From IMG/VR virus record IMGVR_UViG_2731639221_000003, positions 3,072-67,071 of that record: a stretch of 64,000 nucleotides of DNA; one strand, written 5' to 3'. The position numbers were made by a program, and so were the translations under genes. This DNA is from a virus. Position 1 is the stretch's first letter. Each line of letters begins with the position of its first letter. The notes under the pieces were generated by a model, which saw only the letters and a program-made list of their open reading frames with translations, was not told the DNA's origin and did not search any database. Positions 1 to 64,000 of the stretch are shown piece after piece.

Positions 1-35
1 TTTTTACGAAAAGTCATTGGTTTTTACGAAAAGTC
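1..35. repeat. 15-bp direct repeat TTTTTACGAAAAGTC (1-15, 21-35) downstream of the integrase; possible integrase arm-type or att-associated sites
   Basis: Two exact copies separated by 5 bp, about 255 bp beyond the integrase stop. Confidence 0.6.
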
Positions 36-290
36 GTTAATAATGAAATGGCATACAATTATTTCTATGATGATTGCATGCCATATTCTAGTGATATAAT
101 TAGAAGGTTGTTAAATCAAATCTATACTATTGTTGGAACAAGGTTCAATTTGCATACGATCTTTGGAATCGACAACGATATGCAGTTTTCCGTTTTGTTC
201 GTAAATAAAATATTGCCGACATCCGATAATAATTGTTAATCGGTCGGCTTGCTCGGCATCTTTAAGATCGACTTGATAATTCATATTAAT

Positions 291-1193
291 TCAATTTTGG
301 GGTCTAGGTTTAAAAAAAGATTTATCAGACATAAACCTTGCATTATCACTCTTTTGTATTCTTATATACTTAAAAAATGATTCTTGTGTTGTATGTCCTG
401 TAAGAAGCATTATCCTATACAATGGAATATTCTCAGGTTGAGAAGCAAAATATAGGTTTGTTGCAAAAGTTCGCCTCCCAGTATGGGGAGTAATTAGTTC
501 ATACAAAGAATATACACGTTTATATAATCTTTCCCCTCTTGTTTTTTCTACTGTAATTGGCTTTGTTAAATTAGCTTTTAAACATATCCTTCGTAATGTT
601 AACCCAAATGATTGTTGTGACGGACTTTGAGGTAGCTTATATTTGTATTTTTCTAATATGTTTCTTACAACTGGATGTATTGGTATTTCAACTATATAAT
701 TTGTTTTCTGGGTTCGAACCACTATATTAGTACCTATTATATTAGGGCTTCTAAGATTGATTGTATCGCTAAAACGAAGTCCAGTATAGCACATTAAGAC
801 AAAATAGTCTCTTACGACTTCCGCTTTAGGAGATAATCTTTTCACGTCAATTATGGCTTTTATCTCTTTTTCAGAAAGAGCAATCGTCTCAGGAGCTTCC
901 CCCTTTACAATAATCGACTGGTAGCCAGAATCAATTTTAAATTCACGACTTGCTTTATTTAGTATAGTTTGAAGTATTTGAAACTTACATCTGATAGTAT
1001 TTGGACGGTATTTTTTTGGATGTTGCCTAAGAAATTCGACAAAATTCTCAGTGGTATGTTCGGTAAAATCAGAAACTTTTAGGTTTTTATTAAATTTTAT
1101 TATTAATTCCTTAGTAACTCTGAGTCTATTTTTATACCTATCGCCACGCAGAGTTGTAGCTATTAATTTATCAATAAATTCTGTTATTTTCAT
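291..1193 (-). CDS. int: Tyrosine recombinase / phage integrase (Bacteroidetes type, SAM-like plus catalytic domain)
   Basis: Catalytic motifs GLRFSD (R), RTQKT (K), HTGRR (HxxR), LTGH and YIR (Y); 300 aa. Confidence 0.92.
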   Translation of the reverse strand: MKITEFIDKLIATTLRGDRYKNRLRVTKELIIKFNKNLKVSDFTEHTTENFVEFLRQHPKKYRPNTIRCKFQILQTILNKASREFKIDSGYQSIIVKGEAPETIALSEKEIKAIIDVKRLSPKAEVVRDYFVLMCYTGLRFSDTINLRSPNIIGTNIVVRTQKTNYIVEIPIHPVVRNILEKYKYKLPQSPSQQSFGLTLRRICLKANLTKPITVEKTRGERLYKRVYSLYELITPHTGRRTFATNLYFASQPENIPLYRIMLLTGHTTQESFFKYIRIQKSDNARFMSDKSFFKPRPQN

Positions 1194-1204
1194 ATTATTT
1201 GTTT

Positions 1205-1432
1205 TTAGTTATACCGAAATGCGTTTAATTCAGATGCTTTTTTTCCGTATTTTGCTTTACAAAGGGCATCTGCATATTTTTCAGAACACCATTCACAAAA
1301 TAAATTGTTACTGTCGGCTATATAGAATCGTGTTTTTGCATTTATTCGTATTACACCATTGTAGCCTCGAATAATCTTTGTAATTATCCAATTGTCGCTA
1401 TTTATAACTGCTTTGATTGATATTTTTTTCAT
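1205..1432 (-). CDS. Hypothetical early protein (start re-assigned to MKKISIK at 1432)
   Basis: ATG at 1432 directly follows the ACCTCCGACAA motif. Confidence 0.65.
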   Translation of the reverse strand: MKKISIKAVINSDNWIITKIIRGYNGVIRINAKTRFYIADSNNLFCEWCSEKYADALCKAKYGKKASELNAFRYN

Positions 1433-1443
1433 TTGTCGGAGGT
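1433..1443 (-). promoter_or_regulatory. Start-associated motif ACCTCCGACAA
   Basis: Minus strand reads AAACCTCCGACAA-ATG. Confidence 0.8.
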
Positions 1444-1476
1444 TTAATTTGATTTTTGATTGATTTACTCGGCTGC

Positions 1477-1692
1477 TTATAATAAGATGCACCATTTACA
1501 GTTACCGTCTTTGGTTATCCATGTTTCGGTATAAGATACTTCTTTACGCCAACCGTTGAGATACCAGACGTATGATGTTTTGGCTTGAATTGCATCGGAA
1601 TCCATCATTATTATTTCATGTACTGTTATCTCTGTGTCGCCTCTTTCAGTCAAAAGGTCGGACACAATTCTTTTTGCTTCATTATCAGTCAT
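1477..1692 (-). CDS. Hypothetical early protein, 71 aa
   Basis: ORF preceded by the start-associated motif. Confidence 0.7.
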   Translation of the reverse strand: MTDNEAKRIVSDLLTERGDTEITVHEIIMMDSDAIQAKTSYVWYLNGWRKEVSYTETWITKDGNCKWCILL

Positions 1693-1704
1693 TTTGTCGG
1701 AGGT
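1693..1704 (-). promoter_or_regulatory. Start-associated motif ACCTCCGACAAA
   Basis: AAAACCTCCGACAAA-ATG. Confidence 0.8.
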
Positions 1705-1731
1705 TTTAATTAATAAATTTGGTTGAAAAAA

Positions 1732-2541
1732 TTATAATTTGTTTAATTCCTTATTTGTTGCTGTAATTACCAACAATCCTGCTTCTAACACTGAACCAGA
1801 GACATCAATAAGGCTGTTCATGCGATTTATAAATTTGTCTCCTTCGCCGTGTTGGTTTAGTGGATCACAGGTAACTAATTCGGGCATAAATATCTTTATA
1901 TCGCAGCATTTGCCGATAGCTCTTACATATTCGGTGTCGCCTCTCCTTTTGGCTACCATTTTACCGTATTGGATCGCTTCTTTCCTTTTGTCGGCAGGGA
2001 AATATGAAGTGTTCGAGATATTAGAGTTATACCAATTTTCGACAAACATCGCTGTACCACCGTGATTGTGACCTAATCCGAAGGTATTTACTACATATCG
2101 GGGTTCGCCTACTGTGGTGTAGGTGTGTTTGCCGATAATGAGGTAGTTGTTGGGCTTTTCTTGAAAGTTTCGTAACTGACATTCTTTGGTGTGTACTTCG
2201 TCGCCTTCTCGTATGATTCGGTTGCCAGTCCAATATGGGAGGTTTTCGGCTGCATTACGAACTTCCTTTATCAGTGCCTTCATAGGATTTAAACCTGATT
2301 TACCACAATTTCTTTCACTCTGCTTTATCTTTCTCCATAGTTGTCCGTTGTGGTAGAAGTAGGTTTCCCTGCAATTATACTTTTTTACTTTGAAAGCAAT
2401 TTGTACCTCACTGTATTCTAGCTTTTGGAGGTTTACAGTAATGGTTTCCTGTTCTACTTTGGTTCTTTGTAGTTTATGTTTACTACTCGGAAAGTAGGCT
2501 GTCTCGTATTTGAGATTAACTTGTATTTGAATATTTTCCAT
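1732..2541 (-). CDS. Conserved-looking mobile-element protein of unknown function (start re-assigned to MENIQ at 2541)
   Basis: Long ORF with motif TFGLGHNHGGTAMFVENWYNSNIS; start-associated motif precedes 2541. Confidence 0.75.
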   Translation of the reverse strand: MENIQIQVNLKYETAYFPSSKHKLQRTKVEQETITVNLQKLEYSEVQIAFKVKKYNCRETYFYHNGQLWRKIKQSERNCGKSGLNPMKALIKEVRNAAENLPYWTGNRIIREGDEVHTKECQLRNFQEKPNNYLIIGKHTYTTVGEPRYVVNTFGLGHNHGGTAMFVENWYNSNISNTSYFPADKRKEAIQYGKMVAKRRGDTEYVRAIGKCCDIKIFMPELVTCDPLNQHGEGDKFINRMNSLIDVSGSVLEAGLLVITATNKELNKL

Positions 2542-2553
2542 TTGGTCGGAGGT
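2542..2553 (-). promoter_or_regulatory. Start-associated motif variant ACCTCCGACCAA
   Basis: AAAACCTCCGACCAA-ATG. Confidence 0.75.
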
Positions 2554-2566
2554 TTTATGTTTCAGA

Positions 2567-3064
2567 TTAATAGTCTTGGTCGGATTCTTGCGAATGTTCA
2601 AAATAGATTTCGGGTTCGGACGTTACGTTATAGATATAGTTCCCGAATTGTACCAGTAATGCACCTTTGCCGTAAAATTGTTTTTTCATTCCTTCGGGGC
2701 TTCCCGTTGCACTGAAATTAGCAAAGGGGGATAAGTCTATATTGCTTTCCGCTAAGTGGCGTAAAGGGCGTTTTTTTGCATCCCTTGCATACGGATTGAT
2801 ATAAGATAGTTTGTCTGTTATTTGACAAAGGGTTTCAAAGTCCATAACTGATAAATCATATTGCAATCCGTTTTGGTCGATTAATAATAACTTTCCGTGC
2901 AGATAACATATTTCATCATAAATTGAAGTGTCGGATTTGATTTTCAAACATGGCTCGCTCACATATTCTGACGGTTCGCCTATCCAGTTGGTAAGTTTCT
3001 CCAGTCGGTTTTCTACTTGTTCAAATAGTTCGTTGTATCGCTCGTTGAATGTTTTTGTTTCCAT
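2567..3064 (-). CDS. Two-domain hypothetical protein; N-terminal half paralogous to 14419..14703
   Basis: Shared pattern MET...EL...SE...CLKIK...DEI...FE.LC.I.D.LS; distinct C-terminal block SATGSPEGMKKQFYGKGALLV. Confidence 0.75.
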   Translation of the reverse strand: METKTFNERYNELFEQVENRLEKLTNWIGEPSEYVSEPCLKIKSDTSIYDEICYLHGKLLLIDQNGLQYDLSVMDFETLCQITDKLSYINPYARDAKKRPLRHLAESNIDLSPFANFSATGSPEGMKKQFYGKGALLVQFGNYIYNVTSEPEIYFEHSQESDQDY

Positions 3065-3092
3065 AATTCTGGTCGGGGATTATTAAATTGTT

Positions 3093-3272
3093 TTATTTCT
3101 CGGCTTCGTTATAATAGATTGTTAAAGTCCAGCCTTTAGTAGATTCAGATTGTAGAATTTTCATAATAACACATCGTCCGTCTGTTGTATTATCAGTAAG
3201 CCATTCGTTTACACTATTTTCAAGTTTCTCTACTTCGTTGTGAGTGAATATTTTAATTTTCTGTTTATACAT
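3093..3272 (-). CDS. Small hypothetical protein, 59 aa (MYKQKIKIFTHNEVEKLENSVNEWL...), not in the ORF track
   Basis: Manually translated open frame filling the gap between co-oriented genes. Confidence 0.55.
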   Translation of the reverse strand: MYKQKIKIFTHNEVEKLENSVNEWLTDNTTDGRCVIMKILQSESTKGWTLTIYYNEAEK

Positions 3273-3275
3273 GAT

Positions 3276-4085
3276 TCATTTTTTTAGTTGATTTTTCGCT
3301 TCCCTAAATTCGTTTTTACTGTCCTCAAATTTTGCTGCTACTGCTTCACAAATGGCTTCCAGTTGTGCAGTAGTAGCTTCTTTAATCCATTCGTAATTTT
3401 GATATACAGGTGTTTGCGTGATTTCCCCGTTCTGTAAGTCAATGGCAATTGACATTATTTCTGTACCAAAATCGGCAATGATGGCTACATACTGAAAATT
3501 GAGTTCTAGTGCCAGAATATCGACTGTTACGGGTTCGAGGTCTGCACTTTCCCATGTGGTGCAAATCTGATTATCTTGAAAATTGACACGGTATAATTGT
3601 GTCATAGTTAAGTTGTAGCCATCTTTTTGGAGTTTTTCTTCTACAAAATGACGGGGATTTATTACAGTGTAACCACCTTCAAAAACGATATTATTATCTT
3701 GAACTACATATCTAGTCAGCTTTTGAAGGGTAAAACTTTGCATTGCTTTTTCGCCTCCAAAATAAAGATGTGCTGTGTCGATGGTGTCAATTGCGTTCGA
3801 TACGTCCAGTTTGTTCATGTTGCGAGTGTTCCAATAGTCGTACCCTGCCATTTTGCAAATTTCCCTGAGCTTAATTGTCTTGTAATCTGCTTGGCAAATG
3901 AAGTATTTATATGCTTCGGTTCTCAACTCTTTGTCTGACTTGCTATTCTGGTCGATTGCATCAAGTATTTGGTAACTCAATTCTTTGTATTCAACTTCAT
4001 AATCCTTACTTTGGATATAGTTGATTACTGCCTGACGGAATTTTTCGGATTCCGTCAGGTATTGTTTGTAGGTTAGATTTTTCAT
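3276..4085 (-). CDS. Hypothetical protein, 269 aa
   Basis: Long ORF in the co-oriented array. Confidence 0.7.
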   Translation of the reverse strand: MKNLTYKQYLTESEKFRQAVINYIQSKDYEVEYKELSYQILDAIDQNSKSDKELRTEAYKYFICQADYKTIKLREICKMAGYDYWNTRNMNKLDVSNAIDTIDTAHLYFGGEKAMQSFTLQKLTRYVVQDNNIVFEGGYTVINPRHFVEEKLQKDGYNLTMTQLYRVNFQDNQICTTWESADLEPVTVDILALELNFQYVAIIADFGTEIMSIAIDLQNGEITQTPVYQNYEWIKEATTAQLEAICEAVAAKFEDSKNEFREAKNQLKK

Positions 4086-4088
4086 TGT

Positions 4089-4975
4089 CTATACTGAATA
4101 ATTGGTTAATAAATCTTTTATTTTCCATTCTGCGGAGGGGTAGGCTTGCCAACATTCGTTGTTGGGCGACCATCGGAAACCGCTACTTTTGAGGGCTGTT
4201 CTCATTTTCTCGTCAGGTTTTGAGGGGAAAAACAATTTTATCCGATTTTCGGCAATGTCTTTTTCGACTGTTACCCCGTTGATGGTATAGGATTCGTTTT
4301 CTTTCCCTTCGGCATCGAGGCGTTTTTGCAGTTCGGCGATTCGGGCTTCTGTATTTTTGATTTTGGCATTGTTATTAGATAATTGCCATGTCTGAAACCC
4401 TTTTTTCTCATAAGAATATGTCGGATTGAGAAGTATATAAGCAGTTGCTTTTGAAATACCGAAGTTTGTCAATTCGTCAGAAACTTCTTCCTCTGTTAGT
4501 TTTTTGTTACGAACAACTTTGTTTATGGCTTTCATTGTCTCTTGCCATTCTTTTAGCTCGGACAATTTTTCTTCCTGTTCTTCGATCTCTGAACTAAGGG
4601 AGTAGTTTTTCTTTTTCTCCCATCGTTTTACTCTTTGGGTAATATTCTCACGCCATTCTGAAAACCTTTTATAATGATTGTCAGCCCAACGATTCAATTT
4701 TTCCATTCTTCGGACAGGGAAGTTTGATGCACCCGAAATAAACGATGAATAAATGGGTGTCTGTGAACCGAGCCATGCACGATATAGTGAAATGTATTTA
4801 GTTGTTACCCAATCATGGTATTCGGTAGGGATTTGTGACAGTAGATTTTTGACAGTAGATTTTTGAGGTCGTTCGAGTAATCGTTTATATTTCGTTCTGC
4901 GGTTGCCTCTGGGTTTGAATAAATGCCACTGCAAGCTCTTACTGCTAGGTCTTTTAAATCTCTAATTTCTTTCAT
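4089..4975 (-). pseudogene. Mobile-element protein (resembles DUF3560-type C-terminal region) frameshifted by a 14-bp tandem duplication
   Basis: ATG at 4975 follows the start motif; removing one copy of GACAGTAGATTTTT (4837-4850, 4851-4864) joins MKEIRDLK...NDL to KNLLSQIPTEYHDW...GFRWSP in frame. Confidence 0.75.
4837..4864. repeat. 14-bp perfect tandem duplication
   Basis: GACAGTAGATTTTT twice. Confidence 0.95.
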
Positions 4976-4987
4976 TTTGTCGGAGGT
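4976..4987 (-). promoter_or_regulatory. Start-associated motif ACCTCCGACAAA
   Basis: AAAAACCTCCGACAAA-ATG. Confidence 0.8.
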
Positions 4988-4997
4988 TTTTATATGA

Positions 4998-5498
4998 TTA
5001 TTTAGTAATATTTTGAAATGAAATAGTTTGATGCTTTGCCCGTAGGGAATGGATAAGCATTTCGATGTCGAAATCGGGTTTTATTTTTTCGCTATCGTTC
5101 CAGATGATTTTTTCTCCTGAATAAAAATATGTTTCTATCCATCTGCCAGAAGATATAATTTCAAATGTCATGGATGATACTCTTTGAAGTTGTTTGATTT
5201 GTTCGGAATAGTAGTGCAATAGATTTTTAACTTTTGGAAGGCTCTTTTTAGCTTTTTCAAATTCGGCAATACTTTTCCCTTCTAAGAGTGCATTATTCAA
5301 AAGAAACGTCTCTAAACAATCGAAACCGATGCTATATGTTTTATTATCCTTTTCTCCTTTTACGATTGCAATGTTTGCAAGCGGTTTGAAGCAATTTTGA
5401 CAACAATGCCCTAAACTTTCGAGTATGGGGATATAAAATTTATCCATTAATGTGTAGGTCTGTTCAAGAGACATATTACGTTCTATTATCTTTTTCAT
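4998..5498 (-). CDS. Hypothetical protein with a Cys cluster (CQNC...GFDC); start re-assigned to MKKIIER at 5498
   Basis: Start motif at 5499-5510; possible zinc-binding Cys residues. Confidence 0.7.
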   Translation of the reverse strand: MKKIIERNMSLEQTYTLMDKFYIPILESLGHCCQNCFKPLANIAIVKGEKDNKTYSIGFDCLETFLLNNALLEGKSIAEFEKAKKSLPKVKNLLHYYSEQIKQLQRVSSMTFEIISSGRWIETYFYSGEKIIWNDSEKIKPDFDIEMLIHSLRAKHQTISFQNITK

Positions 5499-5510
5499 TT
5501 TGTCGGAGGT
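5499..5510 (-). promoter_or_regulatory. Start-associated motif ACCTCCGACAAA
   Basis: ATAATACCTCCGACAAA-ATG. Confidence 0.8.
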
Positions 5511-5608
5511 ATTATATAAGAATATCCAGACGGTTGAACGGCAAGCGATCTCTACGGGTAGCAATTTTAAATCGTCCGTTTTGTCTATGATTATTCTTTC
5601 AGGTTTAA

Positions 5609-5995
5609 TTATTTGTTTTCTTTTTTCGGATAGTCGGCTAAATGTTCTCTTATTTCACTTTTAGAAATGGTTCGGATAACTAAGCCTGTTTTTCGGTGTT
5701 TGATAAGGGTTGTTTTGTACAAGTCCTCAAAATCGCCTGTATTATAACTATCGCCTGCGATTGCTTTGCATTGGTTGGATAATGGGCTTTCGGTGCTGAT
5801 TAGCAGTGTACAGTCGGGTTTGATGATATTTTCTTCCGAAAAACTTTTGTCTCTATCTTCAATAGCTATTTCTTCTTCGTTATATTCTCCGTATAATGAG
5901 CCGTCTATATATAACTGAAACTTTTTCCAAAAAGGGTTATATATTACGTCTGCTTTTATAATACCGTCTTGGGTATTGACAAATATTGCATTCAT
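5609..5995 (-). CDS. Hypothetical protein, 128 aa
   Basis: ORF in the co-oriented array. Confidence 0.65.
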   Translation of the reverse strand: MNAIFVNTQDGIIKADVIYNPFWKKFQLYIDGSLYGEYNEEEIAIEDRDKSFSEENIIKPDCTLLISTESPLSNQCKAIAGDSYNTGDFEDLYKTTLIKHRKTGLVIRTISKSEIREHLADYPKKENK

Positions 5996-6007
5996 ATTTT
6001 TTTAATT

Positions 6008-6050
6008 TATTATGTAAATAATTACAGCGAAGGTTTTTATGCTTCGCCGT
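6008..6050. other. Intergenic hairpin GCGAAG-N9-CTTCGC
   Basis: Inverted repeat at about 6027-6047 between two genes. Confidence 0.35.
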
Positions 6051-6062
6051 TCGGGTCGGGTG

Positions 6063-6374
6063 TTAATCGAAACAGGTTATTCGTTGTACGCCTCTTTCGT
6101 GGATAGGGTTGATAAATTTTATTCCTTCGTAATGGAGAAAGCCACCATCGTTCAGGATGCTTTTTAAGGCATCATAACCGCCTCTGGGGGTATAGGGTGT
6201 ATTATCGTTTTCGTAGGCTAAATATCCCTTTCCTTCGATATAAAAACAGCAACCTATAACGGATGCAGCTTGTTTGTCGGAACATTGAAATTTATAATCG
6301 TGGTCTATCTGTACTATTTCGAGTTGGTTGTTCAGTTCGATTGTTACGGAGGTACGTTCATCTGTATTTTTCAT
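6063..6374 (-). CDS. Hypothetical protein, 103 aa
   Basis: Start overlaps the upstream stop (ATGA coupling at 6371-6374). Confidence 0.7.
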   Translation of the reverse strand: MKNTDERTSVTIELNNQLEIVQIDHDYKFQCSDKQAASVIGCCFYIEGKGYLAYENDNTPYTPRGGYDALKSILNDGGFLHYEGIKFINPIHERGVQRITCFD

Positions 6375-7270
6375 GCTATTTTAATTTTCAATAGTTTATT
6401 AATAGATTCTTTATGCTTCTTTTTAGAGAATATCCACCCTTCGCCACATTTGAGGTGCTTGTTGAATTTTCCTCCCAAGTTTCCCAATTGTTCTTTGATA
6501 GGTTTGGTTTCTCCTATCAGTGCAAAGGCTTTTTCGGAATAGTCAATAATTTGTATATCCAGATTTTCGGGTATGGCTTTTTGTTCGGGTTGTTCGGTTG
6601 GCTTTTGTGGTCGTTCGGCTTTTATTCTTGCTTGTTTTTCAACAACTTTAAAAGGTTTATCCCATTTACCGATTGACATTCCATTATAGAAATTTGTATG
6701 GAAATAGTCGATTTGTGCATCACTATCATTAAAGTTGTATGTTTGGGCGAAATCGAAAGCATCTTGTAATATCTCCCTGCATAGCTCGGTCAGTCTGTCG
6801 TCTTTGCTGATATGGTAGTAATTGACATCGAAATTGAGGGTATTTTCATTGTAATATTTCTTTTGGCAATCGTCTAAATTGTCATATACAATAACGTCCT
6901 GCGGTGCTTCCAATAATGCTATATCGAGGCTGTTGTAGTCGGGTGCAGTTATTGAAAATTTATAGGTCGGATATTTTTCTTTTAAATATTCACGGACAAT
7001 TTTTGCTATGTCCTTAGTCCTTAAATTTGAATTGTAGTTGTCACCCTTCCATCCCCACGCCGTGTAAAATTCGCTACGGGTGCTTTGTGCGGTTTCGTTG
7101 GTTTTCACGCTCAATTTACTTTTCCAGATCGAGAAAAGTATATCGTATTCGTTGTTTATTTCTTGCATGGTTTCTGTTTTGCCCCCTTTGTCGGGATGGT
7201 TCGCCAGTGCAAGTTTTTTATATTGGCTTTTTAAGTCCTCTAATGAGGTTATGTTACTGAAATGTTTCAT
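6371..7270 (-). CDS. DnaJ J-domain plus LPD29-like polyvalent protein
   Basis: N-terminal LKSQYKKLALANHPDKGG (HPD motif); DIAKIVREYLKEKYPTYKFSIT resembles LPD29; extra C-terminal domain DYSEKAFALIGETKPIKEQL. Confidence 0.75.
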   Translation of the reverse strand: MKHFSNITSLEDLKSQYKKLALANHPDKGGKTETMQEINNEYDILFSIWKSKLSVKTNETAQSTRSEFYTAWGWKGDNYNSNLRTKDIAKIVREYLKEKYPTYKFSITAPDYNSLDIALLEAPQDVIVYDNLDDCQKKYYNENTLNFDVNYYHISKDDRLTELCREILQDAFDFAQTYNFNDSDAQIDYFHTNFYNGMSIGKWDKPFKVVEKQARIKAERPQKPTEQPEQKAIPENLDIQIIDYSEKAFALIGETKPIKEQLGNLGGKFNKHLKCGEGWIFSKKKHKESINKLLKIKIA

Positions 7271-7295
7271 ATCTTTGTTTTGTTAATTGATTTCT

Positions 7296-7307
7296 TTTGT
7301 CGGAGGT
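7296..7307 (-). promoter_or_regulatory. ACCTCCGACAAA motif 25 nt upstream of the J-domain gene start
   Basis: CTAACCTCCGACAAAAG. Confidence 0.7.
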
Positions 7308-7319
7308 TAGTTAATGTTT

Positions 7320-7355
7320 AGGGTGCGTGAATCTTTTGTCGGAGGTACGCACCCT
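7320..7355 (-). promoter_or_regulatory. Hairpin AGGGTGCGT/ACGCACCCT with the ACCTCCGACAAA motif in its loop
   Basis: 9-bp perfect inverted repeat (7320-7328, 7347-7355) enclosing the motif at 7335-7346. Confidence 0.7.
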
Positions 7356-7361
7356 TCTTTA

Positions 7362-7652
7362 TTAGTTGTTTATTGCTTCAAAACGAAATCTTTTCCCTTT
7401 TTTTATTACTCTGAAATTGCTTTTCGTTCCTAAGACTTGCCATTCGGTAGGGCTTATTTCTTTTAGTTCTTTTTCACTATAAAAATATTGTTCGAGACAT
7501 ATTTTTATACCGTCCAAAGTTGGAGAAGATGCGAGTAGGATTGTAACCTTTTTAGGTGGGAACAGTTTATCAAATTCGTTTTTAAATTCTTCATCTTCGT
7601 TGTAGATTCTTTCAATTTCATCTACTATCATTTTATCTATTTTGGTACTCAT
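7362..7652 (-). CDS. Hypothetical protein, 96 aa
   Basis: ORF in the array; start overlaps the upstream stop. Confidence 0.7.
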   Translation of the reverse strand: MSTKIDKMIVDEIERIYNEDEEFKNEFDKLFPPKKVTILLASSPTLDGIKICLEQYFYSEKELKEISPTEWQVLGTKSNFRVIKKGKRFRFEAINN

Positions 7653-7930
7653 TTGATTATGTTTTTAAATTGTTCATCATTGAATATATTTTCTAATTCT
7701 GCATTTATTGCAGCCTGTGAGGTTTCTTTGATTGTCGCTTTGCTTATTGGTGGTAACATGATGCAAACGGCTTTAAATACGATTTCTTCTCTTTGTGCGA
7801 CATTGTTTCGAGCGTTGCAAAATGCTACGTTTTCATTTTCAGCGTCCACTATTTCGGTTGCATTTTTCTGTACGGTCACATTGTTTGGATAATCTACCGT
7901 ATATGGAAAGGATATTTCAAATTTTTTCAT
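7649..7930 (-). CDS. Hypothetical protein, 93 aa
   Basis: Preceded by motif variant AACTCCGACAA (7931-7941). Confidence 0.7.
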   Translation of the reverse strand: MKKFEISFPYTVDYPNNVTVQKNATEIVDAENENVAFCNARNNVAQREEIVFKAVCIMLPPISKATIKETSQAAINAELENIFNDEQFKNIIK

Positions 7931-7945
7931 TTGTCGGAGTTTTTG

Positions 7946-8218
7946 TTATTTACCATCTACAATGTCACCGCAAGCAATCCAAAGAATACGCTGTATATTT
8001 TCATCATGGCTGTTTAGTTCTTTGTCGTCCCAAGCTCCATAATCATAGAGTTCGTTCTTTAGTTGTTCGGGGTCAATTTTCTTTAGTTGCCGTTTTATTT
8101 CGGGTAATTCGCTGATTCGTTTTATATCTTCGGAACAGTCGCCAGCGTGAAAACCAATTGCAGCCAGTTTTTTAGTGATATTCAGACATTCTCTGATATA
8201 GTTGAATGATACTATCAT
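7946..8218 (-). CDS. Hypothetical phage protein, 90 aa
   Basis: Conserved-looking block RQLKKIDPEQLKNELYDYGAWDDKEL...RILWIACG. Confidence 0.7.
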   Translation of the reverse strand: MIVSFNYIRECLNITKKLAAIGFHAGDCSEDIKRISELPEIKRQLKKIDPEQLKNELYDYGAWDDKELNSHDENIQRILWIACGDIVDGK

Positions 8219-8222
8219 AGTA

Positions 8223-8432
8223 TTAATATTTTTTGACTGATAAACCTTTAGGACACATAGATAATGAATAGCCGTTTTTTATTAGTTCATTTATTACGGC
8301 TGCATTACTTTCATGTATCAATATTTTATACACACTACTATAATTATCTGTTATAGGTGTATTAAAAGATACTTTTATTTGATTGTTCGTTGTAAGTATC
8401 TGAACTGCTTTGTTAAAATCTTCTGTTTTCAT
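8223..8432 (-). CDS. Hypothetical protein, 69 aa
   Basis: Preceded by ACCTCCGACA (8433-8442). Confidence 0.7.
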   Translation of the reverse strand: MKTEDFNKAVQILTTNNQIKVSFNTPITDNYSSVYKILIHESNAAVINELIKNGYSLSMCPKGLSVKKY

Positions 8433-8453
8433 TGTCGGAGGTAATAAAGTTGT

Positions 8454-9041
8454 TTAACTTGCTTTTTCGTAGATCGCTTCACCGTTGGAAAATTGAGCCG
8501 TTTTAATGAGTGCGAGTTGACAATATTCTGATAAAATTTGTTCAACTTGTTCGGTTAGTTCAGGAGTAGCAGAACGAACAAATTTTTCTATATTCTTTGA
8601 TTGTATTTTCTGCATACCCACAGGCATTTTAGAATAATAATCTAAATCCGTATAGTCGAAATGTTTTAGAAAATCTTTATAATTATCAAATGAGTAGCCG
8701 TCTATCTGTATATCTGTTATATAGTCCAGTGTTGCACCTTCATAGCGTCCATTTGATATTATTATGTGGCAGACTACATTTATAGTCACGTCTCCAAACG
8801 TTTTATTTAGTGCTAAACTATGGATATATGAGCCGCCATAATAACGGCTCATTTTATGATTTACATTATCACTATCTAAAGTGTAATAGGTTGCTTTTTC
8901 GGTCAAATTTTCAAGCTCTGTAACGATATTCTCTTTTATTTCGTCAAAATACCATGAATCAAATATTTCGCTTTCGTTGGTACTCATGCCGATAGCATAA
9001 TATTTTGTTGCTTCGTATTTACAGAAATTAGGTGCTGACAT
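8454..9041 (-). CDS. Hypothetical protein, 195 aa
   Basis: ORF beginning MSAPNF, with GRYEGATLD block. Confidence 0.7.
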   Translation of the reverse strand: MSAPNFCKYEATKYYAIGMSTNESEIFDSWYFDEIKENIVTELENLTEKATYYTLDSDNVNHKMSRYYGGSYIHSLALNKTFGDVTINVVCHIIISNGRYEGATLDYITDIQIDGYSFDNYKDFLKHFDYTDLDYYSKMPVGMQKIQSKNIEKFVRSATPELTEQVEQILSEYCQLALIKTAQFSNGEAIYEKAS

Positions 9042-9067
9042 GGCTTTATGTTTTGAATATTAGACAA

Positions 9068-9442
9068 TTAAGAAAGCTGTATTTCTTTGTTTTCGTTGAG
9101 GTCAAAAATCGAAATTTGTTCGTTTTCTATTCCGAAACTTGCGGCTTCGTCCAGATTTTGAAACACATTTACGGCATCAAAATAGAACATATCATTTGCG
9201 GAATTATACCAACCACCGATAATATTTGTGCCAACTGATAAAGCGTAATTTATGGCATTTTGTAGCCCTAATATTCCAAAGTTGTTCTGTGTTGCTTTGT
9301 AGGCTGCAACATAGCCGGATGTAATAAATTGTAAACTATTTAGATTGAAAGTAAAGCCAGAAGGGTTGTTTTTGGCTAATTGGAAAACGTTATCTGTTAA
9401 CGTTTGAAGTTGAGAAGTTTTATAGATTGCAAAATTTTTCAT
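9068..9442 (-). CDS. First gene of the early array; possible SAM-lyase-like (T3 SAMase fold) protein
   Basis: GGWYNS...FYFD...A..FG..NEQISIFDL pattern; EQISI resembles the EQxxV/I motif of phage SAM lyases. Confidence 0.4.
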   Translation of the reverse strand: MKNFAIYKTSQLQTLTDNVFQLAKNNPSGFTFNLNSLQFITSGYVAAYKATQNNFGILGLQNAINYALSVGTNIIGGWYNSANDMFYFDAVNVFQNLDEAASFGIENEQISIFDLNENKEIQLS

Positions 9443-9453
9443 AAATTTGCCCC

Positions 9454-9548
9454 GATTACGGCGGGGACTTTTGTTTTCCCGTAATTGAAAGTTTATACTT
9501 TCGATAGGGTTGTGAGGTCGCCAAACTTTAGCAACCCTATCTTTTTTT
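9454..9548. promoter_or_regulatory. Three consecutive hairpins in the early-operon leader; the outer one is also a plus-strand terminator-like structure
   Basis: GATAGGGTTG/CAACCCTATC (9503-9541) followed by T7; GAAAGT/ACTTTC; ATTACGG/CCGTAAT. Confidence 0.55.
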
Positions 9549-10291
9549 AGTTAGAATTAGCTCCCTAGTGTTAACCCAATAACAAAAGGGATGCAAGCAT
9601 TTTAAAAGTCGTTTTGTCGCTATTTTAGTAGTTCGGTTGTTCATTCAACAAACCAGAACAAACAGGCTTACACAAGTGAGTTTTAGTGCTGCATATTGTT
9701 TTTTATAAATATTTGTGTTAGGTGCGTGTTTTGTTTTTCATCGGAATGGATTGCAACCCATATAACACGCTTACCGCTTGCGATGCGTCCGATTATTCTA
9801 ATATTTTGGCTACTATTCAGGTCGATTCTCCCTTTCGCCAGACCCCCTTAGAATGGGTGTCTAATTTCAATACGTCAAAGAACACTAACCGACATAGGGA
9901 TAATCGGCTCAATCCGATTTTCTCTGTTCATTTGCCTCTTTTCTCGGTAAACAGATAAAGCCGAGATACTAGATAATAAGAGATATATTGTAATTCATTT
10001 AACGAGCTTGGCAAGTGGCTCAACTTGGCAGATTTTTAAACGTTATATGTATCTGCAAAACGGACTTTTTTTTATTGAATTATCGCTATAACTCCCTTAT
10101 TATTACAGTAGTAAAGATACAAAATAGGTTTTAAACTACCAACAAATTTGATGGAAAAATGTAACAATTGTTGCATTTTTAACAATATGCAATAGTCAGG
10201 CTTAACTTAAAAATATACAGGCATATAAGAGAATGCAAATACCCCTATTATAGAGACATTAATACTATTTGCAAGCCCCTAAATAAATGAT

Positions 10292-10362
10292 TATATTTGT
10301 TTATAACTTAAAGAGGCATAAAGCCCTGAACATTGCTATAAGGCAGCGTTTAGGGCTATTTG
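10292..10362 (+). promoter_or_regulatory. TATATTTG -7 box, AGAGGCA and AGCCC/GGGCT hairpin (late-leader element 1)
   Basis: TATATTTG 10292-10299, AGAGGCA 10312-10318, stem AGCCCTGAAC/GTTTAGGGCT. Confidence 0.75.
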
Positions 10363-10380
10363 CGTTAATACCTTAATACA

Positions 10381-10947
10381 ATGAAATACAAGATACCTAA
10401 GACCGCACAGGAGCGACAAAACGAAATTGAGAAACTTTCTAATTTAGAGCGTTTTTGTTTAGACGCTTATATTGTAAGTAAGTTCCCAGCTTCCCAAAAG
10501 GTTGTTATTGCTTACGAGCAGAGCAGACCGAGAGAAGCACAAGCCAACCGCCAAAGTGTCTATACACAAGCTAGGAATTGGATTAATACGGACAAATGCA
10601 AATACTATATAGAGGATAGGAAAAAAGAACTATTTGCAACCGATCAGCACAGATACAGTACTACCCAAAACGAAGGGAACGAAACAGAAGCGGACACGGA
10701 AAACAACCCCACAGAATCAAACCGCACGAAGGGGGAAACAATTTCAGAATTAAATAAACTTGCAGACAACACAAATGATGTAAAATTGAAGGCTGAAATA
10801 TTGCTAAAGATTAGCGATCTGGAGGGGTGGAAGAAGGAGAAGGAACAGACGGACGATAATACAATACGCTATTATTTACCGCTTAGATGTAACGTTTGCT
10901 CACTATATAAGGCAGCAAAGGAGCAGAAGGCAAAACAGCAAACATAA
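10381..10947 (+). CDS. Probable terminase small subunit
   Basis: TerS-like helical N-terminus (AY..SR...A..W...YIEDR), acidic linker, C-terminal YYLPLRCNVC; preceded by a late-leader element. Confidence 0.5.
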   Translation: MKYKIPKTAQERQNEIEKLSNLERFCLDAYIVSKFPASQKVVIAYEQSRPREAQANRQSVYTQARNWINTDKCKYYIEDRKKELFATDQHRYSTTQNEGNETEADTENNPTESNRTKGETISELNKLADNTNDVKLKAEILLKISDLEGWKKEKEQTDDNTIRYYLPLRCNVCSLYKAAKEQKAKQQT

Positions 10948-11412
10948 CTAATTGACACAGTGGTTAAGTATGCTTATACATATAAGCGAACCCAACGAAA
11001 GAGCCTAAAGGACAGGGAGCAGACCAACCCGAAGCGAGCAAAAAGGGTACACCCCACCCCCTAGAAAAATGAGCAGAAAACCCAATTCATTGCAGATAAA
11101 TTTTTTGGGTATTTTTTTGGTAGTATTGGGGGGGATTTTTACCTGTTTGTTTTTTGTGATCGGAGTGTTAAAAACATAGATAAATTATGATAGTGCGGAT
11201 AGTCAATAAAATAACGATAATTGTGATTTCGGTTGTTTACATCGCTTCATTACTTGTTTTATGGTTATCCGAGCGAATCTATTGAAATATTCTCTTTATA
11301 AGATATATATAGTATGAAGTATTAATTTGTTGATATACAGAAATGTAATCAATTATAATATGCACGAATCGAGCATATATTGTCTACAAAACGTGCATAC
11401 AATTATTAGGGT

Positions 11413-11883
11413 ATGAGTATTAGAGAGTTTAATGAGGATAACCCATTTATTGAGAAGCTACAAGACATAAAGACTGGAACTAGGACTGCTATTTGTTCCA
11501 GAGGGAATATTGTTTCGATGGTGGACGATGATACTGGAGAGGTAAAAGGTCGGGGCTTTAATGCGGTAATCAGAGAGAAGCAATACGATTCGGAACGATT
11601 TGTAAAGATGTATGCGGCAGGACGAAAGGTATTGCCTAATTTAAGTGTAGCGGCAACCCGAATACTCTGGTATATAGTAGACCACATGGGATATGATGAT
11701 ATGATAACGCTAAATATCACTAAGATAAAAAAGGAAACAGGCTACAAAAGTAATGCTGCTATTTATAGGGCTATTTCGGAACTAAAGAATCATTGCGTCT
11801 TAGCTAATGCGTACCAAAATGGAATATATTATATCAATCCTGCCATGTTTTATCGTGGTAATAGGTTGAAACTTCTAATCTAG
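11413..11883 (+). CDS. RepL-like winged-helix replication/maintenance protein
   Basis: FVKMY...ATRILWYI...IYRAISEL...YYINPAMFYRGNR matches RepL-type wHTH proteins. Confidence 0.65.
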   Translation: MSIREFNEDNPFIEKLQDIKTGTRTAICSRGNIVSMVDDDTGEVKGRGFNAVIREKQYDSERFVKMYAAGRKVLPNLSVAATRILWYIVDHMGYDDMITLNITKIKKETGYKSNAAIYRAISELKNHCVLANAYQNGIYYINPAMFYRGNRLKLLI

Positions 11884-12034
11884 TTTTGATAAATAATTTA
11901 TTTACTGGACAATGAATTATTTAACATATTTGTAGTAGTTTTGTCGAATGTGATGTTTGTGTATTTATAATGTTGTAACCCAATATTATATAATACAGGT
12001 TGATAGTTGTTACCATTGAATTAAAAATAATATT

Positions 12035-12889
12035 ATGAAAATTAGACTAAGTAAAGATTTTAAGGTTGAATTAAGTACATTAGTTCGATTTGAATGGAGA
12101 AAATACTATCCTGTATTAATAATACACGAAAGATTCGAGAAGATTATAAAATACACTATTTGGGCAATAATTATTATTACAATTCTAAGTTCATTATTAG
12201 TATTTCAGAATTGTATTTGTAGTTTAATTTTAGCTATAACATTATTTTTATTGCAAAAGTTATTTGAGAAAACAATATTTGAATATACAACTGTTGTTTT
12301 TGCCCCACTTCCTGACTTTGCAATTGATAATACGCAGTGGCTTACTAATGCTTTTCTAATACCAACTAATGAGGATGACACTTATGACAAATCACTTCCC
12401 GCAACGTTCTCTATTTGCTTCCGAGACGAAAATTACGCAAAAAAAGTATTTGAATTATTTAAACAATGGAATTATGAAGAAGATAATGATACTGAAAATA
12501 ATATTATAATATCTTTCGTAGTAGAGCCTAATGAAAAGTATTCAACATATATATATCAAAACCCTAGAAGAAAAAATCCTGATAAATATTTTGAAAAAGT
12601 AAAAGAAAAAAACAAATTGGAGAAATATGGAAAGCAACAACAAAGATTCTTAGTAGGGTTTATTTTAGGTAAGAAATTAGATTTTAAAAATGGGATGCTT
12701 ATAAAATTGTTTCTTGATTTTCAAGAGCAAAATAAACTATTCAATTTTATGCCTTCTACGGAAATTACAGTAGATGGAAAAAAAGGAGTGAAATTTTTAA
12801 ATACCTCAACAATAAACAAATATGGCTTTGAACTAAAAAAGAGAAACGAATTAACAAAAAAAGATTTTGAATATCATTATCCAATATAA
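12035..12889 (+). CDS. Low-GC membrane protein (moron) with two N-terminal TM helices
   Basis: Hydrophobic segments TIWAIIIITILSSLLVF and ICSLILAITLFLL; very AT-rich. Confidence 0.7.
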   Translation: MKIRLSKDFKVELSTLVRFEWRKYYPVLIIHERFEKIIKYTIWAIIIITILSSLLVFQNCICSLILAITLFLLQKLFEKTIFEYTTVVFAPLPDFAIDNTQWLTNAFLIPTNEDDTYDKSLPATFSICFRDENYAKKVFELFKQWNYEEDNDTENNIIISFVVEPNEKYSTYIYQNPRRKNPDKYFEKVKEKNKLEKYGKQQQRFLVGFILGKKLDFKNGMLIKLFLDFQEQNKLFNFMPSTEITVDGKKGVKFLNTSTINKYGFELKKRNELTKKDFEYHYPI

Positions 12890-13050
12890 ATAAAACAAGG
12901 GGAACATTTCTGTTCCCCTCTGGCACAACATCATAGTTGATTACGGATGCCTATGAATGTTGCCCTGTTGAAAGGTACTGATTAATCAGTGCCTTTTTGT
13001 CGTCTCACGACGATAATTGAGTAATCAATTTTGTTCTCAGGTTAGCGAGA
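12890..13050. ncRNA. Candidate small structured RNA or convergent terminator cluster (five hairpins)
   Basis: Stems at 12898-12919, 12922-12963, 12971-12996, 13000-13013 and 13016-13029; TACATTTG -7-like box on the minus strand at 13063-13056. Confidence 0.35.
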
Positions 13051-13120
13051 TATTACAAATGTATTGTCCTTTACCTTATTTTTCTAATTTAGCAAGAGAG
13101 AGTTTTCGTAATTCCGAAAA

Positions 13121-13369
13121 CTATTGAAAACTCTGTATTAATCGGGTCTTGGTATCAAATACTTTACCTTCCGGCAACCAAAAGCAATCTTCTAAAGTCG
13201 GGTTCTCTTTTTGTAAGCACCAATCTTTGACAAAGCAATAGATTGTATTCTGCGTTTTATTGATTGATTGTGTTCTTACTCCGGCTACTTCCCGTTGTAC
13301 GATATTTCCTGTTTTGGCATTAAGTACCCAGACTTTATCGCCTTCTGCGAATTGTGTTTCGAGTGTCAT
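13121..13369 (-). CDS. Hypothetical protein, 82 aa (SH3/KOW-like pattern)
   Basis: FAEGDKVWVL...WLPEGKVFDTK pattern typical of small phage proteins. Confidence 0.65.
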   Translation of the reverse strand: MTLETQFAEGDKVWVLNAKTGNIVQREVAGVRTQSINKTQNTIYCFVKDWCLQKENPTLEDCFWLPEGKVFDTKTRLIQSFQ

Positions 13370-13378
13370 GTGTCGTAA

Positions 13379-13774
13379 TTAATTATTGGATTGGTATTTT
13401 TCTTTTTCTTCCATGATAATGGCTTGGTCTGCTTCTTCCGATATTGACTTTTGAGCTTGCATTATTCGGTCAACAGATGATTTGTAAGCCTGAATGATTT
13501 CTTCGATAAATATAGAATCGGGAACACCATTGCATACTGCATAATAAGCCGCAAATTCCAAGTGTAGGATGTTTTGACCTTCTTCTGTTTTAATCTCATT
13601 GGAAATCCAGATAAATAACGGATTATCTTCACGAAAGCTAATACTCCAATTGCCATTTACTGTTGTAATCTTAACAGACCGTAGTTTTTGTCCCTTCTCA
13701 AATTTGATAATAAAGTTGCCGATTTGCGTTGATTTATCATTCTTACTTTTAAAGTTGTTTGGTTTGTTACTCAT
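13379..13774 (-). CDS. Hypothetical protein, 131 aa
   Basis: Clean ORF co-oriented with 13121..13369. Confidence 0.65.
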   Translation of the reverse strand: MSNKPNNFKSKNDKSTQIGNFIIKFEKGQKLRSVKITTVNGNWSISFREDNPLFIWISNEIKTEEGQNILHLEFAAYYAVCNGVPDSIFIEEIIQAYKSSVDRIMQAQKSISEEADQAIIMEEKEKYQSNN

Positions 13775-13873
13775 AGTGTAATTTTACTTAGTAATGTTAT
13801 ATAATTCGTCAATTCAAATGCTTGGTTACTATATAAATGTAATAAAAAAAAGGCAGTTATCCAAATTTGGATA

Positions 13874-14416
13874 TTGACAGAAAAACAGCTATATTTATAT
13901 AGACTTAACACAAACTATACGTTGAAAATACGAGCCGCTTTTGATGTCGGCAAGGATGGGGCTTTTGTGGTTTTTCGGGATGAAAAGCCAATAGAGAAAA
14001 CCGTGATGCCGACAGTTGGGAATCAGATAGATTTGACCCTAATACGTGATATACTCAGGAAATACGATTGCGAAAACATTCATGTAGTCATTGAAGATGT
14101 ACATGCGATTTTCGGTGCGGCGGCGAAATCGACTTTTAACTTCGGCTGGTCGCTGGGAATACTGGAGGGAATGCTTGCGGGGATGGGAATACCTTACACA
14201 AAAGTAGCCCCGAAGGTATGGCAGAAAGAAATGTGGCAAGGGGTTTCGCCTGTTTATAAATCGGGTAAGGCGATAGATACTAAGGCTACTTCTTTGATAG
14301 CGGCAAAAAGATTATTCCCGAACGAGGATTTAAGAAAATCAGGAAGGGCAACATTACCGCATGACGGGATTGTTGATGCTTTGTTGATGGCTGAGTATTG
14401 TCGGAGAAAGTTTTGA
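13874..14416 (+). CDS. RuvC-like Holliday junction resolvase (phage type); true start may be TTG at 13922
   Basis: AFDVGKDG (catalytic D), VIEDV (E), FNFG, P..WQK, DALLMAEY (D). Confidence 0.85.
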   Translation: MTEKQLYLYRLNTNYTLKIRAAFDVGKDGAFVVFRDEKPIEKTVMPTVGNQIDLTLIRDILRKYDCENIHVVIEDVHAIFGAAAKSTFNFGWSLGILEGMLAGMGIPYTKVAPKVWQKEMWQGVSPVYKSGKAIDTKATSLIAAKRLFPNEDLRKSGRATLPHDGIVDALLMAEYCRRKF

Positions 14417-14418
14417 GA

Positions 14419-14703
14419 TCATAGCTTACTAAGGTCATCTGATATTCGGCACAAATCTTCAAATTCGATAAAAGATAAAGAACATTGTGCATCCTGATTT
14501 ACTAAAATAAGGTTGTCATTTTTCTTTACTAATACTATTTCGTCAAATTTAGGATATATATTTTTTATCTTTAAACAATTTTCGTCACAAAACTCAGATT
14601 TTACACCTCTTTCCCGAATCAACTTCCGCAAACATTCTACAACATTTATATAAAGTTCAGCATTAGTGTCAGTAAACGAGTTATAATTACAATCAGTTTC
14701 CAT
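14419..14703 (-). CDS. Hypothetical protein paralogous to the N-terminus of 2567..3064
   Basis: Visual alignment of CLKIK, DEI and FEDLCRISDDLS. Confidence 0.7.
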   Translation of the reverse strand: METDCNYNSFTDTNAELYINVVECLRKLIRERGVKSEFCDENCLKIKNIYPKFDEIVLVKKNDNLILVNQDAQCSLSFIEFEDLCRISDDLSKL

Positions 14704-14760
14704 TTTTAATATTTTAATTTACTGCGAAGATAATGGAAATCATTTAATACTTGCAATTTC

Positions 14761-15270
14761 TTATTTCTTTACTAAGTATGAGACTAAATTGAAAAGTACT
14801 ACTGTTTTGAAGTAGCTAAATTTCAGGCTAATATCAACGGTTGCAGTTCCAATACGTTCAATATAATTATCATAATATTCGTTTGTGATTATTGTATCTA
14901 GGTTATTTACAAACGGTAAGCCTGTAATACTACACATTTCCTCATAGGACATTTTTTCAACTGTTTTCTTGTCATATCCTTTATCTGCCAATACTTTAGC
15001 GGTATTTATGGATTCATCCCATAAAGCCTTGTTTGTTTGTTCTAATTCACTGGGTGTTTTAGATATTGATACAAGTAAAACTCCTAATATATTCTTAATA
15101 ATATTTGAGTTGACTGTGGATTTACCTGTTTCAAAATCTGAGATTGTTGCCTCCCTGACTCCTATTTTTTCGGCTAACTGTTTTTGTGTCATTCCTAATT
15201 CTTCCCTTCTCTCCCGAAGAATTGTGTGCAACTCTTTCACTGCTAAATCTGTCGTCATATTCTTTTTCAT
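14761..15270 (-). CDS. XRE-family HTH transcriptional regulator
   Basis: LRERREELGMTQKQLAEKIGVREATISDFETGK; start re-assigned to 15270. Confidence 0.85.
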   Translation of the reverse strand: MKKNMTTDLAVKELHTILRERREELGMTQKQLAEKIGVREATISDFETGKSTVNSNIIKNILGVLLVSISKTPSELEQTNKALWDESINTAKVLADKGYDKKTVEKMSYEEMCSITGLPFVNNLDTIITNEYYDNYIERIGTATVDISLKFSYFKTVVLFNLVSYLVKK

Positions 15271-15335
15271 AATATTATATTTAAAATTTTCTGTAAACTT
15301 ACGCAATAGCGTATGAAAAAACAATAGTAAATATG

Positions 15336-15770
15336 TTAAATATTACGCATAAGCGTAAGTTTGTTTTCTATTATAACGATATTATGTAAATACCGCATGA
15401 GTTTGCGTTTAATGATATAGGTGGGGTCTTTGTATTCCTTATCGGTTCTGACTACTTCTACCCTCAACTTTCCGTGTTTATTACGGTAGGTAAAGTTAGC
15501 TTCAAACGTGACAGGGCTTTCGGCTGTCACTTTCTTCTTTCGGGTTTTCGTTTTGGTTTTCAATACTACACGCTCGTATTTATATACTTTGACCGCTTCG
15601 ATCAATGTAAATGAAACCCGCCTTTGAAGGTCGGAGATTAGCCCTTTGGCTTGCATTTCGAGTAGAACAGCGTACCTTTCGGCTTCGGCTTGGGAAACGA
15701 AACTACCTAAGTGGTTGGTATATTTTATCTTCTTATCGGAGGTAATCAGTTTTGTTTTTACGGGTTTCAT
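15336..15770 (-). CDS. DUF1064-like PD-(D/E)xK protein with degenerate catalytic residues
   Basis: FVSQAEAERY...ISDLQRRVSFTL...FEANFTY...RVEVVR...YIIKRKLM. Confidence 0.65.
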   Translation of the reverse strand: MKPVKTKLITSDKKIKYTNHLGSFVSQAEAERYAVLLEMQAKGLISDLQRRVSFTLIEAVKVYKYERVVLKTKTKTRKKKVTAESPVTFEANFTYRNKHGKLRVEVVRTDKEYKDPTYIIKRKLMRYLHNIVIIENKLTLMRNI

Positions 15771-15779
15771 ATCGGTATT

Positions 15780-16601
15780 TTAAATTATATCTGTATTGTA
15801 AACGGGTATCAAAATACAGCAACATCTTACATGGTAGCCTGAGAAAAATTCGTCTTTGGAATGAAATACGCCTACATTGTCGTCACATATTGTACAGGGG
15901 TAAGCACTTCCCCGAATGGTGTACCAACCGATAATTTCGGGTTTTGTGAGCCAGATACTATTGAGTGTATTATTATAAGCGTGAAAAATAGTCTGCTGCT
16001 CCAGACGGACAAGGTTGTCGAAGGATGAAATGTATATTCCCGAACCGAATGTTATTCCTTTGCTTAAAATGCGTTCTGCTTTAAAGCCCTGTTTTCTAAA
16101 TGCGTCTAAGAGTAAGGGGGATTTATAGGGTGATTTGAACCAAGTAAGGTAATCGCTGAGAACCTGTGTCCGGCTCATGCCTTTTGCCAATCCTGCTGCG
16201 ATATAGGCTTCGATTTCATAACTCATATTTGAGACGTATCGGTTTATCCTTTCTTGAAGGGTCTGCCCTGCTATGACAGAGCCTAGAAACAAAAGCAGAA
16301 ACTTGTCTGATTTTTCTTCCGCTTCCTTTTCGTGTGCAAGTGTGTCTGCATATTTGCATCTTGTATAAATGATATTGAATATCTCTTTTCTGATTTCGTC
16401 ATTTATAGATGAAACTTTTTCGTCCAGTTCTGAATTTGCCGAGAATTGAAAAGATTTACCCAAATAAGCATATACAAAGGCTTGGTCTATGAGCTTTCTT
16501 GTGTATCGCTGAATAATGGCTTTCAGGTCGGCATCGGAAAGAGCCATCTGGTCGATAACTCTTTCCATATACTTGATTGCTTCGGCTTGTCCCTTCCTCA
16601 T
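15780..16601 (-). CDS. Minor head / head morphogenesis protein (SPP1 gp7 / Mu gpF-like)
   Basis: C-terminal C..C...HVRCCC motif; directly downstream of the portal. Confidence 0.7.
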   Translation of the reverse strand: MRKGQAEAIKYMERVIDQMALSDADLKAIIQRYTRKLIDQAFVYAYLGKSFQFSANSELDEKVSSINDEIRKEIFNIIYTRCKYADTLAHEKEAEEKSDKFLLLFLGSVIAGQTLQERINRYVSNMSYEIEAYIAAGLAKGMSRTQVLSDYLTWFKSPYKSPLLLDAFRKQGFKAERILSKGITFGSGIYISSFDNLVRLEQQTIFHAYNNTLNSIWLTKPEIIGWYTIRGSAYPCTICDDNVGVFHSKDEFFSGYHVRCCCILIPVYNTDII

Positions 16602-18139
16602 TCTGCTGCTATCTTACGTTGGGTATTCGTTTTATTCATACCGTCATAAGGTTGCTGCATAGCGAGTGCTTCCCTTTCGTCTTTTTGTTCCTGCTCCTTC
16701 TGCTTTTTGAGGCGGTTCTGCTCGTCTGCTGCTGAGTAGACCGATACTTCGGATGCGGTTTCTTTTGAAGTAAAGCCCGATGTTACACCCATAACTAAGT
16801 TATTGGTAATCTCGTTATCGTTTTGGTGAACGTAGATGGATATATCGCCTCTGAGGTCTAGTTTTTTGAAATCGGAAACGGAATTGCCTTCTTCCATTGC
16901 ATAGCCTTCTTTGAAAAGGGATATGATAGTATCGAACGACTTATTGTAAAAGTTTTTATCGTTTAATCCCTGTTCTATGGCTGGTGAATACATAATCTTT
17001 ATAGTCACGCCGGGTAAATCTCCTGCGGGTGTTTCGGGGGGTAGTACGGTAAAGCTCCCCATCAGTATATATTTGAGGGTTTCTTTGAGTTGGAGTTCGA
17101 AGGAACTACTGGCATCTGCTCTCTCCATAAATTTTGCATCCCCTTCCTCATTATTGAATAACAATGCTCTGGCTTGTCCCGCCAAAGTGCCTTGAACCTC
17201 AACATCGCCTTTAATTATCATTATACGAAAGGCATAGGCTTTGTTATTTTCGAATAGCTGTGACAGGGCAAGTTCGAGTTTGTCGATCAAATCCTGAACG
17301 GCAGACCAACATGCACCATCTTCATTTTTAAGGTAAACGATTGGCATAGTTGTGAAGCCATGCGGTACGGGTGCATCTACGACGAACCAACCTTCTGTAT
17401 CTGGAGTGTCTGATAAAGTCGGGAGGAAAGTCTTAGTGTCCCATACAATTGATTTTCCTGCTTTGGAATCCGTTGAATAAGAAAGCAATGTGCAATATTT
17501 TCCGTCCCAGACTTCCATATAAGGTACGTCCTCATTTCGCTCGAAGTCGTAGGCGGTGAAGCTGCGACCAAACAGACGGAGCTTGCCTTTGGCATCGAAT
17601 ACAGGGTGTAATCCGTCGCCTTTGAGAAATGAGAAAACACGATACGCAAACTGCTTGTTTTCCATGTAGGCACAGAATGCGGCATCGCCACAGGCTTTGA
17701 CCGACTGGCAAAAATCGAACTTGGCGGTTTCCATATTCCGTTTATCCCAGCCTTGCTTGAACTTCATAAAGGTTTCGGCTTCGGAATCTGAGGGGTTGAG
17801 ATTGTGATGTATGAATTTGATTTTGTCGCCGCAAAGGTGTGTGAGGTGTTTTTCGAGTATGACTTTCTGTAAGGGTACTGCGACTCTCTCGATGGGGACT
17901 TCTACTAGGCGTTTTTTACCTGTGGGTTCGCCGTTCCCATCTAGGATAGGCATTTCTTTTTTTATATCTTCGTAGTATGTAGGGTCGTTGATCTTATGTC
18001 CGTCAGGGTCTAGTTCTGCTAGGAACTCTGCCTGATAGACTTCCCTTCGGAATAGTTTTTTCGATTGAAAGCCACGATTGGGAAGGTTGCGGTAGAATCG
18101 TTCCCGTTGGTTATAGATTTGGTCTGAGGTTATTGGCAT
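16598..18139 (-). CDS. Portal protein (SPP1 gp6-like)
   Basis: 513 aa, helical, between terL and the gpF-like gene; C-terminal SKETA...E..RL pattern. Confidence 0.8.
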   Translation of the reverse strand: MPITSDQIYNQRERFYRNLPNRGFQSKKLFRREVYQAEFLAELDPDGHKINDPTYYEDIKKEMPILDGNGEPTGKKRLVEVPIERVAVPLQKVILEKHLTHLCGDKIKFIHHNLNPSDSEAETFMKFKQGWDKRNMETAKFDFCQSVKACGDAAFCAYMENKQFAYRVFSFLKGDGLHPVFDAKGKLRLFGRSFTAYDFERNEDVPYMEVWDGKYCTLLSYSTDSKAGKSIVWDTKTFLPTLSDTPDTEGWFVVDAPVPHGFTTMPIVYLKNEDGACWSAVQDLIDKLELALSQLFENNKAYAFRIMIIKGDVEVQGTLAGQARALLFNNEEGDAKFMERADASSSFELQLKETLKYILMGSFTVLPPETPAGDLPGVTIKIMYSPAIEQGLNDKNFYNKSFDTIISLFKEGYAMEEGNSVSDFKKLDLRGDISIYVHQNDNEITNNLVMGVTSGFTSKETASEVSVYSAADEQNRLKKQKEQEQKDEREALAMQQPYDGMNKTNTQRKIAAE

Positions 18140-18165
18140 GGGGTTGTGTATTGTTTGTGTGTGTG

Positions 18166-19014
18166 TTAGTCAAATTTTATTTTGTGTTGTTGAATGTTCC
18201 GTGCTTTAAATTCGTCCATACTCAATTTTGAACACCACCATTCAAATATCAAATCGACATCTCTATTAAGTTTTGTAGCATAATATGGGTTTGATTCTAC
18301 AAGATTGGCGATGGCTCGTTTATAGGCTTTTTCTACTTTCGGAAACATTTTTCTATCTCTTGCTATTCCTTTTTTATTAGACATGGGACACATAATGCAA
18401 CCGATTCTGGTATATCCCATATCATAAAGTTCACAGTGCGGCAAGCCTCTAAATTTGAGGAAATCCCATACATCTTTATCACTCCATTCAAGAATTGGAG
18501 AAAGCATGATTTTGTCTTTCCCTTTGATACATGAAACCTCAGTTTCCTTATGAATTACAAACTGGTCGAATGATCCTGAGTATTTATAACCCGATAGTTC
18601 CAGTTCATTTCTTTTAGACCTTCTTACACTCTCGGCTTTTCTAATGCCGAGTATAGTTACCGTACCCGCACCTGATTGCTCTTTGAGTAAATCACAGCAC
18701 CATCGGATTATTCGTGTTGGTAAGCATTTCTTTTTAGGTATGAGTTTATAAATACTTTCTTTGGGTCGGTGGAGTATAACGTCAGGGTAATATTTGCGAA
18801 CAAACTTTATTACCTGCGGCGGGTCAACCGAAGTAAGATTCATGTGTGCCTGAAATTTTACTCCTGCCATTTTTGCTAGTTCATAAATTACTTGCGAGTC
18901 TTTACCTCCAGAGAATGCCAAATAAAAACCATCTTCCGAATCATACTTTAATGCTAATTTTTCAGCTTTCTTTATCAGACTGATTGAATATTCAATCTTG
19001 TGTTTTAAGTTCAT
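18166..19014 (-). CDS. Phosphoadenosine-phosphosulfate (PAPS) reductase-family protein
   Basis: PP-loop AFSGGKDS, RWCC..LKE, GIRKAES.RRS, RIGCIMCP. Confidence 0.88.
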   Translation of the reverse strand: MNLKHKIEYSISLIKKAEKLALKYDSEDGFYLAFSGGKDSQVIYELAKMAGVKFQAHMNLTSVDPPQVIKFVRKYYPDVILHRPKESIYKLIPKKKCLPTRIIRWCCDLLKEQSGAGTVTILGIRKAESVRRSKRNELELSGYKYSGSFDQFVIHKETEVSCIKGKDKIMLSPILEWSDKDVWDFLKFRGLPHCELYDMGYTRIGCIMCPMSNKKGIARDRKMFPKVEKAYKRAIANLVESNPYYATKLNRDVDLIFEWWCSKLSMDEFKARNIQQHKIKFD

Positions 19015-19037
19015 TTTGTGTTAAGTATTGTGTGTGT

Positions 19038-20636
19038 TTATAGCATCCATACATTTTTTCTTATAGCTTTGGGATTCTTTACCTCGAAATATTCACGCAT
19101 GAAAAAGGATTCCATAAAGTCGGGCGAGCGTCCGATCACTTTCTTCATTTCGACTTTTGAGATTAGCCGCCAATTCTTATCGGGGTCGGTATCGTCCTGT
19201 GCTACGGCTTTGCGTTCTTTCAGCAGAATGTTTTCGAGTGAAACATTTTTGTAGTTCTTGCCTGAGAATTTTTGTTTCAGGAGTGAGGCTTCTATACTGT
19301 AACCCCGTGCTTTCATGCGTTGGACGAACTTGTAGGCACATTCTGCTTTGAGGTTTTCGAACATCGCCCTGTCGCCATTGGTAGGCATTTCTTTATTATT
19401 GAACGGTCTTGCTCTCGGCATAAAGCCTTTAAATACTTGTCCCAGACCGTTGACATCGTAACAGAAGTTTTCTTCCAAAACACCATGCAGTTTGCAAAAA
19501 TCTTTTGCATAGGCTACGGTCTTTTTTGCATCAACCGAAATAACCCGAACATCACGGGCATGGTAGCCTTCCCAATACCACATCACACACTTGTCGCCAC
19601 CCTCGAAAGCCACATCACAGGTGACGCAGCGTAAACCTTCGTTGTGGTAGGAGTTTGCGAAGAAGTTCTCCATGTCCTCGAACGTTATCAATCCGAATCC
19701 TGCTGTTTTAAACTTCCAGTTCCCGCCTAAATCTCTTGATACTTGCTCGTCTGACTGATTGGCAAGGTTTCCCAAGTAATTGGGATCGGACTTCATTAGT
19801 TTAATATTTTCTTCGAGTTTACCTTCGATGAAGGTGACGGACTTGATAAACATATCTTCTTTGTTGCCAAACTGCTCGTATTCTTTTCGCCAGAGCTTGT
19901 CGATGCGTTCTTTTGCTTGCTCGTAGACTTCCTGTTTGGAATCACCCCAATAAATCTCGTTTACGGTGTCCCCATACATAAAGCAGTAGCGAAGTACTCC
20001 ATTACGTTCGGGTATTGGGATTCCGTCTTCTGCAATCCACCAATCAATGAAAGTGGCTACCCATGAGTCGGGGTCGGGATTACACGTACCTCTGAATCTA
20101 TTCTTAATATTGTGGGCGTTACGATTTGAGGTCAGCAGATATTTAAAGTATTCATAAGGCATGTGGGTAATCTCATCCACACCGACAAAGGACAGTTCAA
20201 GACCCTGAAAGCGTTTTTTGAAATCTTCGAAGGTGTCGGAATAGTAGTCGAATTTGAGTTTACCACCTGAATGGAAATTCCAAGTCATGTCCTGCTGGCT
20301 CTTATTATAAATGCCATATTGGGAATAGATACCGTCTGACTTATCGACGATACCGCCTGTTTTCCTTGAATCATCCTTTTCCTTGCGGAGCAGTGAAGCG
20401 TAGAAATTCGCATTGCGGATGTCGGGCAGGGCTTCCAATAACAGTGAATAAGTTTTTGAGCCTCCCCTTTTGCCCCCAAAGATGCAGATGTCGGCTTCGC
20501 ACATTAAGAATAGTTCCTGACTGCCTTTCTGAGCGATGATATTCAGGGGTGAATCAAGTTCCCGAAGCTGGTTGATATAGTCTAAAGTGTAGACAGGTTC
20601 GGGAAATATGTAGTCCAGTTGTGTTATATTTTCCAT
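19038..20636 (-). CDS. terL: Terminase large subunit
   Basis: Walker A GGKRGGSKT, Walker B VGVDEITH, TCNPD coupling motif, nuclease TCDVA...D and SPDFMES. Confidence 0.92.
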   Translation of the reverse strand: MENITQLDYIFPEPVYTLDYINQLRELDSPLNIIAQKGSQELFLMCEADICIFGGKRGGSKTYSLLLEALPDIRNANFYASLLRKEKDDSRKTGGIVDKSDGIYSQYGIYNKSQQDMTWNFHSGGKLKFDYYSDTFEDFKKRFQGLELSFVGVDEITHMPYEYFKYLLTSNRNAHNIKNRFRGTCNPDPDSWVATFIDWWIAEDGIPIPERNGVLRYCFMYGDTVNEIYWGDSKQEVYEQAKERIDKLWRKEYEQFGNKEDMFIKSVTFIEGKLEENIKLMKSDPNYLGNLANQSDEQVSRDLGGNWKFKTAGFGLITFEDMENFFANSYHNEGLRCVTCDVAFEGGDKCVMWYWEGYHARDVRVISVDAKKTVAYAKDFCKLHGVLEENFCYDVNGLGQVFKGFMPRARPFNNKEMPTNGDRAMFENLKAECAYKFVQRMKARGYSIEASLLKQKFSGKNYKNVSLENILLKERKAVAQDDTDPDKNWRLISKVEMKKVIGRSPDFMESFFMREYFEVKNPKAIRKNVWML

Positions 20637-20645
20637 CTAAGTATT

Positions 20646-20728
20646 AAAAATAAAAGCCCGATACTCCCCCCTAAAGAGAATATCGGGCTTACTGCCTCTA
20701 TATTTGTATATTTATACATACAAATATA
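20646..20728 (-). promoter_or_regulatory. Late-leader element 2 (TATATTTG...AGAGGCA, AGCCC/GGGCT hairpin, U-tract) for the terL operon
   Basis: Minus strand TAGAGGCAGTAAGCCCGATATTCTC...GAGTATCGGGCTTTTATTTTT; palindrome TATATTTGTAT/ATACAAATATA at 20699-20728. Confidence 0.8.
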
Positions 20729-20826
20729 GCTATTTATGTATATATATCCAATAATATATCCTAAATCGTCCTATATTTGCATATTAATACAATTGTTTGT
20801 ATATTTGTAATCACAATTAACCTTAG

Positions 20827-21045
20827 ATGGACGGAAACGAAATATACACACAAACACAAACTGACAATTTCATTAATTCCTATGAGACAACAGACGGAAA
20901 ACGATTCGAATGTCATTGTGGTGTACTTCTTTTTAAAGTGGTCGGCAATAAATTACAGTTTAAGTGCAGATACTCAAAATGCAAAAAGATACACGAAATC
21001 GACATACTTGAATTAGTGCATAAAATCAGGTCAGGAGAGGTTTAA
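20827..21045 (+). CDS. Mu Com-like zinc-ribbon regulator
   Basis: FECHCGVLLFK...LQFKCRYSKCKKIHEI (four-Cys ribbon), 72 aa. Confidence 0.6.
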   Translation: MDGNEIYTQTQTDNFINSYETTDGKRFECHCGVLLFKVVGNKLQFKCRYSKCKKIHEIDILELVHKIRSGEV

Positions 21046-21156
21046 TACATATTGAGCATTTGCGGGTATATCGTTTGCTGTTCTCCACCAGCAAGGTTTT
21101 TCGATATTTCCCGCACGACATAAGGAAGTCTACTTCCGCAAACATATACTATAATG

Positions 21157-21211
21157 AGAGGCATAAAGCCCGATATACAGTTAACAAATAACTGTGCATC
21201 GGGCTTTTTTT
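21157..21211 (+). promoter_or_regulatory. Late-leader element 3 upstream of the scaffold/capsid operon
   Basis: AGAGGCATAAAGCCCGATATACAG...CTGTGCATCGGGCTTTTTTT. Confidence 0.8.
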
Positions 21212-21238
21212 ATTAACACAAACTATTACAAAACACAC

Positions 21239-21892
21239 ATGGAGAAAGAAAAACTTTCCGCAGACTTAAAGGGATTGGTTGGAGAAACCAGCTTGTCAGA
21301 CAGAACTTGGAACGACTATTTAGAACAATCAGTTATACCGCACCTTCCGAGCGAGGAAGATAAGATTGGCGACTATCTGGGAAAACATGCAATCGCTTTG
21401 AAGTCGATTAACGGTCAATTGAATAACGAAGTCGCCACACGGGTAAATGACTTTAAAAAGAACTACAAACCTGTTGCAGTTAACAGTGAGCAGTCAACAG
21501 TTGACAATCCAGACAAATCAGTACAACATGCCGATAATGAAAAGCTGACGGATTTGGAAACACGCCTGCAACGATTTGAGAAGGTAGAAGCTGAAAAGAA
21601 AGCCGCAAAAGCTAAAACCGAGAAACTGACGGAGGTCAAAAAACTGATGCAGAAAGAAGGTTCTACAAATGAAACGGTTATCGGCTTAATCCTTCCACAG
21701 TTAAAAATCCGAGAGGACTTAACAGCCGAAGATTTAGCCAAAGCAGGGAAAACGCTGTATGACAAAGCATACACCGACCTCTACGGTGAAACGTATGTTC
21801 CTGCATTTGGCGGTAACTCAACGCTAGGCTCACAAAAAGGCGATAAAGATGCTTACATGAAGCATTTAAAAGAAACAGGCAGAATAAAATAA
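21239..21892 (+). CDS. Probable capsid scaffolding protein (start re-assigned to 21239)
   Basis: Charged coiled-coil protein at the head of the capsid operon. Confidence 0.55.
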   Translation: MEKEKLSADLKGLVGETSLSDRTWNDYLEQSVIPHLPSEEDKIGDYLGKHAIALKSINGQLNNEVATRVNDFKKNYKPVAVNSEQSTVDNPDKSVQHADNEKLTDLETRLQRFEKVEAEKKAAKAKTEKLTEVKKLMQKEGSTNETVIGLILPQLKIREDLTAEDLAKAGKTLYDKAYTDLYGETYVPAFGGNSTLGSQKGDKDAYMKHLKETGRIK

Positions 21893-21918
21893 CCTAACAC
21901 AAACACAAAACTCACAGC

Positions 21919-22548
21919 ATGGGAACATTTAACACTTATGGGAATAAGTCAAAGAAATACGGCGGTGCTTACCCTGTATGGCTGACTGTTAGCCAGAAAG
22001 AAAGAAGCGGGGGTACGCTCGACGAATTACCTCCAGTCGGTACGGTGATACGCTCCGGCTCGCTTGTCAGCATTGACGGTGCGGGAGGAAAGGCAAAGAT
22101 TGTCCCGACTTTCGAATTGGCTGAAAAAGTATTAGACACTCAAACCTACATCAAAGTGCATGCACACAAAAGCCATCCTGTACCGAAAGTAGGCATGAAC
22201 ATTATGAAAGCTCCCACAACTGTCGGTGGAACAGGTAAAGGAGCAACGATTATGGATGTAGAGCATGACCCTGTAAATAATATTTACATACTGACTATTG
22301 CAACAGGTCAATTAGGCACAGCAGCCATAGGCGACATTCTGGTTGAAGCCGATAAAGCGGATAACGGGGCGAAAATAGTTGCTGTACCAACAGGGTTAAC
22401 CGAAAACGATGTCTGGATTGAAGATGGCGACTATGCCGCAACCCTCGCCAGTGTATTTCACGGCGAAATAATGGAAGATCGCATACAACCAATTCCCGAT
22501 TGCATCAAAGCCGTTTTGCCACAAATCAAATTTCAAAAAGGAATCTAA
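21919..22548 (+). CDS. Probable head decoration / minor capsid protein
   Basis: Beta-rich 209 aa protein immediately upstream of the major capsid gene. Confidence 0.55.
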   Translation: MGTFNTYGNKSKKYGGAYPVWLTVSQKERSGGTLDELPPVGTVIRSGSLVSIDGAGGKAKIVPTFELAEKVLDTQTYIKVHAHKSHPVPKVGMNIMKAPTTVGGTGKGATIMDVEHDPVNNIYILTIATGQLGTAAIGDILVEADKADNGAKIVAVPTGLTENDVWIEDGDYAATLASVFHGEIMEDRIQPIPDCIKAVLPQIKFQKGI

Positions 22549-22551
22549 CCT

Positions 22552-23712
22552 ATGACACCTAGAGACACAAACTATTACGACCTTATACGACATGGATTCG
22601 CTAACGAATCCTATCAGGAATTTGTAGATACCTATTTGGCAAGCCTGTATAACGGACGCAAGACCGACGGTTTCGAGTGGGATGCCGACATACAGATCGA
22701 CTTCACGTACCACCAGATTCAGGCAGAATTAGGACTGAACACGATGCCTACTTATGTAGATATTGATTCACCGAGTGTATATAAACACCATGAAGGTTTC
22801 GAGCTTTCAAGCGGTACAATACCCCGTGCCAAACACGGTTATGCACTGAATGAGAAAATCCTTCGTGAAGAAATGATTTTCGCCCAGAGGACAGGGAAGT
22901 TTTCAACCAACCTCAGTCAAAAAATGAGGGATTTGGTTTTCGACCACACATCGAAACTGATAGGCGGTAACTACAACGGTTTGACATACCAGCGAGATCA
23001 GATGGTATCGACAGGCTCGTTCGTACTGGATGCGAGCAACAACCCTGCGGGTATCAAGAACATTACATTTTCGGCTAAGATTCCGACAACCAACCATGTG
23101 ACGCTGACAGGCACTAAACGCTGGTTCACGGACGACAGTAATGTCGAAGGAACGGCAAGCGACCCGATCAAAGATTTGAAGAAACAAACCTACGATCTGA
23201 AACGCAAAGGGGTTTCAGCTATGCACTTCGAGGTGGATTACCTGACATTCCGCAGGACGATGGAACATTCCAAAATAAGGACTGCCATTGCACTGAATAT
23301 TCATCCGATGGCTGATGCCGCAAATATTGCAGCTTTGGGTGCGGTTCTGGACGAATCGGTTGTGAAATCGAAACTGGAAGGTATAATCGGTTGCCCGATT
23401 AAGGTAATCGACAATATTGTAGCGGTTGAGAAATTCGACAAAGCGGAAGGCAAAGTCATTAAAGAACAAATACGCTCATTCAAATCGGATGTATGGGTAT
23501 TAGTTCCAGACGGACAACTCGGCTCGATCAAAGCGGTAGAGCCTATCGCCATGCCCGACCCTGCGGCTCGATTGGCTTGGTACGACGGTGGACGCACTAT
23601 TTTAAAACAATGGTACGATACCAGAACCAACACCCAATATATCGAATCGGAATTGACGGCATTGGTCGTACCTAACAAACCTCAGTACATGTTGTATTTG
23701 ACTATCGCCTGA
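22552..23712 (+). CDS. Major capsid protein
   Basis: 386 aa, HK97-fold-like size and position; C-terminal ALVVPNKPQYMLYLTI. Confidence 0.75.
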   Translation: MTPRDTNYYDLIRHGFANESYQEFVDTYLASLYNGRKTDGFEWDADIQIDFTYHQIQAELGLNTMPTYVDIDSPSVYKHHEGFELSSGTIPRAKHGYALNEKILREEMIFAQRTGKFSTNLSQKMRDLVFDHTSKLIGGNYNGLTYQRDQMVSTGSFVLDASNNPAGIKNITFSAKIPTTNHVTLTGTKRWFTDDSNVEGTASDPIKDLKKQTYDLKRKGVSAMHFEVDYLTFRRTMEHSKIRTAIALNIHPMADAANIAALGAVLDESVVKSKLEGIIGCPIKVIDNIVAVEKFDKAEGKVIKEQIRSFKSDVWVLVPDGQLGSIKAVEPIAMPDPAARLAWYDGGRTILKQWYDTRTNTQYIESELTALVVPNKPQYMLYLTIA

Positions 23713-23714
23713 AA

Positions 23715-24242
23715 ATGGAAATAGCAATCGACATAATCGGTGAAGGAAAAGTGGAAAAGGTGGCAGATTCCAATTCTGCCACTCTGACCGCTATCCCGAA
23801 CGAAAACTGGACTTTCAAACATTTCCTGATCGGTAATACCGCAACATCTGAAAACCCAATATCAGTAACGGTTACAGAGGTAACGGCTGTATTCTATATC
23901 AGCATTGAGGACTATCTGAAAGGGTTGGTCGGCTTTGATGTTACAGAATCGGTTTTGAACTCGATCAGAATTTACCGTGAGATAAAAAAAAGGACGGATG
24001 TAGCCGAATTATCGACCAAACAAAGGGATTTGCTTTATGCAGACCTGTTGATGTGGGCTTCGACCTCTCCGACCTCATACACGGGGACGAAAGAGGCAGA
24101 CGGTGGATGGTCGAAAACAGAAGCGAACAAAACGATTTCGGTAACGGATAAGAAACGCTTTGAAAATCTAGCCATGTCGATCTATAAGAAATATCTGGAT
24201 AGAAAATATAACCCAAGTATAAAGATTGTAAACCTATGGTAG
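23715..24242 (+). CDS. Head-tail connector with an N-terminal small beta-repeat domain
   Basis: ATLTAIPNENWTFKHF repeat-like module plus DLLYADL...GGWSKTE; follows the capsid gene. Confidence 0.6.
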   Translation: MEIAIDIIGEGKVEKVADSNSATLTAIPNENWTFKHFLIGNTATSENPISVTVTEVTAVFYISIEDYLKGLVGFDVTESVLNSIRIYREIKKRTDVAELSTKQRDLLYADLLMWASTSPTSYTGTKEADGGWSKTEANKTISVTDKKRFENLAMSIYKKYLDRKYNPSIKIVNLW

Positions 24243-24583
24243 ATAATCCGAGATTTCCCCACTATGTAAAGATATTCAGAGCAAAGACCGACACGAACGG
24301 TACGCCTGTAATCGACCCCGCAACGGGTGAGGAACTATTTGAATCCGTATTCGGGTCACAATGTGGTATGAGGGACATGGTACGGGGCTGGGATATTGAT
24401 GTAGAGGTTGTCAAAGCCGATTACAAGCTGGCACTGCCAAAGCATAACATCATTATCAAAAAAGGGGATTATCTGGAATTTACCAACTCGATCACGGGTG
24501 AAGTGAAGAAAGGCAGGGTCGAAGAATCGAAAATCTTTAATCTGGGGGCGAACATCTGGTTTAATGAAAACGGAAACGGATAA
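24236..24583 (+). CDS. Head closure / head-tail adaptor
   Basis: Position, size, N-terminal NPRFPH motif. Confidence 0.55.
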   Translation: MVDNPRFPHYVKIFRAKTDTNGTPVIDPATGEELFESVFGSQCGMRDMVRGWDIDVEVVKADYKLALPKHNIIIKKGDYLEFTNSITGEVKKGRVEESKIFNLGANIWFNENGNG

Positions 24584-24618
24584 TTAATCAGTTAACAGTC
24601 AGCAGTAATCAGTTATCA

Positions 24619-25143
24619 ATGAAAAGTATAGAGAAGCAGTTTGAGGATATACAGAACGATATTTATAAGGATATGTACTATTATATCGTACCTGAAATGA
24701 CGAAGTTCGGTATAAGGATGGTTAGCGATGTATTACCTAACCAAGCCAAATACAGAAACCTGACGGGAAACACAATAACCTCGCTTGCCTTCGGAATCTA
24801 TTACATGGGAAACCTTGAAATAATGGGATTCAATAATCACTACCCGCCACCGATACGCAATAAGCTAATCAAAGGAGAGGAACTGTTCGATTTTGAGGAC
24901 TACGACGGAAATATACGGAAGTATTTTCGGGCTAAAGTACAGACTGACGCAGGCTACGGAACGAACACTTCGATGGAGTTTTTAAAAGGCTATCAATCAA
25001 CCCGACAATTCGCCATCGTATTCACCACTGGAACGGAATACTCGGAATACTTGGAAAAAACACGCAAACTGAATGTACTCTCGGACGGCTACGATTATTC
25101 AATCACCGCATTTATAAAGAGCTTCAAACCTATCAGAAAATGA
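24619..25143 (+). CDS. Neck / tail-completion protein (HK97 gp10-like)
   Basis: YRNLTGNTITS...GTEYSEYLE...NVLS pattern. Confidence 0.6.
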   Translation: MKSIEKQFEDIQNDIYKDMYYYIVPEMTKFGIRMVSDVLPNQAKYRNLTGNTITSLAFGIYYMGNLEIMGFNNHYPPPIRNKLIKGEELFDFEDYDGNIRKYFRAKVQTDAGYGTNTSMEFLKGYQSTRQFAIVFTTGTEYSEYLEKTRKLNVLSDGYDYSITAFIKSFKPIRK

Positions 25144-25535
25144 ACCGCAATTTCGATATAGAAAAAATAGAAGATGTACTGGCAAACGCTGTGAAAGCGG
25201 GGATTGTAACGCAGAAGGTATTCAAAGGGCAACGCCCGAACGTAGATGCGAACATGAGCGATTTTGCAGTGGTATCGGTAGTAACCAGAGTAACGGACAG
25301 GGGGGCATTGGGGCGGTGTACATGCCGTATCGAACTGTTTGCAAAAAATCTGTCGAACGGAGAAAAGAACGGGACAAAACTCAGCCTGATGTACAACAAA
25401 CTGACAGACATATTTCCGATACAGGACAATACCTACTTATTCGACATCTACCCTGTTACAATTCCATTGGGAAATGACGACTATGGCTACAATGTCATAG
25501 CCATCCAATTCGCAACACACATCAAAACTTTATAA
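25140..25535 (+). CDS. Tail terminator protein
   Basis: Position before the major tail gene; 131 aa. Confidence 0.55.
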   Translation: MNRNFDIEKIEDVLANAVKAGIVTQKVFKGQRPNVDANMSDFAVVSVVTRVTDRGALGRCTCRIELFAKNLSNGEKNGTKLSLMYNKLTDIFPIQDNTYLFDIYPVTIPLGNDDYGYNVIAIQFATHIKTL

Positions 25536-25549
25536 AACACACTTAACAC

Positions 25550-26089
25550 ATGGCAGCAACCTTAACCAAAGCAGCACTCGACAAGGTATTTGTCGGTATT
25601 TCAAAAATTCAACTTGCACCTGTCGGAGCATTGGCAGTAACAACCTTTGATACTGCGGACGAAATCTTTACCGTAAAGGACAGTGTAAATTTCTCACAAG
25701 CTCAACCGAGTAAAACGGAAATCAAAGTCGATCAGTTTTCCGCACCCATAGCAGCGACTTATGAGGCGGGCGAGTTCTCGCTCACAGGGAGTATTCCGTC
25801 TATTGCCAAAGAAATTCTGGCATACTTCTTCAAAACAAATGCGGCTACTAATCCGGCTATAACAGGATTTACGAAAAGTACCGCTATCGACCTTGAAAAC
25901 AAGATTATCAATGCGATGGTAAAGATCACGAACGCAGCCGGAGATATGGCAATCGTCATTCCACGCTGTGAGTTTATCGCAAACTTCGATTGGAGTTCGA
26001 CTTCTTCCAACGCTTTTGCGGTAGCCTTTACAGCAACACCGAAAATGAATCCTGACGGCAAGGGGGATGTTCTTTTCTACGAGAAATGA
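25550..26089 (+). CDS. Major tail (tube) protein
   Basis: 179 aa, beta-rich, followed by terminator, chaperone and tape measure genes. Confidence 0.75.
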   Translation: MAATLTKAALDKVFVGISKIQLAPVGALAVTTFDTADEIFTVKDSVNFSQAQPSKTEIKVDQFSAPIAATYEAGEFSLTGSIPSIAKEILAYFFKTNAATNPAITGFTKSTAIDLENKIINAMVKITNAAGDMAIVIPRCEFIANFDWSSTSSNAFAVAFTATPKMNPDGKGDVLFYEK

Positions 26090-26091
26090 CA

Positions 26092-26119
26092 CCCCCTAAA
26101 TCCCCCGAATGGGGGACTT
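26092..26119. repeat. REP-like extragenic palindrome CCCCCTAAATCCCCC-N4-GGGGGACTT
   Basis: C-rich leader plus hairpin right after the stop codon; resembles Bacteroidetes REP elements. Confidence 0.55.
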
Positions 26120-26166
26120 TCGCAAAGCGGTATAGCTAATCAGGAAAATACACAACACACAAACCT

Positions 26167-26197
26167 AAAAGGGAAGGGAAATTTCCTTCCCTTTTTT
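26167..26197 (+). terminator. Intrinsic terminator after the major tail gene
   Basis: AAAAGGGAAGG/CCTTCCCTTTT followed by a T-run. Confidence 0.75.
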
Positions 26198-26208
26198 AAT
26201 ACAAAACT

Positions 26209-36456: not shown

Positions 36457-37020
36457 TTATTTGCTGTTACATTTCAATTTTGGAGGGTCATAAGAGTTCA
36501 TTCCCTTATTGGTAACTACTCTTTTAAATTGGGATAAGTCTTTTTTACAGAAATAATAATGTGCCCCTCTAATTTTTTCATTTATGACAAATTCAGGATA
36601 AGCCTTTTCATCATTTATAAAAGTTGAATCTATTTGATTGTATTTAGACAGTACATTAACTATTTCGTTCGATAATATCTGAGTGGAATCCCCCCAATAT
36701 ATTAATTTATTATTCCGTTCTATATAATGTGATGGAAAAATATTCGTTTCTGCTCCAATTTTATCTTTCGTACTTGGATAGATTTTATTTTCATGTACGC
36801 TTGAAATACTGACTCCCAATATATCATCATTATCAATATAGATATTTACTGAAAAAACGCTGTCTGTTTTCTGCAAACTGCATTTATCCAGAAAATCGTT
36901 TACAGCTATTCTAATTGCCTCATTACGCAAATCGTCATTATAAACTCTATTTTGCATAGCAGCACAGCAAATAAAAAGGATAGCCAACCCAAAAATCAAT
37001 TTTAAGTTTAAAATATTCAT
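36457..37020 (-). CDS. Putative immunity protein (exported) for the upstream JAB toxin
   Basis: Signal peptide; starts 3 bp after the toxin stop. Confidence 0.5.
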   Translation of the reverse strand: MNILNLKLIFGLAILFICCAAMQNRVYNDDLRNEAIRIAVNDFLDKCSLQKTDSVFSVNIYIDNDDILGVSISSVHENKIYPSTKDKIGAETNIFPSHYIERNNKLIYWGDSTQILSNEIVNVLSKYNQIDSTFINDEKAYPEFVINEKIRGAHYYFCKKDLSQFKRVVTNKGMNSYDPPKLKCNSK

Positions 37021-37022
37021 AA

Positions 37023-37976
37023 TTAATATTCTATTGGTGAATAGCCTAGTGTAAGAATTGTAAACTTCTTCACCTGTTTATGATACTTTTGAGTATTGCT
37101 TTTACCATTTAAGTCCTGTTCGGAAGGTCTTGTTTTATCGCTAACGGCTGCTCGTGAGGGGTGTGTATGCCAATCAGTATGTTCATAAAGATTACCCATT
37201 ACAGAAGGATAGTCCCTTTGCCCATTATAATTTTTGTATGCTTTATCATATTTATTGTTTTCATATTTACCGATATGAACATTGCTAATGTTTTCAGTTC
37301 CTTTATTTGCAAGATCATATCCGCTTATCTCAACACCAACCATTTCAGAAAAATTCATAATAAAATCTTGAACACCACTCAATGTAGCCTGATTTTCTCC
37401 ACCGACTGCTACGAGGTTATTTTCAGTTTTAAAATTAATGCCATCCTTCAAAATTCCTTTCTCAATACCATCCATTCGGGTTTTTGCTTCTCCCTTTTTA
37501 TTTGTTTGCAAGGTATAAGTGTCGGTTTTCTTATCATATTTGAATTTTCCAATCTGATCTGTTTTATCGTTATTTTGCACAGCAAGAGTAAATTGTCCCG
37601 ACTTATCATCAAAACGGTAAATATCCCGTCCGTCTGGGTCGATAAATTTAATTGGATTATTTGCGGCATAAGCATAGGGTGAAATCCAGTAATATCTCTC
37701 GCAATGAGGATCAATAGACATCGCAGCCGTAGCCGCAGGGATGTCAATAGTTGTTTGTCCTTCATCGAGAACTTTTACGATCTGTTTCGTCTTGGTGTCG
37801 AACAATACAGAACCGATTTCAACCATATCCGTCTGGTCGTGAAATTCTTCAAATTCGCCTTTGGATGAAGTGGCGACCAATAGATCATAGCCTAATTTTT
37901 GAAACGGATTCACCGTTTGACAAAAAATATAAATGGGAATTAACGTAAAGATTAAGGTAAATAACAATTTTTTCAT
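37023..37976 (-). CDS. Signal-peptide mini-Rhs polymorphic toxin with a C-terminal JAB-like domain
   Basis: SIDPHCERYYWISPYAYAANNPIKFIDPDG (Rhs core end / DPxG cleavage motif) with no YD repeats; HTHPS...PSEQD JAB motif. Confidence 0.75.
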   Translation of the reverse strand: MKKLLFTLIFTLIPIYIFCQTVNPFQKLGYDLLVATSSKGEFEEFHDQTDMVEIGSVLFDTKTKQIVKVLDEGQTTIDIPAATAAMSIDPHCERYYWISPYAYAANNPIKFIDPDGRDIYRFDDKSGQFTLAVQNNDKTDQIGKFKYDKKTDTYTLQTNKKGEAKTRMDGIEKGILKDGINFKTENNLVAVGGENQATLSGVQDFIMNFSEMVGVEISGYDLANKGTENISNVHIGKYENNKYDKAYKNYNGQRDYPSVMGNLYEHTDWHTHPSRAAVSDKTRPSEQDLNGKSNTQKYHKQVKKFTILTLGYSPIEY

Positions 37977-38075
37977 AATGCTCTGATTGTTATGTGTTTT
38001 TTATACGAGTAATACGCACGAAATATATTAATATTTGTTTAAATAACAAAGTGTTTCTCAATTTATTTTAATAAT

Positions 38076-38555
38076 TTATCTGCGAAATCTTGGGTTAAAC
38101 GGAATGTATAATTTGTAGGCTATATTTATACCGTCTTGGGAGGCAGGAATCCATTGCTGAACTTTCGAGAATGATGCCAGAACCAATTTGACATAGCCAT
38201 CGCATTTATTGATATTCTTAGATTTTTTCCTCCTTTCTTCTTTTCCATAACAAACAACATTCCCTTTGGAATCTATAATTGCATATATTGTCAAAGGTCT
38301 TACATAAATAGAATCGCCGTTTTCGTCAACTAGGCTTAGGGGAATTTTCAAATCCCTTATTACTATGTCAGTGATAGCCTGATTATCGGGCAATCGGGGC
38401 GGTGTATCAGATTGCAGGAACACAGGTTCATTTAATAATGAATCTTTGCAACAAGAACATTTTACATTATCGTTGTTTTCGGAATAGTTGTTCTGTGCGA
38501 AACCGACATAATATGACAGGTTTATTATAAATAGAAGCAATATAAGTTTTTTCAT
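38076..38555 (-). CDS. Exported TonB C-terminal-like protein; possible immunity or accessory factor
   Basis: Signal peptide; AIIDSKGNV...WIPASQDG...YIP pattern of TonB-C domains. Confidence 0.5.
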   Translation of the reverse strand: MKKLILLLFIINLSYYVGFAQNNYSENNDNVKCSCCKDSLLNEPVFLQSDTPPRLPDNQAITDIVIRDLKIPLSLVDENGDSIYVRPLTIYAIIDSKGNVVCYGKEERRKKSKNINKCDGYVKLVLASFSKVQQWIPASQDGINIAYKLYIPFNPRFRR

Positions 38556-38564
38556 TTGGTTTAT

Positions 38565-40157
38565 TCATTTAGGTCTAATTTGTTCCTCTAATTCTTTACC
38601 GGGGAAATTTGCTTCATCCCAATATGTGTCCCATTCCGATCTGATGTGTGAGGCTTCGGCTACGTCTTGGACTGTCCCTTTTCCTTTTTGCTGCCTGTCA
38701 ATTTCATTGAATATAAACTGTAATTGTCCTTTAGTGATGTATTCGGGACGTTTTAATTTCCAAAGATCGCTTAGTTTCTTCCCATCAATTATTTTAACAT
38801 CATAATTCATAATATTGTAGGCGATATTTGGGTCTGTTCCCTGAACCGTAATAAGGCGTTCCCATCCTATATTAATCAGTTTGGTATCTTCCGCTTGTGT
38901 CAAGGCAAAAGGGTGGTGCAAACGTAATGTATGGAGTAATTCGTGTACTCCGCTTTCTCCTAAGTCTGTGGTTAAAAAGGAATCGTCGATAGGCATTGAT
39001 TCGACTTTGGCATGAACGTCAGTCGTTTGAGTTCCTAATGTGAAAAATCCTTCTACCTTTTTGGCTTCTTCGATAATGTCAAGTTTGGGGACAACTTGCG
39101 GTGGTTCTTTGGTATATGTCCCGTCAAAGAACAGCTTACCTGTTACCAGCCCGTCCGAAGACAATTCAAGTGTTCGTTTGAATTGGTTGTTTACTGCTTC
39201 CTTGTAATCACCTTCGGTACAGCCCATTGCCAAATAGTTTACTTTAGATTCAATATTGGCGAATATTTTTAATAATCCACCATCTTTAATCCACGTCCAT
39301 CCGAAATTCTCTTTTAGTTCTCCGACTTTATTATCGTTATAGTAAAATTCGATATTACCAAAATTCTGATTATCTGCTTTAAAGTCACATTCTACTTTAA
39401 AGTACGGGATTGTCATTGTGCCGTTTTCCTCAATCGTACCGTTGATTGTAAATTCTTTGGCTTGCCCTTTTATTCGTCTGCCTTTGTTTTGTTTTACGGT
39501 AAACTCTACATTGTCACCTTCGGTAAATTTGCTAAATTCAATTTCTAAATCAGTCGAATGATTCAGCATTATATCTTTACGCTCAATACCTCTTTCCCGT
39601 CCTTTCCAATAAATACGCTTTATAGCGGGTTCGGCTTTTTCCTGCGGTTGTCCTCCTTGTTGGTTTATATCGGTCTGCTTCCAGTTCTTTTGGAACACGA
39701 GTTGTTTATTGACACGTATAGTCGCAGGCGAGATTGTGAAGGCTAGTATCATAGGTATGTTAGAATATGCACTATGATGTTCCGAAATTTCAGTTATCCA
39801 CGCATCCCAAAACTCGATACGTCGCATAGGCATATATTCGTCTTTGTGGTCGTATAGTTCTATCACACCATGATTTAGGTATGTACGCCCCTCTTTTAGA
39901 TTTGATTTGAACCAGTGATAGAAAAAATCGTCGTCGTCGGTCGATTCCATTGTGAAGTCGAAAAGTCCGCCCAATGGTTCGCCGTAACGTCTGAAAGCAT
40001 AGGGCGAGGCTTTGGCGACCGCCATATAATCGTATAGTGTTGGATATGTTTTAGTGACTTTTGAAAAGTCGACACCCCACATGTCAAAAAGGTAATTGTG
40101 ATAAGTTAATAAGGTGCGTTCTTCACCTTCTACTTTCAGTATTGCTTTAAATGCCAT
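38565..40157 (-). CDS. tssD: TssD (Bacteroidetes T6SS Hcp) fused to a C-terminal zinc metallopeptidase effector
   Basis: N-terminal MAFKAILKVEG...GVIELY...RRIEFWDAWITEISE...FTISPATI; C-terminal HELLHTLRLHH and NIMNY Met-turn; -7 box TATATTTG at 40228-40221 places the start at 40157. Confidence 0.75.
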   Translation of the reverse strand: MAFKAILKVEGEERTLLTYHNYLFDMWGVDFSKVTKTYPTLYDYMAVAKASPYAFRRYGEPLGGLFDFTMESTDDDDFFYHWFKSNLKEGRTYLNHGVIELYDHKDEYMPMRRIEFWDAWITEISEHHSAYSNIPMILAFTISPATIRVNKQLVFQKNWKQTDINQQGGQPQEKAEPAIKRIYWKGRERGIERKDIMLNHSTDLEIEFSKFTEGDNVEFTVKQNKGRRIKGQAKEFTINGTIEENGTMTIPYFKVECDFKADNQNFGNIEFYYNDNKVGELKENFGWTWIKDGGLLKIFANIESKVNYLAMGCTEGDYKEAVNNQFKRTLELSSDGLVTGKLFFDGTYTKEPPQVVPKLDIIEEAKKVEGFFTLGTQTTDVHAKVESMPIDDSFLTTDLGESGVHELLHTLRLHHPFALTQAEDTKLINIGWERLITVQGTDPNIAYNIMNYDVKIIDGKKLSDLWKLKRPEYITKGQLQFIFNEIDRQQKGKGTVQDVAEASHIRSEWDTYWDEANFPGKELEEQIRPK

Positions 40158-40294
40158 AGTGTGTTTTATTAATTGTGTTAGAAGAAATTGTTTGTGAAGT
40201 ATATAAAAACACTCCACAAACAAATATATAAAGATATGGTTGTGAATTAAACTTTTTTTTAAATTATTCTATCTAAATAGAATAATTTAAAAAT

Positions 40295-41956
40295 CTATTC
40301 AGGATATAACAGAGCTTTTATATTAAATTCATTCATTCCCGCCTGATGTAATTTTCGCTCAATATTCCATTTGATGTCAGTAAGATTAAATGTATTTCCT
40401 TTGCTATCTATTATAAATGCAATGGCTTCTTCGGAATATTGAAGGTGACATAACATCAATATTATAAGATCGGTGTCGGTTAACGCTCCCGAAAGTTTTT
40501 TACCGAGATAGAGGTCACTTGAAAGATAGTCTTTAGCCACGATCAATAATTGTTCGTTGGTTTGCTTTTTCAATGCGTCAACCATTGCCTTGATTTCGAT
40601 ATAGATTTCTATGTCTATTTCTTCCCTTCCTGTCAATAATATTTGGTTGACTTTGGTTTCTATGTCAGACCACCCGATGATGAAGTGTTCATACACATTT
40701 TCAAGGTAGCTTTTACTTGCTATGCTGTGTTCGAATAATCGGTCTTGCGTTAAGGAATGTACTTTTTCTTCCAGTTTTTTTAGTTTTTTGTATTTCCTTT
40801 TACGGCAAAACATAATTGCCAACAGCATCAAGATAAAAACTGTGACTTGCAGTAATACAAAGAATTTTCTTTCTGCTTTATGTTCTTGTTCCTGAATCTG
40901 CAACTGATATTTGTTTTCAGCGTTGAACAGTTTTTCGGTACTTCTTTCCTCCAATATCTTTTGGTTAGCTTCCATTTGTAATCCTTTATAATAAAGGGCT
41001 TGGCTGACATCGCCTATTTGTGAGTTATAATCGGATAATGAACCGTAAATACTTTCAAGTAAATAGTTATCTTTAATTGCAGAGACTTGGTTTTTAATTA
41101 AGTCTGTATAATATTTAGCTGAATCGGGTTTGCTTTTTTCGTTATACAATAAGGAGAGGTTCAGATATATTTTGAGCGAATCTTTGGTATTAGCTGTTTG
41201 CTCTAAAGCCTTACTCAGATAAACGGTTGATTTATCATACTGCTTCATCCTCATAGTGATATATCCTAAGTTATAGGCTTGTATGGCTTTATGCTCGGCA
41301 TTGTCCGTTTCATTTGCCAAATCCAATGATTTGTTGAAAAAGTAATATGCACTGTCTAACTTGTTCGCCAGATCATACGAACGCCCTAACGCTGACATAA
41401 CCTGTAATCGCCTTATACCTGTTTCGGATTCGTTGTTATATAGATTCAGTGCATCGTGTAAATGTACAATGGAGCTATCGGTAATGCCTTGTTCCAAGTA
41501 TATATTTCCTAAGAAATGAAGGCTTTTGGCTGCCAGCATCGTATTTTTGGCTTTACGGGAATACGCTGTTGCGAGCAAAAATGAGTTAAGAGCTTTTTCG
41601 GGTACGTGTTGTGAACGATATACTGTCCCCGCATAAAAGTTAGCAACTGCGGCTTTGTCAAAATTACTTATGTCATTGTAATATTTCTGAGCTTCAAATA
41701 CAAGAGTGTCGCCAGTTATATCTTCATCGTTATTGTATCTTGCTTGTACACGGGTTACTACATATTGCATGTAGTTGCCTTTTCCCATTTTTTCGGGGCT
41801 TTTAATTGAATCGAGCAGAATAATGGCATTTGATGGATTGTTTGCTGCCTCATTTTGAGCCTGTTTTAGCAAGTCCACTGAACGGTTATCTGTACATGAA
41901 AACAAAAAAAGTAGTACGATTGGGAATAAGGTGCTTTTTTGTAATGATATTGTCAT
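40295..41956 (-). CDS. Membrane-spanning TPR sensor/regulator (exported TPRs, TM helix, degenerate LuxR-like HTH)
   Basis: LLFLFSC signal, TPR repeats, TM FFVLLQVTVFILMLLAIMFC, C-terminal LTDTDLIILML...EEAIAFII...IERKL. Confidence 0.7.
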   Translation of the reverse strand: MTISLQKSTLFPIVLLFLFSCTDNRSVDLLKQAQNEAANNPSNAIILLDSIKSPEKMGKGNYMQYVVTRVQARYNNDEDITGDTLVFEAQKYYNDISNFDKAAVANFYAGTVYRSQHVPEKALNSFLLATAYSRKAKNTMLAAKSLHFLGNIYLEQGITDSSIVHLHDALNLYNNESETGIRRLQVMSALGRSYDLANKLDSAYYFFNKSLDLANETDNAEHKAIQAYNLGYITMRMKQYDKSTVYLSKALEQTANTKDSLKIYLNLSLLYNEKSKPDSAKYYTDLIKNQVSAIKDNYLLESIYGSLSDYNSQIGDVSQALYYKGLQMEANQKILEERSTEKLFNAENKYQLQIQEQEHKAERKFFVLLQVTVFILMLLAIMFCRKRKYKKLKKLEEKVHSLTQDRLFEHSIASKSYLENVYEHFIIGWSDIETKVNQILLTGREEIDIEIYIEIKAMVDALKKQTNEQLLIVAKDYLSSDLYLGKKLSGALTDTDLIILMLCHLQYSEEAIAFIIDSKGNTFNLTDIKWNIERKLHQAGMNEFNIKALLYPE

Positions 41957-42061
41957 AGAAGTGAGAATTTGGTTCTAATGCTCAGGAATCCCTAAACCCG
42001 TTATTAAACAGGCTTAGAAATTGGTGTTGGTATATCTCCTTAGAGACTGTTACTATTCAGA

Positions 42062-42376
42062 TTATTTGATACTGTCGCTATCCTGATCGGTAGCTATACT
42101 TTCTTTGGGTGTATCAACAAATTGACTTTTGGGGTCGCCACTTCCTCCCGTATTTCCCAGACCGGCAGAAAACACTTGTGGTTGCGGGTTAGAAATTAGT
42201 GTGTCGCTACTGTTTTTAACTACTTGATTTGCGTTTTTCAATGACTCTATTTTGGGATCACCGCTACCGCCTGTATTGCCCAGACCCATATCTTCTATTT
42301 CGGCATTGGAACAGGAAGAAAAAACAAATACAATGGAACATAGTAAACTGAAAAAGGTAAAGCATTTAATTTTCAT
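42062..42376 (-). CDS. Small lipoprotein with two identical GLGNTGGSGDPK peptides
   Basis: Lipobox-like VFSSC; repeats at 42251-42286 and 42128-42163 differ at 7 synonymous and 0 non-synonymous sites. Confidence 0.75.
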   Translation of the reverse strand: MKIKCFTFFSLLCSIVFVFSSCSNAEIEDMGLGNTGGSGDPKIESLKNANQVVKNSSDTLISNPQPQVFSAGLGNTGGSGDPKSQFVDTPKESIATDQDSDSIK

Positions 42377-42573
42377 AATACAATTTTTGAATGTGGGAAT
42401 AATAGATTAATTTGGACGCTAGGTTTAGTTTAGTTCTTAATCCTGCAAATCTAGCACGCTATAACGCAAAAAACAATACTTTTACTGCCCTATATAGATT
42501 TTTGTTAAAGCCATAGCAATCTAAATAACTTATATTAAGATATATACCAGATAGTAAGTATACTTATCATACA

Positions 42574-42885
42574 GATTTTTTTTAGAGCCGTCTTATTAAA
42601 AACAGTAAAATATGATGGGTTAATTTCTAAAAAAAATGGCGTTCCTTTTGCTAAAATATGTAAAAATGATTCGTATCAATGACAGTATGATAAAACACTA
42701 TAATTATAGGTTTGTTTGCCCCATACAGATTTTACAGCTTTTAAAAACGTTAATATAAACATTGTTAAGAAATTAAAAAAACGACATGCGGATTTTTTTA
42801 GAGCCGTCTTGTTAAAACAGTAAAATATGATGGGTTAATTTCTAAAAAAATGCCATTTTTTTGCTAAAATATATAAAAATTGATT
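42574..42885. repeat. About 95-bp imperfect direct repeat pair (42574-42671, 42791-42885)
   Basis: Both copies contain AGAGCCGTCTT..TAAAACAGTAAAATATGATGGGTTAATTTCTAAAAAAA...TTTGCTAAAATAT.TAAAAAT. Confidence 0.85.
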
Positions 42886-42976
42886 TATCGGGTGGGAATT
42901 GTTCATTCCATCCGAAGCATTCTATCGGGATGAAATATGAAGGTATTCCCAATTTTGGCACATCCTAAAAAATAGC

Positions 42977-43040
42977 TATATTTGTGTAAACGATACAGAG
43001 GCACATAGCCCGAATTGGAGAAATCCTTTTCGGGCTTTTT
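42977..43040 (+). promoter_or_regulatory. Late-leader element 4 upstream of the distal tail operon
   Basis: TATATTTG-N12-AGAGGCA-CAT-AGCCCGAA...TTCGGGCTTTTT. Confidence 0.8.
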
Positions 43041-43057
43041 GCATTTACACACAAACG

Positions 43058-43513
43058 ATGGCACAAAACTATAAACCTTGTCTGTTTCAGAAAATAGCGG
43101 GTAATACACCTGTAAGGGACAGTATGGAATGGGGTATTTATATAAAAAGTGTCCCCTTTAAAGTATTCCCCGACATCAAAGAACCGCCTTCCCGTGACTG
43201 GATGGATGAACACGGGGACGATGAATATTTATCTAATACCCCCTACTACAAAGCATACGAGATTGATTGTCAGTTTGTCTTTATCGGGACGAACGGAACA
43301 GCCAATACCAAAATCAAAGCCTTTCTGAGCTATCTGGCAGAGGGTGGCAAATTCAGGATGTACGACACTTATACAAAAATAGGGCGTACCGATGTACGCT
43401 ATGTCAGCTACTCGGAAGATGTGTTTTACCGCCGTGAAGGGCAGGACGATGTAGTTATGTTCTCTGTGAAGTTGAAAGTAAACGACCCTATTACGGACAT
43501 AAGCCTCCCCTAA
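43058..43513 (+). CDS. Distal tail protein (Dit-like)
   Basis: 151 aa; DWMDEHGDDEY...LKVNDP; position upstream of the hub gene. Confidence 0.65.
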   Translation: MAQNYKPCLFQKIAGNTPVRDSMEWGIYIKSVPFKVFPDIKEPPSRDWMDEHGDDEYLSNTPYYKAYEIDCQFVFIGTNGTANTKIKAFLSYLAEGGKFRMYDTYTKIGRTDVRYVSYSEDVFYRREGQDDVVMFSVKLKVNDPITDISLP

Positions 43514-43531
43514 CCCCTCCAAAGGAGGGGA
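43504..43531. repeat. REP-like palindrome CCTCCCCTAACCCCTCC-AAA-GGAGGGG
   Basis: C-rich leader plus hairpin at the gene end. Confidence 0.5.
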
Positions 43532-43571
43532 AGAAAGACGCAAAGCGATTAAAACACAACCTTAATACAAA

Positions 43572-46553
43572 ATGCTACACTTATACTCGAAAGACGGAAA
43601 AATACAGAAAGCCGAGATACATAAGTTTACCTATCAGGGGACTTTCTTAGGCGAGTGCTTCGTTTCGGCTAAAATAGAAACGGAGTACCCTGTTTATTTC
43701 GAGATCGGAGATTATTTTGACTATCGGGGAGAAAGGTTTACACTGAACTATATCCCAGCCAAACAGAAACAAGCCCGAAAAGGAACATACGGCTCTGCCT
43801 TCGTTTACGACAATATCAAATTTAACTCGCTTGCCGACGAACTGACACGGGTTGAATTTCTGGACGTTGTATTGCAGGACAACGGCATCCATTATACAAG
43901 TCTGCCCGACTTTTCTTTCTATGCAAACAATGTAAAAGACTTGGCAGACCGCATACAAGCAAATTTGAACCGAGTATATAGCGGTGCGGAACAATGGGTC
44001 GTGATCGTATCAAATGATATTATTACCAAAGACAAGGTTATCAATGTCAGCAAAATAAACTGTTGGGATGCAGTGGCACTGGCAAGCTCGGAGTTCGGGG
44101 TAAACTTTATTGTCAGAAACCGAACTATCACCATCGGTACGGCTGGTATGGCGGTGGGTAAGGTATTCGGCTACGGAAAAGGGAAAGGGTTGTATGATAT
44201 ACAGCAAACAACGAATGAGGATGCACTGATTATTACACGCCTGAGAGCCTATGGAAACACCCGAAATATCCCCAACCGATATTATAACAAGATCAAAAAA
44301 GCGAACGGTCAGCCCTATATTTCTGACGGGGTATATATCCCTAATCTGATGCTGCCTTCTTTCCCTTATACCATTGCTGACCCTGCGAAGGTATTTATCG
44401 ACTCCCCGAAAATGGCAGAATACGGCTTGCGGGAAGGCTCTGTTCACTTCGATGGCTCGGACGATCTGCCCGACATCTTTCCGTCACTGGAGGGCATGAC
44501 AAAGCAGCAACTTTCGGATGCAGGAATATATGTCTCTCTCCAAAATGGGGATAACGGAAATATAGACGAGTGCCTGAGTGCCGATAATCCCACCGATAGC
44601 GGCGAACTGCCCGAAGAAGGAAGCGGAGAGATACCCGCCGAGTTTACCATTTACCTGAAAGATTTGGGTTTCGACCTGTCCGAAAAAGACAATAACAAGC
44701 AATATAAATTTGCTACTTCGGACACGATGCAGATAAGCATGACAAGCGGTATGTGTGCCGGACGTATATTCGATGTGATGGATAACGGCATAGTCAAAGA
44801 TACGGTTCAGGGGTTTACTCGTTATAAAATAACCTGTAAACGTTTTACGGACGACACCATAGCAGGGGGAACGGCTTTTCCGAACAACTTATATAAAGTA
44901 AACGCAGGGGATAAGTTTGTCATTCTCGGTATTGAAATGCCTGATGTCTATGTAAAGGCGGCAGCTCAGCGATTACAGATGGCAGCAAAAGACTATCTGC
45001 CCCTACACGATGAAACGAAATATACTTATACCCCGAAGATCGACGAAATCTTTATGGCAAATAACCCCGCTATCGGGGAGAGCATCAAAGAGGGCGATAT
45101 ACTCAATTTTGACGATACCGACCTAGAGATTGATGCTTCGGTCATTATTCAGACCTTAAAAATAGAAGTGGGTGCGAAGTTAGTTCCCACTTACGAAGTG
45201 ACATTAAGCAACGAACGAGTAACAGGGGCAATCGAAAAAATGCAGAACGCTATCTCTCAACTGGCTTCGAACAATACAGGGATAACAATAGACCAAGTAA
45301 AATCGCTGATTGCGTCCTATGGCACTAAGTATTTCCTAAGCCGTGTATTTGACGATACAGCAGAAGGGAATATTACATTTGTTCAAAACGTATCGGTGGA
45401 AAAGGAATTAACGGTATTCGATACGGTCACGGCAAAAAAAGATGTCGTTTCCAATCAGTTCGGGAACTCAACCTTTACTTCGGGACAATTCGGCTCCGGC
45501 TTTCGTGTGTGGCAGAACCCGAACAACGGGCAGTCATACGGCGAGATTGATAATTTAATGGTACGCCGTGATACAATTTTCAACAGGCTGACAATTGCAG
45601 ATATAAAAAGCGTCGGCGGTCAGATATTGTTATCTCTCGCAAATATGTTATGTTCGGATGTGATAACACAGGCTGATGGTTTTGTATGCTATTTCGATAC
45701 AGCAGAAGGAACTATTATTAATCAGTTTGCCCTTAACGACCAAGTAATCTGCCGACGATTCAACGGACAGAATATTAAATACTACTGGCGAAGGGTCACG
45801 GCTATCGGAACAGACTATTTAAAACTATCGAAAACGGATGCTGACGGATCTGGTGTACCCACAAAAGGCGACGAAATGATACAGTTCGGAAACCGTACCG
45901 ACGCAAACAGGCAGTCGGCTATCCTGATTTCGGCTTACGGCTTCGATGCACCGAGCTTCAAGCAGTATGCAGGGATTAACAGCTACGATCTGACAGGAAA
46001 AGAAGTCACTGCAATTACACCTTCGGGGAATAAGTTTACAGGTACTTTCGAGGTAAAAAGCGGCAACCAAAGCATAAGAGTACCAGCAGATCGGGGAACA
46101 TGGTCTAACGGAATGGTCTGCTATTACTACGACCGTGTATCGTATAACGGGGCATTATGGCTCTGTATTGTTCCCGACGGACAAACGACTACTGAAATAC
46201 CTTCCCTTAGTTCTGCGTATTGGCAGAAGCAAGTAGCAGAAGGCAAATCGCTGCGTCTGGAGAAATTCGCTACACCGAGCTACGAGTTTTACAGACCGAG
46301 CCAACCATATAACGCAACAATCAGTGTCCGTGTATTCGAATCGGACGAGGATATAACACCTGACATGGATATTCACCAATTCAAATGGGAACGTATTTCT
46401 GAGAATACGTTGAACGACCCGACTTGGAACGAACTTCATGTGAATGCGGGGAATACTGTAACCCTGACAGAACAGGACTTATCCGGCGACACGACATTCG
46501 TATGCACGTTTCTTGACTTAATACAAAACAAAACACTAACAGCAAAATTCTAA
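43572..46553 (+). CDS. Tail hub / minor tail protein (Tal-like)
   Basis: 993 aa; IITRLRAYGNTRNIP, YGKGKGLY; follows the Dit-like gene. Confidence 0.8.
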   Translation: MLHLYSKDGKIQKAEIHKFTYQGTFLGECFVSAKIETEYPVYFEIGDYFDYRGERFTLNYIPAKQKQARKGTYGSAFVYDNIKFNSLADELTRVEFLDVVLQDNGIHYTSLPDFSFYANNVKDLADRIQANLNRVYSGAEQWVVIVSNDIITKDKVINVSKINCWDAVALASSEFGVNFIVRNRTITIGTAGMAVGKVFGYGKGKGLYDIQQTTNEDALIITRLRAYGNTRNIPNRYYNKIKKANGQPYISDGVYIPNLMLPSFPYTIADPAKVFIDSPKMAEYGLREGSVHFDGSDDLPDIFPSLEGMTKQQLSDAGIYVSLQNGDNGNIDECLSADNPTDSGELPEEGSGEIPAEFTIYLKDLGFDLSEKDNNKQYKFATSDTMQISMTSGMCAGRIFDVMDNGIVKDTVQGFTRYKITCKRFTDDTIAGGTAFPNNLYKVNAGDKFVILGIEMPDVYVKAAAQRLQMAAKDYLPLHDETKYTYTPKIDEIFMANNPAIGESIKEGDILNFDDTDLEIDASVIIQTLKIEVGAKLVPTYEVTLSNERVTGAIEKMQNAISQLASNNTGITIDQVKSLIASYGTKYFLSRVFDDTAEGNITFVQNVSVEKELTVFDTVTAKKDVVSNQFGNSTFTSGQFGSGFRVWQNPNNGQSYGEIDNLMVRRDTIFNRLTIADIKSVGGQILLSLANMLCSDVITQADGFVCYFDTAEGTIINQFALNDQVICRRFNGQNIKYYWRRVTAIGTDYLKLSKTDADGSGVPTKGDEMIQFGNRTDANRQSAILISAYGFDAPSFKQYAGINSYDLTGKEVTAITPSGNKFTGTFEVKSGNQSIRVPADRGTWSNGMVCYYYDRVSYNGALWLCIVPDGQTTTEIPSLSSAYWQKQVAEGKSLRLEKFATPSYEFYRPSQPYNATISVRVFESDEDITPDMDIHQFKWERISENTLNDPTWNELHVNAGNTVTLTEQDLSGDTTFVCTFLDLIQNKTLTAKF

Positions 46554-46558
46554 CTCAC

Positions 46559-47602
46559 ATGGCAGTATTAGCACAACAACAATTTACTATCAGGCGATTG
46601 ATTGACGGGAAAACACTAAACTTTCTGTTACAATCCAATCAGGCACTTACTCAAATCTACACGCCCGATCCAGCGACTTATACGCCCAATTGGGCGACAA
46701 CGAACTTAAAAATTACACCTGACCTTTTAGTTTCAGGGGAAACAGGAACACAGATCGCACGTTTAAAAGCCGCCCCGACATGGAAGATAAACGGAAGTAC
46801 TACGCTTACAACTTTCGGGGCTACCGCAGCGACTACCGCACCCTACGCCCTGACGATCAATAAAAATATGGATTCAGTGAATCAGTTGGTAATCGAGTGT
46901 AACGCTATTTACGTTCAGCCCGTTTCTTTGGCAGAAATGCCTGTTTCGGCGACTATGACCTTTACAAAAGTTGCCAACACAGGGGCAAGTATTATAGCCG
47001 TATGTACGGCGGCTGACGGTGTGATTTTCAAAAACAGCAGCATCACTTCGCTATCGGCTGAGTGCGATATGTGGCGGGGTGCTGAGATCGACAGTACAAA
47101 CGTAACTTATCGCTGGTTTATCAAGACTTCGGGGGCTTATGTGGAATTAACTTCGGCAAACGCAGCTACATATAACGTTGCAGGCTACACGACACGAAAG
47201 ATCACAATTCCCAATAGTGCAGTACTAAATTATGCGACATTCAAATGCACAATAAAGGACACTGACACGGGAAGCTCGACCTATAACAAGGAAGTAACGG
47301 ACACGATTTCATTTATAGATATGAGTGACCCGTATGATATTCGTATGGATTTTCCACTTGGAAACGGTATTTCGACAGGGGCTTCTATAACCGCTAAAAT
47401 AGACGTGTATCAGGGGGCAACTAAAATGGCTGATACTTTCTTTACAGGTAAGACATGCCGATTTTTCCGTAACAATGCAAGTGGAGTCCTTGATACGACT
47501 TGGGGTACGAGTGGATATAAAACGGGACGTTCAATTACTTTAACAGAAGCTGATCTGCTTTCTACTTATCAGACGGTTTTCGGGGTAGAACTCAATGGAT
47601 AA
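46559..47602 (+). CDS. Minor tail protein with Ig-like beta modules
   Basis: Thr-rich beta protein in the tail module; N-terminus resembles that of 47690..51019. Confidence 0.7.
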   Translation: MAVLAQQQFTIRRLIDGKTLNFLLQSNQALTQIYTPDPATYTPNWATTNLKITPDLLVSGETGTQIARLKAAPTWKINGSTTLTTFGATAATTAPYALTINKNMDSVNQLVIECNAIYVQPVSLAEMPVSATMTFTKVANTGASIIAVCTAADGVIFKNSSITSLSAECDMWRGAEIDSTNVTYRWFIKTSGAYVELTSANAATYNVAGYTTRKITIPNSAVLNYATFKCTIKDTDTGSSTYNKEVTDTISFIDMSDPYDIRMDFPLGNGISTGASITAKIDVYQGATKMADTFFTGKTCRFFRNNASGVLDTTWGTSGYKTGRSITLTEADLLSTYQTVFGVELNG

Positions 47603-47605
47603 ACA

Positions 47606-47651
47606 CCTCTCCCAACCACCTCACCCCAGCCCTCTCCAAAAGAGAGGGGGC
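47606..47651. repeat. REP-like palindrome CCTCACCCCAGCCCTCTCC-AAAA-GAGAGGGGG
   Basis: C-rich leader plus hairpin after the stop codon. Confidence 0.5.
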
Positions 47652-47689
47652 TTTAATTACTTACAAATAACCTTGACACAAATAATACT

Positions 47690-50600
47690 ATGGCTCTTAT
47701 AGCACAGGGACAATTTACGATTAAAAGAGCAGCAAAGGACGGGCAATATACGGTAAACCAATATGCGAAAAGCACATCGGATGCGGTAGCCCCTGCGAGT
47801 GGGTGGGCTTCGAGTCCTCCTACCTTAGTGGCGGGCGAATACCTTTGGATGCGAACAGGTTTGGTTATACCTCCAGCCACTACACCTACAAGCTGGACGT
47901 TACCCGTCAGGATTAGCGGCGACAAGGGTAATCAGGGCGATGCGGGGACACTCAATTATATTGAATGGAAAGATTCATGGACTGTCGGCAATTCAGCAAT
48001 TGCAGGATGGGGAAACAACGGTACAACCGATGAAAACATTCGTGAAATGGGTAAAAATCCATTCGGTTTACAATCTATGCTCTGGAAATGTATTCCCAAT
48101 TTGGACGGGAACGCTGCCGGCGGTTGGGTTACAAATCCCATTCTGCTGGATACAAAATATGCTTACCGTTACTCGGTATTCGTCAAAAAAGTGAAATCAG
48201 GAACTACCTATCACGGATGTTATGAAGTAGTGAACCTTAACGGCACGGCAAATACGAATCCTTACTTCTGGTCTGGTACTACTCTGAGAACGAATGAATG
48301 GTTTTTAATGGTGGGTATCATTCATCCGTATGCTGTAACTACTAATAGCGGAATAGGCGGAGTTTACGATATGGCAGGGCGTTTGTTTTCAAGTGGAACT
48401 GATTATAAATTCAACGCTTCTAACCAAGCGGTAAGGTTCAGGTCGTATTTGTTCTATTCGAGCGATGCGACGGATTTGCAATATTTTTTCAATCCGATGG
48501 TGCATCGGCTCGATGGGACAGAACCGAGTATTAATGATCTGTTACAGGTTCAGACCGCTTCGGTTGTCGATACTTCATTCAAGGTGCTGGACGATAAGAT
48601 TATTACAAAAGCGAACCAAACGGATTTTACAGCCTTACAAGGCAGGGTTACTTCGGCTGAATCGACCATCGTACAACAGGGAACTAAAATTGAATCGACC
48701 GTTACAAAAGTAGACGGAAAGAACGCTGTTTATAAGTCGCTGACATCGGGTACGACGGACAGACCCGTTATACCTTACGCAAAGAATGACCTTTGGATAA
48801 CATATACGGGTGAAATAAAGCAAAGCACGGTGACACGGCTTACAGGGTCTTTTACTGATTCGGATTGGATAGCAACCACAAAATATACAGACGATACGGC
48901 AGCCACCAACGCACAAAACACAGCCGTAAAGAAAATACGTTATATCCGGGACTGGCTGAACGGCAGTACCGCCAACACGGGCAACCATTGGGTGCAGATT
49001 ATGGCTCTAAATACGGCGGGAACAAATGTTGCACTGAATAAGACCGTATCGGGGGATTCGACCAATACACGCATAACCAACGGTAGTACTGACTCAGCTT
49101 CTTATGTGTCAGTAGCAGAAGGGCTGAGATATGTTGTCGTAGATTTAGGTGCGGTATCTGAAATATCGAAAGTGAAAGTATGGCACTATAACCTAGACAG
49201 CAGGACATACTATAAAACAAAAACCGAAGCCTCTGCCGATGGCATAAACTGGTTTCCGTTGTTTGACTCGGCAATCGAGGGGACATATAAAGAATCGACG
49301 GCTGGCAGGACGTATTATGTAAGGGACTATGATAATAACGCTGTTTCGGGACTGAGAAACCGCACCTATTACTCTGATGCCACACCCGCAGTTCCCGAAG
49401 TGGGGCATAAGGAAGGCGATTTGTGGTATAAAATCAGCCTGACAAACGGTTGCTATACTACTTACAGGTGGAACGGCTCGGCATGGGCGGTTATCAACGA
49501 ATATGTGTCGAAAGCCCAACAGACAATAACAGATACCTCGATCACGAACCTTGTTACAAAAACGGGTATCAATTCACTGGGTACGGGCGAGACTCTGATT
49601 TCGAAGATAAACCAGACAGCAGACAATATTACCCTTGAAGTGGGAAAGGTACAGATCGGGGGAAGGAATTTACTTTTAAATTCGAATTTCGTTGTTTCCC
49701 CGGACTTTACAAGCTGGGGAACAAATGGGGGTACTAGGACTATCGAAGCCGATGCAACTTTCGGGAAAGTGACGAAAATAGTGGCTACGGGGGGTAGTCA
49801 GGGGATATATCAAAATCCGGCTACAAGGCGGACTTCGGGCAAGAACTATGTTATTTCGGGGTATATGAAAGCGGCAGCCAATATGAATGTGTCTTTTTCG
49901 CATGAAGGGGGTACAGGATCGAAGGCTTTTGCGGTAACTACCGCTTGGCAGCGTTTCGAAACGCAGGGTACGTGGACGAGTGGCGGCAGCGTATGTTTCT
50001 ATTCGGGCGGGGCGGGTACTTTTTATCTGGCAAACTTGCAATACGAGGAAGGAACAAAATCGTCGGCATGGTCGCCAGCACCCGAAGATATACCTCATAT
50101 AGCGGGGTCGGCACTTAGTATATCCGATAATAAAATAATACTTGCAAGTAGTTCTATCATAATGAAAGGTACAGCTATTACAGAAGCTATTAAAGCACAG
50201 ACTGCACAATTCGGGGGCTTTACGGTTAGTGGGGACAGGTTCGAGTCGATAGCCAAGACAGACAATGTGCCTAACTTGTTCCTTGACGGAAAAAACGGAA
50301 CTGCATTTTTGAGAGGTGGTTTGCTGACTCCGTTTAAAAACGGGACATACAGGCTAAATTCAGGCGGTGGTGCGACTTTTTCGACATACGGTTTGCAGGA
50401 CAACAACAATGTAGTGATAACAGGTGATACACTGGGTTGGACGATTGCTTTTGTTGTGCCATTTACAAAGGAATATAATGGTTTTCGTGCAACGATCATT
50501 AATGAAAAGTTCGAGAGCAAAACACCTGTTGGGAATATATCGGCATCTGCTCCGAATGGTATGTATTTTTTTGAGAACGGGGTCAAAAAAACGGAACTAA

Positions 50601-51019
50601 CTATACAGAAATACGAAGGGGTGGATATGATCGGCTATGGTGAAGGGAATAACTTTTACGGATGGATAATTTTGAATAGGTTCAATACGAACTCCTATAA
50701 TCAGTCTGGGTTCGGACTGAAACTGTATAATATCGGTATGGTAAGAAGCGGTACGATAATCAAACAGACGACTCCTGACCCGATTTCGAGTATTACCCGT
50801 GTGTCGGAAGGTAGGTATAAGTTGACTTTCCAGACCCCATTCTCCAGTGCAAATAATTATATAGTTTTCTTAACGTGTGAAACAACTTCATATATGGGGC
50901 GTTTTGCGAATGTGACCGCCAAGACGACGACTTATTTTGAGGTGTACACAGGTGACGACTCGACACCGAACGACGGGGATTTCAATTTTATGGTGGTTTC
51001 TACATTGAACTGGACATAA
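47690..51019 (+). CDS. Tail fibre / receptor-binding protein with carbohydrate-binding modules
   Basis: 1109 aa; F5/8-type-C-like VVVDLGAVSEISKVKVWHY...S.DG..W; CBM4/9-like GGRNLLLNSNF...LQYEEGTKSSAWSPAPED. Confidence 0.8.
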   Translation: MALIAQGQFTIKRAAKDGQYTVNQYAKSTSDAVAPASGWASSPPTLVAGEYLWMRTGLVIPPATTPTSWTLPVRISGDKGNQGDAGTLNYIEWKDSWTVGNSAIAGWGNNGTTDENIREMGKNPFGLQSMLWKCIPNLDGNAAGGWVTNPILLDTKYAYRYSVFVKKVKSGTTYHGCYEVVNLNGTANTNPYFWSGTTLRTNEWFLMVGIIHPYAVTTNSGIGGVYDMAGRLFSSGTDYKFNASNQAVRFRSYLFYSSDATDLQYFFNPMVHRLDGTEPSINDLLQVQTASVVDTSFKVLDDKIITKANQTDFTALQGRVTSAESTIVQQGTKIESTVTKVDGKNAVYKSLTSGTTDRPVIPYAKNDLWITYTGEIKQSTVTRLTGSFTDSDWIATTKYTDDTAATNAQNTAVKKIRYIRDWLNGSTANTGNHWVQIMALNTAGTNVALNKTVSGDSTNTRITNGSTDSASYVSVAEGLRYVVVDLGAVSEISKVKVWHYNLDSRTYYKTKTEASADGINWFPLFDSAIEGTYKESTAGRTYYVRDYDNNAVSGLRNRTYYSDATPAVPEVGHKEGDLWYKISLTNGCYTTYRWNGSAWAVINEYVSKAQQTITDTSITNLVTKTGINSLGTGETLISKINQTADNITLEVGKVQIGGRNLLLNSNFVVSPDFTSWGTNGGTRTIEADATFGKVTKIVATGGSQGIYQNPATRRTSGKNYVISGYMKAAANMNVSFSHEGGTGSKAFAVTTAWQRFETQGTWTSGGSVCFYSGGAGTFYLANLQYEEGTKSSAWSPAPEDIPHIAGSALSISDNKIILASSSIIMKGTAITEAIKAQTAQFGGFTVSGDRFESIAKTDNVPNLFLDGKNGTAFLRGGLLTPFKNGTYRLNSGGGATFSTYGLQDNNNVVITGDTLGWTIAFVVPFTKEYNGFRATIINEKFESKTPVGNISASAPNGMYFFENGVKKTELTIQKYEGVDMIGYGEGNNFYGWIILNRFNTNSYNQSGFGLKLYNIGMVRSGTIIKQTTPDPISSITRVSEGRYKLTFQTPFSSANNYIVFLTCETTSYMGRFANVTAKTTTYFEVYTGDDSTPNDGDFNFMVVSTLNWT

Positions 51020-51060
51020 AAAAAGAGAAGGGCAGACTCGTTAAAGCTGCCCTTATCTCG
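51020..51060 (+). terminator. Terminator-like hairpin after the fibre gene
   Basis: AAGGGCAG/CTGCCCTT inverted repeat. Confidence 0.55.
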
Positions 51061-51477
51061 CTCTCCGTATATGGGTTAACAATAATATAATGTGAGAATA
51101 TAGCCGTAAGGTGTTTTTTTCCTCTTACTTTCTCTAGGGAATGGTTTTAGTGCATTTGGAGCAATAAATAGAGAAAAATCGAGGTTTTAATGCTTAATCT
51201 TTTCATTATTAATTCTGATTGTTAACTTACCGGAGAATCCTCTCCTCCATCACAGTTTATTTAATTTTGTTGGTTTTTTAGAAAGAGTGTCCTCCGTAGT
51301 GTTAGAGAGGACACCCTAACTGGTCTTGTTTACAGCAATTTCTGCTTTAGGTTATCGCTTAGACATTGTAAACTGTAAAAGACCTCTGGTTTAGAGCAAT
51401 TGATTGATAAATAATTGGTTGTGTTCCTGATAAAATATTAGATTTAAAATAAGTGAGAATTGGTTGTTTAACTATAA

Positions 51478-51762
51478 TTAATTTCCGTCCATAAATAGGT
51501 AGGACTCGGTACATATATTATTCTTAAAACGACATGTCAGGGTAGATTCAGATAAAGGTATTTCCAATTCTTTATATTCGTTATCTTTATCTGTCCTAAT
51601 GCACCTGTAATTTTGGTATATGCCAATTACTACATCCAAAGTCAGCCCAATACAATCGGGAACTTTTAAGATTTTTGGCAAAATTAAAACTCTAATTTCT
51701 AGTAGTTTATTTAAAATAACATCTTTTTTTATTGTGCCTTCGGAAAGTTTACCTGTTTCCAT
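51478..51762 (-). CDS. Hypothetical protein, 94 aa, with a long structured leader
   Basis: Own -7 box (52106-52099) and downstream hairpin GTGTCCTC/GAGGACAC near 51287-51314. Confidence 0.55.
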   Translation of the reverse strand: METGKLSEGTIKKDVILNKLLEIRVLILPKILKVPDCIGLTLDVVIGIYQNYRCIRTDKDNEYKELEIPLSESTLTCRFKNNICTESYLFMDGN

Positions 51763-51823
51763 ACAAATAGTAATTAGACCTGTTTATCCTCTATTCTAGG
51801 TTGTTAATAATAATGTTAATAAT

Positions 51824-52106
51824 AAAAAGCGGAGGAACATTAACTATCCTTGCAACATTCGGAAGTCCAATTCCCCACGCAAAAGAATATATCAACGCCC
51901 TCCGCTATTTGCAGAAAGACGTTTATTCTGATTTTGTTACGTGATTAAATCTTTGGACTTTTAAATGTTGCAATCAGAGCTAAACGCTCATTTATATTAA
52001 ATATTTTTACAAATATGAACTGACTCTACAATTCATCTTATGACACAATACTATAATTGAAACGCTACTACACATACCATTTTTTAATATTGCATCCGCA
52101 AATATA
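51824..52106 (-). promoter_or_regulatory. Promoter and leader with interleaved alternative helices
   Basis: 51850-51870 pairs with 51953-51973; 51828-51835 pairs with 51899-51906; TATATTTG on the minus strand at 52106-52099. Confidence 0.55.
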
Positions 52107-52289
52107 TTTTAAGAGTTTGATAATAAATATTATTTTCAAACAATAAATATTATTTGTTATAGAGGTAAATTTATATCTTTATATTTTAATAAAAATATGA
52201 TATGAAATTCGATGTAGTTTGAGCGTATTTTTAGGCTTATGTGACTATTTTTTATTAATTTCGTGGAGAACATTATTTGATAATATATT

Positions 52290-52748
52290 ATGGCAACAGA
52301 TACAGTAGAACAAAAACCTCATCAGGGTGTTAACGTGATGATAAGACGTAAAAGAAAAAATATGTCTCAAGAATCACTCGGTAATCTAATCGGTTTACCA
52401 CAATGTGATATTTCTAAATTAGAAAATCAGGAAGTAATTGAAGAAAAAACATTATCAAAAATTGCTAATGCTTTAGGTTGTTCCTTAGAATCGTTAAGAG
52501 ATTTCGACGTAGACCATGCCATGAACTCCTTTAATTCGACTATAACAGACACTAAGGATAATTCTTTTATCAATAGTGGCTATTCAAACGAAATACATCA
52601 GACATACAACCAAACTTCTCCCGACTTAATAGATTTGTATAAGACCCTTTTACAAGACGAAAAGGATTTGCGGATAAGAGAGGTTCAAACAATGGAAAAG
52701 GAAATTGAATTTTTGAGAGTTCAACTAGCTGAATCTTTGAAAAAGTAA
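52290..52748 (+). CDS. XRE-family HTH regulator with C-terminal coiled coil
   Basis: RRKRKNMSQESLGNLIGLPQCDISKLEN...KIANALG. Confidence 0.85.
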   Translation: MATDTVEQKPHQGVNVMIRRKRKNMSQESLGNLIGLPQCDISKLENQEVIEEKTLSKIANALGCSLESLRDFDVDHAMNSFNSTITDTKDNSFINSGYSNEIHQTYNQTSPDLIDLYKTLLQDEKDLRIREVQTMEKEIEFLRVQLAESLKK

Positions 52749-52865
52749 CAACTATTTTCCCGAATGAACAGCTCAATGGTTATAAACGCTAAAGTTAAAA
52801 AATCAGATAAACTATTGGAATGGCATACTTCTTCCTAAATTTGTAAAGCTAAAATATATAAGATT

Positions 52866-53165
52866 ATGTGTACGATAAGCATAAACGAATTTAATTGCAA
52901 TCCGCAAAAGTATTTTCAAATAGCGGAAACCGAACAAGTAATGATTAAGGACAATGGCAAAGTCTATCAGCTTGTTATGACAATAGATGAAAAAGATTTT
53001 ATTTCCGGCGAAGAATTAAAGGAGCGTGTTCATGCAAGAATAGAACAAATGTACAAGAGCAAAAAGCAGGTAATAACCGAAGAAGATTTGAAAAACTCAT
53101 ATTCGCCAGAGGAGTTCAAAACGGTTATGAAAAAGGAAATTCATAAAATGTTTAGCCAGCAATAG
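52866..53165 (+). CDS. Putative antitoxin with Phd/YefM-like N-terminus
   Basis: TISINEFNCNPQKYFQIAETEQVMIK. Confidence 0.6.
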   Translation: MCTISINEFNCNPQKYFQIAETEQVMIKDNGKVYQLVMTIDEKDFISGEELKERVHARIEQMYKSKKQVITEEDLKNSYSPEEFKTVMKKEIHKMFSQQ

Positions 53166-53168
53166 TAG

Positions 53169-53492
53169 ATGGAAGTTCGTTTTTCTCATGCAACAAGTAT
53201 CTTTCTGAGAGAATTGATACAAATTCTTTACGAAGAAGATTATTTCGGTTTTGAAGAGGCAGCGATAGAGTATGTCAATGATCTGGTCGATGATATTCAG
53301 TCGGGTATTGCCCGTAAGCACAAAAAACCTGCTCCTTCTTATTTTGATAAATACGGTCAAAATATGTATTATGTATCTTATAAGCGAAATAAAAATACAA
53401 CTTGGTATATATTTTTCAACTACTCGGAAGATGTTTATTACATCCGTTACATAGGTAACAACCACACTATATCGCACTATTTGTCAGAATAA
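53169..53492 (+). CDS. Putative RelE/ParE-like toxin
   Basis: MEVRFS...AAIEYVNDLVDDI...TTWYIFF...YYIRYIGNNH; 3 bp after the antitoxin. Confidence 0.6.
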   Translation: MEVRFSHATSIFLRELIQILYEEDYFGFEEAAIEYVNDLVDDIQSGIARKHKKPAPSYFDKYGQNMYYVSYKRNKNTTWYIFFNYSEDVYYIRYIGNNHTISHYLSE

Positions 53493-53503
53493 TTAATTTG
53501 TAG

Positions 53504-53571
53504 TATATTTATACTCATTATAAGAGGCATAAAGCCCGAAACGGAAGTAACATTCCTTTTCGGGCTTTTTT
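53504..53571 (+). promoter_or_regulatory. Late-leader element 5 upstream of the lysis cassette
   Basis: TATATTTA-N11-AGAGGCA-TAA-AGCCCGAA...TTCGGGCTTTTTT. Confidence 0.8.
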
Positions 53572-53601
53572 GTTTTTAACCTTAACACAAACTACAAAAC
53601 T

Positions 53602-53895
53602 ATGCTACAAATAACAAACACGGTAACTACTAAAGACGGACAGGTAGTAATAGGCAATGTGACTTATGCCATTAACTACTCTATTATCAATAACGAACTG
53701 AACTCTATTCAATGTGCGATTTCATCAATGTCAGATAATCAGTTTGAACAAATCGGATTTATCCGCAAGGAACATGGAAGACTGAACACCGACTTTTTAG
53801 ACAGGGTTGCTCCGATTGAACACTTAACCGTTTTTGAAAATATTGTCAAAGAAGTGGAGGCTGATCTTTTGGCTGAAACAAAGAAAAAACAATAA
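53602..53895 (+). CDS. Hypothetical protein, first gene of the lysis cassette
   Basis: Clean ORF after late-leader element 5. Confidence 0.65.
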   Translation: MLQITNTVTTKDGQVVIGNVTYAINYSIINNELNSIQCAISSMSDNQFEQIGFIRKEHGRLNTDFLDRVAPIEHLTVFENIVKEVEADLLAETKKKQ

Positions 53896-53899
53896 TCCT

Positions 53900-54214
53900 A
53901 TGCACGAGTTTTTCACGACTTTTCTTGAACCAATTCTTACTTTCATTGCCGGAGGTGGAATTGTGGCTATTGTGAAATGGCGGTCTATAAAGAAACAGGC
54001 AGAAGCCGAAGCGATGAAGGCGGTTCAGGAGGTTTATCAGGAAACGATAAAGGATTTGAGGGAGGATAAGGAAATGATGAAGCGGGATAATGCAGAACTG
54101 AGGGTTATTGTTGCCGAACTTCAAATCGTAGTAAATCAGAACTCGAAGGATATTAGCGAACTAAAGGGGTACAAATGTATTGTGTTGGATTGTAAACTAA
54201 GAAAGAAGGAATAG
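53900..54214 (+). CDS. Holin-like protein (one TM helix plus coiled coil); start re-assigned to 53900
   Basis: ILTFIAGGGIVAIVKWR; directly upstream of the endolysin. Confidence 0.6.
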   Translation: MHEFFTTFLEPILTFIAGGGIVAIVKWRSIKKQAEAEAMKAVQEVYQETIKDLREDKEMMKRDNAELRVIVAELQIVVNQNSKDISELKGYKCIVLDCKLRKKE

Positions 54215-54216
54215 CC

Positions 54217-54723
54217 ATGCAAAAACTAACACCTAAAGAGTTTATCAAAGCCTATCTGCCCTATGCAAAAGACTCAGAATTAAAGACAGGAGTGGATGCC
54301 ATTTTTACTCTGGCTCAGGCTGCCTTAGAAAGCGGATGGGGGGAGCGTGCGGTAGGTAATATGTTCTTTGGAGTGAAAGCGAAAAAAGACACGCCCGAAA
54401 ACAAACGTCAATTATTGACTACGAGAGAGGTATTGGATAGACCAGATATTCAATTCCCCGAAATAATATCGGTAACTAAACGTGCCGATGGAAAATATGA
54501 GTATCGAATTAAGGATTGGTTTAGAAAGTACAATTCGCCGGAGCAGAGTTTTACAGATCACGGACTATTTTTCCATGAGAATAAACGATATGCAAAAGCA
54601 TTAGAAGTAAGGTATAACCCTTATTTATTTGCAGAAGCAATAACCAAAGCGGGATATGCTACCGACCCGAACTATGCTACTATACTGAAAGGAGTGATAA
54701 CAACGATATATAATAATATGTAA
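54217..54723 (+). CDS. Endolysin, GH73 glucosaminidase (FlgJ-like)
   Basis: AQAALESGWG, NMFFGVKA, FRKYNS...SFTDH, GYATDPNY. Confidence 0.92.
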   Translation: MQKLTPKEFIKAYLPYAKDSELKTGVDAIFTLAQAALESGWGERAVGNMFFGVKAKKDTPENKRQLLTTREVLDRPDIQFPEIISVTKRADGKYEYRIKDWFRKYNSPEQSFTDHGLFFHENKRYAKALEVRYNPYLFAEAITKAGYATDPNYATILKGVITTIYNNM

Positions 54724-55289
54724 TGAAAATTACAATACGAAATATAGTATTTATACTGCTTGGCTCTTTGCTTTTGGTACTTTTGACAACGTGCAGGGCA
54801 TCGAAAAGCGAAAATGTCAATTTAGCTCAGACTGAGAACATCGTTCAGGATATGAAAAGCCATTCCATAGGGAAATCAAATTTACAGACTGACATTAAGA
54901 CTATTATCGAAAAGGTATTGTCTGAAAGTATGGGTATTAAAAAAAAAGAAACCGAGTATGATACTGAAAAGCCTGTATTGCCTGAAACGGGCAAGCCACC
55001 TGTGAAAAAGGAAACGGAACTAACGTTATCCCAAAAAAAGGAAGAAGAAACCCATTTCAACGAATCCAATATCAGTACAAGGAATGATGTAGCCGAGTCA
55101 GCCAATCATGCAGCAATCAATGCTTCAATTGACAGAAGTATTGAAAGTACTTCCGAAAGAAATATACAGAAAGAATCCGATATATTTCTGAAATGGGTAG
55201 GGGGAATTACTATTTTTTTGGTAGTTCTAATTCTGATTCTTTGTATTCTTGGCAAATCTTTAAAAAAGCGACTACAAAACTTTTTATAA
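54723..55289 (+). CDS. Spanin-like lipoprotein
   Basis: N-terminal hydrophobic segment with LTTC lipobox and C-terminal TM helix (u-spanin-like topology). Confidence 0.55.
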   Translation: MKITIRNIVFILLGSLLLVLLTTCRASKSENVNLAQTENIVQDMKSHSIGKSNLQTDIKTIIEKVLSESMGIKKKETEYDTEKPVLPETGKPPVKKETELTLSQKKEEETHFNESNISTRNDVAESANHAAINASIDRSIESTSERNIQKESDIFLKWVGGITIFLVVLILILCILGKSLKKRLQNFL

Positions 55290-55563
55290 TTTGCATTTCT
55301 GAGGTTAAAACATTTTTTGAAGTTCCGGCTTTAGTAATGGGAGTTATCTGATTTGCGATTATCTTTATACCATATCCTACCCCTGACGTTTTTTTCTCCG
55401 TAGTTGCTGCTATGTGCCGTAGCTTCACATTTGAAAATCTGGTTTTAACACAATAATAAAAAATATGCCGATATGTCGGGAGTCCGTTTGCATGGGACTT
55501 TCCTTTCATATCATCTATTTTAATATTAACCAAGTTGCAGTAACGAGTTAAAAGCCTATCCAT
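55210..55563 (-). CDS. Hypothetical protein with a DnaA domain IV-like HTH
   Basis: YRHIFYY...LRHIA...SGV.YGIK resembles the DnaA C-terminal HTH. Confidence 0.4.
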   Translation of the reverse strand: MDRLLTRYCNLVNIKIDDMKGKSHANGLPTYRHIFYYCVKTRFSNVKLRHIAATTEKKTSGVGYGIKIIANQITPITKAGTSKNVLTSEMQIIKSFVVAFLKICQEYKESELELPKK

Positions 55564-55981
55564 TTGTTACTATGCTGTCATTAATGTAGTTCATAATAAT
55601 TTCTTTCAGGGCATCTGCCGCATTACCGAATTTTTCAGAAAATGTATCATCCATTTTTGTATCGACAAAACGCACCATATCGGCTGTATGGTTTTTAATC
55701 TGCCTTATTGACCGTTCAAATTGCAACTTTAATCTTGGGTCGGCATCTTTCAGAATATCATTTATATCCATTACCAACTGCTCGTTGACATCAGCTACCA
55801 AATGACAGACATTTACCAATAGTGCTAATTTTTTAAAGTCAATGCTTTTATTATTTATTATGACATCGGTCGATGGTTTTATTTGTTTTGTTTTTTGGCT
55901 ATTGTTTTGCTTTTTTCTATTATTCGGTCTTGGGAATTGCTGTTTATTGGGAATATATACCTTATTGTTTTTATTTTTCAT
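55556..55981 (-). CDS. Hypothetical protein, 141 aa
   Basis: Clean ORF overlapping the downstream start. Confidence 0.6.
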   Translation of the reverse strand: MKNKNNKVYIPNKQQFPRPNNRKKQNNSQKTKQIKPSTDVIINNKSIDFKKLALLVNVCHLVADVNEQLVMDINDILKDADPRLKLQFERSIRQIKNHTADMVRFVDTKMDDTFSEKFGNAADALKEIIMNYINDSIVTNG

Positions 55982-56040
55982 AAATTTTAAATAACAGATT
56001 CATCATAATCTGATTAAGTATTCTACAATGAGTTATTTTA

Positions 56041-56370
56041 TTACTCTTTTTCGGGAGCAGTCAACGGATATTTGTACGTGATTGATTCCGTACCTATAAT
56101 TTCCCTGATTTTCTCCATCATATTTATTTCATAATGTTCGAAATATATTATTGTAGAAGCAATTAAACAGAGAAAATGTTCTTCGGATATTAGCAATGTA
56201 TTATATAGCTCTGTCATTTTCGAATCGCCAACATGCAAGAGGAATTTTCCTTCTTCGTTTTTTCCGATTGTTATACTTTGTTTATCATTGAATTTCATTT
56301 CAATGTACTTAGGAATGCTTATTTCTTCACTGGAGGGTGTGCTTTGCTTTTGTTGTCTATTATCTTTCAT
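56041..56370 (-). CDS. Hypothetical protein, 109 aa
   Basis: Clean ORF divergent from the 56788 regulator. Confidence 0.6.
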   Translation of the reverse strand: MKDNRQQKQSTPSSEEISIPKYIEMKFNDKQSITIGKNEEGKFLLHVGDSKMTELYNTLLISEEHFLCLIASTIIYFEHYEINMMEKIREIIGTESITYKYPLTAPEKE

Positions 56371-56787
56371 ATTAAGAATTTATTAAGTTGTATTCTCTGT
56401 TCTTATTTATCAATCTGCACTCTGATTTTACTTCCCTAATTGATTTTTTTCATAGATTCTCTTTTGTGTACATTTGTTTGACTTCCCTAGCTTATAATTA
56501 GCTTTATTTATTACGTGTAGTTTTCTAGTATTCAATTTTTTACACCACAACAAGTACAAAATTAGTTAAAAGAATAACGATAAATGGAATTATTTTAACT
56601 AATTTGCTGGTTTTTACGAAAACTTTTTGAAACATCTCCAGTCGGTATAATTAAAATATTTAATTGTATTTTGTTGCTAGTATTGAGTTAATAGAAAAAT
56701 AATTAATGTTATTTTTGTAATTTGCAACTTAACATATTAACATCATGTATCGTAATAGTACTTACGAAATAATTAAATATAAGACTA

Positions 56788-57213
56788 ATGAACAGAACGG
56801 ACTTTGAACTTTCAACCAGAGAAAGGTTGAAAAAATTTTTAGATGAAAGAAATGTCAATTACACGGATTTCCTAGAAAGGACAAATCTTTCAAATGCTTT
56901 TTTAAGAATAGAAAGCAATAGTATAACCAGTAATAATCTGTCAATTATACTAAAATCCTACCCTGAGATAAATTCTGAATGGTTGCTAACAGGACAAGGG
57001 CGTATGGTAAAACCTCAATTTGAATTTTCTATGATGAAAATAATGAAGAGAGGTAAAGAAACTAAAGCTGAAATGTCTTTGGAACAAATTATCAGTATTC
57101 AGGAAGAATTAGCTAAACATCTTTACCTCACTATCTTCGATCAGAATGAGCAATTACAAAAAAAGGATGCTATAATTATAGAATTAGAACGGCAAAACGA
57201 TAAGGGCTATTAA
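56788..57213 (+). CDS. CI-like HTH regulator without a peptidase domain
   Basis: RLKKFLDE...ILKSYPEINSEWLLTGQGRM. Confidence 0.7.
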   Translation: MNRTDFELSTRERLKKFLDERNVNYTDFLERTNLSNAFLRIESNSITSNNLSIILKSYPEINSEWLLTGQGRMVKPQFEFSMMKIMKRGKETKAEMSLEQIISIQEELAKHLYLTIFDQNEQLQKKDAIIIELERQNDKGY

Positions 57214-58041
57214 TTAATATAGCTTGTTATGCCTGTAAGGGCGGGTTCTATTGTACTTTAACTTTAAATCAACATGCTCCCATAGACTGATAAACATACG
57301 GTTGCACAGTTCCTCAATTTGACTTATCGTGCAGTAAACCGATTCTTCTTCTTCACATGCTACCAACTCGGTGATAACTTCCCATATACTTTCGGTAAAT
57401 GTTTTAGCTTTCACGATCTGGGACGAAAAAGCGATGTTATTAAGGTCATAGTTCCTAGCTCCGGCAAAGTCCAGTAAACGGATAACTGCGTCCGCCAGCT
57501 CATCTTCTATCGTATCTTTTATATACGTGTTGAAACTTTTGACAAAGCCCGATTTGTGTTCTGATTCAGTATTGTTTTTTGTGCAATAGTAGAATTTCGT
57601 CAAATCTGCTTTTTTGCCTTTGCGGTGAGCTTCTACGGCTTCCATTAATTCGCTCACAATAAGGCATAGGTGATGTTTGTCGGGGTGCGGATGGTCGTGG
57701 AATCCTTTTTCTTTGTTGGCAGCATATACTTTTTTGCTGAGTGGCGTGAGGTCGGGTCGGGTCATTTTGGTACGCTTGGTATTAAAATTTAATTGGTCGA
57801 AAACTCGTTTAACACTTTTGTCGCCAACAGAATTGGCATCTTTTAACTTGTTAATACTCGTATTGATGGTTGACGGATGGCGATTCAGAAGTTTGCCTAT
57901 CTCTGTCTGCGTATATGTGGGGTACATCAGATAAGCAAAAACAGCCCGATACAATGGTAGGGGCTGTTTTTGTGAATCTGAGATTAAATCGGATGGCTTG
58001 ACATTTACCTTATGGCAAAAATCATTGAGGTTATGTATCAC
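57214..58041 (-). CDS. DnaA-C-like HTH fused to a MazG-like nucleotide pyrophosphohydrolase (internal ATG at 57765)
   Basis: TQTEIGKLLNRHPSTI; KGFHD...IVSELMEAVEA...EDELADAVIRLLD...YNRTRPYRH. Confidence 0.75.
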   Translation of the reverse strand: MIHNLNDFCHKVNVKPSDLISDSQKQPLPLYRAVFAYLMYPTYTQTEIGKLLNRHPSTINTSINKLKDANSVGDKSVKRVFDQLNFNTKRTKMTRPDLTPLSKKVYAANKEKGFHDHPHPDKHHLCLIVSELMEAVEAHRKGKKADLTKFYYCTKNNTESEHKSGFVKSFNTYIKDTIEDELADAVIRLLDFAGARNYDLNNIAFSSQIVKAKTFTESIWEVITELVACEEEESVYCTISQIEELCNRMFISLWEHVDLKLKYNRTRPYRHNKLY

Positions 58042-58324
58042 TTTCTTTTAATTTTAATGTGTTATCAATGCAACGCCGTAATAAGTCGGCATTGGACTTA
58101 CTGATATTGGTGAACCTGATATGTTTCTCCAAATACTCTTTCGGGTATAGCAAAACAAGGTCAGTGATGGGATATAGGAAGTGTGTAGTCATGCAAATCA
58201 ATCCACCACAATCGACAGTAGCCCTTTTTCCATGATAGAGCTTCTTGATAATCCTGTCCCGAACCTTTTCGCCTTGCTGGTAGGTGATTGCCAGATTGGA
58301 TTTGATAATGTTGGATATTTTCAT
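58031..58324 (-). CDS. STAS-like (DUF4325-type) protein
   Basis: AIT...GEKV...I...TVDC.G...TT.FL...L...Y pattern. Confidence 0.5.
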   Translation of the reverse strand: MKISNIIKSNLAITYQQGEKVRDRIIKKLYHGKRATVDCGGLICMTTHFLYPITDLVLLYPKEYLEKHIRFTNISKSNADLLRRCIDNTLKLKESDT

Positions 58325-58365
58325 AATTAAAATTGTATTTTGGTATCTTTGCGGTTATGGGAACT

Positions 58366-58860
58366 ATGACAGATATAATGCAAAATCATTTCGATATGAT
58401 TTTGGAAAAAGCCCAAAACAAGAAGCAGATTGCTTTCTGTAATTGGGCTAAATCACAAATCAGGGAGATCGGTTTGTCGCCAGTAAAGGATTTCTTCTCT
58501 GAGAATGAAATCAAAGAATTGAGGAAAGAACATAAGTTTTCTTATAGAGAGTGTTTTCGGACGGCTGCTATACTAGCTCTTGAATACCCTAATATCAGCT
58601 ATGTAGAAGGCTATTCTTTTAATTCGGGCATACATTTCCCCCATGCTATAAACAGGATTATATTACCCGATGGGTCAGAATTTTTTTTTGATTTTCAAAT
58701 GGAGATTATAAGCAAGCATAAAGTTGAAGAACTCTCTTTTGTTGTTTTGAAAATCTTTACCGATGATGAACTTGCCGAAGAAATAGAACTACCAAAGAAA
58801 CGTTATGCCGAACGTGTATTGAATTGGTACTTTGATATATATTCGACCTCTAAAAAATAA
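58366..58860 (+). CDS. Hypothetical protein with a possible Cys-His-Asp triad; start re-assigned after the -7 box TATCTTTG (58344-58351)
   Basis: RECF.TA...YVEGY...PHA...FD. Confidence 0.5.
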   Translation: MTDIMQNHFDMILEKAQNKKQIAFCNWAKSQIREIGLSPVKDFFSENEIKELRKEHKFSYRECFRTAAILALEYPNISYVEGYSFNSGIHFPHAINRIILPDGSEFFFDFQMEIISKHKVEELSFVVLKIFTDDELAEEIELPKKRYAERVLNWYFDIYSTSKK

Positions 58861-59515
58861 GATTTATGTCAGAGCTGGTTTCATTTTTATACGAATAACC
58901 TTCTATTGATACTTCTAAGTGCGGTACTAAATTTATTATTCCGTAATGTTGTGAATCCTTAAAATACAGGAATAATAAAGCCTTAGTAAATATATCATGT
59001 ACAAAATCCATAACATCAACATTTGAGTCTTTTGCCAAATCTTCGGTATATTTATTTGACATCATACAAAGCCTGTTTTCTTTTTCTTCAAATTCGGCAG
59101 CCATTATTAAAATTCCACTCCTAGTTGTTATTAAGAAATAGTGTTCGGTTTCACTAACTATCAAATAATAAACTAAATAATTACCTAATATTATTACCCC
59201 ATGTTTAGTTTCTTTGAAAATCTGATTAATTTTTCTACTTACTGATGGATACACCCTACCACTGGAACTGAGAAATAACTCGCTTATCAGTTTCTCTATT
59301 GATTCTGTCGGAAATTCGATATTATCTTCTAATATTATCGAGAATTTTCCTATTTCTCTTTTTATTTTGTTTTGTGCTTCGTAGGCATCTTGCTGACAAC
59401 TACAAAAACTGTCACAATCAGATTCACACATATTTAAAGGGATAGATATTAGTTCATCTAAAGGGAATTGTCCTATTTTCCCCAATATTGGATATTCGTC
59501 TATATTAAAAACCAT
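58850..59515 (-). CDS. Low-GC hypothetical protein, 221 aa
   Basis: Clean ORF. Confidence 0.6.
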   Translation of the reverse strand: MVFNIDEYPILGKIGQFPLDELISIPLNMCESDCDSFCSCQQDAYEAQNKIKREIGKFSIILEDNIEFPTESIEKLISELFLSSSGRVYPSVSRKINQIFKETKHGVIILGNYLVYYLIVSETEHYFLITTRSGILIMAAEFEEKENRLCMMSNKYTEDLAKDSNVDVMDFVHDIFTKALLFLYFKDSQHYGIINLVPHLEVSIEGYSYKNETSSDINLIF

Positions 59516-59549
59516 AATTATTATTTTTATTAATTATTTACATTGATTA

Positions 59550-60215
59550 TTACTTCCTTCTGGATTCGCCATCTAAAACGATTCTATTATACATTTCCTT
59601 TATGCGGTCGGAAATGAAACGGTCATTTACGTTGTCATACAGTCGGTGTGTTTCATCGGCATCGCAGTTGGTGGTAATGTAAGTCTGTATTCCTTCTGTA
59701 CGCCAAAGGTTGTAACGTATATGTAGTATGTGCTGCATAACATTGAGCTTCTGCCCGAAATGATTGGAGGGTATCGTTTCCCGCCCTAACTCGTCAAATG
59801 CCATGTTTACAGGCTTACGGCTATATCCTGTCTGATTGTAAGTATATACATCAAGCTCGCCGTTCATCGCATAGTCGTTGGCTACTTTGGCACAGTCATA
59901 AATTCTAAATCCATCGTACCGTTTTTTGCCGAACTCGGAAAAGATTTGTAAGAGTGTTGTCTTACCCGTTCCGTTGCCGCCCATTAGCCAGATACCTTTT
60001 TTTAGGTCGTAACCGCCAACCTGTCCCGTGTAATACAGGAACAGGTTTTTGATTACTTCCGTGTTTTGTTGGTCGTATATAAAGTCGGGAATCTGTTCTT
60101 TAATGATACGGGACAAGAGCAAACGAAGCTGAGAGGTATATTCGGGCGACAGGGTTTTGTCAGAAACCTTTACCATAGTCTTTCGGTTTGTTATTATCTG
60201 TCCTATTGTTTTCAT
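59550..60215 (-). CDS. DnaC/IstB-like AAA+ ATPase (helicase loader)
   Basis: GIWLMGGNGTGKTT, FDELGRE, TYITTN, ISDRIKEM. Confidence 0.85.
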   Translation of the reverse strand: MKTIGQIITNRKTMVKVSDKTLSPEYTSQLRLLLSRIIKEQIPDFIYDQQNTEVIKNLFLYYTGQVGGYDLKKGIWLMGGNGTGKTTLLQIFSEFGKKRYDGFRIYDCAKVANDYAMNGELDVYTYNQTGYSRKPVNMAFDELGRETIPSNHFGQKLNVMQHILHIRYNLWRTEGIQTYITTNCDADETHRLYDNVNDRFISDRIKEMYNRIVLDGESRRK

Positions 60216-60783
60216 TTTTATTTCTGTTTTGTTCCCATGTACGAACACACGCTTTCCAATCTTTTACTTTAGTCTTGCCCCGCATCCATCCGTTAGCTGT
60301 ATAATGGTCGATAAAGGTTTGCGGGTCGATACCGTTTTTCCTCTCCAGACAATAGGTTTCGACTTCCTCAAAACGGGGTGGAATGAAAGGCTTCGAATGG
60401 TTCTTTTTAGTGTTGTCTGAACTTCCAAATGTGGCTGTGGCAGTGGTGGAAACTGTACCAACTTCTGTACTAACAACTGTACCATTAACTGTATTGGACT
60501 GGAAAGACCGTGTAAAGGAATACTGACTTACTGAACTTCTGCTTTTACCTGATTTATAGAATACCAATCCTGCGGATATAAGTTTATTCCGGGCATTCAC
60601 GAATGTGTTTTTTATAAGCCCTAAATCGTTGCATAGCTCTTTAGAGGAACAAAAAAATGTATCGGGAAAGCCTTCGTGCCTGAATACAGCCATTAACTCG
60701 TAAAACAACGCTTGTTCATTTGCGGTAAAGCGATAGCGTTTACGCTGTTTACGCATACAGTCAATCATGGTATTTATATCCAT
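60160..60783 (-). CDS. Phage replication initiator (N-terminal wHTH plus C-terminal DnaB-like domain)
   Basis: NARNKLISAGLVFY; FIPPRFEEVETYC.ER.NGIDP..F.D.Y..NGW...KDWKACVRTWE. Confidence 0.8.
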   Translation of the reverse strand: MDINTMIDCMRKQRKRYRFTANEQALFYELMAVFRHEGFPDTFFCSSKELCNDLGLIKNTFVNARNKLISAGLVFYKSGKSRSSVSQYSFTRSFQSNTVNGTVVSTEVGTVSTTATATFGSSDNTKKNHSKPFIPPRFEEVETYCLERKNGIDPQTFIDHYTANGWMRGKTKVKDWKACVRTWEQNRNKNENNRTDNNKPKDYGKGF

Positions 60784-60784
60784 G

Positions 60785-61879
60785 TTAAGCTGCTTGTTTG
60801 TAGTCGTCTGCGATTCCATAATCAAGACCTACCCGAATTGTATCTGCCTGTTTGAAGTTGGTTATAAGCCTAGAGCCAATTAGTTCTACCATTTTAGCGG
60901 TTACAGCATTGCCCAACAATTTATAGCGTTGTGTTTTGGGTACTTCTTTTATTATGCCATCATAGTTGCCGTATTTCGTCCAGTTGTCGGGGAATCCCTG
61001 CAACCTTTCGCACTCGATCTCGGTAAGGCGACGGATAATAGAACCATCAAACACTCCTTGAACATTTTGTGCTGTAAGAGTGAATGAAGGTTCACCATCT
61101 ATTTCTTTTATTCGCCTGCATTGCTGATTAGAGATTATACGTGAAGGATTAATAACAGCCTTTGTCATATTCGGCTCGTTTCGATGCTGTAATGTATTAT
61201 TAGCTGATATTACGCTGACATACGTGTCGCTTGCTGTTCCTCCATATCTGGTTGTAATTGTAGTACAAGTGTTGGTTTGAAACCTAACTTTGTTTGGTTG
61301 TCGGCTCTTATTAATAGTTGTTTCATTTTCTCCGACAGGAAATACGTTTCGCCAATCTCGGTAAGCGGTTGTAAGATGTCCGATAAGATATATTCGCTCA
61401 CGATTTTGGGGTAAAAGCCATGATGTATTAACAAGTTGCCACTCGATGTCATAACCCCCAATGTTGGCAAACGCTTGGATAATTGCCCAAAAGTCTGAGC
61501 CAGCGTTTGAGGAGAAAGTTCCTTTAACGTTTTCCCATATAAAAATGTCTGGTCGGAAGTGAGTAATAGCGGTAATTGCTTCTTGGATAAGGGAGCTTTT
61601 ATCTCCTGCAAGTCCTTTTCTGTTTCCAGCAAGGCTGAAATCCTGACAAGGCGATCCGAATGTGATAATATCGGGTCTTGAGATTCCCGACTGTATGATA
61701 TTTTCAACTGAGCCGATATGTTTGGCATGTGGGTAATTGTATTTGTAATTAGCGATTGCGTGTTTATCTATCTCGGAATAATATACCTCTTTGAAATCGA
61801 ATCCTGCTTCTGTGAGTCCTTTGTGAAAGCCTCCCGTGCCAGAAAAGAGGTCTAATAGTATTAAGCCTTTGTTTGTCAT
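60785..61879 (-). CDS. DNA (cytosine-5) methyltransferase
   Basis: Motifs I DLFSGTGG, IV GSPCQDFS, VI ENVKG, VIII QNRERIY, IX RRLTEIECERLQGFPD, X YKLLGNAV. Confidence 0.95.
   Translation of the reverse strand: MTNKGLILLDLFSGTGGFHKGLTEAGFDFKEVYYSEIDKHAIANYKYNYPHAKHIGSVENIIQSGISRPDIITFGSPCQDFSLAGNRKGLAGDKSSLIQEAITAITHFRPDIFIWENVKGTFSSNAGSDFWAIIQAFANIGGYDIEWQLVNTSWLLPQNRERIYLIGHLTTAYRDWRNVFPVGENETTINKSRQPNKVRFQTNTCTTITTRYGGTASDTYVSVISANNTLQHRNEPNMTKAVINPSRIISNQQCRRIKEIDGEPSFTLTAQNVQGVFDGSIIRRLTEIECERLQGFPDNWTKYGNYDGIIKEVPKTQRYKLLGNAVTAKMVELIGSRLITNFKQADTIRVGLDYGIADDYKQAA
61210..61728 (-). CDS. Alternate-frame ORF nested in the methyltransferase gene (EcoHK31I beta-like arrangement)
   Basis: 172 aa open frame with LGVMTSSG...LSDILQ...YFLSEK block. 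Confidence 0.5.
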   Translation of the reverse strand: MPNISAQLKISYSRESQDPILSHSDRLVRISALLETEKDLQEIKAPLSKKQLPLLLTSDQTFLYGKTLKELSPQTLAQTFGQLSKRLPTLGVMTSSGNLLIHHGFYPKIVSEYILSDILQPLTEIGETYFLSEKMKQLLIRADNQTKLGFKPTLVLQLQPDMEEQQATRMSA

Positions 61880-62055
61880 TTTGTTCCAAAAATTGTATGT
61901 TCTTTTACTGTGTCAATTTTGAAATTTCCTTTTTTGTCGAAGTAGCGGGATATTCGTCTTTGCTTTTGTTCTTCGGACAGGTCGTTATCAAGTAGGATAA
62001 TAGTTCTGGGAATTTTGCATATCAGGATTGGTGTGTATTGTTTTGCTTTTTCCAT
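61876..62055 (-). CDS. Small hypothetical protein, 59 aa (MEKAKQYTPIL...), coupled to the MTase start
   Basis: Manually translated; its TGA overlaps the MTase ATG (ATGA). Confidence 0.5.
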   Translation of the reverse strand: MEKAKQYTPILICKIPRTIILLDNDLSEEQKQRRISRYFDKKGNFKIDTVKEHTIFGTK

Positions 62056-62261
62056 TCTTGGTATTTAGGATTATCAAGTTCAAAATTCCCTTTGCCTTCT
62101 TTATGTGCTTTACAGTAGCGTAGCCCGAAAATGACGCAATGTTGAAGATGCGAACAGTGCCACATATAACCGAACTGTTGATTTTCGCCCTGATTATGTA
62201 AGCAGTATTCGCACCTGACAGGGATTCCGTTTTTAGTGTGTTCAACTCCCTTTATAGCCAT
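62022..62261 (-). CDS. Small Cys/His-rich protein
   Basis: CEYC...HCSH..HC...C; start abuts the upstream stop. Confidence 0.55.
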   Translation of the reverse strand: MAIKGVEHTKNGIPVRCEYCLHNQGENQQFGYMWHCSHLQHCVIFGLRYCKAHKEGKGNFELDNPKYQEWKKQNNTHQS

Positions 62262-62963
62262 TTAGCCCATAGTAACTTTAAACCAATGATAGTCTGTATC
62301 GTAACATTTGATAAGGGATTCTCCATTGATGTAAGTATAGCCCTGCTTCTGTATCTTTACATAGTTCCTGATGTCATTCGAGCCAATAATAAATTCACTC
62401 GGTTTGTATTTTGTCCTGAAAGCAGTATCGCCGGATTCCAATTCGTTGTAATTGCAGGGAATGAGCAGACAGTCCACTCTTTCTAATAGTCTGGGGTCAT
62501 TATAGAATAATCCGTAGGTATCGGCAGCCCCATACATAACTTTCAAATTGTCTGCGGTACAAACCCCGATATGCTTATCTGATTTCTTTAAGCCCGTCGG
62601 TTTTAACAGGGTTATGCTTTCGGGGACAAACGAAAGGGCATTGAGGTTGACAATTTTATTCAATGGGTCTATCCAGACTAGGTGTTCTTTGTCTAAGACC
62701 TGTTGCAAGGCTTCTTTTTCTTCTTCGGTCGCTTTACGTTTGGCATAGTCAGCCAAGAACCAATCGTTTTGCCTTAGCAGTTTGGCACGGTAGTTATAAT
62801 TAATGAAGTAATGTACTTTACCATCCTCGATATGAGATACTATACATATCCAAGTGCTTGCCGGGGACTGGCATATTATAAAATCGCCTTTTTTGAGGTT
62901 TTGAACGAATATCGGACGTTTGTATTTTTCGGCTTCGAATACATCCTGATTATTATTTTTCAT
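62262..62963 (-). CDS. Hypothetical protein, 233 aa
   Basis: LKKGDFI...RKATEEEKEALQQVL pattern common in Bacteroidales phages. Confidence 0.65.
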   Translation of the reverse strand: MKNNNQDVFEAEKYKRPIFVQNLKKGDFIICQSPASTWICIVSHIEDGKVHYFINYNYRAKLLRQNDWFLADYAKRKATEEEKEALQQVLDKEHLVWIDPLNKIVNLNALSFVPESITLLKPTGLKKSDKHIGVCTADNLKVMYGAADTYGLFYNDPRLLERVDCLLIPCNYNELESGDTAFRTKYKPSEFIIGSNDIRNYVKIQKQGYTYINGESLIKCYDTDYHWFKVTMG

Positions 62964-62983
62964 ATTGGGATTTGTTGTTTGAG

Positions 62984-63025
62984 TGAATAAAAAAGGGCTG
63001 ATGTTTCACAACAGCAGCCCCCCAA
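62984..63025 (-). terminator. Intrinsic terminator-like hairpin
   Basis: Minus strand GGGCTG...CAGCCC-TTTTTT. Confidence 0.6.
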
Positions 63026-63040
63026 ATAGTTTACAGAGAA

Positions 63041-63466
63041 TTAGGAGTATATAAATACATCCATTATTTGCGTTTCTTCGATTTTGGGAAGTTCCCAATC
63101 TGCGAGTGTTCCTTTCATCCCTTCGGTGAGCCTGTCTTTGGCTACTTGGAGATCAGATGCTTTAATCAGCATCAAAGCCTTAGTCTTTTTTTCGCTGCCT
63201 GCTTGTTCGTCCAGACCGATGTAGGCTACGGTTGCTTTGAAATAGCGGTCGCCGGAGCCGTCGAAGAATGTTTCGGCTAGGGGATAGCGGCTTATATCGG
63301 CAATTGTGAACTCGCCGGATATAAAGGGCTTCATTTCTTCGATGATACGGGCTTCTGCTTCGGTGAAGGACAGGGCATCGACTAGGTAGGGTTCTGTTAC
63401 TTTTCTTACCTTACTGCTTTCGAGTGTCTTTTCGTAAGACACTTTACAAATAAACCAATTGTGCAT
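63041..63466 (-). CDS. DUF4494-family protein
   Basis: WFICKVSYEK...YLVDALSFTEAEARIIEEM. Confidence 0.85.
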   Translation of the reverse strand: MHNWFICKVSYEKTLESSKVRKVTEPYLVDALSFTEAEARIIEEMKPFISGEFTIADISRYPLAETFFDGSGDRYFKATVAYIGLDEQAGSEKKTKALMLIKASDLQVAKDRLTEGMKGTLADWELPKIEETQIMDVFIYS

Positions 63467-63478
63467 AGTTATAAGTGT

Positions 63479-63766
63479 TTAGAATGGTAAATCATCATCC
63501 TGACTGGATGAATTGTTTGAATTGTTTTGTGTTTTATTGCTCCCCTCCCAAGTTTTGAGGCTGCCGATGAAAATTGTTTTATCGTCGGGCTTGCGTTGGT
63601 CTTTGGGGACGTTTACGGTAATGGCATGGGTTTCGTTGAATTTGCCTTTGTTTTTTAGTTTGGGAACTGCAATATTGATATATTGCTTGCCGTTTTTTTC
63701 GCTTTTTGTTATCAGTTCTTTGGGAATATCCGACAGGCAGATAGAGCCGTACAATAGATCGTTCAT
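63479..63766 (-). CDS. Single-stranded DNA-binding-like protein
   Basis: OB-like GSICLS...KNGKQYINI; disordered tail ending DDDLPF. Confidence 0.65.
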   Translation of the reverse strand: MNDLLYGSICLSDIPKELITKSEKNGKQYINIAVPKLKNKGKFNETHAITVNVPKDQRKPDDKTIFIGSLKTWEGSNKTQNNSNNSSSQDDDLPF

Positions 63767-63777
63767 GTTTTGATGGG

Positions 63778-63999
63778 TTAAAATTTGGGTAATAAAAAAG
63801 CCACGTCTTTTTCGAGAGTGGCTTCAAGTTGTTTGAGTTTATATTTTGCTTTTTTTACCAGATTTCCGATGGTGTCGGTTTCTTTGGCTGATACCTGTAC
63901 GATAGTGTCACGGGTTACATTGTAGACAAGCAGAGGGGTTGCCCTATTTTCGGGTCGGTAGGATATGAAATGCAGGGTTTTGAGTTTATCGAGTACGGT
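63778..63999 (-). CDS. Partial ORF (C-terminus only), possibly a YqaJ/lambda-type exonuclease
   Basis: Open frame ...LHFISYRPEN...LLPKF-stop running off the window edge; lies beside the SSB-like gene. Confidence 0.35.
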   Translation of the reverse strand, partial: TVLDKLKTLHFISYRPENRATPLLVYNVTRDTIVQVSAKETDTIGNLVKKAKYKLKQLEATLEKDVAFLLPKF

Positions 64000-64000
64000 A

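Follow-up and report, generated by a model that had tools for sequence, protein, structure and literature searches.

The integrase-proximal region of the window (the whole 64,000-nt stretch of DNA analysed here) is occupied by a minus-strand operon of a Dysgonomonas-like prophage (Table 1). The only domains found in the operon proteins were LPD29/DnaJ and DUF8359, and a domain scan of all 17 of them, together with three plus-strand neighbours (10381-12889), recovered no RNA-binding domain. About eight of these genes, which we presume from their position to be early and anti-host, carry close to their start codons a motif on the coding (minus) strand, ACCTCCGACAA. It is absent from the first two genes of the operon (9068-9442 and 8454-9041) and from int (291-1193).

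Allowing at most one mismatch, a scan of the window returned 11 matches, every one of them on the minus strand, compared with an expectation of 0.72; none of 100 shuffles reached 11. Seven were exact (1433, 1694, 4977, 5500, 7297, 7336 and 8432), two further copies in the operon had one mismatch (2543 and 7931), and the other two one-mismatch copies (15733 and 53946) lay within ORFs and were not start-associated. An earlier note on this DNA had reported the nine copies in the operon, a weak variant near 3070 and seven copies abutting an ATG. Its positions were right to within 1 nt, the weak variant could be located (Table 1), and five exact and two one-mismatch copies (8432, 7931, 5500, 4977, 2543, 1694 and 1433) indeed terminate within 1 nt of a real ORF's ATG (-1 to +1 nt). 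In the window and its relatives, the spacing to the start is flexible and Shine-Dalgarno (SD)-like (1-7 nt from GAC to ATG). The intergenic spacers ahead of the motif genes measure 15-44 nt, with one of 110 nt; no shared inverted repeat was seen in them, nor did the copies next to starts show a stem-loop. The motif itself is asymmetric and non-palindromic, and since no TAnnTTTG occurs on the sense strand between 1200 and 9500, its start copies are not promoters. The two remaining exact copies are not at gene starts: one (7336) sits in the loop of a hairpin, GGGTGCGT...ACGCACCC, and the other (7297, the 'leader' copy) lies 26 nt upstream of the ATG at 7270, or 30 nt counted from the CCGAC core. 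The gene at 4089-4975 is frameshifted in the window by a 14-bp duplication.

Table 1. Coordinates of the operon, its start-adjacent motif copies and the elements of the predicted antisense sRNA.
Feature	Position	Strand	Remarks
Integrase-proximal operon	1205..9442	-	17 mostly ORFan genes; putative regulon
Motif copy	1433..1443	-	abuts ATG of ORF 1205-1432 (75 aa); 13-nt complement to predicted sRNA
Motif copy	1694..1704	-	1 nt ahead of ATG of ORF 1477-1692 (71 aa); 14-nt complement
Motif variant ACCTCCGACCA	2543..2553	-	1 nt ahead of ATG (2541) of DUF8359 gene 1732-2541; 10-nt complement
Weak variant CCCCGACCAGA	3068..3078	-	GAC 7 nt from ATG (3064) of ORF 2567-3064
Motif copy	4977..4987	-	1 nt ahead of ATG (4975) of gene 4089-4975; 14-nt complement
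Motif copy	5500..5510	-	1 nt ahead of ATG (5498) of ORF 4998-5498 (166 aa); 14-nt complement TACCTCCGACAAAA to seed 2
Motif copy AACTCCGACAA	7931..7941	-	abuts ATG of ORF 7649-7930 (93 aa); 10-nt complement to predicted sRNA
Motif copy ACCTCCGACAA	8432..8442	-	last A doubles as the first base of the ATG of ORF 8223-8432 (69 aa); 12-nt perfect complement to predicted seed 2
Predicted sRNA -7 promoter box TATCTTTG (consensus TAnnTTTG)	7270..7277	+	overlaps opposite-strand ATG of DnaJ/LPD29 gene
Predicted sRNA hairpin 1	7282..7315	+	apical loop UUUGUC; seed 1 CUUUUGUCGGAGGU at 7294-7307; complement of leader copy 7297-7307
Predicted sRNA hairpin 2 (GGGUGCGU/ACGCACCC)	7320..7355	+	seed 2 CUUUUGUCGGAGGU in loop at 7333-7346; complement of loop copy 7336-7346
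U-rich tail UCUUUAUUAGU, predicted sRNA terminator tail	7356..7366	+	3' of hairpin 2

Genome-wide (5.12 Mb), seven of the nine exact copies fall in the 7-kb stretch of this operon, and of the two outside the prophage neither stands at a gene start in the motif's orientation. We also searched the genome for the start-linked pattern CTCCGAC[AC]A(0-4)N(0-3)ATG. It opened an ORF of 56-269 aa seven times, always in this operon; of the nine occurrences elsewhere, eight opened frames no longer than 42 aa and one lay within a 485-aa open frame. Apart from this last match, the search found no recognisable host gene start carrying the motif.

Relatives were collected via their proteins and not via the motif. 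Eight related prophage contigs showed the same motif arrangement and start spacing with alleles of their own (ACCTCCGACCA, ACTCCGACAA, CCCGACCAA, CCCCGACTAA and ATCCGACCAA). Conservation in relatives had been set beforehand as a point on which the earlier reading could be refuted, and both the motif and its distance to the ATG were kept. However, because each relative carries its own alleles and only CCGAC-[A/C/T]-AA is common to them, the anti-SD core CCTCC is not the conserved part: CCUCC is missing from the alleles of L042, L051, L286 and L306 (CCCGACCAA, CCCCGACTAA or ATCCGACCAA), and L285 carries mostly ACUCC, with CUCC in place of CCUCC in most copies. Even close relatives differ, by ACAA, ACCA, ACTCC, CCCGACC, CCCCGACT and ATCCGACC. 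The dedicated translation-control regulon proposed earlier is thus upheld in that the motif defines a phage-internal, start-associated gene set in the integrase-proximal operon, but not in the importance given to the anti-SD core. The variant at 2543 is the allele of L283, and the weak variant is kept in L039 and L283. The only proteins found to be common to all these phages are the first two operon gene products, which also occur in L288, a relative without the CCGAC motif.

As the third of its mechanisms, the earlier note had raised pairing with an antisense RNA containing GUCGGAGGU. This idea gained specific in silico support, as the plus strand apparently encodes such an RNA across from the two copies that are not at gene starts, complete with a -7 box, a pair of hairpins specific to that strand and a U-tail (Table 1). 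The box is kept as TATCTTTG or TAACTTTG in all seven relatives with a leader copy, even in L051, which has lost the sense ATG. Because TAnnTTTG occurs on the T-rich plus strand about as often as composition predicts (10 in 8.3 kb), the box carries weight as evidence by its conserved position alone; the nearest one in L283 and L306 lies about 60 nt further off, beyond another hairpin. In L042 and L051, leader copy and box are both retained though no gene begins there (in L042 the sense ATG opens no more than a 21-codon ORF, and L051 has ATA in its place). Compared between the window and L041, the predicted sRNA locus stands out as a 96-nt island of 92% identity with unrelated genes on both sides.

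The predicted fold is specific to the plus strand. In hairpin 1, 25 G-U cells in the alignment make a helix possible on that strand only, as they become C-A mismatches on the sense strand. Hairpin 2 shows compensatory stem changes (UA to CG) in L042, L051 and L286, and its stem is altered in L306 and wholly replaced in L283; in all of these the loop is still each phage's own allele. Consensus fold energy was -20.8 for the plus strand (two hairpins) versus -12.8 for the sense strand (one hairpin), and single-sequence energies were -25 to -31 (z -4.2 to -5.9) versus -13 to -17. Paired cells amounted to 93.5% in the plus-strand fold versus 34-49% with the partners slid, and the covariation score exceeded 500 of 500 shuffles, counts that overstate independence because the relatives fall in few clades (effective sequence number 1.84). 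By sequence reading, every relative with the hairpin has a tail rich in T in plus orientation; in sense orientation this holds for no more than about three or four. As a terminator, hairpin 2 has a GC-rich stem and a T-rich tail in all relatives, but its loop measures 16-18 nt, the tail in the window lacks a run of four U, and a simple scan called only a partial hairpin (7341-7357). A search of positions 1-12000 against Rfam gave no match at E up to 1.

According to the fold model, the apical loops of both hairpins are unpaired and display UUUGUC and UUGUCG within CUUUUGUCGGAGGU; most of each seed sits in stems, which would have to open for pairing. Four to eight translation initiation regions per phage carry a perfect complement of at least 9 nt to the phage's own predicted sRNA, and in the window these complements span 10-14 nt and end at or beside the A of the ATG. 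Such complementarity is automatic, because the locus consists of two more motif copies read backwards. At least six alleles were distinguished, each of them present both in a phage's seeds and at its gene starts. The hairpin-loop copy is the phage's own allele in 8/8 relatives with the hairpin locus, and the leader copy likewise in the 7/7 that have one. Where the two seeds differ within a phage, both classes are present at starts. In L285 the loop CCTCTGAC matches the target at 13920 and the leader ACTCCGACAA about five targets; the two seeds of L286 are CCCGACCAA and CCCCGACTAA; and in L306 the matching targets lie at 3065 for ATCCGACCAA and at 4765 for ACCCGACTAA.

The best reading, which we rate as an even call, is that the motif is the target box of a predicted antisense sRNA of about 80 nt, encoded inside the operon that it would regulate, whose pairing at about -13 to +1 would block initiation. 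Plus-strand transcription, pairing and the repressive effect, which we infer from the features above, would proceed as follows. The host-type -7 box would start a transcript near 7282, folding as two hairpins and ending at the U-rich tail (about 7363). Each hairpin would present CUUUUGUCGGAGGU with UUUGUC or UUGUCG exposed in its apical loop, and this sequence could pair perfectly over 10-14 nt with ACCUCCGACAAA(A) in seven minus-strand cistrons that initiate independently, at positions of about -13 to +1. Loop-initiated pairing would cover the region needed by the SD-independent Bacteroidia ribosome and so block initiation, be it in lysogeny or as a late shut-off; translationally coupled downstream genes would follow, and the first two genes and int would be exempt.

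The same data fit a protein binding the motif on the sense RNA, hairpin loop included. The motif would then be a single-stranded site for a phage (or host) RNA-binding protein at early initiation regions, in the style of T4 RegA or CsrA, and the loop copy with its neighbour on the sense mRNA a high-affinity site, a decoy or a termination control. The coding-strand orientation of all copies and their SD-like flexible spacing agree with this, as does the presence of one copy in the loop of a conserved, covarying hairpin; concerted per-phage alleles would be expected if a phage protein co-evolved with its sites, and in L042, L051, L286 and L306 a sense-strand T-run follows the hairpin, so that a loop-binding factor could modulate termination. 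Nevertheless, we regard such a protein as unlikely. No candidate emerged from the domain scan; the only shared proteins also occur in the motif-less L288, and the family of the 124-aa protein is very broad (1540 hits). Moreover, a protein leaves unexplained a hairpin 1 that forms through G-U pairs on the plus strand only, the conserved -7 box and the plus-orientation T-rich tail.

Less probable still is that the motif acts as DNA, either as a short stretch of homology or a border for the exchange of ORFan cassettes, similar to the PeSL elements of T4-like phages, or as a site for a DNA-binding protein, the position before the ATG being that of a cassette border. Homology blocks between the window and L283, L039, L041 and L285 do end many times within about 20 nt of motif copies, a cassette with the motif on both sides (1454-1717) recurs at another position in L285, and homologues of 3276-4085 and 4089-4975 are in swapped order in L042 and L051, each again with the motif; conversion could also yield concerted per-phage alleles. 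However, mosaic junctions lie at gene borders in most phages anyway, an element of 11-14 nt is short for homologous exchange, and neither the tight distance to the ATG, nor a loop copy kept despite a wholly replaced stem (L283), nor the one-strand folding of the sRNA locus is explained. The missing sense-strand promoter box and the asymmetry of the motif also speak against a DNA-level reading.

Finally, the proposal that the host ribosome reads the motif in cis, either as a mimic of the 16S 3' tail competing for the bS21/bS18/bS6 pocket, mimicry being one of the mechanisms listed in the earlier note, or as an unstructured C/A-rich enhancer, appears very improbable: the motif does occupy the SD position with SD-like spacing, its resemblance to the anti-SD core ACCUCC is real as a string match because the host 16S 3' end reads ...GGAACACCUCCUUUCU, anti-SD sequestration in Bacteroidia is established (PMC7797042, PMC9976891), and SD-using relatives of the DUF8359 neighbourhood (L047 and L048) have a strong repeated SD at the same position, but the core is lost or altered in five relatives' alleles, the best duplex with 16S (-13.5 kcal/mol) is equalled by 21% of shuffles, concerted allele switching is unexpected for the ligand of a conserved ribosome, no recognisable host gene start carries the motif, and the two non-start copies are left unexplained. 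One of the phages lacking CCUCC, L051, comes from Dysgonomonas sp. 25, whose homologue of the window's 124-aa protein is 56% identical, so that the hosts of the two phages are probably close. The analysis corrects the appealing but unsupported idea of an anti-SD mimic.

To our knowledge, phage start-associated motifs have been known since 2011 without a mechanism, and we know of no phage-encoded trans-acting sRNA regulon described in Bacteroidales before. Here a candidate partner is found in the sequence itself, in the form of two additional motif copies whose opposite strand resembles an sRNA gene from promoter to terminator with motif-matching loops. If confirmed, it would be the first such phage regulon in Bacteroidales of which we are aware, would show translational switching of a whole block of ORFan early genes in a host without SD pairing, and would offer natural matched alleles as orthogonal translational switches for Bacteroidales genetics. 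More speculatively, and with a low likelihood in our estimation, the predicted sRNA and the start boxes may constitute a sequence-addressable immunity, in which the sRNA of a resident prophage silences translation initiation of the early accessory (probably anti-defence) genes of an incoming phage with the same allele. This would drive the rapid allele diversification observed between close relatives and represent, in a host without SD pairing, a counterpart with many targets to the heteroimmunity of P1 and P7; if so, start-associated motifs of the Cluster K type could be understood as sRNA target boxes.

Among known systems, the PeSL cassettes of T4-like phages are likewise repeated regulatory elements in a hyperplastic region of small non-essential ORFans, with mosaic junctions coinciding with the repeats (PMC2839356, PMC4122927). 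PeSL is, however, a longer unit of promoter and terminator stem-loop, whereas the start-adjacent copies here have neither promoter box nor stem-loop. The start-associated sequences (SAS) of Cluster K mycobacteriophages are also short, asymmetric, one-orientation motifs a few nucleotides upstream of the start codons, chiefly ATG, of numerous non-structural genes from different families, nearly missing from the host genome and of unknown mechanism, their authors having left open whether RNA or protein reads them (PMC3203893). SAS (GGGATAGGAGCCC) includes the SD core (AGGAG), which allows pairing with the 16S tail, whereas the motif described here has the same sense as the anti-SD and its best 16S duplex is no better than that of shuffles. 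About half of SAS sites carry the ESAS 17-bp inverted repeat, of which none was seen here; in the present case, by contrast, a candidate trans-acting partner can be identified in the sequence.

In Bacteroides thetaiotaomicron, where TAnnTTTG is the -7 consensus, the sRNA GibS pairs with translation initiation regions (PMC7366714). GibS and other trans-acting sRNAs of this species share with the RNA predicted here the -7 promoter, an AT-rich sequence and an extended seed directed at initiation regions for repression; they end in a 3' terminator hairpin, for which hairpin 2 would be the candidate here (PMC7366714). GibS is chromosomal and intergenic, with a single-stranded 5' seed and metabolic targets, in contrast to a predicted RNA that is prophage-borne, antisense to its own operon, equipped with duplicated loop-displayed seeds and not homologous.

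The c4 antisense RNA of phages P1 and P7, of which the P4 CI RNA is a relative, is cut from a same-strand transcript upstream of its two target sites; the short stretches that it exposes fit more than one site, and P1 and P7 carry correspondingly altered versions of the RNA and its targets (heteroimmunity). In the immI operon, c4 is required for full repression of ant (Citron and Schuster 1990, cited in PMC8198154); like the RNA predicted here, it is small, structured and phage-borne, and complementary to sites at a ribosome-binding region of a phage operon (PMC8198154). The two show no sequence similarity, and the same-strand processed arrangement is not found, since fold, -7 box and U-tail all lie on the strand opposite the operon. 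The predicted RNA would instead have a host-type promoter of its own and act both in cis, at the locus that encodes it, and in trans, at about seven almost identical boxes abutting start codons, in an SD-less Bacteroidales host. In silico, the locus nevertheless shares with c4 exposed sequences complementary to several sites of the operon mRNA, targets overlapping the initiation region, and matched changes of RNA and targets among relatives, the phage-specific alleles being analogous to those that distinguish P1 from P7.

The window corresponds to C4:120963-184962 of a 5.12-Mb genome (36.7% GC; 3' end of the 16S rRNA, ...GGAACACCUCCUUUCU) and holds a siphovirus-like prophage. Among relatives whose genome has a name, a prophage of Dysgonomonas sp. 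25 is the closest, so the host probably belongs to Dysgonomonas or is closely related to it. The genes of the motif-bearing operon are almost all ORFans, with domains found in only two of them, and can reasonably be considered 'early' from their position and by analogy with the pL arm of lambda.

Coordinates of prophage genes and of the predicted plus-strand elements (window positions)
Feature	Position	Strand	Remark
Tyrosine integrase (int)	291-1193	-	
Motif-bearing operon	9442 down to 1205	-	17 small genes, adjoining int
DUF8359 gene	1732-2541	-	domain match
DnaJ+LPD29 gene	6371-7270	-	domain match
-7 box TATCTTTG	7270-7277	+	perfect match to sigma-ABfr consensus TAnnTTTG
Predicted hairpin 1	7282-7315	+	~5 nt downstream of -7 box
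Predicted hairpin 2 (U-rich tail follows it)	7320-7355	+	
SPP1-type portal	16598-18139		
Large terminase	19038-20636		
Major capsid protein	22552-23712		
Tape measure protein	26985-32171		

Some 80 nt ahead of the first ATG in the operon, a 10-bp inverted repeat on the minus strand (GATAGGGTTG...CAACCCTATC, 9503-9541) surrounds a near-consensus -7 box AAAGTTTG (9522-9529; the Bacteroidetes sigma-ABfr -7 consensus is TAnnTTTG, PMC7366714). This stretch, which the related contig L283 shares, could be the promoter/operator that serves the operon. The 5'-UTR of the first gene contains a hairpin (CCCCGCCGTAATCGGGG, 9442-9466) 6 nt from the ATG, conserved with compensatory changes in relatives; this ATG overlaps a plus-strand TAnnTTTG box (TAAATTTG, 9442-9449), and the whole leader module is duplicated before the LPD29 gene in L283 and in another relative, L306. 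Immediately past the stop of gene 6063-6374 lies a variant motif (ACCCGACC, 6054-6061, minus strand). The stretch 6025-6061 on the same strand also holds a hairpin (GGCGAAGC-ATAAAAAC-CTTCGCTG) that may be an internal terminator, and its 3' arm and tail (ccttcgccgtaattatttac) are found again in L039, L041, L285 and L286. Finally, a perfect 14-bp tandem duplication (AAAATCTACTGTCA x2, 4836-4863, minus strand) frameshifts the motif-bearing gene 4089-4975. Since removal of one copy restores an open frame of 290 aa with 93% identity to the intact 292-aa homologue of L283, the gene is either broken in this prophage or affected by an assembly error.

The motif ACCTCCGACAA occurs exactly on the minus (coding) strand at 1433, 1694, 4977, 5500, 7297, 7336 and 8432, and with one mismatch at 2543 and 7931. 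Allowing at most one mismatch, the window contains 11 matches against 0.72 expected, and of the genome's nine exact copies, seven lie in this operon stretch. Seven copies end -1 to +1 nt from the ATG of an ORF, which confirms the start-associated repeats described in the earlier note. Genome-wide, motif plus ATG is followed by an ORF of 56-269 aa in seven cases, all in this operon; the nine other occurrences open ORFs of at most 42 aa (eight cases) or lie in a 485-aa open frame (one case). Nearly all cistrons with their own intergenic spacer are preceded by the motif, the exceptions being the first two genes, gene 5609-5995 and int, and the intervening genes without it mostly overlap or abut the preceding gene. 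Across 401 genomes of the order, the background of the 11-mer is about two per genome. Enriched genomes were rejected as relatives, the counts reflecting a contig-end repeat (G156), a 21-bp tandem array (G264) or scattered copies.

In order to avoid circularity, relatives were gathered not by the motif but by protein queries, using DUF8359 homologues and the conserved 124-aa product of the first gene. A megablast of window positions 1-9600 against phage records gave no match, and viral contigs scanned with the DUF8359 protein alone or the 195-aa protein alone yielded no relatives. Nine contigs share a common architecture, consisting of a divergent control region, the 124-aa gene, a gene of ~195 aa, variable small genes and the integrase, and eight of them carry a start-adjacent motif of the same family, so that the anticipated conservation in related phages is borne out. 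The alleles are phage-specific: ACCTCCGACAA in the window, L039 and L041; ACCTCCGACCA in L283; A(A)CTCCGACAA and one CCTCTGAC in L285; (A)CCCGACCAA in L042 and L051 (Dysgonomonas sp. 25); CCCGACCAA and CCCCGACTAA in L286; ATCCGACCAA and ACCCGACTAA in L306. Their invariant part is CCGAC-[A/C/T]-AA, and GAC and ATG are 1-7 nt apart, a spacing as flexible as that of Shine-Dalgarno (SD) elements. Four phages lack the anti-SD string CCUCC, and most copies in L285 keep only CUCC of it.

In the ninth contig (L288), the operon is truncated, with a hairpin remnant and a different start context, CTGAACA-ATG. The latter recurs in L286, and it has no complementary copy in a hairpin. Gene order also varies: two homologous genes at 3276-4975 of the window are swapped in L042 (5857-7571) and L051 (11906-13626), where each has its own motif, the second gene of the window being translationally coupled and motif-less. 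Among more distant DUF8359 contexts, the recovered part of L046 contains no motif, and the SD-using L047 and L048 have a strong repetitive SD before each small gene, which stresses that the motif occupies the 'SD position'. In L047 (8278-11733), one and the same extended SD block, AAAGGAGATATGAAC-ATG, stands before almost all small genes, an analogue of a repeated start-associated sequence in the SD world. L047 proteins were dropped as homologues of the 124-aa and 195-aa proteins, the alignments reaching an unconvincing 27-28% identity. A different 92-kb phage contig encoding a homologue of the 124-aa protein (L052, IMGVR_UViG_3300011989_000009) has its own recurring element at 9900-18100, a GNRA-loop hairpin AACCGAGTCGCAAGACTCAT-AAAATT located ~20 nt upstream of at least seven genes.

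Two motif copies lie away from starts. Copy 7336 forms the loop ACCTCCGACAAAAGATTC between stem arms GGGTGCGT and ACGCACCC, and copy 7297, in the leader, lies 39 nt further on, its end 26 nt ahead of the DnaJ/LPD29 ATG. All eight motif-bearing relatives have the loop copy and seven also the leader copy (L283 lacks the latter), in every case as the phage's own allele. Where the two differ (L285, L286, L306), both variants also occur at gene starts of the same phage. The stem covaries (UA to CG in L042, L051 and L286) and is wholly different in L283 (GTGGGCTT/AAGCCCAC) and GGTGTGC/GCACACC in L306, and despite these changes the loop retains the motif in all relatives. Aligned with L041, the locus of the window forms a 96-nt island (92% identity) with unrelated genes on either side. 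No gene starts after the leader copy in L042, where the ATG opens a 21-codon ORF, or in L051, which has ATA; the leader copy is therefore not conserved as a start-associated site.

Read on the plus strand, both predicted hairpins carry the motif's exact complement, CUUUUGUCGGAGGU, with UUUGUC or UUGUCG in apical loops of high predicted unpaired probability. RNAalifold gives a plus-strand consensus of two hairpins at -20.8 kcal/mol, compared with hairpin 2 only at -12.8 on the sense strand; individual sequences fold at -25 to -31 (z -4.2 to -5.9) and -13 to -17, respectively. Hairpin 1 has 25 G-U cells that the sense strand would turn into C-A mismatches, and the modelled fold is specific to the plus strand. 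With the consensus structure imposed, the paired fraction of cells is 93.5%, compared with 34-49% when partners are slid, and the covariation score exceeds 500 of 500 shuffles, with the caveat that the seven sequences come from few clades (effective number 1.84). By eye, every relative has a T-rich tail (6-8 of 10) following hairpin 2 in the plus orientation, and only L042, L051, L286 and L306 have one in the sense orientation too. TAnnTTTG occurs about once per 850 nt on the T-rich plus strand, and the -7 box therefore counts only through its conserved placement: it is kept in all seven relatives with a leader copy, varying at one of the two 'n' positions only. Promoter assignment is less clean in L283 and L306, as the nearest -7 box, TATATTTG, lies ~60 nt further upstream, with a copy of the leader hairpin of the first gene in between.

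An Rfam search matched no family to this locus. Covariance model R1, run on 150 related genomes, recovered the window's own locus (114.7 bits) and no further homologues, the remaining matches (30-37 bits) lacking the anti-motif and sharing a generic TTTTCATATCTTTG box and two hairpins. Five genomes of one family and three genera have mutually similar two-hairpin elements after such a box (L292, L294, L298, L302 and L303, in G446, G440, G414, G429 and G459; the L303 box is TTTTCATATATTTG), which may represent an unrelated conserved sRNA family. Hairpin-pattern matches in metagenome and viral contigs (n=230) were dismissed as chance, mostly in GC-rich DNA, except L202, whose 171-nt context is identical to L051.

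From these sequence features we predict, with about even confidence, that the motif is the target box of a plus-strand antisense sRNA. This RNA of ~80 nt would be antisense to the operon, and its two loop-displayed seeds would pair at -13 to +1 of seven cistrons. Perfect complements between seeds and translation initiation regions (TIRs) measure 10-14 nt, three being the 14-mer AACCUCCGACAAAA. Targets were ranked by exact-complement length because an RNAduplex ranking of all window TIRs was noisy, its best score being one unrelated late gene. Bacteroidia ribosomes need an unstructured A-rich upstream region and not SD pairing (PMC7366714; PMC7797042, PMC9976891), so a duplex at the TIR should block initiation, as shown for GibS (PMC7366714). 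In addition, the putative sRNA is complementary over its full length to the operon mRNA at the locus that encodes it, and the first two genes and int would escape. Repression as the direction of the effect, as well as its timing, is what we infer from this arrangement.

An RNA-binding protein that recognises the motif in sense transcripts also fits, agreeing with strand bias, spacing, loop display and concerted alleles; it comes without a candidate protein, however, and leaves the plus-strand features unexplained. Homology-block ends at motifs and gene-order swaps support a DNA-level signal for cassette exchange, but this pattern may well be a by-product of repeats, as with PeSLs (PMC2839356), whose mosaic junctions at repeats resemble these block ends, and exchange explains neither the distance to the ATG nor the hairpin locus. 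A ribosome ligand or anti-SD mimic, suggested by the anti-SD core that the earlier note had emphasized, is disfavoured, as CCUCC is lost in several alleles, alleles switch in concert, the motif is at no recognisable host gene start, and 16S rRNA offers no complementary site, the best duplex being no better than shuffles.

As a phenomenon, the motif is the Bacteroidales counterpart of the start-associated sequences of Cluster K phages, whose mechanism is still open (PMC3203893) and which, unlike it, contain an SD core. In the literature searched, neither a motif nor an sRNA of this kind was described for phages of Bacteroidales. Allele matching of the sort seen among close relatives resembles the c4 antisense-RNA immunity of P1 and P7, reportedly the subject of work by Citron and Schuster in 1990 (cited in PMC8198154), a likeness that suggests, speculatively, a role of the sRNA alleles in phage-phage specificity. 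In contrast to c4-like control, the predicted RNA lies on the opposite strand, has many near-identical targets at start codons, and would act in an SD-less host. If the sRNA reading is true, it would represent c4-like phage antisense-RNA control in a new form.

Follow-up and report, generated by a model that had tools for sequence, protein, structure and literature searches.

In phage Mu, the small zinc-ribbon protein Com (~60 aa) binds an RNA hairpin that has a hexaloop and the motif CC(N)2-3GAG, melting a neighbouring hairpin (PMC6483171). This target is a short hairpin in which GAG sits where loop and stem meet, and the larger inhibitory hairpin lies directly 3' of it (PMC6483171). The Mu sequence reads AUGC[CUGCGA]GCAU, and there is one such site, in front of mom, where Com frees a start codon for translation. 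In the systems of BglG/SacY/LicT with their RAT sites, of the ANTAR proteins (AmiR, NasR, EutV) and of HutP, an RNA-binding protein stabilizes a small antiterminator hairpin, some of whose bases also belong to the 5' arm of an intrinsic terminator, and the action is local and non-processive. In phage lambda, the pR'-tR' region (6S RNA) combines a constitutive-looking promoter with a terminator close behind, and the late genes depend on the antiterminator Q. The gene for Q is located immediately 5' of the late operon, and the protein binds promoter DNA, loads on sigma-paused polymerase at one site and from there acts processively. P2 and P4 have small zinc-finger late activators, Ogr and Delta, which switch on several late operons by binding DNA at about -55 upstream of the promoters and contacting RNA polymerase. 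Lambda N/nut (boxA-boxB), HK022 put, EAR and Tn916 canT are leader RNA elements that overcome terminators. All of these systems work through a processive modification of RNA polymerase, and the terminator itself does not include them (for canT, PMC11658703).

An exact search for AGAGGCA-N3-AGCCC in the window, by which we mean the whole stretch of 64,000 nucleotides of Bacteroidales prophage DNA that was analysed, returned five occurrences, on the strands and at the positions where an earlier note on this DNA had placed them (Table 1). Allowing up to two mismatches gave eight matches compared to 2.2 expected from shuffles, and at least eight were reached in 0 of 100 shuffles. In each copy, the AGAGGCA box is followed by three variable nucleotides, a GC-rich hairpin (-23 to -28 kcal/mol, with z between -5.2 and -7.6 relative to shuffled sequences) and a T-tract, which is the anatomy of an intrinsic terminator, a GC-rich stem-loop and then a U-tract. 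The T-tracts adjoin the stem in c2 to c5, and the tail of c1, ATTTGCGTT, is as weak as the note had described it. In our alignment, pairing of the outer terminator stem amounts to 98.9%, and six of its eight pairs have changed on both sides. The covariance model R1, a check that the note had suggested, recovered the five window copies with 57–68 bits and, on contig C20, the two copies of a related prophage with 56–61 bits; the next match in the 5.12-Mb genome scored 30 bits. One further genome-wide match to the exact motif lies inside an ORF and has no hairpin, and the elements in this genome are confined to the two prophages. The genes downstream, namely a gene called terS-like on a language-model lead only, the genes for TerL and portal, capsid and a tail protein, and a glucosaminidase-type lysin gene (54217–54723) in the lysis block behind c5, fit the late units to which the note had assigned the elements. 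Its observation that early genes lack them was likewise borne out, as none was found in the early region (291–9442) or in the accessory island (33244–42376).

Table 1. Positions of the box-hairpin elements, the zinc-ribbon gene and neighbouring features in the window.
Feature	Position	Strand	Details
Element c1	10292–10366	+	-7 box TATATTTG 10292–10299; box AGAGGCA 10312–10318
c1 small-hairpin halves	10315–10317 (GGC), 10323–10325 (GCC)	+	
c1 terminator hairpin	10322–10357	+	weak T-tract; terS-like ATG 10381
Element c2	20644–20728	-	-7 box 20728–20721; box 20699–20693
c2 small-hairpin halves	20696–20694 (GGC), 20688–20686 (GCC)	-	
c2 hairpin	20690–20654	-	then T-tract; TerL ATG 20636
Two -7 boxes TATATTTG	20772–20779, 20800–20807	+	precede the zinc-ribbon gene
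Com-like zinc-ribbon gene	20827–21045	+	72 aa, CxC ... Cx4C; candidate trans-acting factor
Weak terminator-like hairpin	21074–21095	+	between zinc-ribbon gene and c3; tRNA genes there in relatives
Element c3	21157–21214	+	box 21157–21163
c3 small-hairpin halves	21160–21162 (GGC), 21168–21170 (GCC)	+	
c3 hairpin	21165–21207	+	then T-tract; scaffold-like gene, likely ATG 21239
Element c4	42977–43045	+	-7 box 42977–42984; box 42997–43003
c4 hairpin	43007–43036	+	then T-tract; tail gene ATG 43058
Element c5	53504–53575	+	-7 box TATATTTA 53504–53511; box 53523–53529
c5 hairpin	53531–53568	+	then T-tract; lysis-block ATG 53602

Upstream of c1, c4 and c5, -7 boxes (TATATTTG, TATATTTG and TATATTTA) are found at distances of 12, 12 and 11 nt, in agreement with the earlier report of three such cases, and c2 provides a fourth with TATATTTG at 21 nt. 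No -7 box is adjacent to c3. This copy follows the zinc-ribbon gene, and its counterparts in relatives stand directly 3' of tRNA genes, so that the description of the elements as promoter-proximal terminators applies to four of the five copies. Since the box keeps 3–5 nt from the stem but can lie anywhere from 10 to 25 nt from the -7 box, and since tRNA genes are direct neighbours in relatives, the box is an RNA element that belongs with the hairpin and not with the promoter; the fixed promoter register of a Q-type site is not seen. We regard it as unlikely that the elements are factor-independent insulator terminators which only screen each late unit from stray or convergent transcription, with the box and the small hairpin described below tuning their strength and another regulator timing the promoters. 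In such a case, c3 and c5 could be the ordinary terminators of the co-directional genes that they follow (regulator genes at 52290–53492 for c5), one of the HTH regulators encoded in the window (e.g. 52290–52748) might act on the promoters, and the weakness of the small hairpin on its own would speak for this reading. However, c1, c2 and c4 follow a consensus -7 box by 11–21 nt, are not preceded by any co-directional gene and as plain insulators would abort their own operons; the co-occurrence with a Com-like gene and the selection on box/arm pairing would also be left unexplained.

The earlier note took AGAGGCA for a linear box read by a protein, but the box is not only linear, because its bases 4–6 (GGC) are complementary to bases 2–4 of the terminator 5' arm (GCC). 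The small hairpin formed in this way and the base of the terminator stem are mutually exclusive folds, an overlap of the kind found in antiterminators. Folded alone, the 5' 15 nt adopt the small hairpin (3 bp in the window, -3.5 kcal/mol), and when its pairing is enforced, the leftover terminator stem stops 4 nt short of the U-tract. The terminator fold is 8–11.5 kcal/mol more stable than the small-hairpin fold, so a protein favouring the latter would need kinetic action or tight binding. In an alignment built without reference to the small hairpin, its pairing was kept in 96.6%, whereas sliding the partner columns left no more than 57%, and 0 of 500 shuffles reached the observed values. In six cells of the same alignment, both sides had changed from G-C to A-U: the 3' arm of the terminator keeps G in five AGUCC-type cells (U-G wobble), and all six changed boxes carry A, giving a Watson-Crick A-U pair, although this covariation concerns mainly the one pair and probably reflects few independent events. 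Among 45 non-redundant elements, the complementarity of cognate box and arm exceeded that of swapped pairs (permutation p = 5e-4), with relatives that here and in the comparisons below are not independent samples; the pair types included GGC/GCC, GAC/GUC, GGAC/GUCC, GCU/AGC, GCC/GGC, GAGU/GCUC and GGGUU/AAUCC, with wobbles among them.

Palindromic half-sites in DNA can co-change as well, and an operator or activator site for a zinc-finger late activator of the Ogr/Delta type, or for another protein, would have the precedent of P2 and P4 in its favour, as well as the second knuckle of the window's zinc-ribbon protein, which is Cx4C like in Ogr. Nevertheless, a role at the DNA level appears highly improbable to us. 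The sites are transcribed and lie downstream of the -7 box at variable spacing, their halves are separated by 3 to 8 nt and more with loop lengths of 3 to 25 nt, G-U wobbles that would be mismatches in DNA are tolerated, and Ogr_Delta is absent from the Pfam matches listed for 25 members (the first 25 of 39 families).

Concerning a possible trans-acting factor, the earlier statement that the window contains no Q or NusG-like gene stands, but a candidate is visible in the form of the Com-like zinc-ribbon ORF. The ORF separates the TerL operon from the capsid operon and precedes c3, and homologues occupy this position in all relatives bearing elements. Judging from the Bacteroidetes consensus TAnnTTTG, the two -7 boxes preceding it may act as promoters, and no box-hairpin intervenes between them and the ATG. 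The profile of the zinc-ribbon family matched only in the two prophages of the window's own genome. Alignment of the family with Mu Com by hhalign gave a probability of 95% (E 4e-8, 30 columns), and some members bear the JGI name 'FluMu protein Com'. A Pfam search with the window protein, whose zinc knuckles (CxC, Cx4C) are atypical, gave no hit, and Zn_ribbon_Com (PF10122) reached E < 0.01 in only 2 of 25 family members; the AlphaFold model was weak (pLDDT 61), and no structural match was found.

Of 82 TerL-related loci examined, about 63 have the zinc-ribbon gene, in nearly all cases together with at least one element. The elements keep homologous positions in relatives with TerL identity as low as ~50%. 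When 33 TerL-locus groups were called automatically, 19 had both zinc-ribbon gene and elements, 9 had neither and 5 were discordant (Fisher 2.5e-4, kinship uncorrected). Four of the discordant groups could be accounted for by eye: two have their elements on the capsid side, one had been called on a false AT hairpin, and in one the filter had overlooked the ORF. In the fifth, the hairpin seems to contain mismatches. In other Bacteroidales, where Com-like genes were found independently of TerL, a GAGCC-bearing terminator lies within ~100 nt 3' of each. The relative L109 has two tandem terminators with one box each, which fits a local mechanism. Conserved places, a co-occurring phage gene and tandem boxes thus lend comparative support to the earlier suggestion that the elements may be conditional terminators relieved by a phage factor. 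Processive antitermination of the lambda Q, N or put type, in which a factor or the RNA itself, loaded once at the box, would confer terminator resistance throughout the operon, recalls the promoter-proximal layout of pR'-tR' in four of the five copies and the linear box plus hairpin of nut boxA-boxB. We consider it very unlikely, because the genome gave no match to the Q families PF06530 and PF03589 and no NusG paralogue (UpxY, RfaH or LoaP type) accompanies the locus (PF02357 matched only once in the 5.12-Mb genome, on contig C7 and not in the prophage). Moreover, the distance between box and promoter varies, each terminator, tandem ones included, has its own box in contrast to the single site of Q, and the box pairs with the terminator directly following, unlike in N/nut, put, EAR and canT.

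The likeness to Mu extends to the RNA target in distant relatives, where capsid-side elements contain GC[CNNNGA]GC, e.g. AGC[CAAAGA]GCU or GGC[CACAGA]GCC, with the 3' half of the hairpin being the terminator arm. None of the five window elements has the CC(N)2-3GAG hexaloop (loops AUAAA, AGUAA, ACAUA), and AGAG stands 5' of the small stem instead of GAG in the loop, so the resemblance to the Com target is limited to relatives. Further differences from Mu are that the part of the inhibitory hairpin is played by an intrinsic terminator, that the presumed binding hairpin overlaps the inhibitory stem whereas Mu's abuts it, and that five sites per phage precede packaging, structural and lysis operons instead of one preceding mom; the downstream genes encode TerL, capsid, tail and lysis proteins and no DNA-modification enzyme (mom/methyltransferase). 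The family match to a translational activator raises the question whether the protein acts as Mu Com does, or as an RNA stabilizer, relieving a ribosome block or modulating 5'-end protection with termination unchanged. Translation initiation in Bacteroidetes is thought to depend on unstructured leaders, which such a role would fit, and start codons are near the stem (17–33 nt 3' of it in the window and, for TerL in relatives, 12–17 nt 3' of it). We still judge this to be quite unlikely, as no start codon lies within a stem, every hairpin has a GC stem and a U-tract, the elements following tRNA genes are not 5'-terminal, and the tandem elements of L109 fit termination control better.

Our preferred explanation, which we hold to be probable on comparative grounds, is that the zinc-ribbon protein holds the small hairpin and blocks folding of the terminator, one terminator at a time. 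The five elements would be conditional intrinsic terminators that hold the late operons off. Transcripts reaching c1, c2, c4 and c5 would begin at the host-type promoters next to these elements and those reaching c3 at the promoter of the zinc-ribbon gene, with c5 also reached from the upstream regulator genes, and by default they would stop at the hairpin and U-tract, giving short leaders. During transcription, the 15 nt AGAG-GGC-loop-GCC would emerge first and fold the small hairpin from the first bases of the terminator arm. The Com-like protein, expressed from its own terminator-free promoter, would bind this hairpin and the AGAG flank on the nascent RNA. With the arm bound, the bottom of the terminator stem could not form and RNA polymerase would enter the late genes, the action being local and non-processive with one binding site per terminator. 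RAT, ANTAR and HutP systems differ from this arrangement in their unrelated protein folds, their much longer antiterminator hairpins and their metabolic operons as opposed to the timing of phage late genes; Pfam scans that covered ~45 ORFs of the window and the zinc-ribbon family showed no CAT-PRD, ANTAR or HutP domain.

Temperate Bacteroidales phages dominate the human gut virome, and to our knowledge little has been published on how they switch on their late genes. We found no published description of a switch composed of late-gene terminators and a Com-like zinc ribbon. With slightly better than even chances, zinc ribbons of the Com family are widespread terminator-specific antiterminators that time the late genes of Bacteroidales siphoviruses, each late operon having a GAG-bearing small hairpin of its own that is fused to an intrinsic terminator. 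The finding offers a cis element of ~55 nt and a 72-aa candidate trans factor, both directly testable, and could give Bacteroides genetics a compact, orthogonal and protein-controlled terminator switch. If the proposed mechanism is true, antiterminators would gain a new protein family, and the long-isolated mechanism of Mu Com would be tied to transcription control, its translational role being a special case of binding a small hairpin to open the big one. The late operons and their regulator could then be annotated by a sequence signature in many gut phage genomes.

The pattern AGAGGCA-N3-AGCCC was recovered exactly five times in the window (elements c1 to c5; see the table), in agreement with an earlier note that had placed AGAGGCA-led hairpins at these positions and strands. 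With two mismatches allowed, eight matches were found compared to 2.2 expected, and no shuffle attained eight. In the alignment of the five copies, the AGAGGCA box and the outer stem AGCCC...GGGCT are invariant, the loops vary and a T-tract is present, that of c1 being weak; together with a check of the coordinates, this reproduces the architecture described in the note. The folding energy per copy is -23 to -28 kcal/mol (z -5.2 to -7.6), and start codons follow 17–33 nt after the stems. A -7 box, TATATTT(G/A), precedes c1 and c4 by 12 nt and c5 by 11 nt, in line with the three cases of the note; a further one lies 21 nt upstream of c2, and none was found upstream of c3. Rfam at the gathering threshold reported no family and ARAGORN no tRNA in the window, which corresponds to positions 120963–184962 of contig C4 in a 5.12-Mb genome. 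A genome-wide pattern search gave one extra match, on contig C18, which lies within an ORF, lacks the hairpin and was judged a chance occurrence. A covariance model, R1, a kind of check that the note had proposed across related phages, was built from 11 element copies and run against the whole genome. Its matches were the window copies (n=5, 57–68 bits) and two copies in a related prophage on contig C20 (56–61 bits); the next match scored 30.

Elements, candidate factor gene and genomic context in the window
Feature	Position	Strand	Remark
c1	10312	+	exact pattern
c2	20699	-	exact pattern
c3	21157	+	exact pattern
c4	42997	+	exact pattern
c5	53523	+	exact pattern
Zinc-ribbon ORF	20827-21045	+	72 aa, CxC...Cx4C; capsid strand, between TerL and c3
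Integrase	291-1193	-	
Primase-like	4089-4934	-	
Portal	16598-18139	-	
PAPS-reductase-like (CysH-like)	18166-19014	-	between TerL and portal, in late unit headed by c2
TerL	19038-20636	-	
Major capsid protein	22552-23712	+	
1728-aa ORF, tape-measure position	26985-32171	+	label from size and position alone
Accessory island	33244-42376	-	antisense to, and splitting, the tail module
Tail protein	43058-43513	+	
Lysin	54217-54723	+	

The window is a siphovirus-type prophage; 24 kb of it had no megablast match among GenBank phages. Its elements head the packaging (terS-like), TerL–portal, scaffold–capsid–tail, distal tail and lysis units, the terS-like label of the first gene after c1 being a language-model lead only. 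Upstream of c1, c2 and c4 no gene runs in the same direction, so these copies cannot be ordinary terminators at the end of a gene. Because the accessory island splits the tail module, the distal tail genes require a copy of their own, c4. This island is devoid of box-hairpins; it encodes an Hcp/TssD-like fusion (38565–40223), a TPR protein (40295–41956) and several ORFs without family. For the CysH-like gene of the c2 unit, a 2026 preprint is of note, as it reports that a cysH of another Bacteroidales prophage is expressed early. Directly upstream of c5, an HTH_3 regulator (52290–52748) and two small ORFs lie on the same strand (region 51019–53492), preceded by a gene-poor stretch of 1.3 kb, and may form a module for immunity or regulation, kept apart from the lysis genes by c5.

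When species genomes were scanned with a relaxed DNA pattern, most matches were unrelated (e.g. Vibrio), and the sole relevant one was Dysgonomonas sp. 25, a TerL relative with five elements. TerL of the C20 prophage is 85% identical to that of the window, and further TerL relatives were three metagenomic contigs (70–83% identity) and 80 IMG/VR loci (51–89% identity). The divergent TerL/capsid intergenic region with a box-hairpin on either side is kept in all closer relatives. The distance from box to stem is constant at 3–5 nt, whereas box and -7 box are 10–25 nt apart, and the capsid-side box often follows immediately after tRNA genes, e.g. 12 nt past the tRNA in relative L109. Fixed spacing to the stem, variable spacing to the promoter and tRNA adjacency indicate that the box is tied to the hairpin and not to the promoter. 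L109 also has two tandem terminators before the capsid operon, each with its own box (9406–9520, minus strand). The tRNA genes of the relatives (two Ser, Cys and Phe) are located between the zinc-ribbon gene discussed below and the capsid-side element (L089 3379–3549, L107 9593–9665, L109 9531–9604) and, judged from this arrangement, would be co-transcribed with the candidate factor in transcripts ending at the regulated terminator; at this position the window contains a weak hairpin alone (21074–21095). The region is also spanned in relative L124 by contigs from RNA libraries (X1 and X4), and single X1 contigs (1–2168 and 2350–6602) bridge both elements; as such contigs cannot reveal RNA ends and may stem from DNA carry-over, they were left out of the evidence.

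In the C20 prophage and in relative L106, both copies read AGAGAC ... AGUCC, so that G5 to A in the box is accompanied by C3 to U in the terminator 5' arm. This joint change revealed that box bases 4–6 are complementary to arm bases 4–2 and can form a small hairpin as an alternative fold; the 3' arm of the C20 copies retains G despite the change in the 5' arm. In an alignment guided by R1, and thus not fitted to the small helix, its three pairs are 96.6% paired, a value that drops to 57% or less on sliding; six cells have changed on both sides from G-C to A-U, wobble variants occur, and none of 500 shuffles attained the observed pairing or the observed covariation score. In the outer stem of the terminator, pairing reaches 98.9%, and both sides have changed in six of eight pairs. 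Among 45 non-redundant elements from all relatives, complementarity was 8.4 for cognate box and arm versus 6.4 after swapping (permutation p = 5e-4). Pair types comprise GGC/GCC, GAC/GUC, GGAC/GUCC, GGGUU/AAUCC, GAGU/GCUC, GCU/AGC, GCC/GGC and AGC/GCU, and the two sides of a single phage may differ while each is self-compensated (GGC/GCC and GGAC/GUCC in L113, GG.U/GCC and GGACU/AGUCC in L121). The wobble pairs, like the variable spacing, speak for an element that works as RNA and against a DNA operator. The stem variant (GGC or GAC) showed no link to the clade of the zinc-ribbon protein, the proteins of L110 (GGC) and L089 (GAC) being similar, so the stem bases look like structure and not like a code read by the protein. 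In isolation, the first 15 nt fold into the small hairpin (-3.5 kcal/mol), and when this pairing is enforced, the residual stem stops 4 nt before the U-tract. The full terminator is 8–11.5 kcal/mol more stable than the alternative fold, which would therefore need a stabilizing ligand or a kinetic trap.

Consistent with the earlier note, Pfam and PHROGs searches of about 60 window ORFs identified no Q, N, NusG or sigma-like late regulator; the prophage has no NusG paralogue, the sole match in the genome being on contig C7, and the Q family was not found in the genome. The candidate factor is instead the small zinc-ribbon protein, whose ORF is preceded by two TATATTTG boxes with no hairpin between these and its ATG. 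A zinc-ribbon ORF of 53–88 aa occupies the equivalent place in every element-bearing relative. When 33 groups of TerL loci were scored by automatic calls, the terminator upstream of TerL and the zinc-ribbon ORF were both present in 19 and both absent in nine (Fisher 2.5e-4, groups counted regardless of kinship). Three groups had the ORF without the terminator, two of them with capsid-side elements and one apparently with a mismatched hairpin, and two the terminator without the ORF, owing to a false AT-rich hairpin and an ORF missed by the filter. Within the window's genome, matches to a profile of the family, A4, were confined to the two prophages. This profile aligned to Mu Com with an hhalign probability of 95% (E 4e-8); the Pfam Com model is reached by two of 25 family members, the window protein not among them, and some homologues are named 'FluMu protein Com' by JGI. 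The AlphaFold model (pLDDT 61) had no Foldseek match in the PDB at E <= 0.001, and a sequence-profile search of the PDB yielded generic zinc ribbons only, e.g. eS27. In the C20 prophage, the locus C20:53948–54636 (L094 3100–3788; L089) combines a separate Com-like gene (61 aa, approximately 27% identical to that of the window) with two elements of the GAC/GUC variant. Among 400 further genomes sampled from the order, A4 detected three more Com-like genes, independent of TerL, each with a terminator containing GAGCC in the 5' arm within approximately 100 nt downstream and an additional (A)GAGCC-like copy upstream of it. Downstream of more distant Com-like ORFs from other Bacteroidales genomes (L208, L209 and L211), a variant cassette follows, at about 1650–1780 in L208, in which an (A)GAGCC-like box, a spacer and a terminator with a 5' arm starting (G)AGCC stand in this order.

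The RNA target of Mu Com is a short hairpin with a hexaloop, the motif CC(N)2-3GAG and a closing C-G pair; it is located just 5' of a translation-inhibition hairpin, which Com opens (PMC6483171). The Mu sequence is AUGC[CUGCGA]GCAU, and capsid-side or internal elements of distant relatives read AGC[CAAAGA]GCU, GAC[CAAAGA]GUC, GGC[CAAAGA]GCC, GGC[CACAGA]GCC or AGGC[CAUAGA]GCUU, the 3' half (GAGCU etc.) being the start of the terminator 5' arm. Whole-contig scans of five distant relatives detected three to four such elements apiece. The window type shows a permuted order, with (A)GAG at the head of the small stem's 5' half and the partner in the terminator arm. Single phages with one zinc-ribbon gene (L161, L182 and L123) contain both arrangements, which points to GAG at the small stem junction as the common feature. 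In either arrangement, formation of the predicted small hairpin takes bases from the terminator.

We consider it moderately likely, from these sequence comparisons, that the elements are conditional terminators, each of which would be opened singly once the small hairpin of the nascent transcript is clamped by the Com-like protein. The logic would be that of RAT/BglG-type antitermination, executed here by a Com-type protein. The published canT of Tn916 is of another kind, an RNA that acts processively in cis (PMC11658703). A full-text literature search retrieved no account of antitermination by Com-like proteins, nor of elements of this kind controlling late genes in Bacteroidales phages. Early and middle-late gene clusters are described in a 2026 preprint on the induction of Bacteroidales prophages, which leaves terminators and zinc proteins unmentioned; a time course of induced Bacteroidales lysogens is presented in bioRxiv 10.64898/2026.06.25.734096. 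As c3 is placed after the factor gene and ahead of the capsid operon, accumulation of the protein would let transcripts from the factor promoter run on into the capsid genes. The element c5 stands between the co-directional regulator genes (52290–53492) and the lysis genes and may insulate lysis from the former in the lysogen.

Follow-up and report, generated by a model that had tools for sequence, protein, structure and literature searches.

The window analysed here is a 64,000-nucleotide stretch of viral DNA (positions 3,072 to 67,071 of IMG/VR record IMGVR_UViG_2731639221_000003). According to the list of open reading frames, its interval 36457–37976 consists of two minus-strand genes, one at 37023–37976 (317 aa, P0001), which we refer to as the toxin gene, and one at 36457–37020 (187 aa), the immunity candidate. 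On the same strand follow helper A (35428–36447, 339 aa) and helper B (34066–35415, 449 aa). The toxin reading frame is complete. It measures 325 codons from stop to stop, so that a longer N-terminus is impossible. The protein is modular, with a Sec signal peptide (residues 1–19, 37920–37976), a private 60-aa N-domain (residues 20–79, 37740–37919), a 37-residue Rhs core end (residues 80–116, 37629–37739) and an exchangeable tip, which is divided into a beta-rich first half (residues 117–190, 37407–37628; delimited by BLAST break points and the AF2 model) and a second half with a predicted JAB/MPN metalloenzyme fold (residues 191–317, 37026–37406).

The toxin begins with MKK, followed by 15 hydrophobic residues and then C-Q, which fits a Sec signal with predicted signal peptidase I (SPase I) cleavage before Q20. 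In Bacteroidetes, a Q is expected directly after the SPase I cleavage site (PMC5837995), and the conservation of Q20, at least 90% in alignments of 54 and of 68 family members, is therefore as expected. Directly behind the signal peptide the family-specific N-domain opens with an NPF..GY motif. We found no family matching this domain in Pfam, NCBIfam or PHROGs. When the toxin was modelled with AF2 without its partners, the pLDDT of the N-terminal module was 45–75, so that a fold search with it is not meaningful; the tip was confident in the same whole-protein model. Compared with solved structures, the complete toxin sequence returned a chance-level match only. In all, 333 homologues of the toxin were found, and the source genome carries it in a single copy.

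Next to the N-domain lies the end of an Rhs core. The initial annotation had described a Sec-type signal, an SIDP motif about 85 residues into the protein and no YD repeats, and all three are present: SIDP begins at residue 87, SPYAYAANNPIKFIDPDG ends at residue 116, and no RHS/YD-repeat Pfam match was detected in the toxin (neither PF05593 nor PF25023). The core end has the pattern DPxx-x20-DPxG. Its recognition as Rhs-derived was borne out by NCBIfam TIGR03696 (Rhs_assc_core), in which residues 86–116 of the toxin matched model positions 46–75 of 76 (E 2.9e-5, 24.5 bits); since the toxin has no more than the end of the model, the score stays under the cut-off of 32.5 bits. In addition, hhalign matched the family alignment to 27 true Rhs cores with 99.8% probability, over residues 80–116 only. 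The idea that the N-domain is the diverged remainder of the Rhs-associated core was dropped, since this alignment stops at residue 80. Eight residues of the core end (D89, P90, Y101, N107, P108, D113, P114 and G116) are invariant across the family, although its members are otherwise only 20–45% identical. These alignments indicate that the toxin retains the final 37 residues of an Rhs core, both DP motifs included. Thus only the last part is left of the Rhs core that ends in two DP motifs right before a variable tip, and the YD/RHS-repeat shell of Rhs toxins is missing from this protein of 317 aa, as it is from a family that reaches 368 aa at most among its best 150 representatives.

The aspartyl-protease motif of Rhs proteins, DPXGX18DPXG, has a role in autocleavage (PMC10684867, PMC8636562). 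The two DP motifs of the toxin are 20 residues apart, compared with 17–19 in the published cases (PMC8636562, PMC10684867). Normally, the C-terminal plug comprises about 95 residues and sits within the shell (PMC8636562). With 37 of these left, a core end without a shell may be unable to cleave, and it could persist chiefly as a recombination handle that captures tips from Rhs loci. The classical Rhs array of the source genome, located on another contig (C36), has only residues 86–118 in common with the toxin.

The tip is 200 aa long, and its C-terminal half adopts the predicted JAB/MPN fold. A JAB domain had been proposed from the motifs HTHPS and PSEQD, which we located at residues 270 and 284, and the structural comparisons agree with it. 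With VIA-align the tip was closest to PfJAMM1 (5ld9_B; Z 10.4, rmsd 2.7 Å, 105 residues aligned), followed by about 40 more JAB/MPN chains; 92 chains reached Z of at least 8, nearly all of them JAB/MPN among the matches listed. Foldseek against the PDB gave JAB/MPN chains for 46 of the 50 matches listed, including all of the top 28, with probabilities of 0.9–0.98. The site formed by E216, H270-x-H272 and S285-x-x-D288 is intact, and in homologues E216, H270 and H272 are conserved in 57/57, S285 in 54/57 and D288 in 56/57. Judged from the model and the conserved residues, the tip has both the fold and the E...HxH...S..D motif of JAB/MPN+ (JAMM) metalloenzymes. Its first half was modelled at a pLDDT above 90 and is partly common to two relatives that bear Toxin-JAB1 (P0103 and P0106). 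The tip itself had no hmmscan match to Pfam Toxin-JAB1 (PF15659) at E<=0.1, and hhalign against tips that do bear PF15659 gave a weak match (E 4e-4, 34% probability, 140 columns) in which the E and HxHP positions were aligned. By these profile comparisons the tip is not clearly a member of Toxin-JAB1.

To define the family, a profile of the N-domain (A2) was built from toxin residues 20–87 alone. It matched 1371 representative clusters, 832 of them at E<=1e-10. In all of the best 150 of the 1371, the N-domain lies at about residues 20–90 of proteins of 368 aa or less, and never in a long Rhs protein. A search restricted to longer proteins with the N-domain found none, which is weak evidence by itself. 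On these results the N-terminus is not what remains of a longer Rhs gene. Near relatives are 65–75% identical over residues 1–118 and the BLAST alignments stop abruptly after DPxG, with the break at 118/119. Behind it, the tips of 72 near relatives fell into 18 clusters and those of 105 members of an unbiased set into 68, so the C-termini are not invariant. Tips on other members include TseH, Colicin_D, Tox-HNH-EHHH, Tlde1, Ntox10, Ntox24, Tox-MPTase3 and Toxin-JAB1, and about 85% of the tip clusters have no Pfam match. Some genuine Rhs proteins with YD repeats bear the same JAB tip as the toxin described here, which is to be expected if cassettes are exchanged. A constant N-terminal trafficking part joined to unrelated C-termini is what defines polymorphic toxins in the sense of Zhang et al. 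2012, and by sequence the family appears to belong among them. The break after DPxG and the unrelated tips support the initial annotation in its view of a minimal, Sec-exported class of polymorphic toxin. We found no description of the N-domain family in the literature; it is a large family of Bacteroidota and apparently undescribed. The 'Microscilla-N' domain of Zhang et al. 2012, reported from one species, could equal the N-domain, the two being compared by description only.

The gene that follows had been noted as exported and directly adjacent. Its ATG lies 2 nt past the toxin stop codon, and the 187-aa product has a lipoprotein-type signal with a Cys ending the hydrophobic stretch. It matched nothing in Pfam, NCBIfam or PHROGs. 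Homologues adjoin the same JAB tip at other loci (L010/L011, 75% identity; L016, 35%), and in the few loci examined unrelated small genes follow toxins with other tips. Polymorphic toxins are expected to have a downstream immunity gene that co-varies with the tip, and the gene order seen here agrees with this; a protective function is predicted. Some immunity candidates in the family have no signal peptide.

Helper A is predicted to be exported and to consist of a transglutaminase-like core with TPR-like helices, in a fold resembling SirB1 and menin. Its AF2 model has a pLDDT of 89, and Foldseek matched it to menin (E 7e-4), to the UPF0162 protein XF_1494 (E 1.9e-7) and to SirB1 (E 4.5e-5). 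Atlas features agree with this fold, and the Atlas neighbours carry PF13369. Helper B is a paralogue with about 30% identity to helper A, extended by an N-terminal Pro-rich peptide and a Q/N-rich linker. Neither helper matched anything in Pfam (E<=0.1), NCBIfam or PHROGs. On the strength of the model, both may be assigned a Transglut_core2-like core joined to TPR-like helices. A Cys-His-Glu triad (C152-H178-E194 in A, C243-H269-E285 in B) is invariant in 53 helper sequences, A and B together, and in fusion proteins. The helpers thus have the Cys-His-acid triad of papain-like and transglutaminase-like enzymes, and may be active.

We found that A and B adjoin the toxin in all examined loci with a full N-module, which come from Dysgonomonas, Bacteroides, Prevotellaceae, Chryseobacterium, Epilithonimonas, Taibaiella, Thermoflexibacter, Saprospiraceae and Lutibacter. 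In a phylum-wide sample of 401 genomes, the N-domain was present in seven, and in 7/7 both helpers lay within about 1–4 kb. Six more genomes had an A3-profile match without an N-domain match. Inspection of four of these (G041 and G316, with weak partial matches, were left out) revealed a divergent N-module toxin beside the helper in three and fusions in one. Helper B is absent from the A-only systems of three genomes (G081, G269 and G341), and since it is missing in some lineages the A–B pair cannot be universal. The ratio of toxin to helper also varies, with two toxins per A/B pair at one locus (L013) and two per single A at another (L102). The source genome has one copy each of helper A, helper B and the toxin, in a contiguous block. 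Furthermore, one lineage (G283) encodes two natural fusion proteins in the order signal, A domain, N-module and tip; a natural fusion of 677 aa is encoded on the minus strand at L098:5844–7877. By gene order, the toxin was thus always accompanied, in the loci examined, by one or two dedicated partners of the predicted transglutaminase-like/TPR type. The initial annotation had left the delivery route open; the toxin does not stand alone, and the question of the route is narrowed to these constant partners.

At one locus (L010) housekeeping genes flank the cassette, and metagenome contigs span 34067–38031 without covering the phage flanks. Comparison of flanks thus suggests that the cassette moves as a unit. 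In the source genome it is cargo within a prophage tail module. A prophage-specific function was considered and rejected on account of the housekeeping flanks. In an RNA library (X6), contigs span helpers A and B and neither the toxin nor the immunity gene; because DNA carry-over is possible, they are no evidence of expression.

Taken as a whole, these data are probably best explained by a four-gene cassette for interbacterial conflict (34066–37976, minus strand), composed of toxin, immunity gene, helper A and helper B, whose toxin belongs to a Bacteroidota-wide polymorphic class delivered while held by its helpers. The constant parts of such cassettes are the N-module and one or two helpers. 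From this arrangement we infer helper binding, toxin cleavage and a delivery route. After Sec export, the poorly structured N-module, probably via its NPF..GY head, would bind in the TPR/transglutaminase pocket that helper A provides, alone or paired with B. The helpers would take the place of the missing YD shell, holding and presenting the toxin. The tip might then be freed just after G116, either by the Rhs aspartyl motif folded on the helper or by the cysteine triad of the helper. It would arrive in the periplasm of a neighbouring cell independently of type VI and type IX secretion, possibly by way of outer-membrane vesicles, through display on the surface, or by being released and then taken up by a transporter. 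The JAB tip would act in the periplasm, because the immunity candidate is a lipoprotein, most likely as a peptidase or isopeptidase on the envelope. Colicin D and HNH tips, and immunity candidates without a signal, need the target cytoplasm, which the helper model leaves unexplained.

The constant helper neighbours point to a toxin delivery route hitherto unstudied. A further-reaching version of the helper model, which we offer tentatively, makes the helpers the core of an unrecognised export and delivery pathway: they would replace the Rhs shell, capture the N-module, fold and trigger the rudimentary Rhs aspartyl protease or cut by their own triad, and bring tips of some 70 kinds or more through the outer membrane to neighbouring cells. 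A somewhat unlikely but serious alternative is that the core end is a recombination handle only, and that processing in the periplasm is done by A and/or B, acting as a cysteine peptidase that cleaves the toxin or as a transglutaminase that cross-links it. It would account for the invariance of the triad in A, B and the fused forms, for the retention of only 37 of about 95 plug residues, and for the fact that the core end is exactly the stretch common to true Rhs genes with the same tip, where exchange would happen. However, both aspartates and five other core-end residues are invariant as protein, which a pure DNA handle does not need, and proteins with the related folds of menin and the SirB1 type are known chiefly for binding peptides, not as enzymes.

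We consider it unlikely that the toxin is diffusible and bacteriocin-like, released alone or with A/B, perhaps at prophage-induced lysis, and taken in by an outer-membrane transporter, with the N-domain binding a receptor or assisting translocation. The small size and Sec export of the toxin would suit such a mode, as would the position in a prophage tail module and the colicin D and HNH nuclease tips of the family, which require import; secreted toxins of Bacteroides do enter via SusCD-type transporters (PMC11467351). A 60-aa N-domain conserved across the phylum, however, is an improbable receptor binder, as such parts normally vary, and elsewhere the cassette lies outside prophages. Strict coupling to the helpers and fusion with them would also be left unexplained. 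Very improbable is the view that an Rhs tip has been orphaned or displaced here together with its immunity gene and persists as a silent reserve that can recombine into the classical Rhs locus of the source genome, without being a functional toxin by itself. Although residues 86–118 are shared with the array on contig C36 and true Rhs proteins carry the same tip, the gene has a start codon and a conserved N-domain of its own, besides the signal peptide from which the initial annotation had argued that it is complete; the tip keeps an intact catalytic motif, synteny with the helpers is conserved across the phylum, and the short architecture holds throughout the best 150 of 1371 clusters, 832 of which match at E<=1e-10. 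Finally, we rejected as scarcely credible that the toxin is a type VI cargo effector working with an Hcp(TssD)-peptidase fusion gene (38565–40223) that has the same orientation and is found 600 bp upstream, because a cleavable Sec signal conflicts with the cytoplasmic loading of such effectors, no TssC or TssF match exists in the 99.99% complete source genome, whose sole TssD match is the Hcp fusion itself, and no Hcp gene adjoins the cassette at any other locus examined.

The helper-held toxin can be compared with several known systems. Classical Rhs/YD-repeat toxins (type VI Rhs, TcC and WapA) share with it the terminal DPxx-x20-DPxG, a variable tip right behind and a downstream immunity gene, and tips are exchanged between them and the N-domain family. 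That family differs in having no YD repeats, shell or N-terminal plug, in its size (368 aa or less in the best 150) and in keeping 37 core residues; classical Rhs proteins use VgrG/PAAR/Eag or TcA/TcB, whereas the N-domain toxins are predicted to be Sec-exported with transglutaminase-like partners. Zhang et al. 2012 (PMC3482391, section 19) described toxins with a signal peptide, an 'inactive transglutaminase' and RHS repeats, for which peptide binding and surface anchoring were proposed. These likewise tie a transglutaminase-fold module to an Rhs-type toxin behind a signal peptide, in the same domain order as the G283 fusions. They have a degraded triad and an RHS-repeat array, whereas the helpers have an invariant triad, TPR-like helices and no repeats, and are usually encoded as a separate gene, often as two paralogues; the modules are likened by description only.

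In Neisseria, MafB and the lipoprotein MafA (PMC4287609; PMC3482391, section 37) follow the same logic: the toxin has a Sec signal, an N-domain that is constant and specific to its lineage, and a polymorphic tip paired with immunity, and a non-polymorphic exported partner is encoded alongside. The likeness is in logic only, as the toxin has no Pfam match to MAFB-N (DUF1020), there is no sequence relation, the partner fold and the phylum differ, and Maf has no Rhs-derived segment. Tox-JAB-1/Imm65 and Tox-JAB-2 (Zhang et al. 2012; PF15659) resemble the cassette in a Bacteroidetes JAB tip behind an Rhs core end, a lipoprotein immunity gene and the E, H[ST]H, S, D motif, and other members of the N-domain family carry genuine PF15659 tips; here the tip is below PF15659 detection (E<=0.1) and the immunity candidate has no Pfam match. 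The helpers, in turn, share a transglutaminase-like core packed on TPR-like helices with SirB1/YchA (UPF0162, Transglut_core2 plus TPR), the substrate-binding region of FBXO21 and menin. Those proteins are cytoplasmic or nuclear, whereas the helpers are predicted to be exported, form toxin-linked paralogue pairs and keep the Cys-His-Glu triad, at an identity of 11–17%.

According to the current view, Rhs toxins depend on the YD-repeat cage both for holding the tip and for supporting aspartyl autocleavage. More than 800 clusters keep both aspartates within 37 core residues, and with them the question of what constitutes a minimal Rhs release module can be put to a direct test. We know of no role for bacterial members of the SirB1/menin fold, and strict coupling of the helpers to the toxin, with occasional fusion, would be the first functional context for this fold in bacteria. 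The same coupling suggests that Sec-exported toxins of Bacteroidota have a delivery route distinct from both type VI and type IX secretion. Because so many tip clusters lack a Pfam match, the N-domain profile can also be used to uncover new domains of toxins and immunity proteins. The family spans gut, insect-associated and environmental Bacteroidota, including the culturable Bacteroides salyersiae DSM 18765 (L018).

The toxin gene (37023-37976, minus strand) encodes a product of 317 residues and is followed after 2 nt by the gene of a 187-aa immunity candidate (36457-37020, minus strand). A gene for an unrelated small exported protein (38076-38555) lies upstream. All the sequence motifs quoted in the initial annotation were found in the toxin: SIDP begins at residue 87, DPDG (residues 113-116) closes the Rhs core end, HTHPS lies at 270 and PSEQD at 284. 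The annotation had stated that YD repeats are absent, and Pfam detected neither YD nor RHS repeats. The Rhs-associated core model of NCBIfam (TIGR03696) aligned only through its final 30 positions, which fell on residues 86-116, and scored 24.5 bits, under the curated cut-off. The ORF is complete, because the frame spans only 325 codons from stop to stop. The observation is confirmed, and its interpretation as a minimal Sec-exported polymorphic toxin class is supported.

A search with the whole toxin returned 333 relatives, which BLAST comparison divided into three kinds: full-length homologues; proteins of about 310-350 aa that share residues 1-118/119 at 65-75% identity and are unrelated beyond; and fragments of genuine Rhs proteins (with PF05593 or PF25023), in which only residues ~86-317 are common. 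These place the break point one residue beyond DPxG, which matches classical Rhs toxins. The JAB tip has also been exchanged between this family and true Rhs genes. Across 54 aligned N-modules (N-domain at residues 20-79 and Rhs core end at 80-116), D89, P90, Y101, N107, P108, D113, P114 and G116 were invariant, and the same columns were unchanged in 68 much more divergent members except for P114 (at least 90% conserved). These residues map to the two DP motifs that mark the aspartyl protease of Rhs proteins, with the signature DPXGX18DPXG, in which mutation of the second-motif aspartate abolishes cleavage (PMC10684867, PMC8636562). The family differs from this signature in the spacing of its DP motifs, which is 20 residues.

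With a profile restricted to residues 20-87, which excludes both the signal peptide and the core end, we searched 1.84 billion representative proteins and found 1371 matches at E<=1e-3 (832 at E<=1e-10). All of the 150 best of these carried the N-domain at about residues 20-90 of a protein of at most 368 aa, and a search limited to longer proteins found none. When the N-module alignment was compared with 27 true Rhs cores by hhalign, the match had 99.8% probability over residues 80-116 and there was no homology upstream of residue 80, indicating that the N-domain is a private domain and not a degraded Rhs core. The initial annotation had also considered that the N-terminus might be a remnant of a longer Rhs gene. 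Its own reading survives, since the toxin is single-copy in its genome, shares only residues 86-118 with a classical Rhs array on another contig, and has an N-domain that lies in short proteins in all of the best 150 matches. In descent, the system derives from Rhs. The classical Rhs array of the same genome lies on contig C36 (~29300-39200), has at least seven core-end matches in 10 kb, and has open frames that range from 61 to 1178+ aa; it comprises one main Rhs gene and, after it, a series of orphan tips.

Of the 150 best N-domain matches, 105 had a core end that could be recognised, followed by no fewer than 100 residues. Their tips (110-247 aa) fell into 68 BLAST clusters, which bears out the variable C-termini that the annotation had expected behind a common N-terminus. 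Pfam matched the representatives of only 12 of these 68 clusters, mostly with families of toxins or effectors (TseH, Colicin_D, Toxin-JAB1, Tox-MPTase3, Ntox24, Tox-HNH-EHHH, Ntox10 and Tlde1), metallopeptidase families, and two families outside the toxins, VWA7_N and Laminin_II. The toxin family is large and polymorphic.

An AlphaFold2 model built from a 78-sequence alignment had pLDDT above 90 for residues 118-317 and 45-75 for the N-module. JAB/MPN proteins made up 46 of 50 among the PDB matches listed by Foldseek, and VIA-align superposed model residues 191-317, within the tip, on Pyrococcus JAMM1 with Z 10.4 and rmsd 2.7 A over 105 residues. Furthermore, E216, H270, H272, S285 and D288 are kept in 54-57 of 57 homologues, showing an intact metal site. 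The tip is under the Pfam Toxin-JAB1 threshold and weakly related, profile to profile, to tips that match it; its H-T-H agrees with the H[ST]H motif of Tox-JAB-2 (Zhang et al. 2012, PMC3482391). On the model we call it a predicted JAB-fold toxin, named at the fold level above any subfamily, consistent with the annotated JAB domain. The 187-aa protein has a signal peptide ending in cysteine, and three other loci encode homologues of it (75% and 35% identity) downstream of this tip; tips of other kinds have different genes downstream. This agrees with its annotation as an immunity gene, the protection being predicted. A parallel exists in the lipoprotein Imm65, tied to Tox-JAB-1 by Zhang et al. 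2012 (PMC3482391). The predicted lipoprotein suggests that the JAB tip acts in the periplasm, and we infer that it acts on the envelope as an isopeptidase or peptidase.

Gene maps around relatives, and tblastn of the window neighbours against 80 fetched loci, showed homologues of two further genes at every locus with a full N-module. These genes, helper A (35428-36447, minus strand, 339 aa) and helper B (34066-35415, minus strand, 449 aa), occur in the orders toxin-immunity-A-B, B-toxin-immunity-A and A-B-toxin-immunity, in Dysgonomonas, Bacteroides, Prevotellaceae, Chryseobacterium, Epilithonimonas, Taibaiella, Thermoflexibacter, Saprospiraceae and Lutibacter. Of 401 Bacteroidota genomes sampled evenly, seven have the N-domain, and in all seven A and B lie about 1-4 kb away. 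A profile for helper A-type proteins (A3) matched six further genomes without an N-domain match, and loci were fetched for four, leaving out G041 and G316 with weak partial matches. In three of the four the helper adjoins a more divergent N-module toxin and B is absent from the genome; some lineages can dispense with B. The fourth (G283) has two loci encoding a single fused protein of signal peptide, A domain, N-module and tip, one tip being JAB-like, with a B-type gene upstream of both. The fusions are L098:5844-7877 (minus strand, 677 aa) and L103:18-1688 (minus strand, 556 aa, ended by the contig edge). The latter retains more canonical Rhs core, a GARMYD..LGKF stretch before the core end, which hints at how the short toxin family arose.

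In their own genome the genes of helper A, helper B and the toxin lie next to one another, with one copy of each. At other loci one A/B pair (L013) or one A (L102) serves two toxins, which is the behaviour of constant machinery rather than of immunity proteins. The helpers are paralogues with ~30% identity, each with a signal peptide, which in helper A is lipoprotein-type in some lineages. Their common invariant blocks GxCxSxP, PxH and NxExT form a Cys-His-Glu triad that is kept in the fusions too. The helper A model (pLDDT 89) matched menin in the PDB (E 7e-4) and, in AlphaFold DB Swiss-Prot, both UPF0162/SirB1/YchA proteins (E 2e-7 to 4e-4) and the equivalent region of FBXO21. Helper A is thus modelled as a transglutaminase-like core packed on TPR-like helices. 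In menin, such a core and helices form a peptide-binding pocket. B-type helpers (34066-35415, minus strand; L010-L029) have a conserved Pro-rich peptide, Q..[IVL]Px[IVL]PxP, directly after the signal peptide and then a Q/N-rich linker of ~60-90 residues, both lacking in A-type helpers; the peptide could serve in anchoring or docking. What began as a two-gene oddity extends to a system of four genes (34066-37976), whose class is widespread and apparently undescribed.

We propose that after Sec export the N-module would be unable to fold alone, and that helper A, or the A-B pair, would hold it and so replace the YD shell. Cleavage behind G116 may then free the tip, with the catalysis coming from the retained aspartyl motif, once this has folded on the helper, or else from the cysteine triad of the helper. 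The tip would reach a neighbouring cell by a route other than type VI secretion. Type VI delivery is disfavoured because no match to TssC or TssF was found in the genome (99.99% complete) and the toxin has a Sec signal. Type IX secretion is probably not the route either, because the variable tip occupies the toxin C-terminus. Tips such as colicin D or HNH nucleases would have to enter the cytoplasm of the target.

The catalogue of Zhang et al. 2012 (PMC3482391) includes Rhs toxins of Bacteroidetes that depend on Sec, and toxins in which RHS repeats come after an N-terminal 'inactive transglutaminase'; the authors also noted MafA/MafB-N and 'Microscilla-N' as constant N-terminal anchoring modules. 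In contrast to the toxins listed there, the present family has zero repeats, keeps the core end alone and is spread across the whole phylum; its transglutaminase-like partners are encoded separately, retain an intact triad and have TPR helices. Microscilla-N might be an earlier glimpse of this N-domain. The working logic is that of Maf: the toxin has a Sec signal and an N-domain that stays constant, as does its exported partner. A full-text literature search found no published description of the family. We place the system among polymorphic toxin systems, and outside the Rhs family if the YD shell is taken to define that family.

The cassette was shown to move as a unit. At L010 it is flanked by housekeeping genes, and metagenome contigs span 34067-38031 without phage flanks; contigs of runs X2-X4 cover 34081-38058. 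RNA-library contigs (run X6) span helpers A and B and an Hcp fusion gene, and diverge at 36533, inside the immunity gene; this sample probably has another toxin-immunity pair next to near-identical helpers. In the window, 16598-51019 is a siphovirus-like prophage with portal, terminase, capsid, tape measure (26985-32171) and tail proteins (43058-51019). Its tail module is broken by a ~9-kb minus-strand island (33244-42376), where the toxin cassette lies together with the Hcp fusion and the gene of a TPR membrane protein, suggesting that these conflict genes ride as phage cargo. The Hcp fusion (38565-40223, minus strand, 552 aa) joins an Hcp/TssD domain (PF17642, E 1e-14) to a C-terminal HExxH..H domain and is the sole TssD match in the genome, which has no TssC or TssF match. 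In L090 an Rhs core end is followed by a counterpart of residues 309-548 of this fusion (28% identity, E 2e-24), indicating a shared toxin domain, and a possible immunity gene for the fusion is the small exported gene 38076-38555. At the upstream end of the island, 42062-42376 (minus strand) encodes a 104-aa lipoprotein candidate with the peptide GLGNTGGSGDPK twice, and one metagenome contig (X4) has a rearranged repeat there.
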